From assembly GCA_964397465.1 (NCBI GenBank), contig CAYNIC010000011.1, positions 3,503 through 67,502 on the forward strand: a DNA stretch of 64,000 bases, written 5' to 3'. Origin of the DNA: an uncultured Rhodospirillales bacterium (GTDB lineage Bacteria > Pseudomonadota > Alphaproteobacteria > JAWKYA01). Below the pieces are notes generated by a model. That model searched no databases. It saw only the letters and a list, made by a program, of their open reading frames with translations, and was not told the origin of the DNA. The translations under genes and the position numbers were made by a program. Positions 1-64,000 of the stretch are shown here, piece after piece; positions within the stretch are counted from its first letter, which is position 1; the number at the start of each line of letters is the position of its first letter.

Positions 1-1018
1 CGATGGGGTTGTGCCCGCCGACGGGAACCAGCGATCCGCCCAGATAGGTGATGGAGGCGAGACGATAAAACAAACCCATCTCGCCGAGCGTATCGCCGAG
101 ATAAATGTCGTGCTCCGACGTAAGATCGTCGTGTCGGCTTCGCCGGGCGACCCTAAGACCGGCGTTGATAAATAAATCCGCAACCGCGGCACCGCGTGTC
201 GGATGGCGGGGCGCCACCATGGTCAGGATATGGGGAAAGATTTTTCGCAGGCGCTGATGCGCGGCGATAATAAAATGTTCTTCGCCTTCATGGGTTGACG
301 CCGCCAACCAGAGCGGACGGCCAGCAATCTTGGATTTGAATAACGCAAGCTGGGCGGCATCGACCGGCAAGGGCTCTGCACCGGCCTTAAGGTTGCCGAG
401 GCAGGCGATATTCCGCGCTCCCAAAAGGTCGAGCCGTTTAGCCTGGGTTTCATCCTGAGCCAAACACAAGTCAAACCGCCGTAGCAAATATCGCGCCAAG
501 GATTCTTGTCGCTTCCAGCGCCGAAAGGATGTCTCGGACATACGCCCGTTAAGCAGGATTAATGGCGTTCCGCGACGATGGGTTTCGGCGATCATATTCG
601 GCCATAACTCGGATTCAATCCAGATGGCGAGATCGGGTTGCCAGTGTTCAAGAAAACGCGCGACCCACGGAAGGCGGTCTACCGGAGCAAACTGATGCAA
701 GACGTTGCCCGGCAATCGTCCCGACAAGACCTTTGCCGAGGCGACCGTGCCTGTCGTCAGAACGATAAAAACATCGGGCCGCGAGGCTTGCAGTTTTTTG
801 ATCAAGGCCAGGACGCTCATTGCTTCGCCGACGCTGGCGCCGTGCAGCCAGATCACCGGACCTTCCGGCCGCGGCTGCGTAGCGATGCCGCGACGTTCGG
901 CCAGGCGGCTGACATCTTCTTTGCCGCGCTGCGCTCGGCGCTGCAGCATCAGATCGATCAGAGGGCCGAGGAGTGTCGTTGCCGTCCGCCAGAGGGTTAA
1001 AGAAAACGGTGCTGTCAT
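1..1018 (-). CDS. waaA: 3-deoxy-D-manno-octulosonic acid (Kdo) transferase, N-terminal ~339 codons; 3' end runs off the window
   Basis: Absent from the ORF track because there is no stop in the window. Hand translation of the minus strand from the ATG at 1016-1018 gives MTAPFSLTLWRTATTLLGPLIDLML...PVIWLHGASVGE, the Kdo-transferase N-terminal signature. ATGA start/stop overlap with the DUF374 gene, its usual partner. Confidence 0.75.
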   Translation of the reverse strand, partial: MTAPFSLTLWRTATTLLGPLIDLMLQRRAQRGKEDVSRLAERRGIATQPRPEGPVIWLHGASVGEAMSVLALIKKLQASRPDVFIVLTTGTVASAKVLSGRLPGNVLHQFAPVDRLPWVARFLEHWQPDLAIWIESELWPNMIAETHRRGTPLILLNGRMSETSFRRWKRQESLARYLLRRFDLCLAQDETQAKRLDLLGARNIACLGNLKAGAEPLPVDAAQLALFKSKIAGRPLWLAASTHEGEEHFIIAAHQRLRKIFPHILTMVAPRHPTRGAAVADLFINAGLRVARRSRHDDLTSEHDIYLGDTLGEMGLFYRLASITYLGGSLVPVGGHNPI

Positions 1019-1758
1019 GAGGCCAGTCGTTTCGCTATCTTGGTTGGTAAGGTTCCGGGCGGCGCCGGTTCGATCGGTGTGGCGCCGACATAACGATCCG
1101 CCGTTTCGGCCTGAGCGTTCATGGTCGCTTCCAGATGCTGACGCAGCGCGGCGATGACGGTGTCGTCGGCGTCAACGGGAACCTCGATCGGATCGCCCCA
1201 AATCATCACGCCGCGAGAAAAGGGCAGGGCGACCAGAAACCGATCCCAGGTGTTCATGACTTTGCGTTTTCTAACGGCGACAGTCGACGGCAGAATGGGA
1301 ACCCGCGCCAACCGGGCAACTCGGATCGCGCCATCGGTTGCTTGCATCCGCGGACCGTGGGGACCATCCGGCGTTACCCCGATGGTTTCGCCGGCGCGCA
1401 GTTTGCGCACCATGGCCTTGACCGCATCCAGCCCGCCGCGACTGGTGGATCCGGCGATGGTATCGATACCAAAATAGGCGACCGTGCGCGCGATCATTAC
1501 CCCGTCACCGTGAGCGGAGATCAACATGTGGAACGGATGCCCGGGAAACCAATTAAACGGCATCATCATCAACCGGCCATGCCAGAAGGTGACGATAAAC
1601 GGCTTGCCTTGATCAAGCAGCTGGCGCGGATGTTCAAAGCCGATGCGGTCCCATCGGGTCGTCGCCATGACCAGTCGGATGTAGAGATGGGCAAGCCAGC
1701 AGGCCAGCCGCCGCAGCCGGTCATTACGCGAGATCTGTTTCAGCAGCTTCTTTATCAT
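1015..1758 (-). CDS. DUF374-type lysophospholipid acyltransferase family protein
   Basis: 247-aa ORF with FWHGRLMMMP and GVTPDGPHGP motifs typical of the DUF374 family found next to waaA. Confidence 0.7.
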   Translation of the reverse strand: MIKKLLKQISRNDRLRRLACWLAHLYIRLVMATTRWDRIGFEHPRQLLDQGKPFIVTFWHGRLMMMPFNWFPGHPFHMLISAHGDGVMIARTVAYFGIDTIAGSTSRGGLDAVKAMVRKLRAGETIGVTPDGPHGPRMQATDGAIRVARLARVPILPSTVAVRKRKVMNTWDRFLVALPFSRGVMIWGDPIEVPVDADDTVIAALRQHLEATMNAQAETADRYVGATPIEPAPPGTLPTKIAKRLAS

Positions 1759-1800
1759 CGTTGCTCAGTGCAATTCCTAAGGTCGCAGGCCGTGCCAGTA

Positions 1801-1842
1801 TGCCCGCCGGTTGTGCCATCGGCTGTGCCCGCCGGTTGTGCC
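1801..1842. repeat. Perfect 17-bp direct repeat TGCCCGCCGGTTGTGCC x2 (1801-1817, 1826-1842), 25-bp period
   Basis: Read directly. Lies in the divergent intergenic region between the acyltransferase and the ABC-transporter operon. Confidence 0.85.
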
Positions 1843-2016
1843 GTGTATCAGCTTTTGGCCGAGGAGGGTATACGCCACGGCGACAACCCGCAGAATTGCT
1901 TAAAAACCAGGCAGATTTGCTAGGGTTATACTGTGTATTCGCGTAGTCAAAGCGGGGTTTTTCTGCTATCGGAAACGGATCGCCGCGGAAGACGGCTGAA
2001 TTTGGGGGAATCATCT

Positions 2017-3198
2017 ATGCGGAAACTGACACGAATTGCCGTGGGGTTGGCCGGTCTGGCCTTTGCCGGCAGCGTCCAAGCTCAAGATATCACCATCGCG
2101 TTGCTTTATGGCAAAACCGGCGCCCTAGAGGCCTATGCCAAGCAAACCGAAATTGGCCTGATGATGGGCCTCGAATATGCGACCAAGGGCACCATGATGG
2201 TGAACGGGCGCAAGATTAAAGTCATCACCAAGGACGATCAGGGCAAGCCCGATATCGCCAAGGCATTGTTGGCCGAAGCCTATACGGATGATAAGGCGGA
2301 CATCGCGATCGGCACCACCTCATCGGGCGCGGCCTTGGCCATGCTGCCGGTGGCGGAAGAAAACAAAAAGATTTTGATCGTCGAGCCGGCGGTGGCCGAT
2401 CAGATCACCGGCGACAAGTGGAACCGCTACATCTTCCGCACCGGACGGAACTCAAGCCAAGACGCGATTTCGAATGCCGTCGCTTTGGGTAAAAAAGGCG
2501 TCACCATCGCCACCCTCGGCCAGGACTATGCCTTCGGCCGCGACGGCGTGGCGGCATTTAAGGAGGCTTTGGCAAAAACGGGTGCGACCCTTGCGGTTGA
2601 AGAATATGCCCCGCAGGCGGCAACCGACTTCACCGCCCCGGCGCAGCGTCTCTTTGATGCGCTGAAGGATAAGCCGGGCCGCAAAATCATCTGGGTGATC
2701 TGGGCCGGCGCGTCGCCGATCCAGAAATTGATGGACCTTAACCCAGGCCGCTACGGCATCGAGTTGGCGTCGGGTGGAAACATTCTTCCGGCCATGGCGG
2801 CGTATAAAAACCTGCCGGGCATGGAAGGCGCGACCTATTACTATTACGAGATCCCAAAGAATACGGTGAATGACTGGCTCGTCGCGGAACACAAAAAACG
2901 CTACAACGAGCCGCCGGATTTCTTTACCGCAGGCGGTATGGCCGCCGGAATCGCCGCCGTCACCGCCATCGAGAAGGCCAAGGGCACTAATACGGAAAAA
3001 CTGATCTCGGCCATGGAAGGCATGGAATTTGACTCGCCGAAGGGCAAGATGAAATTTCGCAAGGAAGATCACCAGGCCCTGCAAAGCATGTATCACTTCA
3101 AAATCAAAAGTGATCCGGCTGTGGCCTGGGGCGTGCCGGAACTCGTCCGTGAATTGAAAATGGGCGATATGGAAATCCCGATTAAGAATAAGCGTTAA
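2017..3198 (+). CDS. ABC transporter periplasmic substrate-binding protein (Liv/amide-urea type, Peripla_BP_6-like)
   Basis: ORF 1933..3198 trimmed to the ATG at 2017, which follows GGGGGA. Signal peptide MRKLTRIAVGLAGLAFAGSVQA. First gene of an SBP-ATPase-ATPase-permease-permease operon. Confidence 0.8.
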   Translation: MRKLTRIAVGLAGLAFAGSVQAQDITIALLYGKTGALEAYAKQTEIGLMMGLEYATKGTMMVNGRKIKVITKDDQGKPDIAKALLAEAYTDDKADIAIGTTSSGAALAMLPVAEENKKILIVEPAVADQITGDKWNRYIFRTGRNSSQDAISNAVALGKKGVTIATLGQDYAFGRDGVAAFKEALAKTGATLAVEEYAPQAATDFTAPAQRLFDALKDKPGRKIIWVIWAGASPIQKLMDLNPGRYGIELASGGNILPAMAAYKNLPGMEGATYYYYEIPKNTVNDWLVAEHKKRYNEPPDFFTAGGMAAGIAAVTAIEKAKGTNTEKLISAMEGMEFDSPKGKMKFRKEDHQALQSMYHFKIKSDPAVAWGVPELVRELKMGDMEIPIKNKR

Positions 3199-3222
3199 CC
3201 TTAAGGCGATGGGTGCCGCGCC

Positions 3223-4017
3223 ATGGCGCCATCCGGCACGGCAGGGTTAACTCCAGGAGCGCAAGTAGAGACGCGCGACGTGACCATCCGATTTGGCGGT
3301 CACGTCGCCGTCGACGCTGTTTCTTGTGCTTTCCATTCCGGAAGCCTGACCGCGATCGTCGGTCCCAACGGCGCCGGGAAGACCACCTATTTTAATCTCA
3401 TCTCGGGTCAGTTGCGCGCCTTCGCCGGGCAGGTTTATCTGCGCGGCGAAGACATCACCAGGTATTCGGCCCCGGTGCGAACCCGCAAGGGCATCGGCCG
3501 GGCGTTTCAGCTGACCAATCTTTTTCCCAATTTGACCGTCATCGAAAACGTGCGTCTTGCGGTGCAGGCGGCTGCGGGCGAAGGATTGGATATGCGCGTG
3601 CCGTGGCAGCGACGCGCGGCACTGATCGATGAAGCGGAAGAAATATTGGCGCGCGTAAACCTGACATCCCGCGCGGCGGTTCTGGCCGCAACCCTGCCCC
3701 ACGGCGATCAGCGAAAGTTGGAAGTCGCGATGCTGATCGCGCTCAAGCCCTCGGTCTTCATGTTTGACGAGCCCACCGCGGGGATGAGCGTGGACGAAGC
3801 ACCGGTGATCTTGGATTTGATCCGCGCCATCAAGGCCGAGGGCGACAAAACGGTTTTACTGGTCGAGCATAAGATGGAGGTGGTGCGTTCGCTGGCGGAC
3901 CGGATTGTCGTGCTGCATAACGGGCAGCTGGTCGCCGACGGCGCACCGGCGGAGGTGATGGCGTCGTCGATCGTGCAGGAAGCCTATCTCGGCACAGGCG
4001 GGGGCGGTCATGATTAA
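3223..4017 (+). CDS. ABC transporter ATP-binding protein (LivG-like)
   Basis: Walker A GPNGAGKTT, signature-region and Walker B FMFDEPTAGM motifs. Overlaps the next ATPase gene. Confidence 0.85.
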   Translation: MAPSGTAGLTPGAQVETRDVTIRFGGHVAVDAVSCAFHSGSLTAIVGPNGAGKTTYFNLISGQLRAFAGQVYLRGEDITRYSAPVRTRKGIGRAFQLTNLFPNLTVIENVRLAVQAAAGEGLDMRVPWQRRAALIDEAEEILARVNLTSRAAVLAATLPHGDQRKLEVAMLIALKPSVFMFDEPTAGMSVDEAPVILDLIRAIKAEGDKTVLLVEHKMEVVRSLADRIVVLHNGQLVADGAPAEVMASSIVQEAYLGTGGGGHD

Positions 4018-4747
4018 AGAATCGCCGTCTGCCCTGCTCAGCCTGCGCAATGTCCATACCCACATCGGGCGCTATCATATTTTGCAGGGCGTTGATCTTG
4101 CCGTGCCCGAGGGCGAAGTCACCATGTTGTTGGGACGAAACGGCGCTGGCAAGACCACCGCCTTACGGACCATCATGGGACTGTGGCGCGCCTCAAGAGG
4201 CGAGATAAGTTTTGCCGGACAAAGCATTCATGGCCGGTCGACACCGGAAATCGCCGGTTCCGGGATCGCCTATGTTCCGGAGACCATGGCGGTGTTTGCC
4301 GATCTCAGCGTCAAAGAAAACATGGTGCTGGCGGCGCGCAGCGGTCCGTTAAATACCGAACGGGTGGAATGGATTTTTAATTTTTTTCCGGCGTTGCGTA
4401 AATTCTGGCTGTTTCCGGCCGGAGCTTTGTCTGGCGGGCAAAAGCAAATGCTGTCGATCGCCAGAGCCATGGCCGAGCCGCGGCGATTGATCCTGGTTGA
4501 TGAACCCACCAAGGGTTTGGCGCCGGCCATTATCGACGCCTTGATTGCCGCCTTCCAAGAGTTAAAGCGCGCCCGGACCACGATCCTGCTGGTCGAGCAG
4601 AATTTTCGCATGGCGCGAACGCTTGGCGATTATGTGGTGGTGATGGACGACGGGCGGATCGTGCATCGCGGCGCCATGGAGTCCTTAGCGGCGGATCAGG
4701 ATCTGCAGCGGAGGTTGTTGGGATTAAATTTGGACAGTCATCAATGA
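4010..4747 (+). CDS. ABC transporter ATP-binding protein (LivF-like)
   Basis: Walker A GRNGAGKTT, LSGGQKQML signature, LILVDEPT Walker B. Confidence 0.85.
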   Translation: MIKESPSALLSLRNVHTHIGRYHILQGVDLAVPEGEVTMLLGRNGAGKTTALRTIMGLWRASRGEISFAGQSIHGRSTPEIAGSGIAYVPETMAVFADLSVKENMVLAARSGPLNTERVEWIFNFFPALRKFWLFPAGALSGGQKQMLSIARAMAEPRRLILVDEPTKGLAPAIIDALIAAFQELKRARTTILLVEQNFRMARTLGDYVVVMDDGRIVHRGAMESLAADQDLQRRLLGLNLDSHQ

Positions 4748-4760
4748 TGGTGGTGAAGAA

Positions 4761-5792
4761 ATGAGCGCCCATGCGACCATAAAAAGTGCGACCGTAAAAT
4801 CTGCAGCGGTTCCGGTGGCGCGGCGAGACTGGCTGCCGGCGATTTTGCCCGTCGCTCTGGCGCTTTTGGCCTTGCCGTTGATCGGCAATGGCGCAACCTG
4901 GGTTACCTTGACCTTTGCCGGGATCGCCATGGGCATGATGATCTTTCTGATGGCGTCGGGCCTGACGCTGGTCTTTGGTTTGATGGATGTGCTGAACTTT
5001 GGCCATGGCGCCTTCATTGCGGTCGGCGCCTATGTCGCGGCATCGGTGTTGCTTCATTTAAGTGGTTATACCCAGGTTGACTCTCTGTCGAGCAACCTTG
5101 CCGCCACGGCGCTGGCGGCGTCGGCGGCGATCATCGTGACCGCGATCTTAGGTTTGATTTTCGAACGCTTGCTCATTCGTCCGGTCTATGGTCAGCACCT
5201 CAAACAGATTCTGATCACCATGGGTGGGTTCATCGTCGCCGAGCAGGCCTTGCATGCGATCTTCGGCGCGGTGCCGGTGTCCTTGCCGCTGCCCACAAGT
5301 TTTCGCGGATCCTTCAATTTTGGCGACATCACCATCGAGAAATTTCGGTTGGGGGCGATGCTGGTCGGGCTCGCGGTGTTTTTAATGACCAGCGTCATGC
5401 TGACCAAGACCAAAATTGGCTTGCTGGTGCGGGCCGGGGTGGAGAATCCCGAGATGGTGGAGTCACTAGGCTATCGCGTCCGGCGGTTGTTCGTTGCCGT
5501 GTTTGTCGCGGGATCGGCCTTGGCGGGTTTGGGCGGTAGTCTCTGGGCGCTGTACCGCGAAACCGTGACCGCCGCCATGGGCATGGAGATCATGGTGCTG
5601 GTCTTCATCGTAATCATTGTCGGCGGCTTAGGGTCGATCGGCGGCTGCTTCATCGGCTCTTTGTTGGTGGCGCTCCTGGCCAACTATGCCGGATTCTTGG
5701 AGCCGAAGGTAGCGCTCATTTCCAATATTTTGTTGATGGCTTTGGTCTTGATGTGGCGGCCGCAAGGTCTTTATCCGGTGGCAAAACGGTAG
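4761..5792 (+). CDS. Branched-chain amino acid-type ABC permease (LivH-like)
   Basis: 343-aa polytopic hydrophobic protein in the permease position of the operon. Confidence 0.8.
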   Translation: MSAHATIKSATVKSAAVPVARRDWLPAILPVALALLALPLIGNGATWVTLTFAGIAMGMMIFLMASGLTLVFGLMDVLNFGHGAFIAVGAYVAASVLLHLSGYTQVDSLSSNLAATALAASAAIIVTAILGLIFERLLIRPVYGQHLKQILITMGGFIVAEQALHAIFGAVPVSLPLPTSFRGSFNFGDITIEKFRLGAMLVGLAVFLMTSVMLTKTKIGLLVRAGVENPEMVESLGYRVRRLFVAVFVAGSALAGLGGSLWALYRETVTAAMGMEIMVLVFIVIIVGGLGSIGGCFIGSLLVALLANYAGFLEPKVALISNILLMALVLMWRPQGLYPVAKR

Positions 5793-5799
5793 GCGTACG

Positions 5800-6879
5800 A
5801 TGTTGGTAAGGCTTCTCTCAGGCGATCTTCCACGCAGCCGGATTTTGGCGCTGCTTCTCATCGCCATCCTTATCGGCCTTGCCTTCGCGCCGTTTCTTTT
5901 TCCCGGCAGCAAGGCGTTGAACGTGGCGGCGAAGATCTGCGTCTTTATCGCGCTGGCGGCGTCCTACGATCTTTTGCTGGGCTATACCGGAATCGTCTCC
6001 TTCGCCCACACTATGTTCTATGGCATCGGCGCCTATGGTGTCGGCATCGCACTATATAGCGCCGAACCCAGTTGGGCGTTGATCGTATTCGGATTTATCG
6101 CCGGCATAGGTGTGGCCGTGCCCTTGGCCCTGGCGATCGGACTTTTATCGCTGCGGGTGAAGGCGATTTTCTTTGCCATGATCACGCTGGCGGTGGCGTC
6201 GGCCTTTGCGGTTCTGGCGTCGCAACTCTCATCGATTACCGGCGGCGAGGATGGGCGGAATTTTCGCGCGCCCGAAATGTTGCGTCCCGCTTTCAAGGTG
6301 ATGGAGACACCTTTGTTCGGCGTCGAGATCAACGGCCGGATCCTTTCCTATTACGTGGTGTTTGTCGGCTGCCTAGTTTTGTTTCTCTTATTGTTGCGCG
6401 TCGTCAATTCGCCCTTTGGCCGGGTTCTGCAAGCCATCCGCGAGAATGCCTTTCGCGCCGAGGCCTTGGGATATAAGACGGTGATCTACCGCACCTTGGC
6501 CAACTGCATTTCCGCAGCGGCCGCGGCGGCGGTAGGGGGGTTATGGGCCTTGTGGCTGCGTCACACCGGGCCGGAAACCACCCTTAGTTTTTCCATCATG
6601 ATGGATATCTTGCTGATGGTGGTGATCGGCGGTATGGGGACACTCTATGGCGCGGTGCTGGGCGCAACCCTGTTTATCTTGGCGCAGAACTATCTTCAGG
6701 CCTTAATGGGATCGGCCAGCAATGCGCTCAGCGATATGCCGGTCTTGGCGGTGTTGTTTCATCCCGATCGATGGCTGCTGTGGCTCGGCATCCTGTTTAT
6801 CCTCAGCGTTTATTTCTTTCCGACCGGTATCGTCGGGCGATTGCGTGACGGTCCAGCCGCCCGGAGGAGGACGCTATGA
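5800..6879 (+). CDS. Branched-chain amino acid-type ABC permease (LivM-like)
   Basis: 359-aa polytopic membrane protein, second permease of the operon. Confidence 0.8.
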   Translation: MLVRLLSGDLPRSRILALLLIAILIGLAFAPFLFPGSKALNVAAKICVFIALAASYDLLLGYTGIVSFAHTMFYGIGAYGVGIALYSAEPSWALIVFGFIAGIGVAVPLALAIGLLSLRVKAIFFAMITLAVASAFAVLASQLSSITGGEDGRNFRAPEMLRPAFKVMETPLFGVEINGRILSYYVVFVGCLVLFLLLLRVVNSPFGRVLQAIRENAFRAEALGYKTVIYRTLANCISAAAAAAVGGLWALWLRHTGPETTLSFSIMMDILLMVVIGGMGTLYGAVLGATLFILAQNYLQALMGSASNALSDMPVLAVLFHPDRWLLWLGILFILSVYFFPTGIVGRLRDGPAARRRTL

Positions 6880-7709
6880 CACCGCAATCTTGCTACGTTA
6901 CAATTTTGGATCGCGAAATACACTACATGGTGTGGGGAAAGCCGGAGGCGCCGCCGGTTGTTCTGTGGCACGGCTTGGCCCGCACATCGCGCGACTTTGA
7001 GGATCTCGCGACACATTTAAGCAATCGTTACTATCTGATCGCACCCGACACGATCGGCCGCGGCCTTAGCGAGTGGTCGCCGCGTCCGGCCGAGGAATAT
7101 TGCCTGGACTTTTATGTGAAGCTGGCCACAGGGTTATGTGATGCGCTGAAGTTGGCGCAGCTGCGCTGGGTCGGAACCTCGATGGGCGGTGCGATCGGCC
7201 TTCGTGCCGCGGCGGGGCCGTTGCGGGATCGCATCACCCACTTAATTCTCAATGACATCGGTCCTGAAATTGCGGTGGCTGCGGTGGCCCGGATTCGATC
7301 CTATGCCGGTAAGCCGCCGTCCTTTGCAAGGCTCAGCGAACTCGAGGCCTATTTCCGAACGATCTATAAGCCCTATGGATTTTTGACCGATGCACAGTGG
7401 CGCCGCTTAACCGAAACCTCGGCGCGGCGGCTTCCCGATGGCCGGATTACACCGCATTATGACCCGCAGATGGTGCAGCAGTTTGAAAACCATCCCGAAG
7501 ATTACCGACAGTGGTCGGCCTACGATGCGATCACCGCAAAGGTTCTCTGCTTGCGCGGCGCCGACAGCGATCTTTTATTGCCCGAGATCGCTCAAGAGAT
7601 GACGCGGCGCGGACCAAAGTGCCACCTGGTCATCGTTCCCGGCTGCGGTCATGCGCCGGCCTTGAATGTCCCGGCGCAGTTCAAGCTGGTTGAGGATTTT
7701 CTGGCTTAA
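6876..7709 (+). CDS. Alpha/beta-fold hydrolase
   Basis: HGLARTSRDF oxyanion-type region, nucleophile elbow GTSMGG, C-terminal GCGHAP histidine region. ATGA overlap with the permease gene. Confidence 0.75.
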   Translation: MTPQSCYVTILDREIHYMVWGKPEAPPVVLWHGLARTSRDFEDLATHLSNRYYLIAPDTIGRGLSEWSPRPAEEYCLDFYVKLATGLCDALKLAQLRWVGTSMGGAIGLRAAAGPLRDRITHLILNDIGPEIAVAAVARIRSYAGKPPSFARLSELEAYFRTIYKPYGFLTDAQWRRLTETSARRLPDGRITPHYDPQMVQQFENHPEDYRQWSAYDAITAKVLCLRGADSDLLLPEIAQEMTRRGPKCHLVIVPGCGHAPALNVPAQFKLVEDFLA

Positions 7710-8047
7710 TACTCGGCCCCGGCTTTGAGCCTCGCCTTTGAGCCTCAAAATGCCGAGAATGATTAACCTCAGGGAAGCCAAGCGAACGATACGGGCCGAC
7801 TCACCAAACAGGTAAATTCCTAAGAGGGGCCGTACCGAGCATGCTGTCCAGACGGCATAGCGGTTCCCGGTCGTCAGGTAGGCTAGGCCGCCGAGCCGTA
7901 ATACCCTGAAAACAGTGTTTTCTCATGCTCATGCCGCGTCTTGGCCGTAATACCGACATATTCCCTTGCAGACTGGAGCACATGCTTACATACATGCAAG
8001 ACGACAGACAGACATCCGACCTATCGAACCTGAGTTCCGGGGGAGCC

Positions 8048-8746
8048 ATGCCGAGTACCATCGCCTTAGTCGATGATGACAAGAATATTTTGACGTCGGT
8101 TGCCATGGCTTTGGAGGCCGAGGGATTTAAGGTCCGCACCTACGCCGATGGCGAAGAGGCGTTGCGCGGATTGTCGGCCAGTCCGGTCGATCTTGCGGTT
8201 CTGGATATTAAGATGCCGCGGATGGATGGCATGGAGCTGTTGAAAAATCTCCGCACTAAGACCGCCATGCCGGTTATTTTCCTGACCTCAAAAGATGACG
8301 AGATTGACGAGTTGTTGGGTCTCAGAATGGGCGCCGACGACTATATCAAGAAGCCATTCTCGCAACGGTTGTTAATCGAGCGTATTCGCGCCTTGTTGCG
8401 CCGCCAAGAAGTAGGAAGCCCCGTTGCCGGAAAACCTTCTGAAGCGATTATTTCACGCGGCGACCTGGTTCTGGATCCGGATCGTCATATGTGCAGCTGG
8501 CGCGGCGAACCGGTCCAATTGACGGTGACCGAGTTCTTGATCTTGAAATCCCTGGCCCAGCGTCCGGGCCACGTCAAAAGTCGCGATCAATTGATGGATG
8601 CGGCCTATGGCGAGCATATCTATGTCGATGATCGGACTATTGATAGCCATATCAAGCGGTTACGGAAAAAGTTTAAAATTGTCGACGACAATTTCTCCCA
8701 TATTGAGACGCTTTATGGGGTCGGGTATCGCTATAAAGAGCAGTAA
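8048..8746 (+). CDS. chvI: OmpR-family response regulator, ChvI type
   Basis: ORF 7925..8746 trimmed to the ATG at 8048 ([15 protein letters not shown]). Receiver plus winged-helix output domain. Followed by a ChvG-type kinase and hprK, as in the alphaproteobacterial chvIG-hprK locus. Confidence 0.8.
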
Positions 8747-8767
8747 TCGTTAGGCGAGCTTGATAAA

Positions 8768-10486
8768 ATGCGGCTTTCCCTGATAAGGAAAGCGATGGCG
8801 GTTTCAGTCAATAATAGTCAAGGTTCTGCAGCGGCTGCTGAAGAGAATTCTTCCGCAGCAACCAGCATGGCTGAGCGCGCCGGCGATAAACCTCTCCCGC
8901 GTCGCCGCCCTCGGATCTCCCCCCTTATTCGTCCGATCTTTGCCGTCAATCTTGTCGCCTTGGGTCTCTTGGGTTTTGGACTCCTATTTCTGGATGATTA
9001 CGAAAAAGGCCTCGTCCGCTCCGAACAAGGAAGCATGCGGACTCAAGCGATTATCATCGCCGGCGCCTTAGGCGAAAGCGCCGTCATCGGCTCGGGATTT
9101 ATTCAGGCCCTTGATCCGGAATCGGCCTCCGCCTTGATTCGCCGGTTGGTGGAGCCGACCAATTTGCGGGCGCGCCTCTACCGCCGCGATGGCGATCTGA
9201 TCGCCGACAGTCGCGTTCTGACCGGTTACGGAAGCGGATCGGTTGAAATCGAAGACTTGCCGCCGCCGGGGACAAATAATCCGTTCCGGCAATTTGTCTT
9301 CATGACGTACGATTTTATTTTGCGCTTGCTGCCCAAACGAAATACGGAACCCAGTGATCGGCAAGTTTTATTGCGGGCCAGTGATTTTGATGAAGTAAGA
9401 CGCGCGCAGAACGGCGAAATTTCCGAACGTCTTCGCCGCCCGCCCGACGGTAGTCTGTTGCTGACGGTGGCGGTGCCGGTGCAACGGTATCGTCAAGTTG
9501 TGGGCGTGCTGCTGTTATCGCAAAACGGCACCCGCATTCAAGATGGGGTTCGCGCCGTACGTTTGGATATCCTGCGAGTTTTCGGAATATCCATGGGCGT
9601 AACCTTATTGTTGTCGCTCTATCTTGCGGGGCGTATCGCGCGGCCGTTGCGCAGGCTTGCCGCCGCCGCCGATCGCGTTCGGGCGGGGCAGGGCCGCTTG
9701 GATGAGCCAATTCCCGATCTTACCCGCCGGGGCGACGAAATCGGCGAGCTATCAGGGGCGTTGCGCGAGATGACGTCGGCCTTGTGGCGCCGCATGGATG
9801 CCATCGAAAGGTTCGCCGCCGATGTGGCCCACGAAATTAAGAATCCTCTGACCTCGGTGCGCAGCGCCATGGAAACGGCGGCGCGGATCGAGGATCCCGA
9901 ACGGGTCAAGAAACTGATGGCGATCGTTTTGGATGACGTCCAGCGGCTTGATCGCTTGATCAGTGACATTTCCGACGCGTCGCGCATCGATGCCGAGTTG
10001 TCGCGCGCGGAATCGGCGCCGATCGATATCGGAAAGATGCTGGAGACTTTGGCTGACGTCTATTCAGAGACCTTGGCCGACGGACCGGTCTTGCGGCTTA
10101 ACCTGGTCGATGTGGATAATCTCGACGTGATCGGGATTGAAAGCCGGTTGGTGCAGGTGTTCCGCAATCTGATCGGCAACGCCATTTCTTTCAGCCCGCC
10201 CAGCGGTGTCATTACCTTGGAGGGAAAACGCGACGGTCGATTCGTTCGGGTGCAAATCAGCGATGAGGGACCGGGAATTCCGGATGACAAATTGGAAAAG
10301 ATTTTTGATCGGTTCTATTCGGCCCGGCCCGAGGGTGAAAAATTCGGGACCCATTCGGGACTAGGCCTAAGCATTTCGAAACAGATCATCGAGGCGCATG
10401 GCGGCCGGTTATGGGCCGAGAACCGGCGCGATACGGGCGGTAATGTCCGCGGCGCGCGGTTTATTGTCCGCTTGCCTGCTGGCTAG
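8768..10486 (+). CDS. chvG: Sensor histidine kinase, ChvG/ExoS type
   Basis: Two TM segments, a HAMP-like region, H-box HEIKNPLTS, and N/G boxes (GNAISFSP, DEGPGIP, GLGLSISK). Start codon not firmly placed. Confidence 0.75.
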   Translation: MRLSLIRKAMAVSVNNSQGSAAAAEENSSAATSMAERAGDKPLPRRRPRISPLIRPIFAVNLVALGLLGFGLLFLDDYEKGLVRSEQGSMRTQAIIIAGALGESAVIGSGFIQALDPESASALIRRLVEPTNLRARLYRRDGDLIADSRVLTGYGSGSVEIEDLPPPGTNNPFRQFVFMTYDFILRLLPKRNTEPSDRQVLLRASDFDEVRRAQNGEISERLRRPPDGSLLLTVAVPVQRYRQVVGVLLLSQNGTRIQDGVRAVRLDILRVFGISMGVTLLLSLYLAGRIARPLRRLAAAADRVRAGQGRLDEPIPDLTRRGDEIGELSGALREMTSALWRRMDAIERFAADVAHEIKNPLTSVRSAMETAARIEDPERVKKLMAIVLDDVQRLDRLISDISDASRIDAELSRAESAPIDIGKMLETLADVYSETLADGPVLRLNLVDVDNLDVIGIESRLVQVFRNLIGNAISFSPPSGVITLEGKRDGRFVRVQISDEGPGIPDDKLEKIFDRFYSARPEGEKFGTHSGLGLSISKQIIEAHGGRLWAENRRDTGGNVRGARFIVRLPAG

Positions 10487-10489
10487 ACG

Positions 10490-10948
10490 ATGGCGGAGCA
10501 GACTCAACTTCATGGAACCTGTGTGCTGCTTGACGACATAGGTGTTCTTCTTCGCGGTGCATCTGGATCGGGCAAGTCCGACTTGGCCTTGCGATTGATC
10601 GATGGCGGCGCGCTCCTGGTTGCCGATGATCGGGTTGACATTACCCGCGATCAAGACAATCTCTGGGCAAAACCTCCCGAGACCTTGGCGGGAAAGCTTG
10701 AGGTGAGGGGCATAGGAATTGTCGCCATGCCGTTTTATCCTAAGGCCCCGATTCGGCTGATTGTTGATTTGGTGGCGGATCGCGCGGTTGACCGGCTGCC
10801 CCTTGATTTAAGCGTATCCGTGCTCGACATTGCTGTTCCGTGCCTTAGGCTGGATCCTTTCACGGCCTCCGCGCCGGCTAAGATCAGGACGAGGGTCGCC
10901 GCTTTGCTGGAACATCGGTTAAAAATTCTAGATCCATCACGCTTATGA
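10490..10948 (+). CDS. hprK: Short HPr kinase/phosphorylase (C-terminal catalytic domain only)
   Basis: 152 aa with P-loop GASGSGKSDLAL. This is the truncated form typical of alphaproteobacteria, and the locus position fits. Confidence 0.8.
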   Translation: MAEQTQLHGTCVLLDDIGVLLRGASGSGKSDLALRLIDGGALLVADDRVDITRDQDNLWAKPPETLAGKLEVRGIGIVAMPFYPKAPIRLIVDLVADRAVDRLPLDLSVSVLDIAVPCLRLDPFTASAPAKIRTRVAALLEHRLKILDPSRL

Positions 10949-11916
10949 CATCATCTCCTTCATCCTCCGCATCATCGAGTAAACCGGTTCCGATCGTTTT
11001 GGTTACCGGCCTTTCGGGTGCGGGGAAATCATCGGCGCTTAAATTGCTGGAAGATATCGGCTATGAGGCGGTGGATAATCTCCCGCTGTTTTTATTGTCG
11101 CGCTTGGTCATGCCGGTTGAAGGTCGCACCCCGAATACGGTGGATGCTCATCCCTTAGCGATCGGCACCGATGTGAGAACGCGGGATTTTGGCATCGAAG
11201 CGTTTCTATCCGAAACCGAGCGCTTACGTAATCTCAGCGGGTTTAATCTTCGCAAAGTGTTTCTGGACTGCGATGTCGATATTCTATGCCGCCGCTATAC
11301 CGAGACCCGGCGCCGGCATCCTTTGGCGCAGGATCGTCCGGTCCGCGACGGTGTGGAGCGTGAACGGGAACTTCTGGCGCCGCTTCGCGATGCGGCGGAT
11401 GTGGTCATTGATACCAGCACCATGACCCTGGGCGAGCTCAAACAAACCCTTATCCGTCATTTCTCGATCCATCGCCCGACAGGTCCGGGCATATTTGTGC
11501 AGTCCTTTTCTTACCGGGGCGGGGTCCCGCGGGACGCGGATCTCGTGTTCGATGTCCGGTTTTTACGCAACCCTCACTATGTTACCGAACTGCAGCCCCT
11601 GACGGGGCAAGATGCCCGGGTCGGAGCCCATATCGCCGCCGATCCCGAATTTGACCGGTTTTTTGCTAACCTCTTAAACCTTTTGCGCCCCCTGCTGCCG
11701 CGGTATTTTGCCGAGGGTAAAAGCTACCTTACCTTGGCGATCGGCTGCACCGGCGGCCGGCATCGATCGGTTTATGTCGCAGAAAAGCTGGCCTCTGCGT
11801 TGCGGAGCGACGGTCAGGCCGTCACCATCCGTCACCGGGATGCCGGACTCAATGACGCGGGAGCGGGCGAGGCGGGATCCGGCTCCATGCAATTAGACTC
11901 GCCGTCCCGTATATAA
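10945..11916 (+). CDS. rapZ: RapZ/YhbJ-family P-loop RNase adaptor protein
   Basis: VLVTGLSGAGKSSALKLLEDIGYEAVDNLP N-terminus and a CTGGRHRSV C-terminal motif. ATGA overlap with hprK. Confidence 0.85.
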   Translation: MTSSPSSSASSSKPVPIVLVTGLSGAGKSSALKLLEDIGYEAVDNLPLFLLSRLVMPVEGRTPNTVDAHPLAIGTDVRTRDFGIEAFLSETERLRNLSGFNLRKVFLDCDVDILCRRYTETRRRHPLAQDRPVRDGVERERELLAPLRDAADVVIDTSTMTLGELKQTLIRHFSIHRPTGPGIFVQSFSYRGGVPRDADLVFDVRFLRNPHYVTELQPLTGQDARVGAHIAADPEFDRFFANLLNLLRPLLPRYFAEGKSYLTLAIGCTGGRHRSVYVAEKLASALRSDGQAVTIRHRDAGLNDAGAGEAGSGSMQLDSPSRI

Positions 11917-11933
11917 TCGCGCTAGGTTTCGCC

Positions 11934-12338
11934 ATGATCGGAATTATTCTTGTTACCCACGGCCGCCTGGCAGACGAACTCAGCTCCGCTCTGCAACATG
12001 TCGTTGGGCCGCAACCCGCCTTGGCGACGGTGTGTATCGGGCCCGAAGACGATATGGACAAGCGGCGCCAAGAAATCATCGACCGCATACGGCAAGTTGA
12101 TGCGGGGCAGGGTGTGGTCCTGCTGACGGACATGTTCGGCGGCACGCCGTCCAATCTGGCGATCTCGGTTATGGAAGGCCGCAAGGTCGAAGTGATTGCC
12201 GGCGTTAATCTGCCGATGTTGGTCAAGCTGGCCAGCGTTCGCGACCATGATGATCTGGCCACCGCGGTCATCAAGGCGCAGGAAGCCGGCCGCAAATATA
12301 TCAATGTGGCCTCCGCCTTTTTGTCCGGCGCTTGTTAG
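11934..12338 (+). CDS. PTS EIIA component, mannose/fructose family
   Basis: MIGIILVTHGRLA N-terminus carrying the phosphorylatable His, 134 aa, locus position. Confidence 0.8.
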   Translation: MIGIILVTHGRLADELSSALQHVVGPQPALATVCIGPEDDMDKRRQEIIDRIRQVDAGQGVVLLTDMFGGTPSNLAISVMEGRKVEVIAGVNLPMLVKLASVRDHDDLATAVIKAQEAGRKYINVASAFLSGAC

Positions 12339-12352
12339 GGTGCGGGGTCGTC

Positions 12353-12661
12353 ATGAGCACAGAGACCACCGGCGGAGCAAAGAATAATCAAGCCGCGTTG
12401 CGGCGCACAGTCATGATCATCAATCAGCGCGGCCTTCATGCACGCGCGGCGGCAAAGTTTGTAAAATTGGCGGGGGAATTTGACGCCGAGGTTGCGGTCG
12501 AGCGCAATGGTACGGCGGTATCGGGGATGTCGATCATGGGATTGATGATGCTGGCAGCGGCTACCGGCTGTGAGATTGAAATTGCCGTCACCGGGCGAGA
12601 AGCGGCATCGGCGCTGGCGGCCCTCTCCAAGCTGGTGAGCGATGGCTTCGACGAACCGTAA
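12353..12661 (+). CDS. ptsH: HPr-type phosphocarrier protein
   Basis: ORF 12332..12661 trimmed to the ATG at 12353. NQRGLHARAAAKF active-site His region and a GMSIMGLMML Ser46-type region. Confidence 0.8.
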   Translation: MSTETTGGAKNNQAALRRTVMIINQRGLHARAAAKFVKLAGEFDAEVAVERNGTAVSGMSIMGLMMLAAATGCEIEIAVTGREAASALAALSKLVSDGFDEP

Positions 12662-14429
12662 GAAATCTGCCAAATCAACACCGGGCAGTATTACCTTAGG
12701 CGGCTTGGGCGTCTCGGCCGGAATCGCCATCGGGCCGGCCCACCTGGTTGAGGCGGGGTCCGTTCAGGCGCCGGAGTACCGGATCCCCCGCGGCCAGATT
12801 CCAACCGAACTTGCGCGCCTGGATACTGCTGTTGGTGCAGCGCGGCGGCAATTATTCAAATTGAAAGACAAGGCACGGCATCTGCCCGAGACCGCGGCGG
12901 AAGAAATCGGTTTCCTCTTGGACGCCCATCTTTCCATGCTGGGAGATTCCCGGTTGTTGCGCGGGGCAAGGAAGCGGATTGAATCGGAACGGTTCAATGC
13001 CGAGGCCGCCATTGTGCAAGAAATCGCCGTGATCGCCGAAAGCTTCGGCGCGATGGAGGATAGTTACCTTGCCGCCCGGGTCGACGATATTCGCGAGGTG
13101 GGCAATCGTTTGATCCGGACCTTGACGCAAACGCCTTATGCGGTTTTTGCGCATATTCCTGAAGGAACGATTCTCATTGCGGAAGAATTGACCCCGGCGG
13201 ATATGGCCCTGCTGGATCCAAAAAAGGTATTAGGGATTGCCACGGTCTTGGGTGGCGCCGAGGGCCATACGGCAATCATGGCGCGCGCCTTGGGGATCTC
13301 GGCGGTGCTTGGTATTGCCGGCTTGCACGGGAAGATAAAATCCGGCGATCTGATTGTTGTCGACGGTATCAAGGGGCAGGTCATTCTTCGCCCCGAGCCC
13401 GACGTGCTGGCACGGTTCGAGCGATTAAAAGCGAAGCTGGACGCTGCCCAGGCAAAACTGGCGCGGCTGCGCACCTTGCCGGCAGAAACCCGCGACGGCG
13501 TCACGATTTCACTGGTCGCCAATTTGGAACTGCCCCGCGAAGCCGAACGCGCTTTGGATAACGGCGCCATGGGCATCGGCCTGTTGCGGACCGAATTCAT
13601 GTATATGAATCGGGACGATCTTCCCGGAGAGGAAGAGCAGTTTCAAGCTCTGCGCGGTTTGGTGCAGCAGATGGAGGGGCGGCCGGTCACCGTGCGCACC
13701 TTGGATGTGGGCGGTGACAAGCTGGCCTACAGCCTGGATGGCATCGCCAACGAATCGCTTAATCCAGCCTTGGGGCTGCGGGCGATCCGGTTGTCGTTGA
13801 AGGTGCGGAGCCTGTTGGAAAATCAATTTGCCGCAGCGCTTCGCGCCAGCGCCTTTGGCCCAGTCCGGATCTTGCTGCCGATGATCGCCTCGGCGTCGGA
13901 GTTTTTGGAAGCGCGCACTGTTTTGACCGAGGTGGCGCGGCGGCTGCGCCAAGCCAAGGTCGCCATGTCCAATCCCTTGCCGCCCCTCGGTGTGATGATT
14001 GAAGTGCCCAGCGCCGCCTTGTCGGCGGATGTCTTGGCGCGCCACGCCGATTTCTTCGCCATCGGCACCAACGATCTCACCATGTTCACCTTGGCGATCG
14101 ATCGCGCGGATGACCAGGTGGCCTATCTTTATAATCCGCTGCATCCGGCGATCTTGCGGCTTATTCAGTTCACCGCCGCCGCCGCCCGACGGGGAAATAT
14201 ACCCCTGTCGGTTTGCGGGGAGATCGCCGGCGATCCGCGCTATACGGCGTTGCTGATCGGTCTGGGCATTCGCGAGTTGTCGATGACTCCCAGCAACATT
14301 CCCCGGGTCAAGCAACGCTTACGCGCCTTGGATGTGAAGGCGGCCACCCAGCGGGCCCGGCAAATCATGGAGCAATCGGATGGCGGACGGATTGCCGCGT
14401 TGTTGGATGATTTTAACGAGGCTTTGTAG
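12642..14429 (+). CDS. ptsI: Phosphoenolpyruvate-protein phosphotransferase (PTS Enzyme I, no GAF domain)
   Basis: 595 aa with a GGAEGHTAIMARALGI phospho-His region and a C-terminal PEP-utiliser TIM-barrel motif (FFAIGTNDLT). 20-nt overlap with the HPr gene. Confidence 0.85.
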   Translation: MASTNRKKSAKSTPGSITLGGLGVSAGIAIGPAHLVEAGSVQAPEYRIPRGQIPTELARLDTAVGAARRQLFKLKDKARHLPETAAEEIGFLLDAHLSMLGDSRLLRGARKRIESERFNAEAAIVQEIAVIAESFGAMEDSYLAARVDDIREVGNRLIRTLTQTPYAVFAHIPEGTILIAEELTPADMALLDPKKVLGIATVLGGAEGHTAIMARALGISAVLGIAGLHGKIKSGDLIVVDGIKGQVILRPEPDVLARFERLKAKLDAAQAKLARLRTLPAETRDGVTISLVANLELPREAERALDNGAMGIGLLRTEFMYMNRDDLPGEEEQFQALRGLVQQMEGRPVTVRTLDVGGDKLAYSLDGIANESLNPALGLRAIRLSLKVRSLLENQFAAALRASAFGPVRILLPMIASASEFLEARTVLTEVARRLRQAKVAMSNPLPPLGVMIEVPSAALSADVLARHADFFAIGTNDLTMFTLAIDRADDQVAYLYNPLHPAILRLIQFTAAAARRGNIPLSVCGEIAGDPRYTALLIGLGIRELSMTPSNIPRVKQRLRALDVKAATQRARQIMEQSDGGRIAALLDDFNEAL

Positions 14430-14442
14430 ATCGTGATAGAAT

Positions 14443-15090
14443 CTAGAGATTGTCCGTGCGGGCGATCAAAGTGCCGGCACCGACCATGGCTGACTTAGAG
14501 CGGGCCAAAGAACCGTTCAAGTTAATCGCCCGGCAAGCATCCTCCACCACCACTGCGGCCAGGCCTTCACGGCGCGCATCCAGCGCGGTGTAGGTGACGC
14601 AGAAGTCGGTGGCAAGGCCGGCCAAAAACAACCGGCGAATTCCCCGCTCACGCAGGTAACCGGCAAGACCGGTGGGTGTGCGGCGGTCGTTTTCGTAAAA
14701 AGCCGAATAGCTGTCGATGCCGGGGCGAAAGCCCTTGCGGATGACAAGCTCGGTCTGAGGCAATTTGAGATCTTTGTGAAACTCGGCGCCGTATGTGCCT
14801 TGAACGCAGTGCCGCGGCCACAGGACTTGCTCGCCGTACGGCATAAAGATCGTTTCATACGCCGTCTTATTGGCGTGGCTTGAAGCGAAAGAGCTGTGCT
14901 GTTCCGTGTGCCAGTCTTGAGTCATGATGACGTGTTGAAAGCGCGGGGCGAAATTCATGATCACCGGGATCACTTGATCGCCTTCAGGCACGGCTAAGGC
15001 GCCGCCGGGGCAGAAATCATTCTGAACGTCGACAACCAGAAGAGCGTCACTGTCGCTGTATCGGGTATGCCCATCCATTGTTTCTTTCAC
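14443..15090 (-). CDS. pncA: Nicotinamidase/pyrazinamidase (isochorismatase family)
   Basis: ALLVVDVQNDFCPGGALAV N-terminal motif and a catalytic Cys region LAGLATDFCV. Confidence 0.8.
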   Translation of the reverse strand: MKETMDGHTRYSDSDALLVVDVQNDFCPGGALAVPEGDQVIPVIMNFAPRFQHVIMTQDWHTEQHSSFASSHANKTAYETIFMPYGEQVLWPRHCVQGTYGAEFHKDLKLPQTELVIRKGFRPGIDSYSAFYENDRRTPTGLAGYLRERGIRRLFLAGLATDFCVTYTALDARREGLAAVVVEDACRAINLNGSLARSKSAMVGAGTLIARTDNL

Positions 15091-15806
15091 TCCGTTAACG
15101 CCAAGTCGACCATGACAATGCGCGTGTCTTGACCGGCCGTAATGTCAATCTGTGACTCATTTCTAACTTCGATACCATCTCGCGACCGGGCGTCGACGCC
15201 GTTGATCGTGATGCTTCCGCCATCGGCGACCACGTAAGCACCCCGGCCTGGTGCAAAGATATGCTGCACCGTTGATCCGGCACTGAGACTGGCGCCCAGA
15301 ATGGCGGCGTCACAGTGGATGGGAAGCGCGCCAGATCCTGCGTCTGCCGGGCGTCCCGAAGCAAAGGGGACAAGGCCCCTTTTTTTATTCCCTGGAAAGG
15401 CTTTTGTCTCCCAATGCGGCGACATGCCGCGAGCTTGAGGCCGCAGCCAGATTTGGAACAAGGTGGTCGGCGTATCTTCAAAATTATACTCGGCATGAAG
15501 AATGCCTGCGCCGGCGGACATGACCTGCACGTCGCCCGCGGCCGTTCGGCCCTTGTTTCCAAGGTGATCTTGATGCGATACGGCACCGGTGCGTACCACG
15601 GTGATGATCTCCATATCCCGGTGACCGTGGAGGTCAAACCCCTGTCCCGGTGCGATGGTATCGTCATTCCACACCACCAGGGGTCCAAACCCCATACGGT
15701 TCGGATCCCGATAACTGCCGAAGCTAAAATGATGGGTGGCGTTTAGCCACTCGTTGCGGAATTTTCCAAGCTGGTCATAGGGGGTTACGGTGATCATATT
15801 TTCCAT
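15087..15806 (-). CDS. Pirin-family (YhhW-like) cupin protein
   Basis: ORF 15087..15917 trimmed to the ATG at 15806, which follows GAAAGG. Cupin His motifs DLHGHRDMEIIT and AGILHAE. Confidence 0.8.
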   Translation of the reverse strand: MENMITVTPYDQLGKFRNEWLNATHHFSFGSYRDPNRMGFGPLVVWNDDTIAPGQGFDLHGHRDMEIITVVRTGAVSHQDHLGNKGRTAAGDVQVMSAGAGILHAEYNFEDTPTTLFQIWLRPQARGMSPHWETKAFPGNKKRGLVPFASGRPADAGSGALPIHCDAAILGASLSAGSTVQHIFAPGRGAYVVADGGSITINGVDARSRDGIEVRNESQIDITAGQDTRIVMVDLALTE

Positions 15807-15866
15807 CCTTTCACTGTAGAATATGGGATGAAAGCTGATTTCCGCAAGAGGCCTAGATGAGGATTG

Positions 15867-15908
15867 CCAAAAACACGAGAGGCGCCGGCTTTTATGGCCG
15901 ACGCCTCT
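15867..15908 (-). terminator. Rho-independent terminator candidate downstream of the Sel1 gene
   Basis: AGAGGCG...CGCCTCT stem (15878-15884 / 15902-15908), followed on the minus strand by GTGTTTTT. Confidence 0.5.
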
Positions 15909-15953
15909 TGAAAGCAAGTTAATGCAATAAGGCGCTAACCGTTGCGTGACGAC

Positions 15954-16691
15954 TTACTTAGGCTGCGTGCCCGCTGCTGCAGGAGGCGTCCCGGCGGCAG
16001 GCTTCGGACCTCCGGCAGGGGTTGAGGGCGTTGCCGCGGCAGGCGGCTTTGTGCCGGACGATTTGGCGGCTTCGCGGGTACGATTGTTCTTTTCAATTTC
16101 GGCAATGACCAGGTTGGCTTTTTTCTGCGCCTCTTCCAGCTGTGCCGGCTTCAATTCACCGAAGGCTTTTTCCCGTGCCGAAATCGCCGGCGGGTAACCC
16201 ACCCGGGCGGCAAGCATGAACCACATAGTGCCTTCGATCTTATCTTCAGGGATGCCGATGGCTTCGTATTTCATAACGCCCGCATTGTACTGCGCATCGA
16301 TATGGTTCGCTCTGGCGGCCTTGGCGAAGTATTGATAGGCCATGGCAGGATCTTCTTTAACGCCTTCGCCGCGGATCAAAAGAATGCCGACATGAAAGGC
16401 GGGATCGCCGCGTAAGGGATCGGTGTCTGCCGCCAACTTGTACCAGGCAAGCGCGGCCACCGGATCGGGTTTTTCAATTCCATATCCGGCCTGCACCATC
16501 TTGGCCAGGTTGAACATCGCCTCGACATTGCCGGCACGGGCAAGCTTCTCAAAAATTTCCAGGGCTTTTTTGTAATCTTTTTGATCTTGCGCCTTGATAC
16601 CGTCGACCACCGTTTGTGCCATCGCGGGCATCGGCACGGCAAAGCCAAGAGCCAATAAGAAAAGAAGAGCAGCGAAAAACCTGCGGACCAT
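15954..16691 (-). CDS. Secreted Sel1/TPR-repeat protein with Pro/Ala-rich C-terminal tail
   Basis: ORF trimmed to the ATG at 16691 (signal peptide MVRRFFAALLFLLALGFAVPMPAMA). Repeated A..Y.LA.....G.G motifs. Confidence 0.75.
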   Translation of the reverse strand: MVRRFFAALLFLLALGFAVPMPAMAQTVVDGIKAQDQKDYKKALEIFEKLARAGNVEAMFNLAKMVQAGYGIEKPDPVAALAWYKLAADTDPLRGDPAFHVGILLIRGEGVKEDPAMAYQYFAKAARANHIDAQYNAGVMKYEAIGIPEDKIEGTMWFMLAARVGYPPAISAREKAFGELKPAQLEEAQKKANLVIAEIEKNNRTREAAKSSGTKPPAAATPSTPAGGPKPAAGTPPAAAGTQPK

Positions 16692-16814
16692 CAAAATCTC
16701 TCGTCGTGTGGTTGAACCAAAATTCCTGGGGAAGGGTATGCCACAGATCGCATAGCGCTGGCCAGGGGCGTTCCCCGCCTTACGATGGGAAAACGGCAAA
16801 ACCGTGGCGCCGCC

Positions 16815-17894
16815 TTAGGATGGCTGGCGCAAAGGCCCCAGACCCTTGCGGAGCGCCTCTTGACCGACCAGCAGCGATCCCAGCAAAAGAAACGCCCCCA
16901 TCTGGTGCAGGCTTGCCAGGAAAACGGGTACCTGCAGAAGAAGGGTGGTGATGCCCAAGGTAACCTGCAGCACAACCAAGCCAAGGACGCAGCGCCAGGC
17001 CCAAACCGCGCGTAACGGTGGGGATTGACGCCGAATGATCAGAAAGAAGCATAAAATGGCGATGAAACTGAGAAGGGCCAGAATCCGGTGGATGAACTGG
17101 GCAGTGGCGGGATTCTCGAACAGGTTACGCCACAGCGGTTTCAACGCCCATACATCGGGCGGAACGACGGCGTCGTTCATCAACGGAAAAGTATTATAGA
17201 TAAGGCCGGCATCAAGCCCGGCAACCAGCGCGCCGGCCAGCAGGGTTGCGGCCACCAAACCGATGAGCACAAAACTCCATCCTCGAAGTCTGCGGAGATC
17301 GGTGTCACGCGCACTCTGCTGTCCGTAAGGCCACAGCAATCGCAGAGCGGTCAGCAACAATGCGCTATAAATAAGGGCGGCAAGGCCAAGATGAGTTGCC
17401 AGACGATAGGGGCTCACCATCGGATCGTTGACCAATCCGCTTTTGACCATCCACCAGCCGACGCCGGCCTCCGCACCGCCGAGAGCGAAAATGCCCAGCA
17501 ATGGCAAAATGAGGTTGCGCGGGATTTGGCGAGTGATCAAAAAACCCAAAAACGGAATCAAGAACACGATCCCGATCAGCCGCCCCCATAACCGGTGCAG
17601 ATATTCCCAAAAATAAATCTGCTTAAATTCCGCCAGGGACATACCGTGATTGCGTTTCACATATTCCGGCGATTGGCGATAGGCGTCGAACTCCGCCGCC
17701 CAAGCCGTTTCGGATAGCGGCGGCAAGGCGCCGGCGACCGGTTTCCACTCGACGATGGAAAGACCGCTTTCGGTCAACCGCGTCACCGCACCGATGGTCG
17801 CCATGGCCAACACCATCAGGCAGCACACGAGCAACCAGGCGGCGATTCGTCGGTGAGAGGGTGGCACCCCTCCTAAGGAGGCGGATAATGTCAT
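16815..17894 (-). CDS. ctaA: Heme A synthase (COX15/CtaA family)
   Basis: Polytopic protein with a TRLTESGLSIVEWKP motif. The track ORF extends to 17954 (TTG), but the ATG at 17894 gives a typical N-terminus. Confidence 0.8.
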   Translation of the reverse strand: MTLSASLGGVPPSHRRIAAWLLVCCLMVLAMATIGAVTRLTESGLSIVEWKPVAGALPPLSETAWAAEFDAYRQSPEYVKRNHGMSLAEFKQIYFWEYLHRLWGRLIGIVFLIPFLGFLITRQIPRNLILPLLGIFALGGAEAGVGWWMVKSGLVNDPMVSPYRLATHLGLAALIYSALLLTALRLLWPYGQQSARDTDLRRLRGWSFVLIGLVAATLLAGALVAGLDAGLIYNTFPLMNDAVVPPDVWALKPLWRNLFENPATAQFIHRILALLSFIAILCFFLIIRRQSPPLRAVWAWRCVLGLVVLQVTLGITTLLLQVPVFLASLHQMGAFLLLGSLLVGQEALRKGLGPLRQPS

Positions 17895-18030
17895 GCTCAA
17901 ACCTAGGCGCAAGCCAAAGGCTGCGCCAAGCGGCAGGCTGTCGCGGGGCAACAAAGGTGGTTATTCATAGGCGTTTGGTGCAAAATCTGAAGACAAGGAC
18001 AAAAACAACACGCTGTTGCGAGGAAAAAAG

Positions 18031-18375
18031 ATGAAACACGCAAGCAGAGGGGCGGTGATTTTGAGCTTAGTTTGCGGTGCCGCCGCGGCCGCGGAATATA
18101 CGCCATCCGAACTTCAAAGCATGATCGCGGCGGGCAAAACTCCGGATACCTTGACGCCGACCACCGACACAAAAGACGCAAACTTTCCAGTTTGCCGCGC
18201 CATGGTTAATGCGACTATTGGCGCTCTCAGCCATCCGGTTGTTTATCCGGTTGTCGTCGTTGCAGATAACCCATCCACCTACGCCAAGAAGCTGTGGCTC
18301 AATGATGCGGTGATGGTTTTCACCTGCACGGCTGCCGACGGAAAATTCACGACTACGACGGCAAAGTATAAATGA
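18031..18375 (+). CDS. Small secreted hypothetical protein
   Basis: ATG at 18031 after GAGGAAAAAAG. Signal peptide MKHASRGAVILSLVCGAAAAA. No family recognised. Confidence 0.5.
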   Translation: MKHASRGAVILSLVCGAAAAAEYTPSELQSMIAAGKTPDTLTPTTDTKDANFPVCRAMVNATIGALSHPVVYPVVVVADNPSTYAKKLWLNDAVMVFTCTAADGKFTTTTAKYK

Positions 18376-18379
18376 TGAG

Positions 18380-19417
18380 TTACCCTTTAACTTCCCAGGT
18401 ATAGCCCGACCGCAGCAGGGCATTGATGTCGCCGGGCTTGCCTTTGATCTTAGCCTTGGCGGCTTCGCCTTGTTGTTGGACCAGGCGCTCGAAGCTCGGC
18501 GCAGGATCGCAATAGATAACGCCCATGGCGACCGGGAATTCCGGCGGGGTCATGCCGCCCAGCAAAAACGCCAGCGCGCGGTTGGTCTCGTCATGGACCA
18601 GAATATCGGCTTCGGTGACGCCGTTTTCGCCAATCTGGACGACTTCCAACTCGAAGGTGCCGGGTTTTAATCGCAGGCCCTTCTTATTGTCCTTGCCGTA
18701 CAGCATGGGTTTGCCATGTTGCAAATGAAGCTGCATCTCGGCGGCAACGTCCTTGGATGTGAAGTGATCGAAGGCGCCGTCGTTATAAACGATGCAGTTC
18801 TGAAAGATCTCGATCAGGGATGTTCCCTTGTGGGCGTGACCGCGCTTCAATACTTCGGACAGATGCTTTTGCAGGGTGTCGACCGAGCGCGCCACGAACC
18901 GCGCACCGGCGCCGAGAGCAAACAACGCGGCGGAGATCGGCGTCTCAACCGACCCACCCGGCGTCGACGGCGAGCGCGTGCCTTTGCGCGACGTCGGCGA
19001 ATACTGACCCTTGGTCAGACCATAGATCTCGTTGTTGTGCAGCAGCATGGTGATGTCGACGTTGCGGCGCAAGGTGTGCAGCAGATGATTGCCGCCGATC
19101 GACAAGGCGTCGCCGTCGCCGGACACCAACCACACATCCAAGTCCGGCCGCGCCAGCTTTATGCCGGTGGCAAAGGCGGGGGCTCGACCATGGATGGTGT
19201 GAAAGCCGTAGGTCGACATGTAATAGGGAAAGCGCGCGGCGCAGCCGATGCCCGACACGAACACCGTGTTCTCGCGGTTGACATTCATGTCGGCGAGGGT
19301 TTTCTGCACCGCCTTCAAAATCGCGTAGTCGCCGCATCCGGGGCACCATCTGACTTCCTGGTCGGAGGCAAGGTCCTTGGCCGACAAGGGGGCTGCGGGA
19401 GGTGTCATGACATTCAT
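18380..19417 (-). CDS. korB: 2-oxoglutarate/2-oxoacid:ferredoxin oxidoreductase beta subunit
   Basis: TPP-binding region WCPGCGDYAILK...GDGDALSIGGNH. Paired with the alpha subunit. Confidence 0.85.
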   Translation of the reverse strand: MNVMTPPAAPLSAKDLASDQEVRWCPGCGDYAILKAVQKTLADMNVNRENTVFVSGIGCAARFPYYMSTYGFHTIHGRAPAFATGIKLARPDLDVWLVSGDGDALSIGGNHLLHTLRRNVDITMLLHNNEIYGLTKGQYSPTSRKGTRSPSTPGGSVETPISAALFALGAGARFVARSVDTLQKHLSEVLKRGHAHKGTSLIEIFQNCIVYNDGAFDHFTSKDVAAEMQLHLQHGKPMLYGKDNKKGLRLKPGTFELEVVQIGENGVTEADILVHDETNRALAFLLGGMTPPEFPVAMGVIYCDPAPSFERLVQQQGEAAKAKIKGKPGDINALLRSGYTWEVKG

Positions 19418-19428
19418 CGCCGGCGTCC

Positions 19429-21312
19429 TTACTTTTTCTGAGCGAGCTGCTGGCGGGCAGCCGCTTCAATTTCGGAAATCTTGAACGGTTGGCCCGTTAC
19501 CTTGGGCAGGCTGACCGCGGGAACGAGATATTCGGCGCGCAGGAGTTTGACCAACTGGCCGTTATTCATTTCTGGAATGAGAATCTTCTCGTAGCCGCGC
19601 AAAAGATCGCCAAGGTTGGCGGGCAGCGGCCAAATATGCCGGAGATGAATATGGGCCACATCCAATCCTTCGGCCAGCATGTTCGATACCGCGCGGTTGA
19701 TCGGACCGAAGGTCGACCCCCAACCGACGATCGCCAGCTTGCCCTTTTCCTTGCCCAGCTCGACGGTTTGGTTCGGGATATCGCGCACCATGCCCAAAAC
19801 TTTATTGTGCCGGGCGTCGGTCATCTTTTGGTGGTTCGCCGCGTCATAAGAAATATTGCCGCTATTGTAGTCGCGCTCGATGCCGCCGATGCGATGCTCT
19901 AACCCAGGCGTCCCCGGAACCGCCCAGGCGCGGGCGAGGGTTTCCGGATCGCGGAGGAACGGATGAAACCCATTGGGTTCGGTGCGGAACTTGACCGGCG
20001 CCGGTTCATACCGATCCATGGACGGGATTAGCCACGGCTCCGACGCATTGGCAAGATAGCCGTCGGTCAGCACCATGATCGGTGTCATGTATTTGACCGC
20101 CAGCTTGGTGGCGAGAATGGCGACTTCGAAACAATCCGACGGAGAGCGGGTGGCGATAACAGCCATCGGCGCATCGCCGTTGCGTCCCCACACCGCTTGG
20201 AACAAGTCCGATTGTTCGGTCTTGGTGGGAAGACCGGTCGACGGTCCGCCGCGCTGGGAATTGACGACCACCAGGGGCAACTCGGTGGCGATCGCCAGGC
20301 CCAAGGCTTCGCCCTTCAGCGCGATGCCCGGACCCGAGCTGGAGGTGACGCCCAGCGCCCCGGCATAGGAGGCGCCGATCGCGGCGCAGATGGCGGCGAT
20401 TTCATCCTCGGCTTGGAAGGTGGTGACGCCGTAATCGCGCAGCCGCGCCAAATGATGCAGCAAGGCGGATGCCGGCGTAATCGGATAACCGGCGAACAAC
20501 ATTTCAAGATTGCATAGGCTGGCGCCCGCAACCAAACCCCAGGCCAGGGCTTCGGTGCCGGTGACGGTGCGGTAAAGACCCGGCGCGATCTTGGCCGACG
20601 GCACCACATAGGCGCCGATCTCGGCCGGCATCTCGGCGGTCTCGCCGAAGGCGTGGCCCGCGTTCAATGCCGCGACATTGGCTTTCGCGACGTCGTCGCG
20701 TTTGGAGAATTTACCTTCCAGCCATTGCAAGGTCGGACCGCGGTCGCGGCCGAACATCCAATAGACCAGACCCAGGGCCCACATGTTTTTGCAGCGCAGG
20801 GCTTCTTTCTGCGACAAGCCGAACGGCTTCACCGATTCAAGCGTCAACCGCGACATATCCAATTTTAAAATGCGATACTTCGCCGCCAGCTCAGGATCCG
20901 AAAACGGATCAGCAGGATAACCGGCCTTGATGAAATTTTTGTCGTTGAACTGACCGATGTCGACGATCAGCACGCCGCCGGGTTTGAGATCTTTCAGATT
21001 CACCTTCAGCGCGGCGGGATTCATCGCGATTAAAACATCCAAGGCATCGCCCGCGGTTTTGATGACGCGGCCGCCGAAATTAATTTGGAACGCGGACACG
21101 CCGTAGGTCGTGCCAACCGGGGCGCGAATCTCGGCCGGGAAATCCGGGAAGGTGGCAAGGTCGTTCCCCGCCAGAGCGGTTGCTTGGGTAAACTGACTCC
21201 CCGTCAGCTGCATGCCGTCGCCGCTATCTCCGGCGAAGCGGATCACCGCCGATTCAAGTGAGCCTCGTTCGCCGTCGCGACGTTTTTCCTGAACCGTGTT
21301 GGTTCCTTCCAT
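19429..21312 (-). CDS. korA: 2-oxoglutarate/2-oxoacid:ferredoxin oxidoreductase alpha subunit
   Basis: 627 aa with fused gamma/alpha-type domains (FAGDSGDGMQLTG..., YPITPAS). Adjacent to korB. Confidence 0.85.
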   Translation of the reverse strand: MEGTNTVQEKRRDGERGSLESAVIRFAGDSGDGMQLTGSQFTQATALAGNDLATFPDFPAEIRAPVGTTYGVSAFQINFGGRVIKTAGDALDVLIAMNPAALKVNLKDLKPGGVLIVDIGQFNDKNFIKAGYPADPFSDPELAAKYRILKLDMSRLTLESVKPFGLSQKEALRCKNMWALGLVYWMFGRDRGPTLQWLEGKFSKRDDVAKANVAALNAGHAFGETAEMPAEIGAYVVPSAKIAPGLYRTVTGTEALAWGLVAGASLCNLEMLFAGYPITPASALLHHLARLRDYGVTTFQAEDEIAAICAAIGASYAGALGVTSSSGPGIALKGEALGLAIATELPLVVVNSQRGGPSTGLPTKTEQSDLFQAVWGRNGDAPMAVIATRSPSDCFEVAILATKLAVKYMTPIMVLTDGYLANASEPWLIPSMDRYEPAPVKFRTEPNGFHPFLRDPETLARAWAVPGTPGLEHRIGGIERDYNSGNISYDAANHQKMTDARHNKVLGMVRDIPNQTVELGKEKGKLAIVGWGSTFGPINRAVSNMLAEGLDVAHIHLRHIWPLPANLGDLLRGYEKILIPEMNNGQLVKLLRAEYLVPAVSLPKVTGQPFKISEIEAAARQQLAQKK

Positions 21313-21627
21313 AACGCAATTCCCTTTCGACCTTATGGCCGCTTAACCAGATTGCCCTTTTAAGGCATTCCCCCAAATTACAACCCGGACCTCAGTCTGT
21401 CGGTTTGCCGGCAATGATTATCCCGTCGGTTTTACCGACAATGGCTATATCGATGTGTCGGCTTTTATGGGGCTTCGTCTACACCCGGCAGCCCCAGGGT
21501 TCAAGCTTTTCACATAAACCTAAGGCCTCAGGATGAATAGTGCAATCCTATCATATAGTTATGCATAATTAGAGTGTTACATCTACGGTTAAGAGCTATG
21601 CTTGGGGCAGTTGAAGGATTTTCTTCT

Positions 21628-22080
21628 ATGAATGAAGTTTTGTGTATACCTCTAGCCGCAAGCAAGGTGGCATCCTTAGCTCGGGCGCTTCAACAAGACG
21701 GCTTGCCTGCCGAGGATATTTCCGAGCCTGGCCGCAGCTTCTGGCGATTTGAAAATCCTACGGGCGAAATTGTGGGATTTGGTGGGCTTGAGTTTTATGG
21801 GTCGATGGCCTTGTTGCGCTCGGTTGTCGTGATGCCGCAAGTCCGGCGGCAAGGCATCGGGCAAAAGATCGTGCACCAGCTTTTACGATGCGCCCGGGAC
21901 ATGGGCATTATCGAGATTTATCTTTTGACGACGACGGCGCAGGCATTTTTTGAAGCGCAAGGATTTGAGGCTATCGACCGACGTAATGTGCCGGCGGAGA
22001 TTTTAGCGACACGGCAAGCTGCTCAGCTTTGTCCTGGGTCCGCAATAATTCTTACCAAGACAATTAGCGATATCAGCTAA
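21628..22080 (+). CDS. GNAT N-acetyltransferase (ArsN2-like)
   Basis: ORF trimmed to the ATG at 21628 after GAAGGA. Acetyl-CoA motif VRRQGIGQKIV. Confidence 0.65.
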   Translation: MNEVLCIPLAASKVASLARALQQDGLPAEDISEPGRSFWRFENPTGEIVGFGGLEFYGSMALLRSVVVMPQVRRQGIGQKIVHQLLRCARDMGIIEIYLLTTTAQAFFEAQGFEAIDRRNVPAEILATRQAAQLCPGSAIILTKTISDIS

Positions 22081-22087
22081 CGCATCT

Positions 22088-23380
22088 TTATCGCCGATTA
22101 ACCACTTCCAGCATTTCCTTGATGCGGGTGAATTTGCGCCGGGGGGCGCCGCTGGGCGCCGCCGCGATTTCGGCGGCATCGATGGTTTGCCAGTCCTGAA
22201 AGGTCACCGGCACAACCTTGCGCTTGATCAAGTGATCCATGAATTTCGCGCGTCCTGGCCGACCTGAGACTGTACCTACATCCGCAACAATATGCTTGGC
22301 GATCAGATCGCCGTCGGCCTTATTCGTGCCGATGACCCCGGTGGGGCCGCGCATCGCCCACCCCGCCGCATAAAGCCGCGGCGAAATCCGCCCTTCGACA
22401 TTGACGGTATGACCATGGGCCAAATCGAACGGCACATCGGCCAGAGGCACGGCGGCATAACCGATGGCGGCGATCACCAAGCCGCAGGGAATTGTGAAGC
22501 TGCCGGACGGATGGGCGGGATCGGTGGTTTCAAACCGCACAGCTTCGACACGATCGCCGCCGACAATTTCCACCGGCCGCGCATAAAAATGAAAATGGAT
22601 GTGCTTGGTTTTATCCTCGGTGTGGGCGGCAAAGTCGCGTAGCGTGGCAAGGTTACGCTCCTTCAATCGCTTCTCGCGATCGGGCAAGTCGCTCGGCACG
22701 TGATCGGGCAGGTCGGCCGGATCGACAACGGGTGATGCATCCACCAGTTCACCCAGTTCGCGCAGCTCCACATTGGTGAACTTCGCTTCCACTGGTCCGC
22801 GGCGCCCGATCAAATGCACGTCGCGGAGCGGACTGGCGTTGATTTGCTCCGCCGCATGAAGCGCCAGATCGGTTGCCGCCATTTCCTCCGGTGTCTTCAC
22901 CAGAATGCGCGCCACATCGACCGCAACGTTGCCGTTGCCGATTACTACCACGCTGGTGGTATCGAGGGGAGGATGAAGATCGCGAAAGTCAGGATGACCG
23001 TTATACCAGCCGACAAAACTGGCCGAACCAAACACGCCGACTTTTTCTTCGCCAGGAATGCCGAGGGGCCGATCGCCCGGTGCACCAACGCTGAGGACGA
23101 CGGCATCGTAAATCTCCAGCAGTTCCGGAATGGATATATCTTTCCCGACTTCGACATTGCCGAAATAACTGACGCGGTCGTGTTGCGCCGTGCGATCAAA
23201 CGCACGGGTGACTTTCTTGGTGGATTGATGATCGGGGGCCACACCGGCGCGGATTAAACCGAAAGGTGTCGGCAAGCGTTCGATCAGATCGATGGTGACG
23301 TCGGGTGCGGCCTCGATCAAAGCTTCAGCGGTGTAAAACCCTGCCGGCCCCGCGCCAATAATGGCCACCGATAAACCCAA
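22088..23380 (-). CDS. FprA/adrenodoxin-reductase-like NADPH:ferredoxin oxidoreductase
   Basis: VAIIGAGPAGFYTA FAD motif and a second dinucleotide fold VVVIGNGNVAVDVARIL; 430 aa. Confidence 0.8.
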   Translation of the reverse strand: MGLSVAIIGAGPAGFYTAEALIEAAPDVTIDLIERLPTPFGLIRAGVAPDHQSTKKVTRAFDRTAQHDRVSYFGNVEVGKDISIPELLEIYDAVVLSVGAPGDRPLGIPGEEKVGVFGSASFVGWYNGHPDFRDLHPPLDTTSVVVIGNGNVAVDVARILVKTPEEMAATDLALHAAEQINASPLRDVHLIGRRGPVEAKFTNVELRELGELVDASPVVDPADLPDHVPSDLPDREKRLKERNLATLRDFAAHTEDKTKHIHFHFYARPVEIVGGDRVEAVRFETTDPAHPSGSFTIPCGLVIAAIGYAAVPLADVPFDLAHGHTVNVEGRISPRLYAAGWAMRGPTGVIGTNKADGDLIAKHIVADVGTVSGRPGRAKFMDHLIKRKVVPVTFQDWQTIDAAEIAAAPSGAPRRKFTRIKEMLEVVNRR

Positions 23381-23409
23381 AGCTCATCCTCCTCATCTGT
23401 TGTCGTATC

Positions 23410-23739
23410 CTAATTAGACACTTTAACTCCGAAAACAATTATAGCAGCTCCGATCAGGGAAAGTGCCGTACCGGCAAAATCAGTAAGCGTTGGGCGAACG
23501 CCTTCGGCTAACCAAAGCCACCCTAATGATGCGGCAATATATACGCCACCGTATGCTGCATAGGCACGCCCAGCATGGTATGATTCGACCAACGTTAGAA
23601 GATAGGCAAATAGGGCAAGAGACAAAACGCCGGGCACTAGCCACCAGACGGGCTTATCCAGCTTCAGCCAGGCCCAGAAACTGAAACATCCGGCAATCTC
23701 CGCAAGGGCCGCGCCGACATAAGCAAAAATCGTCGTCAT
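23410..23739 (-). CDS. ynfA: YnfA (UPF0060) family small membrane protein
   Basis: 109 aa, 4 [18 protein letters not shown] and [11 protein letters not shown] motifs. Confidence 0.8.
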
Positions 23740-23800
23740 TCCTTATCCATAAACGTGGCGATGCCTACCGGGCCTTATACGGATAAGTATAGCACACTCG

Positions 23801-24088
23801 TCAATGCAGCCGGAACTCGGCATTGGCGTGACGAAACTCGGCCGCGGACACGATCGGTTTTTGCGCCAGCCGCACCGAATGAAGCTTGCCGTCGAGATTG
23901 TGAGTCCAAAAATCGAGGAACCCGCGCAAGGCCGGAAACTTCGGGGCCAAATCCAAATCCTGCCAAAGGAAGGTCTGCAAAAGATCCGGATGGTCGGGAA
24001 TATGGTAAAGAATCTCCGCGGTGGTAAGGCGGTATCCCAACAGCAGTTTCTCCGATGCGGTGAGGGAAGTGGTTAATCGCATGCCCAT
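23801..24088 (-). CDS. Usg-family protein
   Basis: GYRLTTAEILYHIPDHPDLLQTFLWQDLDLAPKFP...LHSVRL matches my recollection of the alphaproteobacterial Usg family. Confidence 0.6.
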   Translation of the reverse strand: MGMRLTTSLTASEKLLLGYRLTTAEILYHIPDHPDLLQTFLWQDLDLAPKFPALRGFLDFWTHNLDGKLHSVRLAQKPIVSAAEFRHANAEFRLH

Positions 24089-24260
24089 AGCCCGTCTCCT
24101 TTTGCTCGTCCTATCTCTAAAAAGCGTGGCGATGAGATTAGGTTGCCAGGTTTGAGTTAAAAATCAATTATTACAATAGGTTAGCAGCCTGTCAGGACGA
24201 CTGCTGCTAAGCAGGCGCCCCATAATCGCTTTCAGATGGCAAAAGACCTGAGGCCCTGCC

Positions 24261-24290
24261 CTTGACATCAGGCCCGCAGCAGCTTAAGTG
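24261..24290 (+). promoter_or_regulatory. groESL promoter candidate (TTGACA-17-TTAAGT; also reads CTTG-18-CTTAAGT, RpoH-like)
   Basis: Hexamers read directly, immediately upstream of CIRCE. Confidence 0.4.
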
Positions 24291-24292
24291 CA

Positions 24293-24319
24293 TTGGCACT
24301 CGGTCAGACAGAGTGCTAA
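24293..24319. promoter_or_regulatory. CIRCE operator (HrcA binding site)
   Basis: TTGGCACTC-N9-GAGTGCTAA, one mismatch to TTAGCACTC-N9-GAGTGCTAA. Lies ~105 nt upstream of groES. Confidence 0.85.
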
Positions 24320-24425
24320 CAGTCGATCCACAAGGATCGCTAAGGCTTTGATTTCGATCGATATGTCATTTTGACCATTGGCCTGCTCCTGACGGTGCGG
24401 CCTTACGAAAAAGGGAGACCCCGGC

Positions 24426-24743
24426 ATGAAATTCCGTCCGTTACATGATCGCGTCCTGGTTCGCCGCTTAGAGTCCGAAGAGCGGACCGCAGGCGGCATC
24501 ATCATCCCCGACACGGCAAAGGAAAAGCCGATGGAAGGCGAAGTGGTTGCCGTTGGCCCCGGCGGCCGCGACGAAAACGGCAAGCTTCAAGCGCTCGACG
24601 TCAAAGTCGGCGACCGTATCCTGTTCGGCAAATGGTCCGGCACGGAAGTGAAGCTGGACGGCAAAGAACTCATCATCATGAAAGAATCCGACATCATGGG
24701 GGTTATCGAAGGCACCGCCGGTAAGGCCCGGAAGGCAGCTTAA
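24426..24743 (+). CDS. groES: Co-chaperonin GroES
   Basis: [35 protein letters not shown]. Confidence 0.95.
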
Positions 24744-24784
24744 TCCCCATCGGTTTTTTCACGACCCTTTTAATTTTCACCTGA

Positions 24785-26443
<1,659 letters not shown>

Positions 26444-26473
26444 TCCACCGCAACTCAGCGTCAATTATTACGG

Positions 26474-26507
26474 AAAAGGCCGCGGTTACTCTGCGGCCTT
26501 TTTTGTT
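26474..26507 (+). terminator. Rho-independent terminator of groESL
   Basis: AAAAGGCCGC-loop-GCGGCCTTTT followed by TTGTTT. Confidence 0.75.
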
Positions 26508-26533
26508 TGGGCTGTTTATGGCGACGCAAAACT

Positions 26534-27199
26534 ATGCTTAGGTGGTTCGCAGGTCACCACCGCCATGCTTGGGAGTCTGACTTGTCGCCTTCATCCTTTC
26601 TTTCTGAAATCCGTTTGGGTCTGCGCGCCGCCTATCACGGTCTGTGGGGGCGAACCGAGGTAGTGGCGGCGGTGCCTAATGACCGCGGTATGGCGCTGCG
26701 GTCGTTTCTGGGACCGGTGCTGGCGTCACCCTGGTTTTTCTTCGAGCGGTGGATGGCCTATCGCCTGCCGGTGTGGTTGTACATTCCCTATAATCCGCCG
26801 CGGCTGATTTTCCTCGAGATCATTTACGAGCTGCAAAGCTGGGTGATGTTTCCCTTGGTGGTTTTCGCTTTGACCTCCGTCTTGGGCGGGCGGCAAAACT
26901 TCTGGCGGTTTTTGACCCTCACCAATTGGGCGATGCTGGTGTTGCTGCCGTTTACCATTCTGATCAGTCTTCAGGACTGGGTGTTGGTCGGCGGCAGTGG
27001 TCTGGTTTTGATGGTCACATCATTGATCGTGGCGGCGATCGTGCTGGTGGCGTCGTATCGGTTGCTGAAACTCAGTTTGGATGTAACCTGGGGACGCGCC
27101 GCCTTGATGTTTGCCGTCGGAATTTTGGTGTCCGTGACCATGGATCAGATTTTGCCGGGGATCCTGGGTCTGCCCAGCGAAAGCCTCTTTTACGACTAA
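26534..27199 (+). CDS. Hypothetical polytopic membrane protein
   Basis: ORF 26507..27199 trimmed to the ATG at 26534. Several hydrophobic helices. Family not recognised. Confidence 0.5.
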   Translation: MLRWFAGHHRHAWESDLSPSSFLSEIRLGLRAAYHGLWGRTEVVAAVPNDRGMALRSFLGPVLASPWFFFERWMAYRLPVWLYIPYNPPRLIFLEIIYELQSWVMFPLVVFALTSVLGGRQNFWRFLTLTNWAMLVLLPFTILISLQDWVLVGGSGLVLMVTSLIVAAIVLVASYRLLKLSLDVTWGRAALMFAVGILVSVTMDQILPGILGLPSESLFYD

Positions 27200-27203
27200 C
27201 TGT

Positions 27204-27503
27204 TTATCGCGCGGTACGGTTCATCATCTGACGAATGACAAAGCGCACCGCCGGCGCCGCGATCATCAGTAGCCGCAGTTGCGGCGGCGTTATCCGCAGA
27301 AAGGCCACGGCGCGCGGCGAGGTCATCAACAAGGTCAGAAACATATCCAATCCCTGCAGCGAGGTTTTGGTCAAGCGCGGATTGTTCTTGAAAAAGCGCA
27401 GGATATCGGCGGCGGATTTGGCGCGTGTAATGCGCGCCGTGAAAGCCTTGCGCAAATCAAAGGCCTTAAAATTAAACCGCGACTTAAACGAGGGCACTAC
27501 CAC
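27204..27503 (-). CDS. Hypothetical 99-aa protein
   Basis: G/C-rich third codon positions on the minus frame favour it over the overlapping plus-strand ORFs. No family recognised. Confidence 0.45.
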   Translation of the reverse strand: MVVPSFKSRFNFKAFDLRKAFTARITRAKSAADILRFFKNNPRLTKTSLQGLDMFLTLLMTSPRAVAFLRITPPQLRLLMIAAPAVRFVIRQMMNRTAR

Positions 27504-27592
27504 GAAACCTCACTACCTATGAGACAAGCAGTCTCTTAAATAGTGAGCCGGAGATACTAATTCCAGAGCGAATAACGGCTAAGCTTGAAATC

Positions 27593-28495
27593 TTACCACT
27601 GAAACCCGGCGATTGCCGCGGTGGGAGCTTGCCGCCATTCGTCATAATGTTTGGCCAAGGCGTCGACCGCGGGAGCGGTGCCTTCCTCGATATCCAGCAT
27701 CGCCGCGTGAATGCCGCCGGTGACGAACAGGGAGCTGATGCCCGCGCCGTTGGCGCCGGCGATGTCGGTGCGCAGACTATCGCCGACCGCGATGATGCGA
27801 TTCTTGGCGATCTTGCCGAACAGACCAAAACAGGTTTGGTAAACCGACGGGTAAGGCTTGCCATGCCAGCGCACTTCCCCCGCCAATTCCTCGTAGCGTT
27901 TGGCGATGGCGCCGGCGCAGATCTGCCGCTTGCCGCGATGGATCACCTCCAGATCGGGATTGGCGCAGACCATCGGCAACCTGCGCTTGGCGGCGATCAC
28001 CAAGGCCGGCTCGTAGGTCGCCAGGGCGTCGCCGTCCATGTAGGATCCGGTGTTCAAAATCGCCTCGGCTTTTTCGATGTCGGTGGTCTCGTCAAGATCA
28101 AGCCCCGTCAACATGCCGCGATCCCGCGGCGGACCCATGTGATAGATCCTGCGGCCCAGGTTGGCGTACCATGGATCGCGGCGATCTTTCAGATGCTGCC
28201 AGGTCTCTTCGCCCGAGGTCATGACTTCATGATACAGCGCGCGCGGAATGCCGATCCCGTCCAGCCGCTCTTTCACGTCCTCGGCTCTACGCGGCGCATT
28301 GGACAAAATCACGATATGCTTGTTGTGATCGCGCAGTTTGGTCAGGCAATCGATCACCCCCGGCAAGGGTTTGTCGCCGTCATGGACCACGCCCCAGAGA
28401 TCAAGAATAAATCCATCGTAAGCGTCGGCGATCTGCTGCACGCCGGTCAATAAAGTGGGCCGCTCGGATCGTGCTAGGTTGGTGCTGCTTGTCAT
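27593..28495 (-). CDS. HAD-superfamily hydrolase, subfamily IIA (TIGR01459-like)
   Basis: GFILDLWGVVHDG motif I, ILSNAPR motif II, and C-terminal AVGDSLRTDIAGA. Confidence 0.75.
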   Translation of the reverse strand: MTSSTNLARSERPTLLTGVQQIADAYDGFILDLWGVVHDGDKPLPGVIDCLTKLRDHNKHIVILSNAPRRAEDVKERLDGIGIPRALYHEVMTSGEETWQHLKDRRDPWYANLGRRIYHMGPPRDRGMLTGLDLDETTDIEKAEAILNTGSYMDGDALATYEPALVIAAKRRLPMVCANPDLEVIHRGKRQICAGAIAKRYEELAGEVRWHGKPYPSVYQTCFGLFGKIAKNRIIAVGDSLRTDIAGANGAGISSLFVTGGIHAAMLDIEEGTAPAVDALAKHYDEWRQAPTAAIAGFQW

Positions 28496-29784
28496 ATGGT
28501 GTTGTCTTCTTCATCGTCTGCCGCAACGGCGCGGGTGGTTTTTCCGAACAAGGGTCCTTGACCAAAATCCGGCTGATAGGGACTTAACGCTTCCAATTCG
28601 TCGTCGCGGGTGATGCCGCCGATCACCAGATCGATCCCCGCCTTGTCCAACAGCGACTTGAACACTTTCGGTTCGCTAAGCGGCGCGGTCTGACGGAGCA
28701 ACGGCAGCAGCGGCGCCGCATCGATGCGGACAAACCTTACATGGGCTGCGGCCAAGGCGTCGGCGTCGATCTCGGGTTCCGGCAGATCGGCGACGGCAAA
28801 GCGGAAGCCGAGTTCGGCCAACCGGGTCAAGGATTCCACCGTGGCGGGCGGCAGGCTTAACAGATCGGCAAAGACGATCGACAACACCAAGGATGCCGCA
28901 AGTCCGGCGTTCTCTTCCATGAAATCGACGAAGGCGGGAAAAAACACCCGATCGTTCAGGGTCGATGCCGACAGGGGACAGAAGAATCCCACGTCGGACA
29001 TCCGTTGCCGCGAGCGGCGAATGACCTGCACGCTGCGGAACAGCCGCATATTGTCGATCGCCGCCATCAGCCCCGCGCGCTTTGCAGCGTCGGTATAGCG
29101 ATCGGCGGCGACCATGCTGCCGTCCTCGGCGCGGATGAGGGCCAGGCACTCTTGATAGCGCAGCTTTCGTTGCGGCAGGCTGACGATCGCGCGCAGCTGC
29201 ACCTCGATCCGGTCGTCGCGCAGGGCGTCGCGCACGGTTTCCAAAATCGCCCGGTCTTCCGACGGCAATGATGCCCAAGACGACCCGCCCAAATCCAAGG
29301 CCGGCTGATCGGCATTACCATCCACCAATCCGCCGGCATAAAGTTGCTCTACCAGCAGCTGCAGCAAACGAACCTCGGCCACCACATCTTCCGCGCGATC
29401 GCCGTTGCCGACGGTCAGCTGCGGCGGTGGAATAATCGCTGCCGGTGGAGATGCCGGAGCCGGTAGCGCAGGCGGCGCCGCGACGGCGGGTACGGTTTCA
29501 ACCAAATCCCGCAGCCGCGATCCCTCGTCCCGCAGCTTGATCATCTCGTCGCTCATTTCCAGCACCGCCCGGCGCAACATACCCATGCGGCGGCGGATCG
29601 CCATTTCGCCGCGGCGGCGCAGCATCACCTCGTGGGTCAAGGCGGCGGACATGAAAAATGTAACACCGATGACCGCGGCCAGGGTGGCATCGATAATCGG
29701 CGCCACCTCGGGCAGTAACAATGCGAGTCCGACACCGATGGCCGCATAGATGAAAACCAGCAAAAGATGGAGGACGCGGGACAT
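28492..29784 (-). CDS. Membrane-anchored EAL-like domain protein (degenerate motifs)
   Basis: N-terminal TM helices plus a coiled coil. C-terminal domain has ECL (in place of EAL), VRIDAAPL, GGITRDDE and FGQGPLFG but lacks DDFGTG. Start uncertain (ATG 29784 chosen). Confidence 0.55.
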   Translation of the reverse strand: MSRVLHLLLVFIYAAIGVGLALLLPEVAPIIDATLAAVIGVTFFMSAALTHEVMLRRRGEMAIRRRMGMLRRAVLEMSDEMIKLRDEGSRLRDLVETVPAVAAPPALPAPASPPAAIIPPPQLTVGNGDRAEDVVAEVRLLQLLVEQLYAGGLVDGNADQPALDLGGSSWASLPSEDRAILETVRDALRDDRIEVQLRAIVSLPQRKLRYQECLALIRAEDGSMVAADRYTDAAKRAGLMAAIDNMRLFRSVQVIRRSRQRMSDVGFFCPLSASTLNDRVFFPAFVDFMEENAGLAASLVLSIVFADLLSLPPATVESLTRLAELGFRFAVADLPEPEIDADALAAAHVRFVRIDAAPLLPLLRQTAPLSEPKVFKSLLDKAGIDLVIGGITRDDELEALSPYQPDFGQGPLFGKTTRAVAADDEEDNTI

Positions 29785-29886
29785 GCGGAGGGGGATAACC
29801 TTACGCGGGAGATGAAGGGCCAGAGAATGCCGCGATCTTGGCCGCCCGTGCAAATGATTTTCCCGCTAAACTGTTTTTCTAACCGT

Positions 29887-31335
29887 TTAGCGGGCATCCA
29901 CGCCAATCGCTTGGGTAAGCGAGGTAAAACCATCCCGGGCCAGCAGCGCCGAAACCTCGGATTTCAGGCGCTGAACCAGCCCCGGCCCCTGATAAACCAG
30001 GGCGGTATAAAGCTGCACCAGACTGGCGCCGGCCCGGATTTTCGCATAGGTATCGGCCCCGCTGGCAATCCCGCCGACCCCGATCAACGGCAGCTTGCCC
30101 GCAGTGTCGCGATGAACGGTGCGTAAGAGTTCGGTCGATGGGGCGAACAAGGGTTTGCCGCTAAGACCGCCCTGTTGCGACGCGTGAGAACTGCGCAAAA
30201 ACGAAGGCCGGTCGACGGTGGTGTTACTGATGACCAAGCCATCGGCGCCGTTGCCATCGAGGGCGACACTGATGATGCCGTCCAAGGCGGCGCGGCTTAG
30301 ATCCGGCGCGATCTTGATCAGGATCGGCACGGTTTCGCGCAGTTTCACCTGACGTAACGCGGTCAAAATCGCGCGCAGCTGCGTCTCGCCCTGCAGGTCG
30401 CGGAGGCCCGGCGTGTTGGGCGACGACACATTGATCACGGCAAAATCAACCAAGGGGGCGAGCTGGGTAAACACGGTCACGTAATCGCCCACCGGATCGG
30501 CGGTGTTTTTATTGCAGCCGATATTGACCGCCACGGGACGGCGAATTTCTTTATACTGCCGCATCTCGGCAAGACGGCTTGAGGCCGCTGTGGCGCCGTG
30601 ATTGTTGAACCCAAGACGATTGATCAGGGCGTGATCTTCGTTCAAGCGAAACATCCGCGGCCGCGGATTGCCCGGTTGCGGTTTCGGCGTCAAGCCGCCG
30701 ACTTCGATGAAGCCGAAACCAAACCGCTCCATCGCCGGCACGACCCGCGCATCCTTATCAAATCCGGCGGCAAGACCGATCGGATTGGTGAAACTTTTTC
30801 CCCACACCGAGATCGCAAGATTGGCCGGATCATCGGGCGGATCGGTGCGCCAGGGAAACAATCCGGTCTCCAGCAGACGAAGCGTCAGCCGATGAGCGGT
30901 TTCAGGCGCAAGACAGCGCAGCCAGGTTGTCGCCGTACCATAGATGTCGAAGGATAATGCCGCGTCATCGTTCATCTTCAGCGGCGGAAAAACATGCACA
31001 CCATCGGGACCCAGCGGCAAAGGCTCAACCTTGATCACCGCGGCGGGTGACAGCGGACCATAAAGATGGGGGAACAGATCGCCGCCGCGGGACGATTCCC
31101 ATTTTAACGCCGAGCCTAAACTTGGCGCATTCACCGTCAGCAGCAGAAGATCTTTTTGTCCGGCGCGATGTTTCGCGGCGCTGACTTTAATTTGTACCGC
31201 GGTGGAGAAATGGATAAAGCCGTCGCGTATGTCGTCGGGCGACCCGCGATAAGGCGCGCCGCTTGCGACAGCCGCACGCCATTCCGCCTCATGGGCCATG
31301 TGATAGATGAGCTGGGGTGCGGAAGATGAAGTCAT
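29887..31335 (-). CDS. pyrD: DUF952 domain fused in frame to quinone-dependent dihydroorotate dehydrogenase
   Basis: N-terminal ~120 aa match DUF952 (DGFIHFSTA...KWESSRGGDLFPHLYGPL). The remainder is class 2 PyrD (LAPETAHRLTL..., GLAAGFDK, GFIEVGG, NISSPNTPGLR, IGVGGI). No stop codon between the two parts. Confidence 0.85.
   Translation of the reverse strand: MTSSSAPQLIYHMAHEAEWRAAVASGAPYRGSPDDIRDGFIHFSTAVQIKVSAAKHRAGQKDLLLLTVNAPSLGSALKWESSRGGDLFPHLYGPLSPAAVIKVEPLPLGPDGVHVFPPLKMNDDAALSFDIYGTATTWLRCLAPETAHRLTLRLLETGLFPWRTDPPDDPANLAISVWGKSFTNPIGLAAGFDKDARVVPAMERFGFGFIEVGGLTPKPQPGNPRPRMFRLNEDHALINRLGFNNHGATAASSRLAEMRQYKEIRRPVAVNIGCNKNTADPVGDYVTVFTQLAPLVDFAVINVSSPNTPGLRDLQGETQLRAILTALRQVKLRETVPILIKIAPDLSRAALDGIISVALDGNGADGLVISNTTVDRPSFLRSSHASQQGGLSGKPLFAPSTELLRTVHRDTAGKLPLIGVGGIASGADTYAKIRAGASLVQLYTALVYQGPGLVQRLKSEVSALLARDGFTSLTQAIGVDAR
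31267..31310. repeat. Direct repeat copy A (functional 5' end of the DUF952-pyrD gene)
   Basis: About 39 of 44 positions identical to 32317-32358 in a hand alignment with 2 single-nt gaps. Confidence 0.75.
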
Positions 31336-31440
31336 GGGTGTTTTCTATCTAGTCCTCAGGGCAAAGGGCAAGGGTTCAATAGGCAGCTTGGCTTTTCTCG
31401 GTATAGGCCGTATACTCGTATCACGGGTAATGGTGATGAT

Positions 31441-32250
31441 ATGAAGTTTTCATTTTTTACGACATCCGTTTTGGCAGCAACTCTATGGCTGTCTATGAGT
31501 GCAGCAGCACAGGCTCAAGCCCCGACGCCGCAGGAATACATTAAGCGTGGTTTTACATACAACGGCTTCACCCGCAATCCGCATGCCCGGGAACCGTGGA
31601 CGGGACTTTACGCCGATGAGTTGCCGCAACCGACACCGGGTGACGTTTGGCTGACCTTGGGGTGGAGCAAAAAGCAAACCTCCAGTACCTGCATTGGCGA
31701 AACCACGACGCCTTTATGCACCCTCGATACCTTTCTTGCCTGCCTTATCCGCGATGACGGCCGACTTTGCGCCAAGGCGGAGGGAACGAAACCAACCCGT
31801 CGCTGGTCAGGACCACCCCCTTATGCGCCTTATCCATCCCAGACTCCTTACCCGGCTTATGCGCCTTATCCCCGCACCGGACTGATGCGGTATAAAGTTG
31901 CCTCGGTTGCGCGGATTACGGCTGAAACCGCCGCCGAATTTCAAGAACAAGATTCAAGCCACCAAGAAAAATCTGGCGATATTCAGTTACGTATTGATTG
32001 GGAAATGTGTGGCCGCGCCGATCGCAATGGTCATCTTTCCGATTGTTGCCAGCCGCCCTACTCTAGTAGTTTTGTAGTTCGCCGCCAGACTTATGGTCAT
32101 TGGATCTTGGTGCGGCATGATCATCCTGACTTAAACGACCGGCTGCGATTTCACCCCGAAACCGAAGATATCCGCTGGTCAGAAGATTATTACCAAGATG
32201 CGCCTTATTGTACGGATATCAAGGCACCAATTCGGCGCCGTAAACCCTAG
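31441..32250 (+). CDS. Secreted Cys-rich hypothetical protein with YAPYP-type Pro/Tyr linker
   Basis: Signal peptide MKFSFFTTSVLAATLWLSMSAAAQA; 269 aa. No family recognised. Lies between the two repeat copies. Confidence 0.55.
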   Translation: MKFSFFTTSVLAATLWLSMSAAAQAQAPTPQEYIKRGFTYNGFTRNPHAREPWTGLYADELPQPTPGDVWLTLGWSKKQTSSTCIGETTTPLCTLDTFLACLIRDDGRLCAKAEGTKPTRRWSGPPPYAPYPSQTPYPAYAPYPRTGLMRYKVASVARITAETAAEFQEQDSSHQEKSGDIQLRIDWEMCGRADRNGHLSDCCQPPYSSSFVVRRQTYGHWILVRHDHPDLNDRLRFHPETEDIRWSEDYYQDAPYCTDIKAPIRRRKP

Positions 32251-32371
32251 CGTTTGGGTTGACGCGGTGGGGCCACAAAAAAACGGAATCTTTCGATATC
32301 GCCATCATCCGCCTTCAGACAGCCGCGCGTCATCCGCCTCATGGCCATGTGGTAGATGAATGGAGAAATCA
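32246..32371 (-). pseudogene. Frameshifted remnant of a DUF952 5' end (repeat copy B at ~32317-32358)
   Basis: The minus strand reads MISPFIYHMA, compared with MTSSSAPQLIYHMAHEAEW in the intact gene. A 1-nt deletion then shifts the frame, giving a 41-codon remnant. Confidence 0.55.
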
Positions 32372-32385
32372 TGAAAGTATGTTCT

Positions 32386-33687
32386 CTAAGGAGATCTCTT
32401 TTTCTGATCTTTGCTCTTAAACTTTAGTTTTGGCTGAGGATGGCGTGAGCCATACATCCATTTAGGGTCTATTATCAACTCAGGTTCTTTTTTGGGAGTC
32501 GCTGGTCTTGGAGGGAGAGAAAGCTGCATCGCTTTATCGCCTTGAGCAATATTTTTTAAATGATTTTTAAATAAGCTAACGTCACCAAAATAGTTTGGAT
32601 AAGCAATTTTCAGATTTGCAATCTTATCTATTTCTACCAAAACAACCTCAACCATTTTTTCATTTTCTCTCAATTCACTTTCAACCCTATTGTAAGACTC
32701 AGTAGCAGCAAGCGCTGTGTAGTAGGGGTCAAGATAGACGTAATTTGTAGCGTAATCATACTTAACAAGAAGGTGTGTTGCCTGAGTATTTTGAAGTTGA
32801 GCAGAGCTTGTTCCCTCGACTGCAAGGCTGACACCTTCCAGCAAATTAACAGCATTCAACACATGTGCTAGTTCCCTTATCTCTTCTCGGCGTTCATTAG
32901 CATTAGGTGTGTTAGGAACCGTCGGGCATTCTTCGTGTTCAGCAAACTCGGCTGACATTAATGTTAACAACCGAAGCCAGTTATGGTCGCCCTTACTATA
33001 TTTAAGTTCTTTTTTAATTATAAGACCTACAGATTCTACGGCTGTTGCCCAGGTATGTTGAAGTTTTGTTCGTATCTGAACTTCTATTTTTTTGCCATCG
33101 AAGGCCGTAGGCCGCTTTCCTTGGTAGCTAAAAATAATGTGGTGACTACGATAGCCATCATCTTTAGGTGAAACAATAAAATCTTTCTCACTGTGAAAAC
33201 TGTTAGAAAGATGATGAGTCAAAATATCGCTAATATTTTTTACGTCAGAAATACTTTTAACAATTGCTCTGCATCCGCCGATATCTTGAATCGTTTGCAG
33301 TTTTAAGCGAGTGAGCCTATTTAACTTGTCGCGAATTGACTGCATTCGTTTAAGTCTAGCCGCTACCAGGCCTTCTTGCTTATTGGCTCGTAGCAATGCT
33401 CTAATTTTACCTCGAATACTTCTCATAGGATAAGCATGAGCTTCCCGCCAGTTGTTAGCTATAAGGAAAGCATCGCGGACCTCGAAAGGTATATCGGTTC
33501 CTTCTGGGTGCAGATTTTTTACAGCAATTATTTTACCCGCCTTCTCTATATCGTTAAGCGAGAATTTAAGGTGTGGATAATCGTTCTCGTCAGCCAAGGA
33601 AGGCTCCAAATTAAGGATATCATCCTCCCAGGAAAAACACTTTTCCCGGGCATCTGAGGCTACTATAAGAAATGGTAGATTAGCCAT
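32386..33687 (-). CDS. RelA/SpoT-domain (small alarmone synthetase / toxSAS-like) protein with N- and C-terminal extensions
   Basis: ORF 32386..33750 trimmed to the ATG at 33687 after AAGGAA. Synthetase-fold motifs GGCRAIV, DGYRSHHIIF and EVQIRTKLQHTWA. No HD hydrolase, TGS or ACT region. Markedly AT-rich. Confidence 0.75.
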   Translation of the reverse strand: MANLPFLIVASDAREKCFSWEDDILNLEPSLADENDYPHLKFSLNDIEKAGKIIAVKNLHPEGTDIPFEVRDAFLIANNWREAHAYPMRSIRGKIRALLRANKQEGLVAARLKRMQSIRDKLNRLTRLKLQTIQDIGGCRAIVKSISDVKNISDILTHHLSNSFHSEKDFIVSPKDDGYRSHHIIFSYQGKRPTAFDGKKIEVQIRTKLQHTWATAVESVGLIIKKELKYSKGDHNWLRLLTLMSAEFAEHEECPTVPNTPNANERREEIRELAHVLNAVNLLEGVSLAVEGTSSAQLQNTQATHLLVKYDYATNYVYLDPYYTALAATESYNRVESELRENEKMVEVVLVEIDKIANLKIAYPNYFGDVSLFKNHLKNIAQGDKAMQLSLPPRPATPKKEPELIIDPKWMYGSRHPQPKLKFKSKDQKKRSP

Positions 33688-33724
33688 GAAATTCCTTTCT
33701 AAGAGATCAAGAATAATCCCTACC

Positions 33725-34345
33725 CTACCTACGCCCTGCATAAGGATCATGTAGAGCAGGTACAGTAACTTGTGACGTAGCGCCGCCGCCGTTGCGTTGG
33801 AAAAGTTTCTCGGCTAACCGCGCGATGCCACCGCCGTCGGGCAAGCTCAACGGGCCCGACTTATCGTGGCTGCGCTTATAGACATAGATGCCCAGAACGC
33901 CCAAAGCGACACTCCAACTGGTCGAGAGGTTGTCGAGGGCCGCAATCACCTCCACGGCAAACGCTGGTTTGATCGCGATCAGATAGGCAACCGCCCCCAT
34001 CTGTCCCAACCAGGTCACGGCGATGATATAACCAAAGGTGGGTCTCATGCGCCGCACGTAAGGATCGTCCGACGCAACCTCGCGGCGGATGGTGCGGTTG
34101 ACTTCGGTCAGTGTAACGGCATCCCGGTCGGCTTCGATCTGCGCCATGGTTTCCAGATGGCGGTTGGCCTCGTTTATTGCTTCGGGCGGAACCTCGCCCT
34201 TGCCGATGGCGTCGGTGACACGGCCTAAGGCGTCGGACGCTGCCTTGGCCAAAGGATGAGAGAGTTTACCAAGGGCAAATCCGACGAGTTTGGCAAGAAC
34301 CGGCAAGCCGATGCCGGCAAGAAGACTGGCAAACATTTTTGTCAC
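33725..34345 (-). CDS. Putative 3-TM holin (GTA/phage holin_3TM-like)
   Basis: DPYVRRMRPTFGYIIAVTW plus following hydrophobic helices resemble the 3TM holin family. GTGA overlap with the hydrolase gene (alternative ATG at 34336). Confidence 0.55.
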   Translation of the reverse strand: MTKMFASLLAGIGLPVLAKLVGFALGKLSHPLAKAASDALGRVTDAIGKGEVPPEAINEANRHLETMAQIEADRDAVTLTEVNRTIRREVASDDPYVRRMRPTFGYIIAVTWLGQMGAVAYLIAIKPAFAVEVIAALDNLSTSWSVALGVLGIYVYKRSHDKSGPLSLPDGGGIARLAEKLFQRNGGGATSQVTVPALHDPYAGRR

Positions 34346-34800
34346 TCCACATTGTTATAGAAAACATGGCGGCCGATGCGGGCCGAGGGGGTGCGGCCGT
34401 GGGACCAATAGGGGCTGATATGGCTTGCGTGGTAATGGGTGGCGCCGTTGGTCGGATCGGCCATGGTGCCGCCAAGCGCCTCGGCGGCGATGAGAAGCGC
34501 CAAACGAAACGCCGCATCGCTTTCATCCACGGTCAGTACCTTGATCCGGTTGGGATCGCCCACGTTCCAGCAGGAAAATTGATAGGCGGCAAGGCAGATC
34601 TCCCGCACCGACCGTGTCCGCTCGATCCCTTCGCGAGCCCGGCGGTTGATGATGACGGCGGCGATCGCGCGCATGCCGGCCTCGCCTTCGCTGCGCGCTT
34701 CGCCCCACAAAGTGCGGGCCAGGATGTCCCGTTCCCGCGCCGGTTCGGCCAAGGCCTGATCGATCCGCACCGCGGCGGGACTCAAAGTGCGACTCATCAT
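34342..34800 (-). CDS. SleB-type cell wall hydrolase (endolysin)
   Basis: RTLWGEARSEGEAGMRAIAAVIINRR and ATHYHA motifs of the Hydrolase_2/SleB family. Confidence 0.8.
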   Translation of the reverse strand: MMSRTLSPAAVRIDQALAEPARERDILARTLWGEARSEGEAGMRAIAAVIINRRAREGIERTRSVREICLAAYQFSCWNVGDPNRIKVLTVDESDAAFRLALLIAAEALGGTMADPTNGATHYHASHISPYWSHGRTPSARIGRHVFYNNVE

Positions 34801-35108
34801 ACGGCTCCTTGTTTGGGAAACAGGGGAACATCCAGCTTGGCTTCGATGCGCAACAGGTGCGACGTTAACCGCCGCTCTACATCCTTCAGGTAGGCGATCG
34901 AGGCGTAGGATTTCGCCACTTCCAGTTTATAGGCGGCCAAGGTCTCGCGCAGTTGCGCATCCCCGGTGTGACATTGATGACGGAGGTGATCTAGTTTCTC
35001 TTCGCCATCGCGGCGGATGCGCCAGATGAACCAGAACAGACCGGCCAGGGTCGGCAGCTCGACCGCGGTGATCCACCACAACAGGGTCTCGGGCAAAAAG
35101 TTGCTCAT
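34797..35108 (-). CDS. Membrane-anchored coiled-coil protein (possible spanin-like lysis accessory)
   Basis: ATG at 35108 overlaps the upstream stop. One N-terminal TM helix followed by a helical region. Function inferred from position only. Confidence 0.4.
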   Translation of the reverse strand: MSNFLPETLLWWITAVELPTLAGLFWFIWRIRRDGEEKLDHLRHQCHTGDAQLRETLAAYKLEVAKSYASIAYLKDVERRLTSHLLRIEAKLDVPLFPKQGAV

Positions 35109-35434
35109 AGGGATGATCCGTTTGCAGAAGGTAAGGTTGGCGCCGGTGCGTGGGTGTCGCTTTGCCAGTTTTTTCCTTCGGTGATGATGCAAGATCGGCT
35201 GGAGGTGAGGCGCGCCACGGCAACCCAACTTGCCGTCATCGGCGCGATGTAAACATCGATGGTCGTGCCCTCCGCCGTGGTGCCGCGGCCTAGACGGATA
35301 AATCCCTTGGCGGGGGCGAGGGCTTGATCAAGCTCCGCCGTCGATCCGCACCGCGGTGCTGCAAGAGTAAGCGACGGCAAGGCAAGGATCATCGCGCCAA
35401 GCGTCAGCCCGGCGATACTGTGACAGTAGCGCAT
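35105..35434 (-). CDS. Small secreted hypothetical protein
   Basis: ATG at 35434 after GAGGAG. Signal peptide MRYCHSIAGLTLGAMILALPSLTLAA. Confidence 0.45.
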   Translation of the reverse strand: MRYCHSIAGLTLGAMILALPSLTLAAPRCGSTAELDQALAPAKGFIRLGRGTTAEGTTIDVYIAPMTASWVAVARLTSSRSCIITEGKNWQSDTHAPAPTLPSANGSSL

Positions 35435-35466
35435 AAAAATTCTCCTCAAGATGGGGTTAGAAAAAC

Positions 35467-36960
35467 CTACGGTTCGAAATCGGTTGCGGCGGCGGTGTTG
35501 GTGGCGCCCGGTCGCCAATCGCGTTTGGTCCGCGGCGCAAAGGCGGCGGCAATTCGCACCGGCTCTGCTGAAATGGCGCCGGCCACCGCATCCAGGGCGT
35601 CATCGGGACGTTTGCGACTGGTCGCCGCGGGCCGCCAGTCGCGCATCTGTTGAATAAACGGTGTCTGCCACAGGCTGCGATGGGCGTATAAGGTTCCCGC
35701 CGCCAAGGGCACATCAAGCGCATCCAAAATGCGTTGGGTTTTGGGTTTGCTGCTGTGGGCTTCGACCACCACGGTTGGAATCTTCGCCTCACTCAAGGCG
35801 TGACGTAAAAGTCCGGGCAAGAACCGGCCGATGCCGTTGGTCTCGATGGTCACTGTGGGCAGATGAAGTCCGCGCAAGAATTCGGCCGCTTGGCGGCAGA
35901 GCTGCGTTGCCTCGTCGACTTGCGGCAAGGCGGTCATGTCGTGGTTCAGATAGGTCAGGCGATGGAGATAGAAATTTCCTATCGCATCGGAAAACACCGC
36001 GGCAATCACGCTGCCGTCGCCCTTTTCCGCGGCGCCAAAGGCCGGATCCCACCAACAGCTCGCCGAGACCAGTCGCGTTTGACCCAACATCAGCACCGGC
36101 ATCCGGTTGGCCTCGCTGTAAACCAACTCGCCGTCATAGGGACGCAAGCGATCGGGGTTGAGACGCGCCGCCGTGACGTTGCTGGGCCGCAGCAACATCT
36201 GCGCCGCGAACTTCGCCTCGCCGCTGCGCCGCCGCATCTTGGCAATCTCGGTTTTGCCATAGCGTTCCGGCCAGATGCTGCGGCCCCGACGATCGAGCAA
36301 CGGCATCTCCATCCGTTTGAAGTTGCCCAGAAACGGTATGTCTTCACCCAATTCGCGCCGCGCTTCGGTGGCATAGATAGAGTAATAACTGTGGGGCGTG
36401 CCGATATAGATCTGGGTTCCGCCCGGCACCAGGATATAGGGAATTTCACTCAACCGGTCGCGCAGGTCCTGACGCTTGGGCGGGGTATCGCAGGTATTGG
36501 GAACCTCCACATCATCGCACAGGATCACATCGGCCCGGCTGCCGGTGACATTGGCCGAGATGCCGCGGCCCAGCATTGACGGATCGCGCAGCTCGCCCGG
36601 TCGTTTGACCGTAAACTGATCCATCGCCCAGGACGAAGTGCGGCGCGGTTTTAATCCCTTGGTAAAGGGATGGCGCTCGATCAGCCGTTTCACATTGCGC
36701 ACCATCTTGCAGGCAAGATCGTGCTCCGCCGCCAGAACCAAGATCCGCAGCATCGGATTCTTGGTAAACAACCAAGCACAGAATAATCCGCAGATGGTCG
36801 ACTTGCCGCTTGACCGAAACGCCAGCAGTACCAGTTCATGATCATGGGCTGCCCACCGGGCCGCCAGCCACCGCGCCATGCGGAGTTGCACCCGCGGTGT
36901 GGTTTGGCCCTGATGCTCGTTCCACATCCAGACGAATTCGGGAAAGCTGGGCGCGGTCAT
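35467..36960 (-). CDS. Phage terminase large subunit
   Basis: Walker A-like FRSSGKST, Walker B-type ADVILCDDVE, and a C-terminal nuclease-like region; 497 aa. Confidence 0.8.
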   Translation of the reverse strand: MTAPSFPEFVWMWNEHQGQTTPRVQLRMARWLAARWAAHDHELVLLAFRSSGKSTICGLFCAWLFTKNPMLRILVLAAEHDLACKMVRNVKRLIERHPFTKGLKPRRTSSWAMDQFTVKRPGELRDPSMLGRGISANVTGSRADVILCDDVEVPNTCDTPPKRQDLRDRLSEIPYILVPGGTQIYIGTPHSYYSIYATEARRELGEDIPFLGNFKRMEMPLLDRRGRSIWPERYGKTEIAKMRRRSGEAKFAAQMLLRPSNVTAARLNPDRLRPYDGELVYSEANRMPVLMLGQTRLVSASCWWDPAFGAAEKGDGSVIAAVFSDAIGNFYLHRLTYLNHDMTALPQVDEATQLCRQAAEFLRGLHLPTVTIETNGIGRFLPGLLRHALSEAKIPTVVVEAHSSKPKTQRILDALDVPLAAGTLYAHRSLWQTPFIQQMRDWRPAATSRKRPDDALDAVAGAISAEPVRIAAAFAPRTKRDWRPGATNTAAATDFEP

Positions 36961-37319
36961 GACAGATCATCATCCTCGGCATCATCGTCCGGCACGGTAT
37001 CGTCGGTATCCGCCACCGCATCCCGCGCCCGGGTCAACAGCGACGCCAAGGCATCGTCGCTTTCCGCTTCTTGATGATCCACCGCCCACCGCGCCAGACG
37101 TAACAGCCCATCCAAATGTCCTAGGGCGGATTTGCACGCAGTATGATAGGCGGAAAAACCCTTGGCGGTGTTGTCGCAGGGTGCGGCGACAAACTGGGTA
37201 TAGCTGTCCAAGGCGGTGGCCAATAAAACGGGAAGATCCTGGGCGATTTTTTGCCGGGTGGACTCGAGGCCCTTTTGGGTGCGGTTTTTGCTGGAAAGTT
37301 TTGATACCGAAACTGTCAC
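36957..37319 (-). CDS. Hypothetical phage protein with acidic C-terminus (small-terminase position)
   Basis: ATGA overlap with the large terminase gene. Function suggested by position only. Confidence 0.4.
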   Translation of the reverse strand: MTVSVSKLSSKNRTQKGLESTRQKIAQDLPVLLATALDSYTQFVAAPCDNTAKGFSAYHTACKSALGHLDGLLRLARWAVDHQEAESDDALASLLTRARDAVADTDDTVPDDDAEDDDLS

Positions 37320-37354
37320 GTCATGTCCTTTCGAGGGAAAACAAAGGCAAGAAA

Positions 37355-37585
37355 TTATCGGGGCGGCAGTGTGCCGGTGATTCCAGTGGCGATTTTTAGA
37401 AACTGTTCCAGCCGCGCCTCGACCTCAGCCAATCGGGTTTCCAGGGGCAGGGAAGATGCCGGTGAAGAAGGTGATGAATCCGGCGGCGCAATGAAAACCG
37501 CCGAGGCGGTTTCGTCGTTTTTCAGGATATAGTTCTCGTCCTCCCATCGAACGCTAAGACCGCGGTTACTGTAGATATAGGGCAT
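37355..37585 (-). CDS. Hypothetical 76-aa phage protein
   Basis: ORF in the operon frame between the fibre and terminase genes. Confidence 0.35.
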   Translation of the reverse strand: MPYIYSNRGLSVRWEDENYILKNDETASAVFIAPPDSSPSSPASSLPLETRLAEVEARLEQFLKIATGITGTLPPR

Positions 37586-37594
37586 GGAACCTCC

Positions 37595-40087
37595 TTAAAA
37601 TTCGTAGCCGTTGATATCGAGCCGAAACTGAGCCGTAGTTGTGGACGACCGCCAATACACCTGCTGGGTTGTGTTCAAGATCAGACGAAACTGTCCGGCG
37701 ATCCGCCATCCATCGAAGATGGTACCGCTGGCATTCCCGGCCGCGGTGTAACAGCCGCCGGTGCCGGTGGCGTCGGCGGCAATGGCGATGGTGTCGTTGG
37801 CCGAGGCGGCGGATTGGCCGATGGTTCCGGAGACCACACCCGCGGCCGGCGGCACCGCATTGGCGATGGATTGCACCGTCCAACTGGTGATGCCGGCGAT
37901 GCCGGTAAAGATGGTTTGTGGTGCCTGAATGACGCTGCGGTCGAACTGATAAAACTTCACCAGATTTGATGCGCCGTCATTGCGCGCCGACCCGACCAAG
38001 GCCTTGTAAGTATATCCGCCGGGAAGCATCGGTGTCGTTCCCGACAAGGATATCAATCCCGCCACGGTGGAGGTCGCGGCATTGTAAATGACCCACAACC
38101 GGTACCAGGTGGCGGCGGCTTCAACGCCGCTGTCCAACCCGTTGACGCCGCTGGCGGCGATGTCGACGGTAACCGCAATGTTGCTCAGCATCATCGCGTC
38201 ACCGGCGGCGTCCTTCACCATCAGTTCATCCGCGGCGATGTCGATCTTATTGGCCGGCGACGCGGCATTGACTCCGGCTTTCAGCCGTCGCGCTTGCCCG
38301 GCAAGGGTGAGGGAATGGGTAAAACTTAAAACGCCATTACCATTGGTGCGGAGAACTTGACCGGCCAGGCCGTCGCTGCCGGGAAAAACAAGACCCTTCA
38401 GTTTGATCTTGCCGCTGCCGTTGGGTGAGAGGTCGATGTCGCCGTTCCCGGTACTGACGATTTTCTTGCCATTGACGATCAAATCCCCGCCCAGTTTTGG
38501 CGCCGGATCATCTTCGATCTTCATCAATATCCCGGGGATGCCTTGCGCGCCGGTGTCGCCTTTCATCGCCAGGACATCCCAATAGATCCCGTTGGGCGGC
38601 GTGTGATTGATATGGGCGATTTTGCAGCGATAACTGCTGCCGGCAAGGGTTGCCACATCGCCGATGACATAGGACGTTACCGCCGACCATGCGCCTTTCC
38701 AGGCCAAGGCGCCGTCATTGCCGGCAAGGCCGTCCACGGCGACCAAGGCCCATTGCGGCGTGGTTGCCGTAAGACCGATGCGGCTTGGCGTGATGCCTTG
38801 ATGATCGACGGCGGCGATATAGGTTGCGCCGCTGGCATCATGGCGGACGACATCGCCGCGTTTGTAGGATGTCGTCATTTCCCACGCGGCCATCCAAGCG
38901 AATCCAAGCTCGGTCAAGGGCAAGGGTACAACCGTAACCGACTTGCCGGTCCACACCATCCATCGTGCGGCATAGGAGGGCGACGTCAGATCAACGGGGG
39001 TGCCGCCGCCGCTGGCGTCGGTTGTTCCCGCCTGGGCGATGTCGCCGGCGGCGAAACCGCTGCCGCCCGCCAGTTGGGGATTGGCCCCGGCTTTGTTGTA
39101 AACGTATCCGTGGCTGTGGGTTGGAAGTTCCGCCAAGGTTAGACTGTGTTTCTCTTCGCCGAAACTTGCGCCCAGTTGGCGAAGAGTAAGACCGGCACCT
39201 TGTCCTGCACCGACGATGGCACGGCCGCGCAAGTCGGGAAGTTTGACTGTGTCGTGCAAAAGCCACGTCTCGCTTCCCTGGTTAGGCGGCAAGGTGCGGA
39301 GGATGGAAAACAGGTTTTCATAGGCGCCATGGGCATGATCCGCTCCGCTTGAGGCGTCGCCCAAGGTTTTGCCATCGAGCTCCAGCCATCCGTCGGGCGC
39401 CATGCCGCCAAGGAGGCCGCCGAGAAACGGATGAATGGTGCCGACCGGTATCGCCGCCGCGACCTGACTGTTAAGGGCGTTCAAGCTGGCGGTGACACCG
39501 TTTAATGCCGCGGTACTGGCGGCGCCCAAGGTGGATCGTCCCGCTGCGGGATTTCCTGCCGCCAATAATGTCTCGCCAAATCCCGACACCGCCAGGTTTC
39601 CCGGCGGGGTGGCGATAATGGCCGTGGGCCGCCCCTCCGCATCAAAGCCCAGCGCTCGCCCGGCGCGAAGCGGCGCCAAGGGCAAGGTCATATCGACGTC
39701 GCTGTCGAACGGCGCCTTGGCAAGGGCATCGCCGGTCAAAGCCTGAACCTGCTGCACGCCCAAGGTCAAACGATCCAGTTCTTCATTCACCACTGCGGCG
39801 CGAAAGGATTCGCCATCGATGAAATCGGTGGTGCGGCTGATCGGCATGGCGCGGCTGATGGTCACCCGGCATCCGGCGGGCGGCGGAATAAAAAATACCA
39901 CATCACCGCCGCTGCTATTTCCGATGCCGGTAACCGTATAGGTGTTGATCGGCGCCCATTGGTCGTTCAACGCGACCTTTAAATCATCGCCGTTCAGAAT
40001 GGGGAAGTCGTAAGCAAAGGCCGTGACGGCGCCGGTGCCCCAATGCTGAAGGCGTGGCCGGACATCGCCGATGAGAAGATCGGACAT
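37595..40087 (-). CDS. Tail fibre protein with phage tail-collar domain
   Basis: 830 aa. Collar motif ...APDGWLELDGKTL...VKLPDLRGRAIVGAG...LTLAELPTHSHG. Confidence 0.7.
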   Translation of the reverse strand: MSDLLIGDVRPRLQHWGTGAVTAFAYDFPILNGDDLKVALNDQWAPINTYTVTGIGNSSGGDVVFFIPPPAGCRVTISRAMPISRTTDFIDGESFRAAVVNEELDRLTLGVQQVQALTGDALAKAPFDSDVDMTLPLAPLRAGRALGFDAEGRPTAIIATPPGNLAVSGFGETLLAAGNPAAGRSTLGAASTAALNGVTASLNALNSQVAAAIPVGTIHPFLGGLLGGMAPDGWLELDGKTLGDASSGADHAHGAYENLFSILRTLPPNQGSETWLLHDTVKLPDLRGRAIVGAGQGAGLTLRQLGASFGEEKHSLTLAELPTHSHGYVYNKAGANPQLAGGSGFAAGDIAQAGTTDASGGGTPVDLTSPSYAARWMVWTGKSVTVVPLPLTELGFAWMAAWEMTTSYKRGDVVRHDASGATYIAAVDHQGITPSRIGLTATTPQWALVAVDGLAGNDGALAWKGAWSAVTSYVIGDVATLAGSSYRCKIAHINHTPPNGIYWDVLAMKGDTGAQGIPGILMKIEDDPAPKLGGDLIVNGKKIVSTGNGDIDLSPNGSGKIKLKGLVFPGSDGLAGQVLRTNGNGVLSFTHSLTLAGQARRLKAGVNAASPANKIDIAADELMVKDAAGDAMMLSNIAVTVDIAASGVNGLDSGVEAAATWYRLWVIYNAATSTVAGLISLSGTTPMLPGGYTYKALVGSARNDGASNLVKFYQFDRSVIQAPQTIFTGIAGITSWTVQSIANAVPPAAGVVSGTIGQSAASANDTIAIAADATGTGGCYTAAGNASGTIFDGWRIAGQFRLILNTTQQVYWRSSTTTAQFRLDINGYEF

Positions 40088-40111
40088 GAGAGTGTCTCCT
40101 TATAGAGGCGC

Positions 40112-40603
40112 TTAACGGATCAGGGATATTTGCTGAATGGCGTAGTGGGTTCCGGTGTCCAGCAGGCTGCGGCCGATGGCGTTCGCCGGCGACAAGCGAC
40201 GCTCGCGGTCCAAAATCTTGGCGCGCTGCTGCGTTTGGGCGATTGCGGCGCCGTTGTCGGCGAGGTCAGCATCCCGTTTGGCCAAGGCTTGTTCCGTCGC
40301 GTCGGCATGACGCGATTGCATCGCCTGTTGCAAGGCCGCCGTACTGCCGCCGTCATCATTGATGCCGCGCGCCGCCGCACTGGTGCGGGCGCCGCCCAAC
40401 TCGCGGCGTAACCCAAGGCGCCGGGTCGCTTGATCGGTCTCGAAGTTGTCGGCGATCAGCGAGCGTCGCCGCTGCAAGGACGCCAGTTGCTGCTGGGCAG
40501 CGAGGCTTTGCGCTTTCGCTTCGGCCCGGCGGGCGGGAAGATTCAGCGCCGTTTGGGCTGCTGTGGCGGCAAGCTGTGGAAGTAACGGGGTTGACGCGGC
40601 CAT
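40112..40603 (-). CDS. Ala/Gln-rich coiled-coil virion protein (hypothetical)
   Basis: 163 aa of low-complexity helical sequence. Start/stop junction shared with the upstream gene. Confidence 0.45.
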   Translation of the reverse strand: MAASTPLLPQLAATAAQTALNLPARRAEAKAQSLAAQQQLASLQRRRSLIADNFETDQATRRLGLRRELGGARTSAAARGINDDGGSTAALQQAMQSRHADATEQALAKRDADLADNGAAIAQTQQRAKILDRERRLSPANAIGRSLLDTGTHYAIQQISLIR

Positions 40604-42501
40604 CAGTCATTCACCTTAAGTTCGCAGTTGACGGAAAGAAGCGTGAAGGAAAAAGGATTGCTTTGGGTAATGCGCCACAGCGGTTCCAGCGCGCCGCGAT
40701 GCCAGCCCAAGGCCCGCACCGTGACATCGCCGGTATAGGCCGCCGGCGGTGAGTCAAGATTGACGCCGCCGATCGTCTGCAACGGAACCAATCTTGGTCC
40801 GCGGCCCACATCAACCATCAAGGCGGGGGTGTCTTTGATGCGGAAGGTGGCGCGGATCAGCCGCAAGGGCTCACCCTGAAGTTCTCCGTTGTCCGACGGC
40901 GGCAGGGGCTCGATGCTGTGGGTAAAGGCAAGACCTACTTCGATGCGGGTGGCGGTGGCGGCCAGAGAAATCACCCCGCCTTTGACCTTATAAAGGCCGA
41001 GCGGCCGGCCATCGGCGATGACCGTCACCCATTTGTCGTTGAGATGGGACAGCCCGCCCCAAATCGATTGGGCTTGTTCGGTTTCGCCCAACAAGGCGGC
41101 ATCACTGTTAAGTTGCGGATCAAATTTTTCGATCCGAAAATCGGCAAAACGTTTGGCCAAGGCATAGACGTCGCCGCCCACCACGGCGACGGCATGAAAC
41201 TCGCCGTCGGTTTCCAACCGCGTCCAGGCGGTGACATTCTCCGAGCGATAAAGGGTAAGGGCGCCGAGGCCGCCGTCGCTCATCACCACGTAAAGCACCC
41301 GCGACTTATCGGCGTAATCCATGTCGATCGGATCCGTCACCAGATGCGGAGCCAGCACCGAGAGGTCGCGGGCTTGGTAAGCCGCCTCGGCATCGGTATA
41401 AAGAAGTTCGCGAATTTGCCGGCCGCTGCGCGCGGCAAACAGGGTTGCGCCTTCAACCGCGCGGGGTGGTACGGTGCGATCAGGGTGTGAGCCGACGGTG
41501 GTTTGCCGTTTCGCCTGGACCGTGGCGGGAGATAACGGCTCGCCGGTGATCTGCCACTCGCCGCCGGTGGTCAAAACAAACAGCGTCAGACCGGAATGCA
41601 TCCCGCGAATGGCGTCGACCTGTTCCGACAACAATCCGAACTCGATCGCATCGTCATCCTCGCCGATGCCAAGATCAAAGTTGAACAGATCCGAAGTCCG
41701 CGACATCCAGATCCGGTTGGGGATCGACCGGGCGCCGCCGAACACCAACCGGTCTTGGGCGAAGGCGACGCTGGCGGGCCAGCCGCGATAGGGTGAAAAC
41801 GCCTGCTCGGACCAATCGGTGATGGCGGTGGTGTTGGGCAAGGACAGGGCCAGCGTCACCTTCACCGCCGTTGCCGAGGTGACCTCGATGATGGCGACAT
41901 CCTGGTTGGGCAGGCGTAAGTATGCGCCCAGCTGCGCCGGATCAAACACCGGTGCCGATGCGGTCAAGGTAATGGTGCCAGAGGTGCCGCTGGGCGTTAA
42001 GGTCACGGTATCTCCGGCGAAACGATAGAACGGATGATAGCGGCGTTTGGTTGTCGTATTGGCGACAAAGGTTAGATCCGCCAAAACCCAGGTTTGCGGC
42101 CCTAGACGGGTGAGGGTCTTTGGCGCAACATCGGGATGACAAATAAACAACGTGTCCGCACTTTGCGCCCAAGTCAGACGCTTGATCTGATCCGCCGTCC
42201 ACGGCGTGGCCACGGTGGCGATGACCGCATCATGGTGCAGGATGGTGATCTGCTGATGGGTGACGACCAACAGATAAGTCTGCTCGGCATTAAAGGCGAA
42301 ACCGATCAGACGGCCGGAGCCCGCGGCGATGGCGATATGACGCAGGCCAGGCCGGCGCGTCACGCCTCCGGTCGGCTGCACCAAAATATTGCGCAGTTTT
42401 TTTGCGGCGTTGCTGTACGACGCAAGATCGCCCCGGCCGTAAAGATCGCTCGATACTTCGCCGGCGGTGAAATTATTTTTGAGAACCCGCATGCGTCCCA
42501 T
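40603..42501 (-). CDS. Large tail/nozzle protein (T7 gp12 tubular-B position)
   Basis: ATG at 42501 after GGAGGAGG; 632 aa. Assigned by size and synteny only. Confidence 0.5.
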   Translation of the reverse strand: MGRMRVLKNNFTAGEVSSDLYGRGDLASYSNAAKKLRNILVQPTGGVTRRPGLRHIAIAAGSGRLIGFAFNAEQTYLLVVTHQQITILHHDAVIATVATPWTADQIKRLTWAQSADTLFICHPDVAPKTLTRLGPQTWVLADLTFVANTTTKRRYHPFYRFAGDTVTLTPSGTSGTITLTASAPVFDPAQLGAYLRLPNQDVAIIEVTSATAVKVTLALSLPNTTAITDWSEQAFSPYRGWPASVAFAQDRLVFGGARSIPNRIWMSRTSDLFNFDLGIGEDDDAIEFGLLSEQVDAIRGMHSGLTLFVLTTGGEWQITGEPLSPATVQAKRQTTVGSHPDRTVPPRAVEGATLFAARSGRQIRELLYTDAEAAYQARDLSVLAPHLVTDPIDMDYADKSRVLYVVMSDGGLGALTLYRSENVTAWTRLETDGEFHAVAVVGGDVYALAKRFADFRIEKFDPQLNSDAALLGETEQAQSIWGGLSHLNDKWVTVIADGRPLGLYKVKGGVISLAATATRIEVGLAFTHSIEPLPPSDNGELQGEPLRLIRATFRIKDTPALMVDVGRGPRLVPLQTIGGVNLDSPPAAYTGDVTVRALGWHRGALEPLWRITQSNPFSFTLLSVNCELKVND

Positions 42502-42502
42502 C

Positions 42503-43069
42503 TCAGCCTCCTCCAGTCCAGCCGGTAAGATCAAATCCGCCGGCGGTTTCTTCCTGGGCGTCGATCAGACGGGCGCGGCGAAATTCTTCCTCGGCGGCAC
42601 GGGCCAAGGCTTCGGCCCGGGATGAATTCTCGGTCAAAGGAATGCAGAACTCGGCCGCCAGGCGCGCGATCAGCACATGATCAAAGAACGGCGGAAAATC
42701 CGCTTCGCCGGGGCGAAAAATATAGGTCAGGATCACTTCATCGGCGTGGGCGTGAAGCCGCCGCTCGGCGATGCGGTAGGTAAGCCCGCGCCCGCGACGG
42801 CCGTTACCGGCGGAAAGGGCGCGAAGATAATCGCCGGGCAATTGAAACGCATAGGCATAGTCGGCGGGGGGCGAGGCCGCCAAGGGCGCAAGCCGCCGTT
42901 GCGCCGTGGCGAAATTCCACGGATGGGCGGAGAGCAGGGCGTCCCGCGTCGACGGATAAAGCAGGCTGGCCACCTCGGCGGCAGCGGAGCCTTCGTCAAA
43001 TCCTAAAATAGGCGCGGCGCCGATTTTCACCAGCGCTCGGGCACAAAGTTGAATGGCGCTCAGAGCCAT
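42503..43069 (-). CDS. Adaptor / tail tubular-A-position protein
   Basis: ATG at 43069; 188 aa. N-terminus MALSAIQLCARALVKIGAAPI...HPWNFA resembles podovirus adaptor-type proteins. Synteny supports the call. Confidence 0.45.
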   Translation of the reverse strand: MALSAIQLCARALVKIGAAPILGFDEGSAAAEVASLLYPSTRDALLSAHPWNFATAQRRLAPLAASPPADYAYAFQLPGDYLRALSAGNGRRGRGLTYRIAERRLHAHADEVILTYIFRPGEADFPPFFDHVLIARLAAEFCIPLTENSSRAEALARAAEEEFRRARLIDAQEETAGGFDLTGWTGGG

Positions 43070-43152
43070 GGCTCGTTGCCTTTCCCATAAAAAAGCTCCG
43101 CGGCGATGAACCATCGCCGGCGGAGCCGATCACAACAGAGAAAATAGATTTA

Positions 43153-43410
43153 TTAGTCGGTGTTCACGCTGCCGACGGCGGTCATGTCGGCGACATCGAC
43201 CGTGCCGTTCTGGCTGGAAGCGATCAGAAGAATGCCGGCGCCGCCGTTGACATTGGCGAGAATCATATCGCCTTTGCGCAGCATATCTACGGCGGGATTA
43301 AAATAGCCGTTGGTATCGACGATGTCGGCGGTATCGGTCGAGGCATAATGCCAAAGGGTAAAGCCGTTGGCATAGGCCAGCACCGAAAGGTTTCTGGCAA
43401 GATAGGCCAT
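43153..43410 (-). CDS. Small capsid-associated hypothetical protein
   Basis: 85 aa, directly downstream of the capsid gene. Confidence 0.45.
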   Translation of the reverse strand: MAYLARNLSVLAYANGFTLWHYASTDTADIVDTNGYFNPAVDMLRKGDMILANVNGGAGILLIASSQNGTVDVADMTAVGSVNTD

Positions 43411-43448
43411 GAAGATCTCCTTTATCTCTTTAAGCTAAGGGTGAAATT

Positions 43449-44273
43449 TTACGCTTCGCTGCACGGCAGGGTGACAAGACCGGTGCCATCGACCAGCACC
43501 GCGCCCAAGGACAGCGAGCAGCTGACGAACCACGCGGCCCGATCGTTGTGATAGGCGATGTCGGTGTTGACTTCCGATCCCACCGCGAGGGCAAGGGCGG
43601 TCTTGTGCCACCAATGGCACAGGCGGTGACCATTGCCGTCGAGGCCAAGGCCGGAATGGGGCATCCACAAGGTTCCCAGCCAGCGCTTGGCCTGGGTGCC
43701 GCGCCAGGGCAGATCGTCGCTGCCGACATAATCGGCATTGGCGAATTCCTGGATCATCAAGAGATCGGACCATTGTTTCCATCCCACCACGGCGTAACGA
43801 TCTCCGTCATCGGGCACATCGTTGCCGCCCAGGATGCCGAAGGCCTCCAGCACCTTTTGTTTGGTGAGACCGCCGCTAACCGTCGGAGTCAGATTGGCCG
43901 AGGTGTTCATCTGCGCCAAAATCAGCTCGTCGGTTTTGCGGCCCAAGGCATAGGCGCCGGCATTGGCCACCACCGCCCGCTCTTCGTTCTCGGTCTTAAG
44001 TTCGTCCAGGGCGTCCACCCATTCGCCGGCATAGTAATCCGACAGAAAACATTCGATCGGCGCGTGATCGATGTTCATCACCGGCACCTTGCCGTGTCGC
44101 GCTTTGGTCGAAGCGCTGCCCTTGCCGACTTTTTGAAACACGGTGGAGGCGCCTTTAACGCTGCCCTTGGCGCGAACGCAAGGGCGGAGCTTGGCGCCCG
44201 TACGCTGATAGGCTTCGTGAACTTCCTTTTCGAACTGCTTGATGAAAGCAGCATCAATGGAGGGTTTATTCAT
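43449..44273 (-). CDS. Major capsid protein (putative)
   Basis: 274 aa, positioned after the scaffold-like gene. N-terminal FIKQFEKEVHEAYQ... pattern resembles small podovirus coat proteins. Confidence 0.65.
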   Translation of the reverse strand: MNKPSIDAAFIKQFEKEVHEAYQRTGAKLRPCVRAKGSVKGASTVFQKVGKGSASTKARHGKVPVMNIDHAPIECFLSDYYAGEWVDALDELKTENEERAVVANAGAYALGRKTDELILAQMNTSANLTPTVSGGLTKQKVLEAFGILGGNDVPDDGDRYAVVGWKQWSDLLMIQEFANADYVGSDDLPWRGTQAKRWLGTLWMPHSGLGLDGNGHRLCHWWHKTALALAVGSEVNTDIAYHNDRAAWFVSCSLSLGAVLVDGTGLVTLPCSEA

Positions 44274-44394
44274 GGTGATCCTTTCAGAAAAAATAAACGG
44301 TTGAGTCCGGCCACGGGTTATCCGCGCAGGGGCGGGCTTGCAGCCGGATGAAGGAAAAAGACGGGCCGCCGCAACGGTTGTCCGTAATTAAGAC

Positions 44395-45132
44395 TTATGA
44401 ACTGGGGTAAAGACGGCGGAAGCCCTCGCTGACCTCGGCCACAAAGGCGGGGTCTTTGTGCTTCCAATAGCGGGGATCGCGCATCATCTTGGTCAGATCC
44501 TCTTCGGTTAAACTTGCAACCGCGGTGCCGCCACCGCCAAGCCGCGGCGGCGATCCGCTTTGCATCATGGCGTGAAGCGCCAGAACGCCGTCGCTGGTCG
44601 AGGCCAAGGCGTCGAACACGTCGCGCGGCAGGTGGGCCGTGCCCCAGGCGTTGAGTTGCCGGGCGATTTCGCGCCATGCCGTATCGCCGCCGAAATGGGC
44701 GATCAGTCGCTCGCGCTGTTTTTGCGCCTCGAATTCCGACGCCAGATCGGTGATCGCCGGCAGCATGCGTTCGCCGGCGAGATCGTAAACCAGCTGAGCT
44801 TGGCGCGGCGTGAAGTGGGCCGCGTGCAGGCGACCGTTGACATCCGGATCAATGTCCAGAAAATCGGTGCTAAGATTGATCTCGTAAGCATCGGGTGTGT
44901 CGGGGATACCGAGCGCCCGGCGGAAGGCTGCGGTCTCCGTCTCGTCGGCATCATCTCGCGGCACCCGCACCATGGTCGATAGTTTTCGCTCCAGCTCCAA
45001 ATAGGATCGCGCCAGTTTCGCCACATCGGGCGCGCCGGTTTGCGGGTCCAAAAATTTCTGGGGAATTTGCACCGTGTCGGATGAAGGGGCGGCGGGCGTA
45101 TCCGATGGTGTGGTCAGTAAACTCTCGGTCAT
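44395..45132 (-). CDS. Scaffolding-like protein
   Basis: ORF trimmed to the ATG at 45132 after AAGGA, 5 nt below the portal stop. 246 aa, helical and acidic. Sits between the portal and capsid genes. Confidence 0.5.
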   Translation of the reverse strand: MTESLLTTPSDTPAAPSSDTVQIPQKFLDPQTGAPDVAKLARSYLELERKLSTMVRVPRDDADETETAAFRRALGIPDTPDAYEINLSTDFLDIDPDVNGRLHAAHFTPRQAQLVYDLAGERMLPAITDLASEFEAQKQRERLIAHFGGDTAWREIARQLNAWGTAHLPRDVFDALASTSDGVLALHAMMQSGSPPRLGGGGTAVASLTEEDLTKMMRDPRYWKHKDPAFVAEVSEGFRRLYPSS

Positions 45133-45136
45133 GGCA

Positions 45137-46669
45137 TTATCCTTTTGTCGACGAAAGGGTTTGCGCCTCAACAGAGGCAGGTAAAATTTCAGAAGAAATC
45201 GCTGCTGGAACATCGGGACGTAACAGGCTCGCCGGCAGGTCCAGCATCTTGGCGGCCCATCTGGCGGCGGCCGGCGCATCCAAGGTCGCGGCGGCGTCCG
45301 GCCCCAACTGCTTGGCGATGTCCAGCCACGACAAGGCGCCTTGCGCCTCCAACTGGGCTTGCCGCCGCGCCAAGGGCGATCGGTATTGCAAGGTGATGGT
45401 GCGACCATCCAAGGTCAGGTTCGGCAATTCGCCGCGCCGGGATAAAATCGCCAAGGCCCGCGCCACCAACGGCGTCAAAAGTTCGGCCTGCAGCCGGCCG
45501 TAGGTTGCGCCCAATAACCGCGCGGTCTCCGCCGCCCGGTGCAGAACTTCGGTTGCGGTCATGCCCGGCGTCGCCACACTTGCCAGGCGGTCGGTCAGCA
45601 GACTGGAGCGGATCGCTTGCCGTAGGGTGGCAAGAGTCAAATCCGAGACATTGAAATTTCCCGGCACCTGCAAGGGCGTCAGGCCCGATGAGCCGACCGC
45701 CTTGGGAATGATGGTGCCCGGCACCAACCTCACCGTCGCCGGATTTAAAACACCGTCGTCATCGGCCTGCCAAATGCCGGTGACGGCGATGGCGGCGTTT
45801 TTCAGCGTCAACTCAACCACCTTGTTGGCGGTTTTGATATCGGGCAATGCCTTCATCACCGGCGAGCGGCCATAGGCCTCGCCCGGCGCTTTCATCCAGC
45901 GAAACGACAAAAAGGGCGATTGATCCAATCGCGCCTTGGCCAAAAGATGCGGGCCGTTGAATTTCTCCGCACCGCCTTCCAACACCGCGACGTAATCGTA
46001 ACCGTTGCCGGTCTCGCGGGGGACCACCGCTTCGATCACCGTGTAAAGACGATCGCTGTCGGTTGCGGCGGAAGCGGGAATCTCCGCTGCGGGAAAGCGG
46101 CTGTGCAGTTGCAGCCGGCTCAACCGATTGCGACGATAGGCGATATCCAACCTTCCCTCGGCGCCTTCCTCCAACACCACATCCCACAACGGCACGGCGG
46201 CAAAGCGAAAGGCGCTGGGTTGTCCCGGGGCGGTTTCTTCAAAGGACAAACAAGCCGTGCCCGACACCACCAAATCCAGAAAGCATTGATGAATCTCCAC
46301 CGCAAAATTCGAGCGATCGAAATGCTGCTGCAGAATCTCGGCGGCGCGATCGAGTTTCGGCGCCAGGTCGCCGTGCAGGTGTTCGGGAATTTCCCGGCCG
46401 GGGGCAAAGCCGAACCATCTGGCCCAGGGCGGCGTCAGTTCAGCCAGCAAACTGGCCGCCAATTGATCCACCGCATCGGGGGCGGTGCCGTCGAACAACC
46501 GCTCGCGGCTGGCGGCGGATAGACTGGAGGGCCCCGCTCCGGCAAAGGGCGTCTCATCCCGCGACGGCAAACTGTAGGCATAGCAGTCGCGCCACACCGA
46601 CTCCCAGGCGCTGCGCTGCATCTTGGCGCGGTGAAACCGGGCCATCACGCTTTCCGGCGTCATGATCAC
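45137..46669 (-). CDS. Portal (head-to-tail connector) protein
   Basis: 510 aa. N-terminal RFHRAKMQRSAWESVWRDCYAYSLP resembles the T7-type connector family. Position is upstream of the scaffold and capsid genes. Confidence 0.7.
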   Translation of the reverse strand: MIMTPESVMARFHRAKMQRSAWESVWRDCYAYSLPSRDETPFAGAGPSSLSAASRERLFDGTAPDAVDQLAASLLAELTPPWARWFGFAPGREIPEHLHGDLAPKLDRAAEILQQHFDRSNFAVEIHQCFLDLVVSGTACLSFEETAPGQPSAFRFAAVPLWDVVLEEGAEGRLDIAYRRNRLSRLQLHSRFPAAEIPASAATDSDRLYTVIEAVVPRETGNGYDYVAVLEGGAEKFNGPHLLAKARLDQSPFLSFRWMKAPGEAYGRSPVMKALPDIKTANKVVELTLKNAAIAVTGIWQADDDGVLNPATVRLVPGTIIPKAVGSSGLTPLQVPGNFNVSDLTLATLRQAIRSSLLTDRLASVATPGMTATEVLHRAAETARLLGATYGRLQAELLTPLVARALAILSRRGELPNLTLDGRTITLQYRSPLARRQAQLEAQGALSWLDIAKQLGPDAAATLDAPAAARWAAKMLDLPASLLRPDVPAAISSEILPASVEAQTLSSTKG

Positions 46670-46884
46670 TCTCCCAATAAAATTTTGCGGGCGGGGATAA
46701 GGCGCGCCGATTTGCCGGCGGTAATGGCAGGCTGCTCCAGCACGCCGGTCAGTCCGGTTTTGACGGTGGTGGCAAGGCCGCGGCGAATCCGGCGGTGCGG
46801 GTGAAGATCTTCCTTCACCGCGGCGGATAGGGGCGGCGGTGCCGGAACCGGCGGTGGGGTGGGGGCGATAAAGCGGCTGGCCAT
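46666..46884 (-). CDS. Hypothetical Pro-rich 72-aa protein
   Basis: ATG at 46884 after GGGAGA. ATGA overlap with the portal start. Confidence 0.35.
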   Translation of the reverse strand: MASRFIAPTPPPVPAPPPLSAAVKEDLHPHRRIRRGLATTVKTGLTGVLEQPAITAGKSARLIPARKILLGE

Positions 46885-46993
46885 CAAGGATCTCCCTGAA
46901 GCAGGTGGAACGAACGGGACAAAGGGTGGAAAAAACAAAACCCGCCGCGGTTTCCCGGGGCGGGTGAGAAGAGGCGGAGTCATGGCCTCATGT

Positions 46994-47008
46994 GTTCCTA
47001 TATAGTTC
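46994..47008. promoter_or_regulatory. Alphaproteobacterial-type SOS (LexA) box GTTC-N7-GTTC
   Basis: GTTC ctatata GTTC read directly. Overlaps the -10 of the promoter listed next. Confidence 0.65.
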
Positions 47009-47027
47009 TCTTTTCAGTTCCTGTCAA
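46999..47027 (-). promoter_or_regulatory. Near-consensus sigma70-type promoter for the portal-to-holin genes
   Basis: The minus strand reads TTGACA (47027-47022), 17 nt, TATATA (47004-46999). Confidence 0.6.
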
Positions 47028-47109
47028 CGGTATTTTTTCTTAAAAAATGAAAAAGAAGCTGGCCGCCTGTGGGCAAGGTTTCCTTCCGGCTGAATCCCCA
47101 GCGTCTATT

Positions 47110-47562
47110 TCAAGAACGGCTTACCCGACCCGCGGGATTTAAAAGACGTCCCGCGTTCCTGTCCGTCAGGGATAAAAATAACCGCCATGGGGTCCAAATA
47201 AATCGGCGCCGCAGGTGCAAAATATTTTTTACCACGGCAACGCAGGTCATCGGCCGCAGCAGGTTAAGACAAGATCGATGGCGCCGCGGGGTGCGGGTCA
47301 TCGGCATCATCACGGGAATCGGCACCGCACCCTTTGCGGTATAGAATCGAATCATCTCCGCAACGGAGTAGGGAGGAAGGAGTTTGATCATCAGACGGCC
47401 GCACAGGGGATCCACCATGATCCATCCGCTGGCGATTCGATAAAGGATAAAGCAATGGCGGAAGCCTCGTTTCAACAGATAAAACCATGGAAATTCCAGC
47501 TCGCCGCGAAATACCACGATCGCCGTAACCCCGCGGCGCGGACGATCAGAGTCGGCGGTCAT
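47110..47562 (-). CDS. Hypothetical 150-aa protein
   Basis: The 244-aa track ORF is trimmed to the ATG at 47562, which overlaps the upstream stop (ATGA). No family recognised. Confidence 0.45.
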   Translation of the reverse strand: MTADSDRPRRGVTAIVVFRGELEFPWFYLLKRGFRHCFILYRIASGWIMVDPLCGRLMIKLLPPYSVAEMIRFYTAKGAVPIPVMMPMTRTPRRHRSCLNLLRPMTCVAVVKNILHLRRRFIWTPWRLFLSLTDRNAGRLLNPAGRVSRS

Positions 47563-47924
47563 CGGACGATTCCCTTGGCCCGCAGCGGCGGCGTCAAACG
47601 CTCTAACGCTTCGCGCCACAGCTTGGCGAAGTTCGCCTCTTCGCCCCGGGCATAGGGCGACGGAGCGCGGCCCATGCGGCCGTAGTGCATCAGGATTTTG
47701 ACATGAGCCCGGCGCAGGCGCCGTCGCTCGACCAGCCGCACCAGCTCGCGCACCACGTCGTCGGGCTCGCAGGGTTTGGGGGTGGATTTTCCCGCCTCGA
47801 ACCGGGCGCCGTCGGCGCGGGCGGTCAGGCAGGCGACGCACCAAAACCAGCAGGCTAAACTCGTCGGGAAAGGCTCCCCAATCGTTGTTCCCTTGCCGGT
47901 GGTGATAAGCTTCAACTGGCCCAT
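47559..47924 (-). CDS. Hypothetical 121-aa protein, first gene of the cluster (possible regulator)
   Basis: ATG at 47924 after AAGGGAG. Arg-rich helical C-terminal half. Confidence 0.45.
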   Translation of the reverse strand: MGQLKLITTGKGTTIGEPFPTSLACWFWCVACLTARADGARFEAGKSTPKPCEPDDVVRELVRLVERRRLRRAHVKILMHYGRMGRAPSPYARGEEANFAKLWREALERLTPPLRAKGIVR

Positions 47925-47969
47925 GGCTTTGCTCCCTTGAAGGGCTTTTTTCTCTCGCGGTAAACGAGT

Positions 47970-47984
47970 GTTCTATTATTGTTC
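47970..47984. promoter_or_regulatory. Second SOS (LexA) box GTTC-N7-GTTC in the divergent control region
   Basis: GTTC tattatt GTTC read directly. Confidence 0.6.
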
Positions 47985-48084
47985 GCTATTAGAGGGAGAG
48001 TCTATATGCACAAATACCCATGTCAAGCCTGAATCAGAATTTGATCCTAGTGACATTTTTCACCTGAATTGTGAAGGTGTTCCC

Positions 48085-48717
48085 ATGTTGAGACATGCGG
48101 ATATATGGCGGGGGATTGACCGTTTGGCTGCGACACATAATTTGTCGCCCTCGGGCTTGGCTCGAAAGTCAGGATTGGATCCCACCACCTTTAACAAATC
48201 AAAACGGGTTGCCCGGGATGGCAAGCCGCGTTGGCCGACGACGGAAAGCCTGGCGAAGATTCTGTCGGCCACCGGCGCCGGCATGAACGAATTCGTCTCA
48301 TTGATGAGCGAGACTCCCGGCACCTCGGTAACCCAGCGGATCCCGGTCATCGGCTATACCCAAGCGGGTCAGGCCGGTTACTTCGACGACGCCGGTTATC
48401 CCGCGGGCAAGGGCTGGGACGAGGTGGAGTTCCCCGATGTCGGCGATCCTCACGTTTATGCGCTGGAGATCAACGGCGACAGCATGATGCCGGTTTATCG
48501 CGACGGCGACGTGGTTGTGGTCTCGCCCCAGGCGCAGATCCGCCGCAACGACCGGGTGGTGCTGAAGACCGTCGAGGGCGAGGTGATGGCCAAGGTGCTC
48601 AGCCGCCGGTCGGCCAAGAAGATCGATCTGCATTCGCTCAACACCGATTTCCCCGATCGCAGCCTGGACAGCGACGACGTGCTGTGGATCGCGCGGATTA
48701 TCTGGGCCAGCCAATAG
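48085..48717 (+). CDS. HTH + S24 peptidase (CI/LexA-like self-cleaving) repressor
   Basis: ORF trimmed to the ATG at 48085 after GAAGGTG. N-terminal HTH (LSPSGLARKSGLDPTTFNKSKR), an Ala-Gly linker, and GDSMMP...K catalytic dyad. Confidence 0.8.
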   Translation: MLRHADIWRGIDRLAATHNLSPSGLARKSGLDPTTFNKSKRVARDGKPRWPTTESLAKILSATGAGMNEFVSLMSETPGTSVTQRIPVIGYTQAGQAGYFDDAGYPAGKGWDEVEFPDVGDPHVYALEINGDSMMPVYRDGDVVVVSPQAQIRRNDRVVLKTVEGEVMAKVLSRRSAKKIDLHSLNTDFPDRSLDSDDVLWIARIIWASQ

Positions 48718-48731
48718 TCTTAGCGCCGATT

Positions 48732-48874
48732 GATTCCGCGATTCCTGTCGCAAGATTCCATTCCTTAAATGCCGGAGTCCGACTCTTCTCCTAACTTGGG
48801 TATGAAGAGTCGAGATTGCTGTCGATTAGGAATCCTTGAATCGCCCCCGAATCTTCAATGAATCTTTCTGAATC
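48732..48874. repeat. Dense GANTC array: 11 sites in 143 bp; GATTC x3 left, GAATC x5 right, inverted repeat in the centre
   Basis: Sites counted by hand at 48732, 48740, 48754, 48775, 48781, 48807, 48830, 48838, 48849, 48860 and 48870. 9-bp inverted repeat CGACTCTTC (48780-48788) / GAAGAGTCG (48804-48812). Confidence 0.85.
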
Positions 48875-48952
48875 CCATTTCGGAGGCGACTAGCTGGCGC
48901 CGGTTGCGTAGCCGGCCTAGGATCGGTCGCCACCTTTAAAGAAAGATCCGCC

Positions 48953-49813
48953 ATGGCGAAGAGTCTAAGTAACGAGGATAATTGTCAGACCTTCGTCGAT
49001 GGCCGGTGGATCGCGGGCAATCCGCCGCTGATGCATGCTATGACCCATGCGGTGTGGTTGGGATCGGTGGTGTTCGACGGCGCGCGGGCCTTCGACGGCG
49101 TGGCGCCCGATCTTGATCTTCATTGCCATCGGGTCGTCAATTCGGCATCGGTGTTGGGCTTGGCGCCGACCCTGACCGCGACGGCGATCGAAGATCTGGC
49201 GCGGGACGGCATCAAAAGATTTGCGCCGAACACCCCGCTCTATATCCGGCCGATGTTCTTTGCCGAGGACGGGATGCTGGCGCCCGATCCCGCCACCACC
49301 AAATTCGCCCTGGTGATGTGGGAGGATCCCTTGCCGGCGCCGACCGGATTTTCCGCAATTGTCACACCGATGCGGCGCCCGCCGCCCGAAGCGGCGCCTT
49401 CGGAAGCCAAAGCGTCTTGTCATTATCCCAATCTGGGTCGCGCGGTGCGCTGGGCAAAGGAACGCGGCTTTGACAACGGCGTGGTATTGGATCCCGCCGG
49501 CAAGATCGCCGAATTCGCTTCATCGAATATTTTCTTCGTGCAGGACGGGGTGGTGGTGACGCCGGCGGCCAACGGCACTTTCCTGAATGGCGTCACGCGG
49601 CGCCGCGTGTTATCGCTGTTGCGCGCTGATGGCGTGAAGGTTGAGGAACGGGTAGTTGACCCGTCAGAGCTTGATCGCGCGTCCGAAGTTTTCTCCACCG
49701 GCAACTATGCCAAGGTCATGCCGGTGACGCGGATGAACGATCGCAGCCTGCAGCCGGGACCGCTGTTCCGCCGCGCCCGCGAGCTCTATTGGGGTTATGC
49801 ACATGGGAAGTAA
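48953..49813 (+). CDS. ilvE: Class IV aminotransferase (branched-chain amino acid aminotransferase-like)
   Basis: 286 aa. Fold-type IV pattern including the EAKASCHYPNLGRAVRWAKERGFDNGVVLD region. Confidence 0.7.
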   Translation: MAKSLSNEDNCQTFVDGRWIAGNPPLMHAMTHAVWLGSVVFDGARAFDGVAPDLDLHCHRVVNSASVLGLAPTLTATAIEDLARDGIKRFAPNTPLYIRPMFFAEDGMLAPDPATTKFALVMWEDPLPAPTGFSAIVTPMRRPPPEAAPSEAKASCHYPNLGRAVRWAKERGFDNGVVLDPAGKIAEFASSNIFFVQDGVVVTPAANGTFLNGVTRRRVLSLLRADGVKVEERVVDPSELDRASEVFSTGNYAKVMPVTRMNDRSLQPGPLFRRARELYWGYAHGK

Positions 49814-49829
49814 CGTATGAGAGGGAGTT

Positions 49830-50627
49830 ATGCCTTACGTACAGCGAGATAAAAAAGGAATTGTAACAGGGTTATTTGAACATAAATTACCAGAGGCTAC
49901 TATGGAATTTCTGGAAAAAGACGATCCGGAAATTAAAGACTTTTATGATCGATTTCCACTATCGCCTCAGATGATAGAGGCGCTTCGCCCTAAATCTACA
50001 AAAGAGTTACTCGAACAGCATCAAAAAATTGAAAAAGAATATAATCAACTTATAGAAGACCATAAAGCACTTCAAAATCTCATTATATCTTTATTAGGTG
50101 TATGGGCGGAAATGGAGACTAGCTTTGCTGGCTTACTAAATGTTCTTTTAACAGGAAGTAGAGAAAAATTGGCGTTTGCACTTTACTTTTCTATTCGAAA
50201 TTTTCAAACGCAAATGACGGTAATTCAAACACTTGGTGAAGTGCTTTTTCCTTCCGAAGAAAATTCAAAAAAAGTGTATAAAGAATGGGAGTCAGTTTTT
50301 AATAAAATTAAAAAGGAAGTACCTGAAATTCGAAACAGAATCGCTCACGGGCATATAGTCCAGTTCTTGCACGAGAAGAAACATATACGTGTTTTGCCGC
50401 CATTTTTTGATTTCATTAAAATAGAAAAAAGCAACGCAAAAGCTGAATTACCTGGAGTTGGACAAAACGAAATATACAAAAGTATAAAGGTAATAGGCCT
50501 AACTTCTCAGTTTGCCAATCGCTTGTCGCTTATTTTTAAGCGTTCTTTTGAAGGCGAGGCATTAGCACTTAAAGAAATTGATTTGGAGCTCAAAAGTTAT
50601 AAGGAAAATTTCAAAAATTTAAGATAA
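49830..50627 (+). CDS. Hypothetical protein with HEPN-like Rx4H motif
   Basis: 265 aa, strongly AT-rich and all-helical. The motif EIRNRIAHG sits at the end of a helical-bundle-like region. Start lies 17 nt after the ilvE-like stop, with RBS GAGGGAG. Confidence 0.5.
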   Translation: MPYVQRDKKGIVTGLFEHKLPEATMEFLEKDDPEIKDFYDRFPLSPQMIEALRPKSTKELLEQHQKIEKEYNQLIEDHKALQNLIISLLGVWAEMETSFAGLLNVLLTGSREKLAFALYFSIRNFQTQMTVIQTLGEVLFPSEENSKKVYKEWESVFNKIKKEVPEIRNRIAHGHIVQFLHEKKHIRVLPPFFDFIKIEKSNAKAELPGVGQNEIYKSIKVIGLTSQFANRLSLIFKRSFEGEALALKEIDLELKSYKENFKNLR

Positions 50628-50765
50628 CAGATGATATAAACATCAGCACCGCCATACGTCGTGTCAATGTCCTGAGATCGACTATCCGCCGGTGCCCTTC
50701 AGCAATAAACCCTTTGCCAGCCTCAGCCCGCTTAAGTAGCATTGCGCGGAAGGGATTTTCGTCTC

Positions 50766-51779
50766 ATGACGCTAAATTATCTCGAACTGATTATCGGCAG
50801 TCTGTGCTTAATCATCATCGGCTTCTGCGCCGGTGTTGTTATCCATGCCGGCGAGATCATTCCCTATCAGCCGCTGATCGTCGGTTTGATCGCGCTGGGC
50901 GGCGCGGTGATCGCCTATGTCGGAACGCTGAGGGCATCCCACGCCCATCTGCAGGTCGCCGAGAAGAACATCAAGCATCAGCAAGAGCAGAAGGCGCTGG
51001 ACTCTATCAACGAGAAACAGGAAATCGCGTCCTTTGCGCAAAAGCTGCTGCTGGAAATATTCAATTATCTGGTGGCGACAAGCCTTCTTTCCCGGGACCA
51101 GGCCATCGATGAAAAATGGCTCAACCTCTTGACCCTGAAAGACATGATAGAGCGATATGTCACCAGGATGGAGGACGCCTCGGATAAATTCATGAAACTG
51201 GACATTAACAACTCCAGCCGAATTCATCTGATCATTCGCGGCTTGAAAAACATCCTGCCCGAGGCGGAGACGATCCAAAATATAAATCAGCTGATGAAAA
51301 CCGGCGACAATGGCGCGATCTGCGCCCAGTATATCAACCGCACCTATGAATATATCGGGACATTCTTGAACGAGAACGTTACGGTACATGACATCCTTAA
51401 CGACTTGGATGTCATCTCCAAGGGCAATGTGGATCAATCAAGGGCGTATTCGATCTTGACGACGGATCTGAGAAAAATCATCAACGAGAATCTGAGGCTT
51501 ATTCAATCCGCCGTCACCGCGGGCCGCTATCTCGAGATCGATTATCCGCCGGGGCGCCGGGTGGTGGCGCCGCATATTTTGGGGCGCACCAGCAGTGGCG
51601 AGCTGGTGCTCAGCGTCTATCAAGTCAACGGCGCCAGTGATGCTGGCGAGACGGTGGGGTGGAAGACTTTCCATCTCGATCGCATTTTGGGCGTAAGGGT
51701 GTTGGATAAACGCTTTTCACCGCAGGGCGATTACAATCCCCACGATCCGAAAATACCCGAAGTTATCGTCAAGGTATAA
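50766..51779 (+). CDS. Two-TM membrane protein with C-terminal WYL-like domain
   Basis: ATG at 50766. TM helices LELIIGSLCLIIIGFCAGVVI and PLIVGLIALGGAVIAYVGTL. C-terminus YLEIDYPPGRRVVAPHILGR...LVLSVYQ...WKTFHLDRILGVRVLDKRF fits the WYL pattern. Confidence 0.55.
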   Translation: MTLNYLELIIGSLCLIIIGFCAGVVIHAGEIIPYQPLIVGLIALGGAVIAYVGTLRASHAHLQVAEKNIKHQQEQKALDSINEKQEIASFAQKLLLEIFNYLVATSLLSRDQAIDEKWLNLLTLKDMIERYVTRMEDASDKFMKLDINNSSRIHLIIRGLKNILPEAETIQNINQLMKTGDNGAICAQYINRTYEYIGTFLNENVTVHDILNDLDVISKGNVDQSRAYSILTTDLRKIINENLRLIQSAVTAGRYLEIDYPPGRRVVAPHILGRTSSGELVLSVYQVNGASDAGETVGWKTFHLDRILGVRVLDKRFSPQGDYNPHDPKIPEVIVKV

Positions 51780-51803
51780 GCGCCGCAGCGCGCCTGTTGC
51801 AGG

Positions 51804-51875
51804 TGCGGATCACTGATCAACAGTTTTCATCGCAGCTAAAGGACCATCTACGCGATGTGATTGTCACTCCCATCA
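51804..51875. repeat. Direct repeat R1 (~72 bp)
   Basis: Hand alignment with 53176-53246 gives about 56 of 72 identical with one gap. The best block is TGCGGAT.ACTG.TCAACAGTTTT. Confidence 0.75.
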
Positions 51876-51903
51876 GCTCTGCAAATAGGTCTATACGGTT
51901 CAA

Positions 51904-52623
51904 TTAATTTGTCGTTTGAAAGCCACGAATCGCCCAGAGTATTGACCATCCAAATATAAAGATAATCGTTGGGGGAATGATAAACATACCCAGGATAAAT
52001 AATAAACTTTTGTCAGCTATAGATCGATATTCTTTGGCATGGTTTTTTGCGGCATCAATTTTGTCTAACCGGCTTACTTTAGATTTGTAGATTTCTGCAG
52101 GGTTACGGCCGCAAGGAAGATCTATGATCTGTCTTGATTTTTCTGCCAGATTCTTATTCAGAATATTTCTAGCATCTTGAATAGATAATGACCTAAAATC
52201 AACAATAGTAACCCAAGCTTCTCGTTTAAAAGCTTCCACTATAGCTTCCAGCTGTTCATCAGATAATTTTTCAAAGTCAAACTTAGTTTGGGATGACGGA
52301 TTTTGTTTCTCCGTTTGTCGTTCTGGTGGGGGAAAATTTGATTCTTGTATTTGATTAAGATCTATCCAGCCGTTCTCCATAAAATAGAAGATAGGCTCAG
52401 TGCGGCATTTAGTTCTATAATACTTTCCTACTTCCGGTTCAGGCAGAGAGTCTGTCTCTGATTGTAGAAAAGATATTTCGCGATCTGCTTCTGCAGAACG
52501 CCTTATATTATTAGTATATTCCGATTTCAATTCGGTTAATACCAGCCAAGCTACCAGCGAAACCCATATTGCACTAATTATCAGCCATAAACGAAAAAGC
52601 CCTCTTCCAAATCTAGACATCAT
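51904..52623 (-). CDS. Hypothetical membrane protein with N- and C-terminal TM helices
   Basis: 239 aa, AT-rich. Third gene of a translationally coupled trio. Confidence 0.5.
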   Translation of the reverse strand: MMSRFGRGLFRLWLIISAIWVSLVAWLVLTELKSEYTNNIRRSAEADREISFLQSETDSLPEPEVGKYYRTKCRTEPIFYFMENGWIDLNQIQESNFPPPERQTEKQNPSSQTKFDFEKLSDEQLEAIVEAFKREAWVTIVDFRSLSIQDARNILNKNLAEKSRQIIDLPCGRNPAEIYKSKVSRLDKIDAAKNHAKEYRSIADKSLLFILGMFIIPPTIIFIFGWSILWAIRGFQTTN

Positions 52624-52813
52624 ACTTTAGGCACTCTTCTGCAGAAGCAACTTCAGATTTTAATTTTGAATAATCTATATTTTCACCCCAAGGTTTATCG
52701 TCTCGAGCGTTCTTTAAGGCGTCGCTGCAAAGATCTTTATTGCTCAAATTCGTAAATGGATATGAATAGAATTTTGGTGGGTAGTCTGGAATAGTAACTT
52801 TCACACATTTCAT
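52613..52813 (-). CDS. Hypothetical 66-aa protein
   Basis: Overlaps both neighbours (ATGA with the upstream gene, 11 nt with the downstream gene). Confidence 0.4.
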   Translation of the reverse strand: MKCVKVTIPDYPPKFYSYPFTNLSNKDLCSDALKNARDDKPWGENIDYSKLKSEVASAEECLKYDV

Positions 52814-53046
52814 TGTTTGATCTTTCCATTATTTTTTATAATTTGGTTGGGATCGAATCCCTCCGCCACAAGAAGTGAGCTAAGTTGTTCACCAAAACTT
52901 TTACTGTCTTCATATGCGAAGAGAGGCTTTTGAGTCTTATCAGATACAGATATATAAACGCGCCCTTGACCCGCATGCTCAAAATCAAAGTTGTAGCCAA
53001 GGTCATGGAGCGCAATGAGCATTCTGGCGTTGTTTGTATTGCTCAT
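52810..53046 (-). CDS. Hypothetical 78-aa protein
   Basis: First gene of the trio. Preceded by a very AT-rich ~125-bp leader/promoter region. Confidence 0.45.
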   Translation of the reverse strand: MSNTNNARMLIALHDLGYNFDFEHAGQGRVYISVSDKTQKPLFAYEDSKSFGEQLSSLLVAEGFDPNQIIKNNGKIKQ

Positions 53047-53175
53047 TAGGTTATGCTTCCCTTTTATTTCTATTTAAAAGGGTATCATTAAATATATATA
53101 ATTTTAAATAGTTTTAAAAACACCTGACTTTTCAGTATCTTCTGCCTAGAAATCATTTTTAGCGCATTGTGTGGT

Positions 53176-53246
53176 TGCGGATAACTGGTCAACAGTTTTT
53201 ACCGAAATTGAAAGCCATCCGCGCGAAGTGACGGTCGCTCCCATCA
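53176..53246. repeat. Direct repeat R2 (~71 bp)
   Basis: See R1. Confidence 0.75.
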
Positions 53247-53284
53247 CTGCGCGGATTTAACCGGCGTCTCAGGTCAACCCGGCG

Positions 53285-53494
53285 CTAACACGTCGCGTAG
53301 GTCGGGCTTTGCGCCGCCTCAAACACAAACATCACTTCCGACGGAATAATGTCATGGGGCAACTGGCCCTTTTCCTGTGCTGCTTTCAACACAAGATCCT
53401 TCACATCGCGTCGCATCGTGCTGTTGAGGGTTTGAAAACCGCCGACCCCATAAGGGCCAACTGTTTTTCCGTGGTATTTGATAAATACGTTCAT
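53285..53494 (-). CDS. Hypothetical 69-aa protein (the open frame continues upstream to 53755)
   Basis: The ATG at 53494 has a strong RBS, GGGAGGGAG. The 156-aa track ORF adds a basic, AT-rich N-terminal extension of doubtful coding status. Confidence 0.4.
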   Translation of the reverse strand: MNVFIKYHGKTVGPYGVGGFQTLNSTMRRDVKDLVLKAAQEKGQLPHDIIPSEVMFVFEAAQSPTYATC

Positions 53495-53803
53495 CGTAAC
53501 TCCCTCCCGCAGTAAACGGTTGTCCCCGTTTCCCGGTATTTTTTTAAGTGCAGTTACTTTTTTTCTAGGCCATATCGCGCGTTTAAGGGCGCCTCGGCCG
53601 TATGATATCCGATCTAGAATACGCAGCATTATAGGCACTGCATGATCGGGTCCACAAGCAAAGATCGTAAGCTCATGATTACGTTGAGCAATAAAAATAG
53701 TCGGGCGACGTTTTATTAACCAATTATTTTTTCTGAAGAAAAATAGCGTGGCCATACGCTAATTTTAGCGACGTAAATACCTCGGAAATACTTGGTTTTT
53801 ACG

Positions 53804-54181
53804 TTACGAGCCGACAATCACCACCACATAGCCGTCGGGATCACGCAGCCAGCACTCATGGTGGCCGGCATTGGGGTTAAAGCGGCGTTCCTCGATGATC
53901 TCGATCTTCAATCCCTTGGCGCGTTTGATCACCGCATCGATAGCGTCGGTGTGAAACCACAACAAAACGCCATAGCCGTGGGGCGCCGCATCGGGATCGC
54001 CCAAATTGGGATGATCGTGATCACCCCAATGATGGAGCTGCAGGATCATCTCGCCGGTTGCCGGATCGATCAGTTGTTCGTACTCATCCCCGCCATGACC
54101 GCTGATGCAGCCGAGAAGTTTTTGATACCAGCGGCTGCTGGCGGGAACGTCTTTGACGGCGATCAGTGGTTGCGGTTTCAT
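53804..54181 (-). CDS. VOC (glyoxalase/bleomycin-resistance) family protein
   Basis: 125 aa with a typical beta-alpha-beta-beta-beta module pattern (VKDVPASSRWYQKLLG...WLRDPDGYVVVI). ATGA overlap with the helicase gene. Confidence 0.8.
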   Translation of the reverse strand: MKPQPLIAVKDVPASSRWYQKLLGCISGHGGDEYEQLIDPATGEMILQLHHWGDHDHPNLGDPDAAPHGYGVLLWFHTDAIDAVIKRAKGLKIEIIEERRFNPNAGHHECWLRDPDGYVVVIVGS

Positions 54182-57009
54182 GTCTTGTCCTCGATCGATG
54201 ATGTCTCATGTGGCGCTCGCTCGTGCACAAAAAATTCCCGCACGGCGGTGACCGCCTCGGCCAACCCAAGCCGCGAGATCGCAACGCCTTCGGGAAAGGC
54301 GGTGGTAAGGCGGCTGGGCAGCCGTGAATCAAGCAACACAAACACACCGCGATCGGTGGTGCGGCGGATCAACCGCCCGAAGGCTTGGCGCAGTCGCAGC
54401 CGGGTCAGCATATCGGCATAGGCCGCCTTGCCGCCGGGAAAAACCTCGGCCCGCGCCTTGTACAAAATATCCGGCCGCGGCCACGGCACCCGGTCGAACA
54501 CCACCAGACGCAAGGAACGCCCCGGTACATCGACGCCGTCGCGCACCGCATCGGTCCCGAGTAGACAGGCGTCTTCCTCGGCACGGAAAATATCGATCAA
54601 GGTGGCGGTGTCGACGCCGTCGACGTGTTGCGCGTAGAGGGGAATATTTGCTGCCTCCAACGGCGCTGCGATCCGCGCTTGTACCTCGCGCAGTCGGCTG
54701 ATGGCGGTGAACAGGCCAAGCCCGCCGCCGTGGGAGGCTTCGAACAGGGCGCGATAGGCCGCCGCCATCTGTCCCGGATCCTTGCCATCGATGTTTTTCA
54801 CGATCAGCACCCGGGTTTGACGGGGATAATCAAAGGGTGAGGGCACGCGAACCAGCAAGGCCGGCCTGGCGAGATGCCGCGTGCCGGTACGCGCCTCGGC
54901 GGCGATCCAATCTTCATCAACGCGGCCGGTGCGATCGGCCAAGGTCGCCGAGGTAATCACCCCGCCATGGACGCCGGCTTCGATCGCCTGGGCGAAGGGC
55001 TGCATCGGATCGCGCCAATGACGGTAAAGACCGATGTCGATGTCGCGGCCCTCGATCCGGTCGACCGCGCACCAATCGACGAACTCGGGCGGCGTTTCGC
55101 TGCGCAGACTTTTGAGCATCGATCGCCAGGCGGCGATGGGGGCAAGGGCTCGGTGGCTAAGCCCGCGCACCACCGCTTCGATGCGGATGCGGGTCGCGAC
55201 GTCGATCTCGCCGGCCTCGCTGCCGGTCAGCCGCGCGGCGATGGCGGTGCGAAGCTGGGTCAAAGGTTCCTCCAACCGCGCCAAGGCAAGATCAAGCGCC
55301 GTCGCCGCCTCCAGCAGGCCGTCAACCGGATCGGTGGTGGGCGCTTCGAGGCCATAAGGACCATCCCGATCGGCGACCCGGGCGTAAACCTGGGTGCGAA
55401 TATGCGCCAGGAATACTTCGGTCGGTCCGCGCGGTGCATCGTCGGCCAGGCGTTTGATCCACCCGTCACCGGGAAGCGCGCGGGCGGAGTCCAGCGCATT
55501 GCTCAACGCCACCTCCGCCGCGGTATTGCCGGCGGCAAGATCTTCGGCGCGGCGCTTCAAGCCGCGGGCACGGCCCCGTCCACCCTCGGCACCCAACAAC
55601 CAGCGGCGAAGTTCGGCGGCTTCGATTCCGGAGAGCGCGGCCGAGAAGGCGCTATCGGCGGCATCAAACAAATGATGACCTTCATCGAACACGATCCGTG
55701 TCGGCAATTGACCGTCTTCGCCGCGCGTCGCACTGATCAAGGTGAGGGCATGGTTCGCCACCACCAGTTTCGCCCGGGCGGCCCTGCGGATGGTGCGCTC
55801 GATGAAACACTTATTATAGTGCGGGCAGGCGGCGTGGATGCATTCGCCGCGTCGATCGGCCAGGCTAAGGCTGCGCCGTGTTCCCAAGAGATGCACCAAC
55901 CATCCGGGAAAATCACCGCCGATCAAATCACCGTTGCGCGTCGCGCCGGCCCAGCGGGTGATAAGACCCAAAGCCACCGCATCGGAGACGCGGCCGCCGG
56001 GTCCAAGCGAGATCAATCCGCGCACCGCCTCTTCCAAATTCAGCAGGCACAGATAATTCTCTCGGCCCTTGCGCACCACGGCGCGCAAGGATTTTTCCAC
56101 CGGATCGGGGTAAAGCCGATCAAGCTCGCTATCCAATTGGTGTTGCAGGTTGCGGGTAAAGGTCGACAGCCACACTGTGCCGTCGTTCTTCTCCGCCCAC
56201 AGACTGGCGGGGGCGATATAGCCCAAGGTCTTGCCGACACCGGTGCCGGCTTCGGCCAGGATCACCGTCGGTGCCGCCAGGGCCGGCGGCGGTTGAAACG
56301 CGGCGCTTAACGCTGCGGCGTAGTCGGCTTGCGGCGCACGCACCTCCGCATCCTTGCCCAGCAGCTCGGCCAGGCGCCGCGTGGCCTCGATCGGGGAAAC
56401 ACCGATCTGTCCGGGCGGCGGGGGCGGTTCGTGCTCGGCGATCTCGGGCAGACGGCGCCATACTTCAAATCCGGAGACATGTCCCGACGGTGCTGCATCG
56501 GCGGGTGAAGATTTCACCCGGCCGTGATCCAGCGCTTGAAGGACCCAGGGTCCCCAACTCCACCCGCCGCGCTCCATGGCGGCGGCAAGATCGATCATGT
56601 CGCGCCGCTCGGCAAAGGAGTGAGTTTGCGCCAATTCGGTTAAGAGCAGGCGCGTAATCTCGATCAAGCTTAAGGCTTCGCGTGCAGGCGTCGACGGCGG
56701 CGGCTGCTTCATCGCCATGGCCAATCCCCGCGGTGTCGACAAGGCGAAGTTGGCGGGACGCACGAAGGCGAAGAGTTCCAAAACATCAAGCGCGGGAAAA
56801 CTGTCGATCCCCAACCGCCGGGCTGTCGCCAGGCGGTGGCATAGAATGGGGACGAGGCCGGCATCAACTCTTAATGCGGCGTCGCCATGGCTGAGGGCTT
56901 CGATCGTTCCGTCGGAAGATAACAGCACGGCATCCCGCGCCGAGGCCACCAAGACAGGTGCATCGGGCAAAGATATATCAGGGGAAGGGACGTGGTCTGG
57001 CGCGCGCAT
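54178..57009 (-). CDS. DinG/XPD-family ATP-dependent DNA helicase with N-terminal extension
   Basis: AEAGTGVGKTLGY Walker A, Fe-S Cys cluster (C..HAACPHYNKC), FDEGHHL DEAH-type box, and C-terminal helicase motifs; 943 aa. Confidence 0.85.
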   Translation of the reverse strand: MRAPDHVPSPDISLPDAPVLVASARDAVLLSSDGTIEALSHGDAALRVDAGLVPILCHRLATARRLGIDSFPALDVLELFAFVRPANFALSTPRGLAMAMKQPPPSTPAREALSLIEITRLLLTELAQTHSFAERRDMIDLAAAMERGGWSWGPWVLQALDHGRVKSSPADAAPSGHVSGFEVWRRLPEIAEHEPPPPPGQIGVSPIEATRRLAELLGKDAEVRAPQADYAAALSAAFQPPPALAAPTVILAEAGTGVGKTLGYIAPASLWAEKNDGTVWLSTFTRNLQHQLDSELDRLYPDPVEKSLRAVVRKGRENYLCLLNLEEAVRGLISLGPGGRVSDAVALGLITRWAGATRNGDLIGGDFPGWLVHLLGTRRSLSLADRRGECIHAACPHYNKCFIERTIRRAARAKLVVANHALTLISATRGEDGQLPTRIVFDEGHHLFDAADSAFSAALSGIEAAELRRWLLGAEGGRGRARGLKRRAEDLAAGNTAAEVALSNALDSARALPGDGWIKRLADDAPRGPTEVFLAHIRTQVYARVADRDGPYGLEAPTTDPVDGLLEAATALDLALARLEEPLTQLRTAIAARLTGSEAGEIDVATRIRIEAVVRGLSHRALAPIAAWRSMLKSLRSETPPEFVDWCAVDRIEGRDIDIGLYRHWRDPMQPFAQAIEAGVHGGVITSATLADRTGRVDEDWIAAEARTGTRHLARPALLVRVPSPFDYPRQTRVLIVKNIDGKDPGQMAAAYRALFEASHGGGLGLFTAISRLREVQARIAAPLEAANIPLYAQHVDGVDTATLIDIFRAEEDACLLGTDAVRDGVDVPGRSLRLVVFDRVPWPRPDILYKARAEVFPGGKAAYADMLTRLRLRQAFGRLIRRTTDRGVFVLLDSRLPSRLTTAFPEGVAISRLGLAEAVTAVREFFVHERAPHETSSIEDKT

Positions 57010-57116
57010 GGCGGCGGAGTATAGGCGAGATTCATCCGTCTTGGACGGTTAATCTCATGGCGCAGGGAGGGGTAGTGTTGAGGTGAGGTTGCCGAGATAT
57101 CGGCGCCGCCGATAGG

Positions 57117-57386
57117 TTAAGGCGGCTTGTTAAAATCCATCTGATTGTTGTTGGACGACTGATTGGTCTTCAAATCGCCGCGTGCCGGACGGACGGTTTC
57201 ATCCTGGGTCGGGGTCGGCGCGGGCCGTAGAGACGGCGGCTTGTGATCCCGGGGCGTCGGCTGAGTGAGGCCCAAAAGCTGATCCAAATTGTCCGCAGCT
57301 CTACCGGCGGACGCAAGGCTGATCATCAACGCAAAAGCGCCGATGCCGCACAGGACCAGTCCACGGATAGAGAGCCTCAGGAGCAT
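57117..57386 (-). CDS. Small membrane/secreted hypothetical protein
   Basis: ATG at 57386 gives an N-terminal hydrophobic helix. The remainder is low complexity. Confidence 0.35.
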   Translation of the reverse strand: MLLRLSIRGLVLCGIGAFALMISLASAGRAADNLDQLLGLTQPTPRDHKPPSLRPAPTPTQDETVRPARGDLKTNQSSNNNQMDFNKPP

Positions 57387-57642
57387 GCCCACCTCGTCAG
57401 GGCACCGGCTTAATTCAATAAAACCAGCACCCAAAGTTCATTCATATCTCTTAAAACATGCGCTTTGTAAGGGAAAAAAGCAAACTAACAGTATTAGATA
57501 AAATTAGAGTAAATAAAACGGTTCAGCAAGGGTGATCTATTTGAATAATCAGGAAATTCTTGTCTAACGGACGTTTAAAGGCGAAGCGGCTTTGTTGTGG
57601 AAACGAAACATTGTTGCGCGCTAAATTTTTCACGATGAGGGG

Positions 57643-57688
57643 AATAAACAAACGGGCACCCTTAAAGGATGCCCGTTTGTTGTTTAGC
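57643..57688. terminator. Bidirectional Rho-independent terminator
   Basis: 12-bp perfect stem AACAAACGGGCA / TGCCCGTTTGTT with U-rich tracts on both strands. Lies just below the orphan copy of the nucleotidase 3' end. Confidence 0.65.
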
Positions 57689-57702
57689 CGATCATCGAAG
57701 GT

Positions 57703-57737
57703 CTAGTCGGCTCTTGTGATCCGCCCTTCGACCTTGG
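57703..57737. repeat. Perfect 35-bp direct repeat, orphan copy
   Basis: CTAGTCGGCTCTTGTGATCCGCCCTTCGACCTTGG is identical to 59308-59342. Confidence 0.9.
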
Positions 57738-57739
57738 TC

Positions 57740-58366
57740 TTACTCTCCGCAGTCACGATAGGTGGATTCGCGGCACTTTTCGGCCATGGCCTTGGCTTCA
57801 CTGACTTGCTGAGGCGTTAAGTCTGACTCCGTAGCGGTGAGAATTTTCTGTGCCAGATTGGCAATATCAGAATTGGTTGCCGTTTCGCTGGCTATCGAGG
57901 TCCACATATAGGTGCGAACATCATCGCGAGGAACGCCCTTTGCGGCAGAATACAACAAGCCAAGTTGTATTTGTCCCAAGGCATATCCTTGCACCGCCGC
58001 CAGCTTAAACCATTTTCGTGCTTCTTGATAATTCGGCACGACGCCGTCACCTTGGCGATAAATAACGCCGATCGTAACCTGCACGGTAGGATGATGGGCT
58101 TGTTTGTTGGCGAGACTGAACCACTTGGCGGCTGCAGCATGATCCCGCGTCACACCTTCGCCTCGATAATACATCGTGCCCAAGGTAATTGAAGCTTGAT
58201 CCATGCCACCTTCAGCCAAGGGCTTGAGAATGGAAAGTGCCGTGGCATAATCTTTGCGGTCGTAAGCGGCTTTGCCGTCTTGCAAAGGGCCAGTCGCTGC
58301 AGGGGCGGCAAAAATGAATCCCCCCAGAATTATCACGGTCAACCGATAGGCCATTCTCCTTTTCAT
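57740..58366 (-). CDS. Secreted Sel1-repeat protein
   Basis: Signal peptide, 5 Sel1-type repeats, and a C-terminal KCRESTYRDCGE. Confidence 0.75.
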   Translation of the reverse strand: MKRRMAYRLTVIILGGFIFAAPAATGPLQDGKAAYDRKDYATALSILKPLAEGGMDQASITLGTMYYRGEGVTRDHAAAAKWFSLANKQAHHPTVQVTIGVIYRQGDGVVPNYQEARKWFKLAAVQGYALGQIQLGLLYSAAKGVPRDDVRTYMWTSIASETATNSDIANLAQKILTATESDLTPQQVSEAKAMAEKCRESTYRDCGE

Positions 58367-58370
58367 GAGC

Positions 58371-59096
58371 TCATTCCCCGCAGTCTTGATAGTCGGGATG
58401 GCGGCACTTCAGCAGCATGATGTTAGCTTCAGCAAGTTGCGACGGCGAAAGCCGCTGCTTTAAAGCTGGGTAATTTTTCGCTGCATTAGAATCTTTATCG
58501 GCGCTAAGACTGAACCACATATAGGCACGGGCGAGATTGGATTTAACACCATAGCCATCACGATAGATCACGCCGAGATTATTTTGTGCCTGGGCGTCGC
58601 TCTGCTTTGCGGACAACAAAAACCATTTCCGCGCCTCTACATAGTTTTTGGGCGTGCCTTGGCCCAGCCAATGCATCTGGGCGACCTGGAATTGAGCGTC
58701 GGGATTACCCCATAAGGCGGCCAGGCGAAACCACTTCAAAGCTTCCCGATAATCTTGGGGAACACCGGTCCCGTTTTTGTATAGCACCCCCAGATTGCTC
58801 TGCGCCATTACGTTTCCTGTTTCGGCGGCCAGGGTGTACCATCGGATGGCTTCGTTATAATCTTGTGGCACACCTTCGCCATTGCTGTAGGCACGGCCAA
58901 GATTATACTGCGCCATGGCATCACTTGTTTGCGCCAAGGTTCGCCAAATGGAGACAGCGGTTTGGAAATCACCCCGTTGAGAAGCAGCATAGGCCTCTTC
59001 CATCGGTGTCGCTGCTAAGCCGGGACGTGCGAGAAAAACAAGCGCGATTAAATATACAAAAGTAATCAACATCCGCCGCTGAAGACGTTTTGTCAT
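58371..59096 (-). CDS. Secreted Sel1-repeat protein (paralogue of the downstream gene)
   Basis: ORF trimmed to the ATG at 59096 (MTKRLQRRMLITFVYLIALVFLARPGLA). Sel1 repeats and a C-terminal KCRHPDYQDCGE. Confidence 0.75.
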   Translation of the reverse strand: MTKRLQRRMLITFVYLIALVFLARPGLAATPMEEAYAASQRGDFQTAVSIWRTLAQTSDAMAQYNLGRAYSNGEGVPQDYNEAIRWYTLAAETGNVMAQSNLGVLYKNGTGVPQDYREALKWFRLAALWGNPDAQFQVAQMHWLGQGTPKNYVEARKWFLLSAKQSDAQAQNNLGVIYRDGYGVKSNLARAYMWFSLSADKDSNAAKNYPALKQRLSPSQLAEANIMLLKCRHPDYQDCGE

Positions 59097-59254
59097 GTCG
59101 ATGTCGGGTGTAGCGGAGCGAAAAGCTGTTCTCATCCTGACCCCTTGACAATGCACTTGCCATTAACAAACGTATATCGAGTAAAATATTATAGTATGCT
59201 ACTATAAATTATAAGATCAAGAAAAGCGTTTTTAAGAGGTGATAACTTCGCAGT

Positions 59255-59285
59255 AACAAAAAGGCACCGTGGTTGCGGTGCCCTT
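59255..59285 (-). terminator. Rho-independent terminator just below the nucleotidase stop codon
   Basis: The minus strand reads GGCACCG-caacca-CGGTGCC followed by TTTTTGTT. Confidence 0.55.
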
Positions 59286-59307
59286 TAGTCATGCCATCAG
59301 TATAAGC

Positions 59308-59342
59308 CTAGTCGGCTCTTGTGATCCGCCCTTCGACCTTGG
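59308..59342. repeat. Perfect 35-bp direct repeat, functional copy (last 10 codons plus stop of the nucleotidase gene)
   Basis: Encodes ...KVEGRITRAD*. Confidence 0.9.
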
Positions 59343-60945
59343 GCTCGACCGCGCCGCCTTGCTGCGATTTGATGTAATCGCGCAGCACGTCTTCAAGATT
59401 GGCGCCGCCGTCGCGAACGTCGGTCGCCTTGGTCTTGAACATGGCGTAACCGTCACCACCAGTGCGAACGAAATCATTGGTGACAATGCGATAGCTGGCT
59501 TTGGTGTCGAGCGGTTTGTAGCTGCCGTCGGCTTGGCGGATCTCCACCTTGGTGATGCGCTTGCCGGCGGGCTGTTTGGCCGACCAGGTATAGCGGGCGC
59601 CGGCAACCTGGGCGAAACGTCCGGTGCCTTCGTTCTTGGCATCCTCAGCCTTGCTGACGCCGTTTTCCAACGCGGCCCACAACTCGGCACCCGTTAGTTT
59701 GAAAGTCGAGACAGTATTGGAGAACGGAAGAACCTCCAGCACGTTGCCAAAAGTAATCTGACCTTTGGGAATGCTGGTGCGGATGCCGCCGCCGTTTTGG
59801 ATGGCGACTTGCGTGCCTTCGTTCTTGGTCTTCCACAGCAAACTGTCGGCGATCAAATTGCCGAGATTGCATTCGACGTGACGGCAAACGGCGCGATCAC
59901 CGTTCAGCTCGACCTTGGCTTCGCCGACGGCCTGGGTGCGCAGCTCGGCCAAGGGCTTCGCCATCTCGTTGACCATGGCCTGGACGGCGGCATCTTGAGG
60001 AACGGATGAATCCAGCAAGATCGGGTTGCCTTCCCATTTCGTCAGCACGCCGTTGTTGTCGAAGGTCGCATCCAAGTGACCCAGGAAGATGCTGGCGTAA
60101 TAAGCCTGCACGATCAGCGATGGGGCGCCCGATGGTTGCTTGACCACGATCGGATATTTGCCTTCCGCCGCCGCATCGGTATTCGACAATAGCGTGTGGC
60201 TGTGGCCGCCGACGAAAATGTCGACGCCGTCGACCGTCTTCGCCAATTTTTCGTCCTCGGCTTCGCCGATATGGGACAGCACGATGATCTTGTTGATCTT
60301 GGCCGCCTTCATTTTATTGACCTCGGCTTGCAAGGTCTGCTTCAGCGGCAAGAACTTCACCTTACCCGGGCTGGCCAGGGTTGGCGTATCGGGCGTGACC
60401 AAGCCGATGACACCAATGGATTGGCCGCCGACCTCGATCACCATGCTGGGCGCAAACCGCCGTTGCAGGGAGGGTTCTTGATCGACATTGACGTTGGCGG
60501 TCAGGAGCGGCGGCTGCAACCCGTCAAAAAACTTGGCAATTTCAGGCACACCGTCGTCAAACTCGTGGTTGCCGAAGATGATGGCGTCATAGCCCATACG
60601 ATTGACGAACGGCTTGAGGGCGTCGCCTTTGGCCTTGGTATAGAAGAGCGATCCTTGGAAGCGATCGCCGGCATCCAGCACCAAGACGTTGGGGGCGCTG
60701 GCGCGAAGTTCCTGAATCTTGGAATAGATCCGCGCATAACCGCCAAAGCATTTTTTGTCGGTCGCGTCCTTCGGTGTGCAGTAGCTGCCCGAGCGCGTGA
60801 CTTGGTCCACCCGCGCGTGAACGTCATTGGTGTGCAGAATACGAAGTGTATAGTCCTGGGCGCCGGCACTCATAGAGATGCTGAAGGCGCCGATAGATAA
60901 AGCCAAAGTCGCCGGTGCGACCGCAGCGCGTAATAAAGTAAACAT
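59308..60945 (-). CDS. Periplasmic 5'-nucleotidase / UDP-sugar hydrolase-like metallophosphoesterase
   Basis: Signal peptide. NDVHAR, DAGDRFQGS, GNHEFD and VGGHSH motifs, plus a C-terminal 5'-nucleotidase domain. Confidence 0.85.
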   Translation of the reverse strand: MFTLLRAAVAPATLALSIGAFSISMSAGAQDYTLRILHTNDVHARVDQVTRSGSYCTPKDATDKKCFGGYARIYSKIQELRASAPNVLVLDAGDRFQGSLFYTKAKGDALKPFVNRMGYDAIIFGNHEFDDGVPEIAKFFDGLQPPLLTANVNVDQEPSLQRRFAPSMVIEVGGQSIGVIGLVTPDTPTLASPGKVKFLPLKQTLQAEVNKMKAAKINKIIVLSHIGEAEDEKLAKTVDGVDIFVGGHSHTLLSNTDAAAEGKYPIVVKQPSGAPSLIVQAYYASIFLGHLDATFDNNGVLTKWEGNPILLDSSVPQDAAVQAMVNEMAKPLAELRTQAVGEAKVELNGDRAVCRHVECNLGNLIADSLLWKTKNEGTQVAIQNGGGIRTSIPKGQITFGNVLEVLPFSNTVSTFKLTGAELWAALENGVSKAEDAKNEGTGRFAQVAGARYTWSAKQPAGKRITKVEIRQADGSYKPLDTKASYRIVTNDFVRTGGDGYAMFKTKATDVRDGGANLEDVLRDYIKSQQGGAVEPKVEGRITRAD

Positions 60946-61250
60946 GATTTTTTCCCCTCATCTTAAGGCCGCATCCCCTCTCGGTCGGCCTCGCGTGTGC
61001 CGACCCTAGCAGCCTTTAAAGAGGTCGTCACCCCAACTCCAATCTCGGCTTTGATCTGGGCTCTGATCTGGGTCGTGATCACGGAACTTCATTTTGCCGC
61101 GTTAAGGCGGGTTGCGAGGTTGCGCCGACCGTGTTAGACACCGCCCAACTGGGTCGATTGCAGGCGCTTTGCCTTGGCGTCTCGCCGTTTTTTTTGGGGC
61201 GTTGTGCCGCTTTCAGGCCCAAAGACACCAAATGTGGGGATAAGTCGGAC

Positions 61251-61810
61251 GTGGCTGCCGAAGGCTCGGGTTCAAACGCTATAGCGCGCCGATATGCGGC
61301 GGCATTATTCGATCTTGCGGGTGACCGTAAGGTCCTGGACGCTGTGGCTGCGGATCTTAAGGCCTTAAAGGCAGCTTTGGGGACAAGCGAGGATCTGCGA
61401 CGCCTGGTCGCAAGCCCGATGATTTCCCGGGCCGACCAAGCCAAGGCGGTGGATGCCTTGGCGGTACGGGCCAAGGCCCACGACCTGACCCGGAATTTTT
61501 TGGGCCTTCTGGCCCGGAACCGTCGCTTGGGTACCCTGAATGCGACGATCAACGGATTTCTGGCCAAATTGGCCGAGGCTCGCGGTGAAGAAACCGCTGA
61601 AGTAACAACAGCAAAGCCGCTCTCCGACGCGCAACGCGCTATGGTAACGGCCAGCTTGAAACAGGCAGTCGGCCGCGCCGTAACGGTGACGGAAACTGTC
61701 GACCCCGCCATTCTTGGCGGGCTGATCGTTAAGGTGGGCAGTCGAATGGTCGACGGTTCGCTGAAGTCGAAACTGCAAAGACTCGAACGCGCGATGAAAG
61801 GGAACGGCTG

Positions 61811-61811
<1 letters not shown>
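61251..61811 (+). CDS. atpH: F1Fo ATP synthase delta (OSCP) subunit
   Basis: The track ORF from 61131 is trimmed to the GTG at 61251 after GGGGA, giving a 186-aa protein that starts ...[13 protein letters not shown], typical of AtpH. Stop overlaps the atpA start. Confidence 0.8.
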
Positions 61812-63340
<1,529 letters not shown>

Positions 63341-63363
63341 CCGGTAGAGGAAGAGATCAGCCG

Positions 63364-64000
63364 ATGAGTCTGAAGGACCTGCGCAACCGGATCAAAACCA
63401 CCAAGTCGACGCGGCGGATCACCTCGGCGATGAAGATGGTGTCGGCGGCCAAGCTGCGCCGGGCGCAGGACTTGGCCGAGGCGGCGCGTCCTTATGCAAC
63501 CCGGATGGAGCGGATGCTGGGCTCGCTGGCTGGTGGATTGAAAGGTGCGGCGGGTGCGCCGAAGCTTTTGGCCGGCACCGGTAAAAGCGATACGCATCTT
63601 TTGGTTCTCATCACCTCTGATCGCGGTTTGTGCGGCGGCTTCAACAGCACCATCGTGCGGTGGACGCGGCGCCGGGTGCGCGAATTGGAAGGCGCCGGGC
63701 AGAAAGTTCAGATCTATGGCATCGGCCGCAAGGCGGGTCAGATTCTGCGCCGCGATTTAGGCCGGCTGTTTGTGGCCTCCAAGGAAGAAGTCTCGAAGCC
63801 AGCACCCAGCTTTGCCGCAGCATCGGCGATCGCCGAAGAAATTCGCGCCATGTTCGACGCCGGGCAGTTCGATACTTGCACGGTCGTCTACAACAAATTC
63901 GTCTCGGCGTTGACGCAGGTCACCACGCCGCAGCAGCTGATCCCGTTTGCACCGCCTGCCGAAGAGACGGGCAAAAAAGGCGGCGCGGTTGCAGCTGTCG
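63364..64000 (+). CDS. atpG: F1 ATP synthase gamma subunit, 5' part (runs off the window)
   Basis: Absent from the ORF track. Hand translation from the ATG at 63364 gives MSLKDLRNRIKTTKSTRRITSAMKMVSAAKLRRAQ. Confidence 0.9.
   Translation, partial: MSLKDLRNRIKTTKSTRRITSAMKMVSAAKLRRAQDLAEAARPYATRMERMLGSLAGGLKGAAGAPKLLAGTGKSDTHLLVLITSDRGLCGGFNSTIVRWTRRRVRELEGAGQKVQIYGIGRKAGQILRRDLGRLFVASKEEVSKPAPSFAAASAIAEEIRAMFDAGQFDTCTVVYNKFVSALTQVTTPQQLIPFAPPAEETGKKGGAVAAV

Follow-up and report, generated by a model that had tools for sequence, protein, structure and literature searches.

Displaced gene ends mark small gene-turnover hotspots in an uncultured alphaproteobacterium

Gene-end repeats at integrase-free hotspots

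Four small gene-turnover hotspots, each placed between conserved core genes, are found in a 64,000-nt stretch of DNA (the window) from an uncultured Rhodospirillales-type alphaproteobacterium, which we compared with strains and sister species from metagenomes. The repeats at these integrase-free hotspots derive from the ends of resident genes, either left over or duplicated, and the three sites that carry repeat pairs (i, ii and iii) do not form one element family. The genes probably turn over by ordinary recombination, a known kind of process and not a new mobile element. One-sided homologous plus illegitimate recombination, followed by exchange and loss, is probably how the present arrangements arose. 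The hotspots comprise the holin/pyrD interval (site i), the aminotransferase/membrane-WYL gene interval (insert alpha), the interval between the WYL gene and a convergent 156-aa gene (site ii), and that between a 5'-nucleotidase gene and a 105-aa gene plus helicase (site iii). Since the GC content of the cargo is 34-40%, against about 60%, close relatives alone cannot be its source.

The three best non-palindromic matches in a blastn self-comparison of the window are the repeat pairs of sites i, ii and iii, as located by a first-pass annotation of this DNA, and the next-best match has an E-value of only about 0.3. The site iii pair (57703-57740 and 59308-59345) covers 38 nt at 97% identity (E = 1.7e-10), with an identical core of 35/35 nt (57703-57737 and 59308-59342). 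At site ii, 72 nt are matched at 77.8% (51804-51875 and 53176-53246; E = 8.7e-8), and a repeat search lengthens this pair to about 86 nt (51790-51875 and 53162-53246). The site i pair (31267-31310 and 32318-32359) covers 44 nt at 88.6%, interrupted by two 1-nt gaps (E = 3.7e-6). All pairs are direct and spaced 1.05-1.6 kb apart, each repeat has exactly two copies within the window, and each is homologous to one specific gene end in relatives. The families are unequal in length (35, about 50 and about 86 nt) and in the gene end used (5' or 3'), and no motif common to them was found beyond chance, their pairwise local alignment scores being no higher than those of shuffled controls.

We found no indication of an integrase or transposase when the larger predicted ORFs of the window were searched against Pfam, nor in the annotation precomputed for identical contigs, in agreement with the first-pass annotation. 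There were no tRNA or Rfam matches in the window and no terminal inverted repeats at the insert ends; the palindromes at the cassette ends, where an integron cassette would have its attC, are ordinary terminators only. The inserts are thus unlike transposons or IS elements, with neither inverted ends nor a transposase and with duplications of 35-86 nt. The cargo of sites ii and iii is flanked by direct repeats, of which one overlaps a gene end, while at site i repeats are formally present yet do not bound the variable unit. The layout would also fit homology-facilitated illegitimate recombination: at one boundary a gene end runs directly into the cargo, and the opposite boundary is an abrupt joint. 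The cargo proteins seem to be secreted or membrane-bound as first proposed, their N-termini being signal-peptide-like or membrane-spanning when the translations are read by eye. As to the claim that cargo genes have their own promoter-like leaders, promoter-like hexamers precede every cargo operon without exceeding the shuffled expectation.

An old cassette within a perfect repeat

At site iii the cargo consists of two secreted Sel1-repeat genes on the reverse strand (57740-59156; Pfam Sel1), located at 57740-58366 (Sel1-2) and 58371-59135/59156 (Sel1-1), with a promoter-like site of their own (59235-59208) and an upstream terminator hairpin (59256-59289). The right-hand copy of the repeat (R; 59308-59342, reverse strand) is the functional 3' end of the 5'-nucleotidase gene (59308-60945; Pfam and self-blast) and contains its last 11 codons and the stop. 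The left-hand copy (L; 57703-57737, reverse strand; repeat search and self-blast) is a non-coding duplicate of the last 35 nt of this gene including the stop, lies in the native position and starts 2 nt past the Sel1-2 stop codon. Beyond it lies the native terminator hairpin of the nucleotidase gene (57647-57681, reverse strand; self-blast palindrome and junction sequences).

The nucleotidase/helicase interval is either filled or empty across relatives. Five of them (L076, L077, L143, L144 and L145) have a precise empty site, in which the nucleotidase stop codon is directly followed by the terminator hairpin seen after the L copy in the window. In L110 and L149-L154 there are orthologous Sel1 pairs that share the Sel1-2/repeat junction but have decayed L copies, with 88% identity in L110 and with indels in L149. 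When the window is compared with L149/L151, identities (nucleotidase 0.90, Sel1-1 0.88, Sel1-2 0.78 and helicase 0.80) are similar inside and outside the cassette, indicating that cassette and flanks diverged at a like pace. Between lineages with the same junction, about 20% of helicase nucleotides differ. The occurrence of this junction in two other lineages, together with the parallel divergence of the flanks, shows that the insertion is old even though its repeat is perfect. In the helicase tree, lineages with the cassette are interleaved with those that lack it, and because the split of the window and L077 from the rest is found in 200/200 bootstraps, any rooting requires no fewer than two gain or loss events. 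The 35/35 identity in such an old insertion requires an extra assumption, namely gene conversion.

We also note, as a point against the explanation that we prefer, that an element still excising and reintegrating would explain the 35/35 identity without gene conversion.

Successive 3' ends of one WYL gene

The intact gene upstream of site ii encodes a 345-aa membrane protein with a C-terminal WYL domain (50742-51779, forward strand; PADLOC WYL, E = 4.3e-7) and is native to the interval, as indicated by orthologous remnants. It is decayed or deleted in most relatives, with remnants in L077, L105, L119, L143, L144 and L145. Judged by alignment with these orthologues, both site ii copies are decayed 3' ends of the membrane-WYL gene and not anonymous flank. 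Copy A (51788-51875, forward strand; ..RLLQVRITDQQFSSQLKDHLRDVIVTPIS) is a displaced 3' end recovered by repeat search, self-blast and orthologue alignment, and starts about 10 nt past the stop of the intact gene. Copy B (53160-53260, forward strand) is frameshifted, occupies the native position according to the orthologous ends in L077, L143, L144 and L145, and closes with the native ..ARI* stop beside the convergent 156-aa gene. Between the copies lies the beta cargo (51904-53046, reverse strand; delimited by ORFs, GC and comparison with relatives), composed of three low-GC (about 37%) ORFs, one for a membrane protein of 239 aa (51904-52623) and two smaller ones of 66 aa (52613-52813) and 78 aa (52810-53046); an AT-rich leader occupies 53047-53160. 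Family matches were found for none of the three ORFs, and the beta cargo is missing in L077, L143, L144 and L145.

The WYL-gene 3' end is retained at the same position by the convergent gene in every relative compared, and wholly different DNA is found upstream of it between relatives. As a result, the content of the interval between the aminotransferase and the 156-aa gene differs among the window, L077, L119/L144, L143 and L145. Copies A and B have derived bases in common that are absent from all orthologues, and their starts are in register, within a few nucleotides of one WYL-gene position. Such in-register junctions are not predicted by random illegitimate joining and count against the explanation that we prefer.

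A fourth insert (alpha; 49814-50697, forward strand), recognized by GC and comparison with relatives, precedes the WYL gene. It has a low-GC (34%) gene of 265 aa (49830-50627) followed by a mid-gene WYL fragment of ~49 nt (50649-50697; ..QCPEIDYPP..), which forms a fourth scar at 50.65 kb. This insert is missing in L077, L119, L143, L144 and L145.

Exchange of a candidate defence gene at site i

The resident copy of the site i repeat (31262-31335, reverse strand; repeated part 31267-31310) is the functional 5' end of a DUF952-dihydroorotate dehydrogenase gene (29887-31335; Pfam DUF952 and DHO_dh, self-blast and orthologue alignment). The gene-end origin proposed in the first-pass annotation is thus confirmed here, as it is for the 5'-nucleotidase 3' end at site iii. 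Its view of site i as an insert between the repeats is contradicted by two strains, L064 and L065, which are 98.9-99.1% identical to the window over 26417-32290 and keep the 269-aa secreted-protein gene located between the repeats (31441-32250, forward strand; L064/L065 alignment and gene tables) while having neither copy B nor the RelA/SpoT gene. The 269-aa gene, kept at about 99% in strains without copy B, is therefore not the variable unit. Within the species this unit is the RelA/SpoT gene plus copy B (about 32308-33780), and copy B, which is seen only together with that gene and was not found in L064, L065 or the sister species, travelled with it and does not bound the 269-aa gene, so that the one layout proposed for all three sites is not supported.

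The low-GC (40%) RelA/SpoT-domain gene (32386-33750, reverse strand; Pfam) matches the PADLOC candidate family PDC-S33 (E = 2.9e-104) and on this similarity is a candidate defence gene. Copy B (32313-32372, reverse strand; self-blast and orthologue alignment) starts 13 nt past its stop codon and is a decayed 5' fragment of a DUF952 gene. Its 12-nt deletion, two 1-nt deletions and 11% divergence from the resident gene exclude a duplication newly formed on recent arrival. Copy B is joined in frame with the 3' remnant (about 20 codons, ..RFRFFVAPPRQPKR*; 32247-32312, reverse strand; alignment with L064) of a 174-aa gene, forming a 41-aa chimeric ORF. The 174-aa gene is intact in L064/L065 (L064 5725-6249, translated).

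In place of the RelA/SpoT gene, L064/L065 (99% identical flank) have two other genes at about 32308-33780, and in L064 this alternative cargo is a 277-aa gene with a PG_binding_1 domain and the 174-aa gene. The sister species possesses yet other genes in the holin/pyrD interval, giving three different known contents. The left edge of the exchanged segment lies in the diverged last ~19 codons of the holin gene (33725-33781, reverse strand; holin C-termini and DNA compared), the 3' end of which is homologous to its L064 counterpart but different. Both edges, the holin 3' end and the 174-aa gene 3' end, are in fact diverged-homologous, which is the pattern expected from allelic exchange via flanking homology. 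Evidence for homologous recombination in the flanks comes from site i only. In the adjacent phage-like cluster, identity to L064 is 95%, compared with 99% in the core flank. A donor genome was not found: non-self RelA/SpoT homologues are at nearest about 50% identical, and no relative among those compared has RelA/SpoT beside pyrD.

The comparison of relatives hence bears out the proposal of recombinase-less gene gains at fixed places, and also their presence/absence polymorphism, since relatives are empty at sites ii and iii and strains of the species have a different cassette at site i. The grading of insertion ages by repeat identity is not upheld: the perfect repeat iii flanks an old insertion, and the 89% repeat i lies in a segment that is polymorphic among 99%-identical strains. 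Repeat identity is unusable as a clock here.

Proposed history

Of the mechanisms named in the first-pass annotation, homology-facilitated illegitimate recombination fits the anatomy best. We infer from this anatomy that an incoming segment from a related genome may have paired by homology on one side and been joined illegitimately inside a resident gene end on the other; single-crossover integration of a circularised fragment would give the same product. The segment would bring or duplicate a gene end, and the resident end would be left as a remnant. Such an event may have created the order nucleotidase end, terminator, promoter, two Sel1 genes and displaced nucleotidase end at site iii, and the order WYL end A, three low-GC genes and WYL end B at site ii. 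At site i, the RelA/SpoT gene probably brought along, from its previous location, the first ~60 nt of a DUF952 gene, and its arrival may have truncated the resident 174-aa gene. Later, whole segments would have been swapped between lineages via flanking homology (site i, within species), precise loss between repeats would have produced the empty sites at iii, and occasional gene conversion could have kept copies alike (35/35 at iii).

Alternative explanations

It is conceivable, though rather unlikely, that the DNA was delivered in the manner of a gene transfer agent by particles of the adjacent T7-like head-tail-lysis cluster (33.7-47.9 kb). This reading concerns the vehicle only, the joining being left to host machinery, and is therefore compatible with the history above. 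The cluster consists of large terminase, portal, scaffold, capsid, tail tubular proteins, fibre, endolysin and a GTA_holin_3TM-family holin; replication and integration genes were not found in it, and it is placed at the same locus in sister species, as expected of a domesticated element. All four scars are within about 16 kb of it and the first 31 kb of the window are free of them, but this proximity could simply reflect hotspots at and near prophage ends. Moreover, the cluster is known from its genes, particle production and packaging of host DNA being putative, and the low-GC cargo (34-40% vs about 60%) did not come from close relatives alone.

Movement in trans of small non-autonomous integrative elements by a site-specific recombinase encoded elsewhere, with the repeats as attL/attR overlapping gene ends, is unlikely. 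Insertion by an integrase classically leaves direct repeats derived from a gene end, and at site iii the precise empty sites interleaved with filled lineages, the identical junction position in three lineages and the perfect 35-nt repeat around an old insertion agree with it, as do the two in-register junctions of site ii. However, no recombinase gene was found among the larger predicted ORFs of the 64 kb, and the three repeat families have no commonality beyond chance and differ in length and gene end (5' vs 3'). The DNA between the site i repeats is not a mobile unit, the Sel1 cassette has kept pace with its flanks in divergence and so gives no sign of recent movement, L copies are decaying in L110 and L149, and the 'element' from the WYL stop to copy A would be merely about 10 nt. 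The common trans-acting recombinase of the first-pass annotation is therefore not supported by the repeats, which share no motif, are 35, about 50 and about 86 nt long, and come without inverted repeats at the insert ends.

We consider it quite improbable that an unrecognised insertion/excision system, recombinase-independent or trans-acting, targets gene termini and makes or needs direct repeats of 35-86 nt. If true, the perfect repeat around the ancient Sel1 cassette would be a sign of ongoing site-specific mobility, the repeated precise absence of Sel1 and the in-register WYL junctions would reflect such mobility and not conversion and chance, and the system might be coupled to DNA from the neighbouring T7-like, gene-transfer-agent-like cluster. 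True target-site duplications, formed by staggered cuts 35-86 nt apart and filled in by a transposition-like or break-repair process, would account for the common derived bases of A and B unseen in orthologues and for the identical L and R copies of site iii in the window. They are nevertheless very improbable: all target-site duplications of which we know are far shorter, there are no inverted ends and no transposase, and copy B of site i did not arise by duplication in place. That the repeats match by chance or belong to a dispersed repeat family, an origin that the first-pass annotation regarded as fatal to its own proposal and for which only the short length of each repeat speaks, can be dismissed, since E-values of 2e-10 to 4e-6 stand against a background of about 0.3 and the two copies of each repeat, homologous to specific gene ends in relatives, refute it.

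Comparison with known systems

The preferred history, one-sided homologous plus illegitimate recombination at hotspots, recalls the integrase-free HGT hotspots of Oliveira et al. (2017), which likewise are fixed core-gene intervals of varied content without mobility genes. The diverged-homologous edges on both sides of the site i exchange and the low-GC, strain-specific cargo including a defence candidate add to the likeness. The hotspots of the window are, however, very small (1-3 genes) and keep legible displaced gene ends that record the first joining.

Homology-facilitated illegitimate recombination needs no recombinase, combines one homologous anchor with one illegitimate joint, and predicts an intact gene end running into the cargo and, after it, a displaced resident end, which is exactly the layout seen. 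Illegitimate joining of this kind is usually described with loss, not duplication, of recipient DNA, and experimental cases mostly delete it. Here the process is suggested by the layout, and no donor was found. Integrase-mediated islands and their integrase-less derivatives share the gene-terminus direct repeats, the intact gene and the precise empty sites of site iii, but here there is no integrase, tRNA target or shared core, the cargo is only 1.3-1.6 kb, and the site i repeat does not bound the variable unit.

Prophages and their satellites, for example P2/P4, have variable defence-gene hotspots at fixed positions. Site i resembles them in that alternative cargo, either the RelA/SpoT defence candidate or a pair of unrelated genes, sits where the lysis end of a phage-derived cluster meets the host flank. 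The present cluster is different in that it has no genes for replication or integration and keeps to a single locus across species. In polymorphic toxin genes (rhs, cdiA), displaced 3' ends are stacked downstream as 'orphan' modules. The WYL gene is not a toxin, has no conserved upstream crossover motif, and its site ii remnants are only about 90 nt long and without immunity genes. Site ii is nonetheless alike in being a series of 3' ends of one gene (functional, A and B), which may have been left by successive replacements.

Strains and sister species available for comparison

The window has a GC content of about 60%, and its housekeeping genes (ABC transporter, PTS system, pyruvate:ferredoxin oxidoreductase, GroES/EL and ATP synthase) are ordinary for an alphaproteobacterium. 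Since the GTDB species representatives are too distant (the closest are Rhodospirillales MAGs, with a helicase only ~60% identical), relatives for comparison were taken from metagenome and Logan contigs, labelled L below. The same species is present in JGI metagenome 3300013121, on a 623-kb contig that is 99.9-99.99% identical to the window, and also in several Logan and ENA assemblies. The strains L064 (SRR1027651) and L065 (ERZ27282990) show 99% identity to the window in the core flank, and six sister-species lineages (L076/L144/L145-L148, L077, L143, L110, L149-L154 and L137-L141) have helicase nucleotide distances of 0.18-0.23. No within-species variation was recovered at sites ii and iii, the strains found being either near-identical (at least 99.9%) or represented by short contigs. 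Elsewhere, JGI 3300006092 (L067, 1527-1767) has unrelated sequence in place of ~240 nt (26833-27073) inside a 230-aa ORF (26507-27199); this may be another small variable patch.

Repeat pairs and mobile-element features

When all 64 kb were compared with themselves by blastn, the repeat pairs at site i (31.3-33.8 kb), site ii (49.8-53.3 kb) and site iii (57.7-59.3 kb) were the top three non-palindromic self-matches (E-values of 1.7e-10 for site iii, 8.7e-8 for site ii and 3.7e-6 for site i; next best ~0.3). All three pairs are direct, with their copies 1.05-1.6 kb apart. Neither an integrase nor a transposase was found among the predicted proteins of the window, which also contains no tRNA, tmRNA or Rfam RNA gene as a target; terminal inverted repeats are lacking at the insert ends, and the three repeat families have no motif in common above shuffled controls that could represent a shared att core. 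The ranking of the self-matches and these searches together indicate that the repeats are real and that the regions are without recombinases, as the first-pass annotation had proposed for both the repeat pairs and the recombinase-less gains. The hexamer TGTGAT was considered as a common core and dismissed, as every pair has it in one of its two copies, without conservation in the partner.

An old insertion behind the 5'-nucleotidase gene

At site iii, two Sel1-repeat genes (Sel1-1 and Sel1-2) lie between a left (L) and a right (R) copy of the 5'-nucleotidase 3' end. In five sister-species contigs (L076, L077, L143, L144 and L145) the nucleotidase stop runs straight into the terminator that in the window stands behind the L copy. 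The site is precisely empty in all five, and it is the L copy that occupies the native position. Orthologous Sel1 pairs with an identical junction between Sel1-2 and the repeat are found in L110 and L149-L154, where the L copy has decayed in L110 (88% identity) and in L149 (a 6-nt deletion and a 1-nt insertion). The Sel1 cassette has diverged to the same extent as its flanks (window versus L149/L151: nucleotidase 0.90, intergenic 0.80, Sel1-1 0.88, Sel1-2 0.78, helicase 0.80), and its insertion is not recent.

Filled and empty lineages are interleaved in the helicase neighbour-joining tree, built on a single gene fragment of 870 nt, in which 200/200 bootstraps separate the window and L077 from the rest; wherever the root is placed, no fewer than two gains or losses are required. 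These data are read most simply as an old insertion that was repeatedly and precisely lost, presumably by recombination between the 35-nt repeats, from which precise loss is expected. We infer that the 35/35 repeat identity in the window is due to gene conversion, not to youth.

Three other ideas about this site were given up. The stop codon (TAG in the window and L110, TAA in the empty sites) was dropped as a sign of a cassette-borne R copy because L149 has TAA despite its filled state. The idea that the nucleotidase 3' end had recently passed from one filled lineage to another was rejected, since similarity between the window and L110 is not raised in that stretch. An intragenomic source of the Sel1 pair was likewise rejected, since the third Sel1-repeat gene (281 aa, 15954-16799, minus strand), at a long distance from site iii, is only ~30% identical to the pair in protein.

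Exchange of cassettes at the RelA/SpoT locus

At site i, the resident repeat copy forms the beginning of the DUF952-dihydroorotate dehydrogenase gene, while copy B (32313-32372), which starts 13 nt beyond the stop of a RelA/SpoT gene (32386-33750, minus strand), has decayed by a 12-nt deletion and two 1-nt deletions. The RelA/SpoT gene is low in GC (40%) and matches the PADLOC defence candidate PDC-S33 (E = 3e-104). Between 26.4 kb and 32290 the window is 99% identical to strains L064 and L065; the alignment then breaks, and picks up again at 33781 with 95% identity. Both strains have the 269-aa secreted-protein gene, and both are without copy B and the RelA/SpoT gene, carrying a 277-aa and a 174-aa gene instead. 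This pattern implies that the variable unit at site i is the RelA/SpoT gene plus the DUF952 fragment.

Of the 174-aa gene, the final ~20 codons are all that the window keeps, and these are fused to the DUF952 fragment. At each of its edges the exchanged segment is diverged yet homologous, over the final 19 codons of the holin on one side and ~40 nt at the end of the 174-aa gene on the other. The unit was swapped in by flanking homology, and its source was a more diverged lineage that already had the chimera. The DUF952 fragment would have belonged to the former neighbourhood of the RelA/SpoT gene, co-transferred when this was first spliced into the 174-aa gene. No donor for the segment was found (nearest non-self homologues are ~50% identical), and in no relative does RelA/SpoT lie beside pyrD. 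A phage attP origin of the fragment was rejected, as nothing DUF952-like, whether DNA or protein, was matched in 12 related viral contigs. The sister species has other genes in the same interval, encoding proteins of 94 aa and 134 aa and a 313-aa phospholipase C; a hotspot thus lies where the phage-derived cluster has its lysis end.

Two further parts of the earlier interpretation are not borne out by these sites. Graded repeat identity had been taken to reflect age; the perfect repeat (site iii) flanks the oldest event, and the diverged one (site i) lies in a segment that is still polymorphic within the species. Nor do the three inserts share a single layout, given the variable unit at site i.

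Several minor features were noted around this locus. On the JGI contig the RelA/SpoT gene is called at only 319 aa (L062, 5151-6110), and the contig differs from the window by one indel, somewhere within the 20.9-kb alignment, which suggests that the gene may be frameshifted in the JGI strain. The fusion of DUF952 and dihydroorotate dehydrogenase (482 aa, 29887-31335, minus strand) is common to only a few database proteins (P0121-P0127), other close PyrD homologues all being ~360 aa and without DUF952. The 269-aa secreted protein, whose family gave nothing usable in Pfam, NCBIfam or PADLOC, contains at 31820-31871 a 16-nt direct repeat (CTTATGCGCCTTATCC) whose two copies are exact and 36 nt apart; the repeat encodes a P-Y-A-P-Y-P type motif.

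Repeated rebuilding of the WYL-gene interval

The native occupant of the site ii interval is a 345-aa gene (50742-51779) for a membrane protein with a C-terminal WYL domain. It is intact in the window, whereas the relatives cover all stages of its decay, beginning with the 247-aa copy of L143, which can still be counted as intact. In the other relatives it is split (124 + 65 + 114 aa in L077), full of stops (L119 and L144) or reduced to a 3' stub (only the last ~60 codons in L145), and L105 likewise falls among these degraded forms. The last ~25 codons (..DYNP.DPKIAR..ARI*) are kept in all relatives, where they abut the convergent gene, possibly as a shared terminator region.

Copy B (53160-53260) is the native-position WYL 3' end, now frameshifted, and copy A (51788-51875) is a displaced second WYL end, ~10 nt past the stop of the intact gene. 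The two have derived bases in common that are seen in no orthologue, and hence descend from one sequence. Between them lie three low-GC ORFs (239, 66 and 78 aa) that are missing in L077, L143, L144 and L145. A fourth scar, a ~49-nt mid-gene WYL fragment (50649-50697), follows a low-GC 265-aa gene (49830-50627) that is missing in L077, L119, L143, L144 and L145. Neither cargo family gave anything usable in Pfam, NCBIfam or PADLOC. The interval has been rebuilt several times.

The independent Logan assemblies of SRR8797211 and SRR8797212 both break ~140-170 nt into the 265-aa gene (~49971-50002), and that of SRR8797211 breaks again at 53314, just past copy B. Contigs of two separate samples both begin at 56254, within the helicase gene. 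Such shared breaks could result from strain heterogeneity or from coverage loss in low-GC DNA.

Possible mechanism

Among the mechanisms proposed in the first-pass annotation, one-sided illegitimate recombination is the best candidate. The scars at all sites can be read as a gene end contiguous with cargo on one side and an abrupt joint on the other, where what follows is either the same gene end once more or a truncated resident gene. Such a scar might arise if a homologous crossover took place upstream and an illegitimate joint formed within the resident gene end, or if a circularised fragment bearing the gene end was integrated by a single crossover; neither route would require a dedicated recombinase. 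RecA-type recombination would be enough for later exchange and loss, in agreement with the published model of integrase-free hotspots (PMC5635113).

Three points are awkward for this scheme, namely the missing donor, the two junctions in register at the WYL end and the perfect repeat around an old insertion. Because of them we keep as a candidate a trans-acting site-specific system that moves the cassettes, improbable as we consider it beside one-sided illegitimate recombination.

In compact form, the locus documents how genes naturally enter and leave a bacterial chromosome without the machinery of mobile elements: the original joints are marked by displaced gene ends, exchange by flanking homology shows in the alternative cassettes, and clean loss in the empty sites. 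It is a well-documented case of known genome dynamics, integrase-free hotspots having been described already, and it opens no new question beyond a practical warning that flanking-repeat identity is an unreliable clock for insertion age.

A T7-like structural and lysis cluster

Probably the more interesting object of the window is a T7-like head-tail-lysis cluster (33725-47900, minus strand) that is fixed at one locus across species. It encodes a large terminase (497 aa), portal, scaffold, capsid, tail tubular proteins A and B, a gp14-like protein, an 830-aa fibre, an endolysin and a GTA_holin_3TM holin, and an S24 repressor adjoins it. No genes for replication or integration and no gp15/gp16-like genes were found in the module. 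It is also present in L137, L145, L077 and L064, and occupies the same chromosomal locus (between pyrD and an aminotransferase gene) in sister species ~20% diverged. The module looks like a domesticated, gene-transfer-agent-like element. IMG/VR has contigs, several of them with a length of 17-18 kb, that carry terminases akin to that of the module (45-56% identity).

Follow-up and report, generated by a model that had tools for sequence, protein, structure and literature searches.

What does the single AT-rich gene at the lysis end of a T7-like particle locus encode, and how did it come to lie there? The question is raised by a window of 64,000 nt from contig CAYNIC010000011.1 of an uncultured Rhodospirillales bacterium. 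An original prediction, made from the letters and a list of open reading frames, had read the gene as a fused defence protein resembling the toxic small alarmone synthetases (toxSAS). The product is very probably a single-polypeptide CapRel-type toxSAS, that is, a toxin-antitoxin protein for abortive-infection phage defence.

Gene organization and annotation

The gene is located on the minus strand (32386..33687) and encodes 433 aa plus a stop codon. The ORF list has a single minus-strand frame in this region (32386..33750), in which an in-frame ATG at 33687 gives the 433-aa protein (MANLPF...). A Shine-Dalgarno-like AAGGA (33693..33697, minus strand) can be read off the sequence 5 nt upstream of this ATG; the longer alternative start would give a 454-aa protein and overlap the holin stop codon. 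In the source annotation (JGI 3300013121, contig Ga0172278_1319), the gene is represented by a 319-aa 'RelA_SpoT' protein that begins at M115, and the N-terminal 114 residues are missed. The practical outcome of the present analysis is thus a clean annotation, in which this truncated protein becomes a full-length fused CapRel immune sensor.

The gene has a GC content of 40.2%, compared to 57.7% for the remainder of the window, and a GC3 of 33.9%, compared to approximately 70% in the neighbouring genes. The fall in GC content sets in within approximately 30-40 nt of the holin stop (33725), and its end coincides with the CapRel stop codon. The motifs GGCRAIV (residues 137-143), DGYRSHHIIF (177-186) and EVQIRTKLQHTWA (202-214) are all present in the 433-aa protein, as are FSLNDIEKAGKII, NNWREAHAYPMRSI and AYPNYFGD, and the description of an AT-rich ORF with RelA/SpoT motifs (40% GC in surroundings of 58%) is thus confirmed.

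Between the holin stop and the gene lie 37 nt, as predicted, and between the gene and the ATG of a remnant of 41 codons lie 13 nt, where approximately 14 had been predicted. Neither gap has room for a partner ORF, in agreement with the original prediction, and no separate antitoxin gene of the kind found in bipartite toxSAS systems is adjacent: the 41-codon ORF on the downstream side is itself a remnant of DUF952. This ORF had been taken for the 5' remnant of pyrD. It is indeed a remnant, but one derived from a fused DUF952-PyrD gene, of which it retains the 5' end of the DUF952 part.

Family assignment

The only Pfam match of the protein is RelA_SpoT (PF04607; residues 111-215, E-value: 5.3e-20). 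This profile match upholds the synthetase-fold motifs that had been noticed by eye, and HD, TGS and ACT domains are absent, as had been stated. Among PDB chains searched with phmmer, the protein is most similar to 7ztb_A and 9erv_A (E-value: 5e-33), with residues 39-377 aligned to chain residues 11-366. The aligned part is nearly the whole of the 373-aa CapRelSJ46, so that the regions at the N and C termini, originally described as unknown, fall within a recognized protein. BLASTP comparison with the SJ46 protein itself (AMR59976.1) gives an E-value of 4e-37 with 31% identity over 365 columns, and identity to CapRelSJ46 is 31-35% across alignments. SJ46 is also the best match among 50,697 GenBank phage records, and no mycobacteriophage (PhRel-type) record is found among the 19 phage hits in this set.

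Two profiles of wider collections are matched: PADLOC PDC-S33, a single-gene candidate for phage defence (342 of 349 profile positions, E-value: 2.4e-104) and PHROG 4773 (E-value: 3.5e-82). Both stop near residue 381, such that the C-terminal tail lies outside them, and both are computational bins without an assigned function. A literature search for PDC-S33 turned up no paper, and PDC systems go unmentioned in the article on the PADLOC web server. Because these profiles are matched nearly end to end, the gene family can be regarded as already catalogued as defence-associated and phage-borne. The gene is a new but ordinary CapRel member that overturns nothing in current understanding. The family comprises approximately 1,050 clusters (50% identity) at E-values of 1e-30 or lower, and the closest homologue is approximately 50% identical. 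CapRel family membership and domain architecture are established for this gene, together with its single-gene organization and horizontal acquisition, and this well-supported membership extends the family to a divergent, largely alphaproteobacterial subclade.

Domains, conserved residues and predicted structure

The protein can be divided into four regions, all encoded on the minus strand. Residues 1-35 (33583..33687) are a variable, non-conserved N-terminal extension that is predicted to be disordered (in alignment A1, an occupancy of 0.49 and a top-residue frequency of 0.34; pLDDT 35-48). Residues 36-260 (32908..33582) are the toxSYNTH toxin domain, consisting of N-terminal helices and the RelA/SpoT nucleotidyltransferase core (Pfam; pLDDT >90). 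Residues 261-382 (32542..32907) are the fused antitoxin/sensor, which on the basis of AlphaFold (AF2) secondary structure and Foldseek is made up of anchor-1 helices, a pseudo-zinc-finger domain (pseudo-ZFD) and anchor-2. Within it lies the autoinhibitory YXXY motif Y363-P-N-Y366 (32590..32601; in AYPNYFG), which aligns with Y352 and Y355 of SJ46 and whose autoinhibitory function has been described for CapRelSJ46 (PMC9712102). Residues 383-433 (32389..32541) form a basic, proline-rich C-terminal tail (D407-x-x-W410, R415 and a Lys-rich end) with conserved islands in alignments A1 and A2.

All of the mapped catalytic and autoinhibitory residues are kept bar one. The ATP-binding arginines R111 and R140 (R79 and R116 in SJ46) and the G-loop tyrosine Y179 (SJ46 Y155) are invariant in 67 homologues. 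P364, N365 and Y366 are invariant among the homologues, and conservation of Y363 is 90% or higher. The interface residues V349, L350, A362 and A109 (SJ46 V338, L339, A351 and A77) are conserved as well. The sole departure at the interface is E352, which replaces SJ46 A341 and is invariant in the subclade. As an A341K substitution at this position renders CapRelSJ46 constitutively toxic, the details of autoinhibition may differ in the window protein. Conservation peaks in the core of toxSYNTH and around YXXY, with anchor-1 and the pseudo-ZFD being more variable; more variable sensor regions have already been reported for CapRel (PMC9712102, PMC11578894).

The AF2 model has a pLDDT of 83.9 and a pTM of 0.79. 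Beyond the core, it contains helices at residues 263-289, strands at 305-311 and 316-322, a helix at 325-339, a strand at 346-352 and helices at 356-382, so that the modelled topology of the C-terminal domain is beta-beta-alpha-beta followed by the YXXY motif. The top Foldseek matches are again 7ztb and 9erv (E-value: 2e-20, TM 0.68, approximately 357 columns), and the next are RelP and RelQ (E-value: 2e-9), which match the synthetase core only. The structure prediction that had been proposed as a check thus returns the CapRelSJ46 fold. The sensor of CapRelSJ46 is a cysteine-free pseudo-zinc-finger with a beta-beta-alpha-beta arrangement (PMC9712102), and cysteine is absent from the window protein after residue 254 (residues 261-433 being cysteine-free). 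Judged from the model, the C-terminal domain is a CapRelSJ46-type pseudo-zinc-finger sensor. The original suggestion that it may be a sensor of a different type is thus not borne out, and the main proposal, a toxSAS and an autoinhibitory sensor fused in one polypeptide, is supported by the full-length match, the YXXY motif and the modelled fold.

Comparison with characterized synthetases

CapRelSJ46 (Salmonella phage SJ46, AMR59976.1, PDB 7ZTB/9ERV; compare the fused CapRelEbc and CapRelKp) can be aligned with the window protein end to end. The two share the ATP-binding arginines, the G-loop tyrosine, YXXY, most interface residues and the cysteine-free pseudo-zinc-finger, and both are foreign cargo adjoining phage-derived genes. 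Unlike CapRelSJ46, the window protein has a non-conserved N-terminal extension of approximately 35 aa and, after the last helix, a tail of approximately 50 aa with D-x-x-W, whereas SJ46 stops 7 residues past the aligned region. The hosts also differ, being an alphaproteobacterium here and an enterobacterium for CapRelSJ46, as do the carriers: the gene described here lies beside a non-mobile, domesticated particle locus, and that of CapRelSJ46 in an active P1-like phage. PhRel/ATphRel (mycobacteriophage Phrann), the unfused CapRel/ATcapRel and FaRel2/ATfaRel2 have the same toxSYNTH fold and likewise rely on a pseudo-ZFD that blocks the ATP donor site (PMC11782079), but in these systems toxin and antitoxin are encoded by two genes. 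RelQ/RelP (YjbM, YwaC) and RelV have only the RelA/SpoT nucleotidyltransferase core in common with the window protein; they are conserved chromosomal (p)ppGpp makers without a fused antitoxin domain.

The comparison with these synthetases bears on one alternative, namely that the protein pyrophosphorylates nucleotides to (p)ppGpp or (pp)pApp and does not modify tRNA, either as a housekeeping enzyme (RelQ, RelP or RelV) or as a toxin of the FaRel, Tas1, Pag1B or GRel type. The core does match RelQ/RelP structures (phmmer against PDB, E-values from 5e-14 to 7e-9) and NCBIfam YjbM (E-value: 8.8e-17), substrate cannot be told from sequence alone, and alarmone-making anti-phage toxSAS exist (preprint 10.64898/2026.04.06.716658). 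The housekeeping models, however, are matched far under their cut-offs (YjbM, 61.5 bits against 320; TIGR00691 for long RSH proteins, which carry an HD hydrolase and TGS/ACT domains, 44.6 bits against 499) and reach residues 107-221 only, while the full-length match is to the tRNA-targeting CapRelSJ46. The closest relatives are thus CapRelSJ46 and PDC-S33 rather than RelV/RelQ-type housekeeping synthetases, which as closest relatives would have counted against the original prediction. Nor does the gene behave as a core gene: it is AT-shifted and is not conserved at the locus in related genomes, being absent from the local region of 76 related loci.

With regard to the toxic alarmone makers, the donor-blocking pseudo-ZFD and YXXY are both present, features that in the literature are specific to tRNA-targeting toxSAS (PMC11782079). 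No NAP, Tis1-like or hydrolase antitoxin gene is adjacent. PANGU type I (Pag1A NAP with Pag1B/GRel) is defined by an adjacent NAP gene and an acidic DNA-mimic C-terminal domain (preprint 10.64898/2026.04.06.716658), but here the gene is flanked by a holin gene on one side and the DUF952 remnant on the other, and the C-terminal region is basic and not an acidic DNA mimic. A nucleotide-pyrophosphorylating enzyme is therefore a very unlikely identity for this protein.

Proposed mechanism

A tRNA-targeting CapRel is the preferred reading, and the proposed model for its action draws on the biochemistry of CapRelSJ46 and FaRel2, from which we infer that the substrate is tRNA, that the protein is autoinhibited, that a phage trigger exists and that the gene confers defence. 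In the uninfected cell, the C-terminal region (anchor helices, pseudo-zinc-finger and YXXY) would be folded back onto toxSYNTH, with the YXXY segment placed between R111 and R140 such that the site for ATP, the pyrophosphate donor, would be blocked. Among toxSAS, a pseudo-ZFD that occludes the donor site is associated with tRNA targeting (PMC11782079). Upon infection, a phage protein would bind the variable surface of the pseudo-zinc-finger and anchors and hold the protein open. The open toxSYNTH would then use ATP to pyrophosphorylate tRNAs at their 3'-CCA end. Aminoacylation and translation would come to a stop as a result, and phage production would be aborted.

C-terminal tail

One of two new elements, the other being the location of the gene, is the basic tail of approximately 50 aa, which is specific to this subclade, conserved within it and without a counterpart in the characterized CapRels. 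It contains 14 K/R and 5 D/E residues. Among 61 IMG/VR homologues, 10 have a tail of more than 45 aa beyond the motif and 36 end within 25 aa of it. Its pLDDT is 49-65 in the window protein and 63-78 in homologue P0008, the tail of which is near the consensus; the AF2 model of P0008 has no secondary structure in the tail, at moderate confidence. The window protein departs from near-invariant subclade residues at positions 388-389, where EY is replaced by QL, and in WLR, which is replaced by WMY. The tail may be an extra module, serving as a tether to tRNA or the ribosome or as a second sensing surface. Together with the A-to-E change, it is a concrete feature on which a variation of CapRel autoinhibition or targeting could be based.

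Locus and insertion slot

The upstream neighbour of the gene is a 3TM holin gene (33725..34345, minus strand; Pfam GTA_holin_3TM, E-value: 2.6e-11), which is the final one of the conserved genes in the T7-like particle locus and is also kept in related loci. Just downstream, the DUF952-pyrD 5'-end remnant (32318..32359) marks an old gene start; it forms one copy of a direct repeat of 44 nt, and a blastn search of the window against itself pairs it with 31267-31310 (88.6% identity, E-value: 2e-9). Of the 77 alphaproteobacterial loci compared, at least 10 have the T7-like locus in synteny with pyrD, and only one has the CapRel gene, with the local region of the related genomes as the part examined. 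A model in which the repeat copies are prophage att sites would predict a third copy of the 44-nt DUF952 repeat at the opposite end of the locus, and none was found; the model was dropped when synteny with pyrD emerged in distant genomes. A tRNA scan for an attachment site returned no tRNA genes.

The particle locus is an old, domesticated T7-like chromosomal locus, and the CapRel gene is a later, lineage-specific insertion, a one-gene AT-rich cassette in the short slot between the holin gene and DUF952-pyrD. This location is new. Next to the lysis genes, the gene has the appearance of cargo gained by horizontal transfer. The original proposal of defence cargo on the lysis end of the locus holds for the foreign cargo, which is AT-rich and absent from the other 76 loci, but the synteny with pyrD speaks against a mobile prophage as its carrier. 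Flanking repeats, direct or inverted, that would mark the ends of a cassette, IS element or attC site were sought, and only short matches at chance level came up. An Rfam scan of the window from 31 to 35 kb and of the split-terminase insertion of L003 (introns, riboswitches) returned nothing significant.

A scan of 31200-34600 for promoters and terminators gave no more sites than shuffled sequence and none in the gap between holin and CapRel genes. As this 37-nt gap has no recognizable promoter, expression of the gene may rely on the late operon of the particle locus. It is conceivable, though very improbable, that the gene is wired to that locus as the last gene of the late/lysis operon, sensing a particle protein, for example the HK97-fold capsid encoded by the locus, or T7-like relatives that enter the cell. 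Under this reading, a toxin of the immune repertoire would have been taken over, either as a translation shut-off for cells that make particles or as a guard of the locus itself, comparable to LypABC.

A related idea, in which the particle locus has co-opted the gene, co-transcribed after the holin gene, for translation shut-off or death of the producer cells and not as an independent defence, possibly triggered by its own capsid, is very unlikely. The gene follows the holin gene on the same strand at a distance of 37 nt from its stop, with no promoter- or terminator-like site between; CapRelSJ46 responds to capsid proteins of the HK97 fold (PMC9712102), and one such capsid is encoded within the locus (43449-44273). 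A precedent exists in the immune system LypABC, which has been recruited for GTA release in Caulobacter (PMC13236601), and one CapRel homologue is found within another podovirus-like cluster. The insertion of that homologue, however, splits the terminase gene, and so disrupts its locus rather than cooperating with it. The strong AT shift here points to recent foreign acquisition, and taken with the presence of CapRel in 1 of 77 loci it indicates that the gene is not an evolved part of the particle locus. Unrelated AT-rich ORFs in the same slot of other relatives argue for a permissive insertion site. That the CapRel gene is instead an inactive relic, recently acquired and decaying or never expressed in its host, is highly unlikely: codon composition extreme for the host, the lack of a detected promoter and the departures in the tail would be compatible with decay, but the frame of 433 codons is unbroken and is preceded by a good Shine-Dalgarno sequence, the invariant catalytic and autoinhibitory residues are all kept, the predicted fold is confident, and AT-richness is common to homologues in other GC-rich genomes.

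Homologues of the CapRel gene elsewhere occur in prophages, beside an IS1595 element and within the split terminase gene. A weak CapRel-like match in L052 (28% identity) was rejected; it lies inside a 717-aa ORF, 4 kb from the lysis genes, and resembles a long RSH protein. Among the AT-rich ORFs in the slot of relatives and the neighbouring orf269, PADLOC and Pfam detected no defence genes, the only domain being DUF7689. The slot between holin and pyrD in this widely conserved T7-like particle locus gathers foreign AT-rich genes, and could be mined for cargo.

CapRel gene and family assignment

The CapRel gene (32386-33687, minus strand) occupies a single minus-strand frame (32386..33750 in the ORF list). 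The ATG at 33687 has an AAGGA Shine-Dalgarno sequence 5 nt upstream and gives a 433-aa protein, the one described in the original prediction, with all of the quoted RelA/SpoT motifs. This start is preferred because the 454-aa version overlaps the holin stop at 33725. Pfam detects RelA_SpoT only (E-value: 5e-20), with no HD, TGS or ACT domain in the protein, as had been read from the sequence. The sharp GC drop noted at the gene is also real: GC content is 40.2% (GC3 33.9%) vs 57.7% in the remaining window, the holin, endolysin, terminase and pyrD genes have GC3 values of 65-77%, and the shift falls at the borders of the CapRel gene. CapRel is separated from the holin gene by 37 nt and from a 41-codon remnant on its other side by 13 nt. 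An identical protein is encoded on a 623-kb contig of JGI metagenome 3300013121 (L001, the same DNA), where it was called as 319 aa from M115 (L001 10001-10960, window 32386-33345). As a result of this start, the conserved helices at the N terminus of the toxin domain (toxSYNTH, residues 36-260) are missing from database entries. The JGI call also places a spurious antisense gene of 73 aa across the real N-terminal region.

The protein is a member of the fused CapRel family, sharing its architecture, conserved residues and single-gene organization, and is of horizontal origin. The top matches in a PDB sequence search are 7ztb_A and 9erv_A (E-value: 5e-33), described by Foldseek as the tRNA pyrophosphokinase CapRel of Salmonella, free and in complex with Bas11 Gp54. 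Residues 39-377 align with 11-366 of the chain (nearly all of its 373 residues), and this alignment takes in the N-terminal as well as the C-terminal region, both of which had been considered unknown. The best tblastn match among 50,697 GenBank phage records is a RelA/SpoT family protein of Salmonella phage SJ46 (CapRelSJ46; BLASTP 31% identity, 365 columns, E-value: 4e-37). The protein also matches PADLOC PDC-S33, a single-gene defense candidate (2.4e-104, 342/349 profile positions), and PHROG 4773 (3.5e-82). Its closest homologues are not housekeeping synthetases, whose models cover the synthetase core only and score far under their cut-offs (YjbM, 61.5 bits vs 320). An exhaustive HMMER scan places 1,052 clusters (50% identity) in the family at E<=1e-30. 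The window protein is the sole member of its cluster; the nearest representative is 45% identical and the closest sequences overall are approximately 50% identical. The few close relatives with a named source are from Reyranellaceae, Micavibrio and Acetobacteraceae MAGs.

Predicted structure and conserved residues

The AlphaFold2 model, built on a 67-homologue alignment, has a mean pLDDT of 83.9 and a pTM of 0.79. Foldseek aligns it with 7ztb and 9erv over approximately 357 columns (E-value: 2e-20, TM 0.68 on target), and with RelP and RelQ over the core only (E-value: 2e-9). The rmsd to 7ztb/9erv is high (9-11 Å), which would fit a closed model and an open crystal structure. The predicted C-terminal half comprises two linker helices, strands at 305-311 and 316-322, a helix at 325-339, a strand at 346-352, short helices around the YXXY motif and a last helix at 371-382. 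The CapRelSJ46 sensor is an antiparallel sheet of three strands, the last two separated by a helix, with anchors on both sides, and its authors termed it a pseudo-zinc-finger since the cysteines are missing (PMC9712102); the modeled arrangement in the window protein matches it. No cysteine follows residue 254. This feature had been taken to hint at a different type of sensor, an idea that is unsupported because a cysteine-free domain is the norm for the CapRel family.

Residues important in CapRelSJ46 were shown by Zhang et al. (PMC9712102). In the window protein, R111 and R140 take the place of the ATP-stacking arginines R79 and R116, and Y179 that of the G-loop tyrosine Y155. Y363/Y366 (within AYPNYFG) align with the YXXY motif Y352/Y355, and A109, V349, L350 and A362 with the interface residues A77, V338, L339 and A351. 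These positions are mostly invariant across the 67-homologue alignment, and the lone exception among the mapped residues is A341, which is E352 here (a glutamate invariant in the subclade). By top-residue frequency, the toxSYNTH core (0.72) and YXXY/anchor-2 (0.76) are most conserved, and anchor-1 (0.55) and the pseudo-zinc-finger (0.63), the specificity-determining surface in the CapRel papers (PMC9712102, PMC11578894), are more variable. This profile is consistent with the CapRel family and, with the full-length match, the mapped residues and the predicted fold, upholds the earlier view of the gene as a fused CapRel-type toxSAS.

Relative to CapRelSJ46, the window protein is extended at both ends, by an unconserved, predicted disordered stretch (residues 1-35) and by a basic, proline-rich tail (residues 383-433; 14 K/R, 9 P). 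CapRelSJ46 has no such tail, ending within 25 residues of its YXXY-type motif. At least 40 residues lie beyond YxxYF in each of the 82 close homologues where the motif could be located, with a basic end in all but one and D-x-x-W-[LFIM] in 60. The basic tail is thus, judging from these alignments, a trait of the subclade. Among 61 IMG/VR viral homologues, 36 end no more than 25 residues past the motif, like SJ46, and only 10 have a tail of more than 45 residues. The window tail differs from near-invariant subclade residues (EY to QL, WLR to WMY). Tail pLDDT is low to moderate (49-65, and 63-78 in a consensus-tail homologue), with no secondary structure predicted in either protein. No mention of such a tail was found in the CapRel literature searched. 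PADLOC and PHROGs already list the family, and the mechanism of its type member is well understood. The residual interest lies in this tail-bearing subclade, the A-to-E interface change and the site of insertion next to a T7-like particle locus that is widely conserved.

Particle locus

Upstream of CapRel on the same strand are genes for a 3TM holin, a Hydrolase_2 endolysin, two small ORFs, the large terminase and a small-terminase-like ORF, followed by an 830-aa CBM-containing protein, a gp14-like protein, nozzle and tail-tubular proteins, capsid, scaffold and portal. These form an approximately 15-kb structural, packaging and lysis locus of T7-like podovirus type (33725-48717, minus strand), with a divergent S24 repressor gene beyond the portal (47968-48717). 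No polymerase, RNA polymerase, integrase or replication genes were found in the locus. A search of one genome per species found terminase relatives (45-61% identity) in 77 loci, L006-L082, nearly all labeled Alphaproteobacteria, and many have much of the gene order in common. DUF952 and/or pyrD directly follow the lysis genes in at least 10 of the 77, as in the window (labeled variously Alphaproteobacteria, Rhodospirillaceae or Ferrovibrio); on this ground a mobile prophage was rejected. The shared order and pyrD synteny therefore indicate an old, chromosomally fixed, domesticated particle locus, which has the appearance of a GTA-like element of podovirus type passed on by vertical inheritance. 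No description of a T7-like GTA of this kind turned up in a literature search, and the particle locus is the more unusual object in the region.

Proposed function of CapRel

The CapRel mechanism, established for CapRelSJ46 and generalized by toxSAS-neutralization structures (PMC9712102, PMC11578894, PMC11782079), is the best-supported account of the window protein, and from it we infer substrate, autoinhibition, trigger and phenotype. Before infection, the C-terminal region would fold onto the toxSYNTH domain, its YXXY segment occluding the ATP site. A phage protein would bind the pseudo-zinc-finger and anchor surface (residues 261-382) and hold the enzyme open. The toxSYNTH domain would then pyrophosphorylate the 3' ends of tRNA, so that translation would stop and infection abort. 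It is conceivable that CapRel has instead been co-opted by the particle locus, given the LypABC precedent (PMC13236601) and how closely it follows the holin gene; however, only the window's locus carries CapRel among the 77, and the gene is foreign in composition. An alarmone-making SAS or toxSAS is disfavored, as the CapRel match spans the full length, the donor-site-blocking apparatus is present and there is no Tis1-like or NAP partner gene. An unexpressed relic is also disfavored by the intact frame and conserved residues.

Insertion site and mobility

CapRel is a lineage-specific insertion in the short interval that separates the holin gene from where DUF952-pyrD originally started. AT-shifted ORFs also follow the lysis genes in four relatives, 13 to 22 GC points under the locus average: L017 (12351-13604; three ORFs, 14-22 points under, one DUF7689), L023 (8803-9249; one ORF), L024 (13558-13929) and L074 (13634-14020). 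PADLOC gives no match for these ORFs. Their presence in a few relatives suggests a permissive insertion site, which may be a hotspot for foreign, possibly defense-related cargo.

CapRel homologues elsewhere are 9-13 GC points under their flanks and occur in varied mobile contexts, including a prophage early region (L005) and many IMG/VR viral contigs. In a Reyranellaceae MAG (L002 7478-10835, JBFXDA010000006.1), the homologue P0005 (51% identity) and an IS1595-family transposase lie between two alpha/beta-hydrolase gene fragments, which suggests transposon-mediated movement of a single-gene CapRel cassette. The homologue P0008 (48% identity; L003 7227-10346, GCA_964577835.1, CAZOBN010000006.1) splits a large-terminase gene, in the order Terminase_6N, CapRel, Terminase_6C, within a podovirus-like cluster that also encodes a portal and a Phage_capsid_2 capsid. 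An Rfam search gave no intron at the split, which may be a simple disruption or a targeted insertion.

The 41-codon remnant beside CapRel had been attributed to the 5' end of pyrD. It is present, but derives from DUF952: the gene is a DUF952-PyrD fusion, a single 482-aa ORF (29887-31335), and the remnant duplicates the 5' end of its DUF952 part. DUF952 and PyrD are separate neighboring genes in L023, L033, L062 and L082, and in L006-L009 the ORF ahead of the lysis genes' downstream neighbor matches the PyrD part only. A 44-nt direct repeat of the DUF952-pyrD 5' coding end (89% identity; 32318-32359 and 31267-31310) brackets a 1-kb segment, with CapRel just beyond. This segment contains a plus-strand 269-aa ORF (31441-32250; signal peptide, 53% GC) that has no match in Pfam, PHROG or PADLOC. 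The arrangement resembles a scar left by a site-specific insertion through which DUF952-pyrD gained a replacement 5' end. Elsewhere in the window is a 38-nt direct repeat (97% identity; 57703-57740 and 59308-59345, 1.6 kb apart), one copy of which lies at the 3' end of a Sel1-repeat gene and the other at that of a 5'-nucleotidase gene.

Follow-up and report, generated by a model that had tools for sequence, protein, structure and literature searches.

Gene transfer agents (GTAs) of the RcGTA type are phage-derived head-tail-packaging clusters, which are chromosomally fixed, lack integrase and replication genes, are inherited vertically at order-level depth under purifying selection, and are sometimes split over several loci. 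They are siphovirus-like and regulated through CtrA/GafA and quorum sensing; their genes include those for an HK97-type capsid, prohead protease, tape measure and headful-type terminase. They lack part of the DNA-entry machinery, a function that is supplied by the competence system of the recipient. Chromosomally fixed, DNA damage-induced elements packaging random host DNA are also known from other phyla, i.e., PBSX and VSH-1 (Brachyspira), of which the former kills without DNA transfer, while the latter transfers; both are myovirus- or siphovirus-like and built of gene families unrelated to those analyzed in this work. The R- and F-type pyocins (under PrtR/PrtN control), in turn, are domesticated phage structures that occupy a fixed chromosomal site; they are induced when a CI-like S24 repressor is cleaved in a RecA-dependent manner, and they are released by a lysis cassette of their own. 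As for the Alphaproteobacteria, RcGTA-type clusters were reported to be absent from Rhodospirillales, and in 2008 Boyer reportedly obtained mitomycin-induced, siphovirus-like particles with approximately 10 kb of random DNA from Azospirillum lipoferum and strain B510. The particles of these two strains were provisionally assigned to an RcGTA-like region, and mitomycin C gave no lysis of A. brasilense CBG497 (PMC3899980). Finally, FpGTA, a podovirus-like GTA-like element of Faecalibacterium prausnitzii, was reported in 2026 (PMC12946183).

The locus described here lies within positions 33725-48717 of the window (by which we mean the whole 64-kb stretch of DNA that was analyzed) and consists of a leftward, minus-strand operon of about 14 kb, topped by a divergent gene of a CI-like S24 repressor. 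The operon encodes a portal, T7-type scaffold, capsid, adaptor, nozzle, gp14-like protein, fiber, T7-type large terminase, endolysin and holin, and thus its structural, packaging and lysis gene set is complete. All the features of RcGTA named above as typical of its organization and inheritance, including the missing part of the DNA-entry machinery, recur in this locus, and the holin family PF11351 is common to both. Unlike RcGTA, however, it is podovirus-like (T7-type scaffold, portal, tubular proteins and terminase) and appears to be wired to LexA and an S24 repressor; the distributions of the two elements are roughly complementary. It resembles the pyocins in its fixed site, its type of repressor and its own lysis cassette, but tailocins are tails only, and conservation in this locus is strongest in the head and packaging genes. 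The tailocin-like reading offered in the original prediction is at odds with the conservation of capsid, portal and terminase. With FpGTA it shares an inferred podovirus-like character, compact operons and its own lysis genes; host-DNA packaging by that Firmicutes element is experimental, whereas the present locus is known from its genes, and the likeness is one of description (PMC12946183). We lean, by a small measure, towards an anciently domesticated, SOS-controlled, podovirus-type particle element, which is best explained as what remains of a temperate T7/HTVC010P-type podovirus, fixed in the chromosome and reduced to one operon. No description of this locus was found in the literature searched, nor has a podovirus-type GTA been reported in Alphaproteobacteria, and a particle element of this kind looks undescribed in that class; the novelty first claimed for it holds there, but not overall, given FpGTA.

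All genes originally listed for this head-tail-lysis locus were recovered at the same or nearby coordinates (minus strand throughout, except for the repressor). The operon opens with a gene for a conserved, family-specific protein of 121 aa (47559..47924), which has homologues in 62 fetched loci, with the W/PC/KGI positions invariant in their alignment, while searches of Pfam, PHROGs, NCBIfam and PDB gave no match; it is possibly a regulator. The second gene, with coordinates now corrected to 47110-47562, encodes a 150-aa protein with a predicted papain-like (NlpC/P60-YiiX-type) cysteine hydrolase fold and invariant His36 and Cys107. Directly upstream of the portal gene there is a gene for a small, 105-aa protein (46666..46983), and in 79 of 91 loci the ORFs in this position fall into one homology cluster. 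The head genes comprise those for the T7 gp8-type portal or head-tail connector (45137..46669; PF12236, E = 4.8e-122; phrog_332), the 245-aa T7 gp9-type scaffolding protein (44395..45132; PF05396, E = 3e-13; gene call in identical contigs), the major capsid protein (43449..44273; PF19821, E = 2.7e-72; phrog_3437) and an 85-aa conserved virion-module protein with a homologue in phage Hodr (43153..43410; phrog_18004). They are followed by genes for the gp11-like adaptor or tubular protein A (42503..43114; 188-203 aa, depending on the start; phrog_394, E = 4e-47) and the 632-aa gp12-like nozzle or tubular protein B (40603..42501; phrog_376, E = 7e-143; weak PF25675). The next product, of 163 aa (40112..40603), is a gp14-like internal or ejection protein by a weak match to PF24072 T7_gp14 (E = 1.7e-4, under the family cut-off); it is the sole core-type protein of the locus, and the ORFs at its position in 107 of 115 loci group into a single homology cluster.

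The 830-aa tail fiber or receptor-binding protein (37595..40087) carries a T7-type N-terminal tail-fiber domain, Collar and CBM5_12. Its residues ~1-157 alone are conserved (112 loci), while the C-terminus (Collar, CBM5_12) is lineage-specific, and relatives have tailspikes of the pectate-lyase type; the swapping of C-termini between lineages implies continuing selection for cell binding. Behind a lineage-specific 76-aa protein without homologues in the fetched loci (37355..37585), there is a helical, 120-aa protein with an acidic tail (36957..37319; phrog_31793, E = 1e-20; no PDB match), the gene of which overlaps the start of the large terminase gene; the ORF in this place is conserved (homology clusters of 49 and 26 among 98 loci) and, by position only, it is a small-terminase candidate. 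The large terminase (35467..36960) matches the T7 equivalog NF033889 termin_lrg_T7 over its full length (426 bits, cut-off 150) and T7 gp19 in PDB (4bij, E = 7e-23). Of two predicted envelope proteins, the one at 34797..35108 proved to be conserved (approximately 105 aa, N-terminal TM segment and coiled coil; phrog_29007, E = 6e-33; 41 of 80 genome loci) and may be a lysis accessory or spanin-like protein, whereas that at 35105..35434, with a signal peptide, is lineage-specific. A SleB-type cell-wall hydrolase, i.e., the endolysin (34342..34800; PF07486 (Hydrolase_2), E = 3.5e-19; phrog_938), and a three-TM holin of a family named for GTA release (33725..34345; PF11351 GTA_holin_3TM, E = 2.6e-11) complete the operon. 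Candidate defence genes (PDC-S33 at 32386-33750) directly adjoin this end of the locus.

The closest phage relatives are the HTVC010P-type/T7-like podoviruses, with Pelagibacter phage EXVC031P (Hodr) as the closest isolate. Portal, scaffold, capsid (45% identity to Hodr), the 85-aa protein, adaptor, nozzle, fiber N-terminus and SleB endolysin (47% identity) are shared with them, as is the T7-like gene order; the Hodr terminase, however, is unrelated to the T7-equivalog TerL found here. These phages are 32-36 kb in size and have an early/replication arm and often an integrase, all of which are absent from this locus and from nearly all of 168 relatives, and the same applies to the gp15/gp16-like internal proteins of Hodr (783 and 1247 aa). 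For these proteins and the early genes, only single weak matches and no convincing homologue were found in the 168 loci, and the nozzle-to-TerL gap (median 3.1 kb) leaves no room for core proteins. The absences noted originally were confirmed: none of the ORFs lying between pyrD and the aminotransferase gene gave a match to an integrase, replication or polymerase domain, there was no phage RNA polymerase or gp15/gp16 core protein within 33725-48717, no tRNA or Rfam match in the locus, and no flanking direct repeats (att) around it. The composition of the locus is, as first suggested, host-like, with GC3 of 0.71 versus 0.69 in host genes and a codon-usage JS distance of 0.010, compared with 0.006 from host to host and 0.089 for the low-GC neighbors.

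The SOS-boxed promoter described earlier is real. Applying the alphaproteobacterial LexA box consensus (PMC9578287), only two exact GAAC-N7-GAAC sites were found in the 64-kb window, GAACAATAATAGAAC at 47970..47984 and GAACTATATAGGAAC at 46994..47008 (both on the minus strand), each in a promoter region of the locus. As two equals the number expected by chance in the window (2.0), the evidential weight comes from the position of the boxes and their conservation in relatives. The former, in the divergent promoter region, lies downstream of a promoter-like TTGACA-16-TAGACT (48026-47999), and the divergent promoters of related loci contain an exact box in 26 of 55 cases, versus 0.3% of control regions (41 of 55 versus 13% with one mismatch permitted). 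The latter overlaps the -10 element of TTGACA(47027-47022)-17-TATATA, just upstream of the 105-aa and portal genes, and is not widely conserved in relatives. The divergent S24/HTH repressor (48085..48717, plus strand), the S24 domain of which is of the self-cleaving LexA type, was likewise corroborated (PF00717, E = 5.5e-23; HTH_26; phrog_4), but not its start: the ORF opens at 47968, and the probable start at 48085 gives 210 aa, compared with 210-216 aa in orthologues. Among 40 aligned orthologues, the A-G cleavage site is retained in 35, the catalytic Ser in 33 and Lys in 31. These motifs and domains suggest that the locus is wired to the DNA-damage response through LexA and the S24 repressor.

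In the undamaged cell, host LexA on the GAAC-N7-GAAC boxes and the element's own repressor would hold the leftward promoters shut, and upon DNA damage, active RecA would trigger self-cleavage of both, so that the 14-kb operon is transcribed. By homology, portal, scaffold and capsid would form procapsids, to be filled by the T7-type terminase; adaptor, nozzle, gp14-like protein and fibers would finish a short-tailed particle; and holin, SleB-type endolysin and the TM/coiled-coil protein would lyse a fraction of the cells. The packaged DNA would have to be host chromosome, because the element is unable to excise itself or to replicate, and some genomes carry it in two separate parts. Speculatively, the lineage-specific fibers or tailspikes might attach to neighboring cells, and a particle without gp15/gp16 would probably be unable to form a channel across the envelope; any DNA delivery might then halt in the periplasm and need the uptake machinery of the recipient, as in RcGTA. 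The locus probably still makes DNA-filled particles on SOS induction, and a role as a gene transfer agent packaging host DNA can be proposed tentatively, with doubt prevailing. Known T7-type terminases work on replicated concatemers with terminal repeats. Those of known GTAs group with headful packagers (PMC7947584), and in our own reading this contrast counts against a GTA. Moreover, the capsid protein is as long as that of the 34-kb phage relatives, and the capacity of the head may therefore exceed the 14-kb locus, unlike in classic GTAs.

The same SOS wiring and the loss of the gp15/gp16 ejection proteins would also suit a PBSX-like defective phage or killer particle, with host DNA packaged as a by-product of assembly and particles that adsorb to competitors, and perhaps kill or lyse them, but deliver no DNA, or altruistic lysis under DNA damage that sets free DNA or nutrients. 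Fibers diversifying as in bacteriocin-type particles and the predicted papain-like hydrolase at the head of the operon point in the same direction, and PBSX of Bacillus subtilis, in which SOS induction leads to particles with 13 kb of random host DNA that kill without transfer, provides a precedent. We nevertheless consider this unlikely, as it is hard to see how a short podovirus tail lacking core proteins would kill, and lysis alone would not need portal, terminase, capsid and tail genes kept at dN/dS of 0.1-0.3 at this depth; the lysis cassette is the least conserved part of the locus (lysis genes are absent beside it in Elioraea and the A. lipoferum clade).

A domesticated particle element is favored by the distribution of the locus. 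More than 4,000 capsid homologues were found. In species-representative genomes, 579 or more sites carry this compact locus with its genes in colinear order, and its range takes in no fewer than four orders of Alphaproteobacteria, including Rhodospirillales, Acetobacterales, Minwuiales and Geminicoccales. In IMG/VR it is represented by 596 or more provirus calls, most of them 12-19 kb long and delimited by the repressor and lysis genes. Gene order was colinear in 123 of 144 loci, with a median repressor-to-TerL span of 12.2 kb. Shared host neighbors (DUF952-pyrD and a class IV aminotransferase gene) often flank the locus, and the suggested check for the same position in relatives succeeded: of 80 genome loci, 32 had pyrD in the sequence fetched around them, and wherever genes were called it directly followed the lysis end; on the opposite side, past the repressor, the aminotransferase gene is found in the window and in Azospirillum, Magnetovibrio and others. 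In A. oryzae the portal half is retained, adjoining the aminotransferase gene, and in A. endophyticum the capsid-to-TerL half, adjoining DUF952-pyrD; the locus of Magnetospirillum gryphiswaldense MSR-1 is split at the same junction, and the halves examined remain intact.

Element protein identity tracks that of pyrD at about 1:1 (Mantel r 0.88, reached by none of 5000 permutations), and dS of the element genes is approximately that of pyrD in the same genome pairs. The dN/dS values amount to 0.07-0.30 for element genes versus 0.13-0.21 for pyrD, and to 0.11-0.27 for the capsid-side genes of the split Azospirillum group (L004-L019). The element is under purifying selection and co-diverges with pyrD, although the deep vertical signal rests mainly on synteny, since protein identities saturate near 55-60% between genera. 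That the locus is domesticated and vertically inherited is very probable. A minimal temperate phage or satellite, still mobile with helper or host enzymes and repeatedly targeting the pyrD-proximal site, would explain why IMG/VR tools label it a provirus; its capsid may be large enough for the whole locus, and its capsid-adaptor module is 77-84% identical to that of phage-like relatives carrying primase-helicase (L148, L161; Prim-Pol/AAA_25 replication protein in L148), and the element has therefore not been cut off from the gene pool of phages. Such mobility is, however, very unlikely: the window locus and five gene-called relatives have no integrase, excisionase, other mobility or replication genes and no att repeat, no compared genome pair combined a similar element with divergent pyrD, the split halves keep their ancestral neighbors, and there was no DNA-level match to any phage record.

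It is scarcely credible that a non-functional remnant persists by chance or hitch-hiking while slowly decaying, as some loci with truncated genes (portal or TerL in L044, L097/L170 and L024) or insertions, and clades without lysis genes, might suggest; about 15 genes are intact and colinear across the four or more orders, conservation is higher for the capsid than for pyrD (0.75 versus 0.60 mean identity), and neutral remnants would not last over such divergence. An anti-phage or other cellular role of co-opted structural proteins, with no particle release, could be read from the adjoining PDC-S33 genes and from a capsid-adaptor module close to that of co-occurring phages, but is extremely unlikely, since a complete assembly, packaging and lysis set is conserved, the conserved control is SOS and not infection sensing, and diversified receptor-binding fibers have no role inside the cell. 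A recently crippled prophage, the alternative named in the original prediction, is refuted by the spread of the locus beside the same neighbors, its co-divergence with pyrD and its dN/dS values; far from being strain-restricted, it has no near-identical full-length phage relative among the phage records searched, and domestication, rather than fresh deletion, is upheld.

The window carries, between DUF952-pyrD (29887-31335, minus strand) and a class IV aminotransferase gene (48953-49813, plus strand), a podovirus-type locus (33725-48717) that consists of a single leftward gene train, running from 47924 to 33725, and a divergent gene at its top encoding a CI-like repressor with an S24 autocleavage domain. 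Profile searches identified the portal (PF12236, E 5e-122), the T7 gp9-type scaffold (PF05396), the major capsid protein (PF19821, E 3e-72), an 85-aa protein (phrog_18004), the gp11-like adaptor (phrog_394), and the gp12-like nozzle (phrog_376, E 7e-143), followed by a 163-aa protein with a weak T7_gp14 match, an 830-aa fibre (T7-type N-terminal anchor, Collar, and CBM5_12 domains), and a 120-aa helical protein whose gene overlaps the terminase start. The large terminase (TerL) gave a full-length match to the NCBIfam equivalog 'termin_lrg_T7' (426 bits) and to T7 gp19 in the PDB (E 7e-23), and the train closes with a TM/coiled-coil protein (phrog_29007), a SleB-type endolysin (PF07486), and a three-TM holin (PF11351, 'GTA_holin_3TM'). 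The gene-by-gene description in the original prediction was therefore correct, with only minor corrections of start codons. The absences that it listed held as well: no integrase, replication, polymerase, or large core-protein domain was found in any ORF between the host flanks, tRNA and Rfam scans gave nothing, and a search for att-like direct repeats flanking it found none. The sequence shows that the locus holds a complete gene set for particle, packaging, and lysis, with no gene for mobility or replication.

The proteins encoded upstream of the portal (121, 150, and 105 aa) matched no described family in Pfam, PHROGs, or NCBIfam, and querying the PDB and the same three collections, by sequence or profile, with these and with the 120-aa, 163-aa, and TM proteins returned nothing usable. 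The 150-aa protein belongs to a family of about 700 clusters (at 50% identity), in which His36 and Cys107 are invariant. An AF2 model from a shallow alignment reached a pLDDT of only 52.6, and the model was taken from a deeper alignment; it predicts a papain-like (NlpC/P60-YiiX-type) fold, with moderate similarity. For the 121-aa protein, sequence and profile searches detected no relatives of known function; that it might be a regulator analogous to the pyocin regulator PrtN is a guess only. In 74 of the related loci fetched for comparison (designated L with a number), as well as in Pelagibacter phage EXVC031P (Hodr), the closest phage isolate, a gene for a Bbp19-like protein of about 90 aa (PF25181) is present between portal and scaffold (e.g., L088 11565-11849 and L089 11496-11768); the window locus is devoid of this gene.

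An SOS-boxed promoter had also been predicted, and this was borne out. The exact motif GAAC-N7-GAAC occurs in the 64 kb only at 47970-47984 and 46994-47008. The first box is placed in the 160-bp divergent region, directly downstream of a promoter-like TTGACA-16-TAGACT, and the second, directly preceding the 105-aa gene and the portal, overlaps the -10 element of TTGACA-17-TATATA. In Caulobacter, experiments have defined the LexA operator as GTTC-N7-GTTC (PMC9578287). Since shuffling also gives an expected count of 2.0 per window, the observed two are not above chance and the boxes of the window alone are little proof, so that their weight comes only from position and from conservation across loci. 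In the intergenic region between the repressor and the first gene, an exact box was found in 26 of 55 related loci (0.3% of controls, i.e., length-matched regions from the same loci), and with one mismatch allowed in 41 of 55 (13% of controls). In an alignment of the repressor family (n = 40), the Ala-Gly cleavage site is retained in 35 sequences, the catalytic Ser in 33, and the Lys in 31. From the conserved promoter box and the retained repressor residues, we infer that DNA-damage control of the element is probably a conserved, family-wide feature; as in gene transfer agents (GTAs), control would lie with the host, through the host-type LexA box in the promoters.

More than 4,000 proteins are homologous to the capsid protein at E <= 1e-10; counts based on the capsid alone may take in a small number of genuine prophages (2 of about 160 fetched loci were phage-like). 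Many of the homologues, at 63-70% identity, stem from named Azospirillum, Skermanella, Elioraea, Indioceanicola, Rhodocista, Oleisolibacter, Constrictibacter, and Minwuia, and portal homologues extend the range to Magnetospirillum gryphiswaldense, Paramagnetospirillum, Caenispirillum, and Terasakiella. When one genome was scanned for each GTDB species, at least 579 places with the element were confirmed. The element spans Rhodospirillales, Acetobacterales, Minwuiales, and Geminicoccales (NCBI taxonomy). Maps built by tblastn on 164 fetched loci revealed the same gene order in 123 of 144 informative loci: the minus-strand repressor, then the 121-aa, 150-aa, and (105-aa) proteins, portal, scaffold, capsid, 85-aa protein, adaptor, nozzle, gp14-position ORF, fibre, small ORF, TerL, TM protein, SleB, and holin. 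Measured between the repressor and the TerL end, the loci span a median of 12.2 kb (range 9.1-18.0). The neighbours are shared too, as in 32 of 80 genome loci the fetched stretch includes pyrD, which maps and gene calls place right after the lysis end, and the aminotransferase gene follows the repressor in the window, A. brasilense, A. soli, A. oryzae, a Magnetovibrio MAG, and others. According to gene calls and Pfam, Skermanella sp. TT6 and Elioraea thermophila have the same layout, without a mobility gene.

The alternative considered in the original prediction was a recently crippled prophage, i.e., a recent deletion derivative. For 22 loci that include pyrD as well as the core of the element (capsid, adaptor, nozzle, and TerL, concatenated), core identity tracks pyrD identity about 1:1: at pyrD identities of about 95%, 80%, and 55%, the core is 90-96%, about 80%, and about 58% identical, respectively. 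The Mantel correlation between core and pyrD is 0.88, a value reached in none of 5000 permutations, and among the 22 loci no pair combined a similar element with a divergent pyrD. In the Azospirillum, Elioraea, and Tagaea groups, dS of the element genes equals that of pyrD for the same genome pairs, and dN/dS is 0.07-0.30 for the element versus 0.13-0.21 for pyrD; mean pairwise identity is 0.75 for the capsid protein and 0.60 for pyrD. Moreover, a megablast query with the entire locus matched none of 50,697 phage records, so no near-identical full-length phage is present among them. Decay was limited to a few loci (portal or TerL is truncated in L044, L097, and L024), and the great majority are intact. 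The proposed check, by which the same locus should recur at the same position in relatives, with synteny and under purifying selection, was thereby passed.

It should be added that in an A. argentinense-like assembly (L170 1-5500) an insertion, which contains a faint Phage_integrase match and two large unannotated proteins, cuts the portal to 219 aa; the decay here concerns one strain only.

Loci interrupted or divided in two bear on the same question. Scaffold and capsid are separated by a PAS-GGDEF-EAL gene and a PRC-barrel gene in the A. brasilense group. Azospirillum loci with this arrangement are L170 (6739-9576), L088 (12920-15289), L010, L018, L031, and L041. In A. oryzae, the half from repressor to scaffold still adjoins the aminotransferase gene and the same GGDEF-EAL gene, while in A. 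endophyticum the half from capsid to TerL still adjoins DUF952-pyrD, with ATP-synthase and Fur genes upstream. The locus of Magnetospirillum gryphiswaldense MSR-1 is split at the same scaffold-capsid junction. In the Azospirillum loci L004-L019, the 10 kb preceding the capsid gene contain no portal, and the dN/dS of the capsid side is 0.11-0.27. Division into two halves is fatal to a selfish prophage but not to a host-maintained gene set; the gene sets of the Rhodobacter capsulatus GTA (RcGTA), BaGTA, and VSH-1 are likewise split over several loci and yet maintained. GTA particles carry essentially random host DNA, usually in pieces shorter than the encoding locus. The split loci argue against an element that packages itself whole.

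Neighbours, gene order, the Mantel test, dS, dN/dS, and the split halves all point to vertical inheritance under purifying selection, as in GTAs; fixed position, co-divergence with the host, and purifying selection are well supported by comparison. Combined with the gene set, they refute the recent deletion derivative and make domestication the best-supported reading.

Of the parts of an autonomous T7-like or HTVC010P-type podovirus, the T7-type portal, scaffold, tubular A/B proteins, fibre N-terminal domain, and TerL are all present in the locus. Of gp14, gp15, and gp16, only a gp14-like protein was found, and neither early or replication genes (RNA or DNA polymerase, primase/helicase) nor an integrase lie between the host flanks. 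The 34-kb genome of Hodr shares with the element the adaptor, 85-aa protein, capsid (45% identity), scaffold, portal, nozzle, fibre N-terminus, and SleB, but differs in the type of terminase. In 168 fetched loci, no convincing homologue was detected of its gp15/gp16-like proteins (783 and 1247 aa) or of its entire early arm, and only single weak matches were obtained. The stretch between nozzle and TerL, with a median of 3.1 kb, is taken up by the gp14-position ORF, the fibre, and one or two small ORFs and is too short for core proteins. There are phage-like relatives as well, L148 (IMG/VR 2894471438_000002; 34 kb) and L161, which have a Prim-Pol/AAA_25 replication protein. Their portal and nozzle are only 31-39% identical to those of the element, and their capsid, 85-aa protein, and adaptor are 76-84% identical to those of particular compact elements (L138 and L140), which indicates that modules have been exchanged between phages and the element.

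The element is not RcGTA-like (Rhodogtaviriformidae), as the structural genes match T7/HTVC010P-type families only. RcGTA has an HK97-type capsid with a prohead protease, a siphovirus tail with a tape measure, and a TerL of its own clade, whereas the element encodes neither protease nor tape measure, and only the holin family is common to both. Phage satellites (PICI, capsid-forming PICI, or P4-like) depend on helper structural genes, while the element has its own complete virion and lysis set and carries no integrase, replication gene, or att repeat. A tailocin, which consists of a tail only, is contradicted by the presence and conservation of capsid, portal, scaffold, and terminase.

The fibre is conserved only over its first approximately 157 residues (112 loci). 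Its distal part carries Collar and CBM5_12 domains in the window and is replaced by pectate-lyase-type tailspikes in Azospirillum, Skermanella, and Elioraea. Such lineage-specific ends are typical of receptor-binding proteins that undergo diversifying exchange, and may be a sign that the particles still meet cells.

Both here and in relatives, phage structural and packaging genes reside in the chromosome without replication, excision, or integration genes, which is the arrangement of GTAs, and we rate the element as an independently domesticated GTA-like viriform. In the proposed mechanism, the SOS response would derepress the operon, a particle would be built from the homologous parts, host DNA would be packaged because nothing else is available, and lysis would be followed by adsorption through the lineage-specific fibres. 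For random packaging, a T7-type terminase is unusual, and the capsid may hold more than the locus. Direct delivery of DNA to the cytoplasm without gp15/gp16 seems doubtful. RcGTA delivers DNA to the periplasm, from where the recipient takes it up, and PBSX, the defective phage of Bacillus subtilis, does not deliver it at all; by analogy, the loss of gp15/gp16 suggests one of these two modes. A fuller scenario is advanced tentatively, at somewhat less than an even chance: the element would be a second independent alphaproteobacterial GTA lineage, derived from a T7/HTVC010P-type podovirus, fixed between the aminotransferase gene and pyrD before the radiation of the RcGTA-less Rhodospirillales-type orders, and recruited into the LexA regulon, such that DNA-damaged cells package and export chromosome fragments that reach the periplasm and are taken up by the recipient. 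If so, Azospirillum, Magnetospirillum, and their relatives would share DNA-damage-triggered gene transfer as a conserved trait.

To our knowledge, GTAs are few, and only the RcGTA type is known to be conserved across whole alphaproteobacterial orders. A podovirus-derived, LexA-controlled locus spread over at least four orders would be an independent deep domestication of a phage, differing in morphology, packaging enzyme, and regulatory logic, and it would tie the SOS response directly to possible gene export. In the literature searched, neither a podovirus-type GTA nor a domesticated T7-like element has been described for Alphaproteobacteria, and the paper on genome streamlining of MSR-1 does not identify the present locus. 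Large clusters of the RcGTA type are reported to be restricted to the Rhizobiales-Caulobacterales-Rhodobacterales-Parvularculales-Sphingomonadales clade and to be lacking in Rhodospirillales (PMC5721377). In Azospirillum lipoferum and strain B510, mitomycin induces particles containing about 10 kb of random host DNA, whose encoding locus was never firmly identified (PMC2818188, PMC3899980). The clade of A. lipoferum and B510 carries the split form of the element. The induced particles themselves are reportedly siphovirus-like, which argues against a link with the present locus, and for this reason they are treated here as a lead rather than as support. The hypothesis is testable in tractable carriers, such as Azospirillum brasilense/argentinense, MSR-1, and Skermanella sp. 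TT6. Hundreds of such loci are listed as viruses in IMG/VR by provirus callers, which inflates prophage counts for these taxa.

Several departures from the common layout were noted. In L051, L070, L073, and L125, pyrD does not follow the lysis genes but directly precedes the capsid gene, in inverted orientation, which points to a local inversion or rearrangement with linkage kept. Three records are labelled as non-Rhodospirillales, i.e., L051 (CP051228, 'Mesoflavibacter sp.'), L020 ('Hydrogenophaga intermedia' MAG), and L067 ('Hyphomicrobiales bacterium UR115'); an alphaproteobacterial-type pyrD is found beside the lysis end in the latter two and upstream of the capsid gene in L051, and these are probably mislabelled or mis-binned records rather than cases of transfer. 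In L040, L045, L075, L078, L118, and L151, nozzle and TerL are only 0.5-0.7 kb apart and the usual place of the fibre is empty (in L118, the fibre N-terminus is placed after the lysis genes), while in L027, L061, and L063, SleB and fibre are situated between the 85-aa gene and the adaptor. In L041/L086 (A. lipoferum-type clade) and L171 (Elioraea), SleB and holin are missing next to TerL, and only a TM protein of about 106 aa is left downstream of it.

Upstream of the element in the window, a DinG-like helicase of 943 aa (54178-57009, minus strand; Helicase_C_2, PADLOC type IV DinG models E 2.5e-87) has a counterpart in Elioraea thermophila (L171 1-1815), where a 931-aa Helicase_C_2 protein is likewise encoded upstream of the element, which suggests a wider conserved synteny. 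GC3 and codon usage of the locus are host-like, which confirmed the predicted difference from its AT-rich neighbours, and the low-GC genes on each side (32386-33750 and 49830-53755) are therefore recent imports on both flanks. The first, between holin and pyrD on the minus strand, encodes a 454-aa RelA/SpoT-domain protein (GC 0.45) that matches the PADLOC candidate defence system PDC-S33 (E 3e-104); none of the related loci has it at this position, and a 269-aa gene (31441-32250) lies beside it. The second is an island of five unannotated ORFs (GC 0.37-0.49) just beyond the aminotransferase gene, of which a 345-aa ORF gave weak WYL/AbiEii-like matches.
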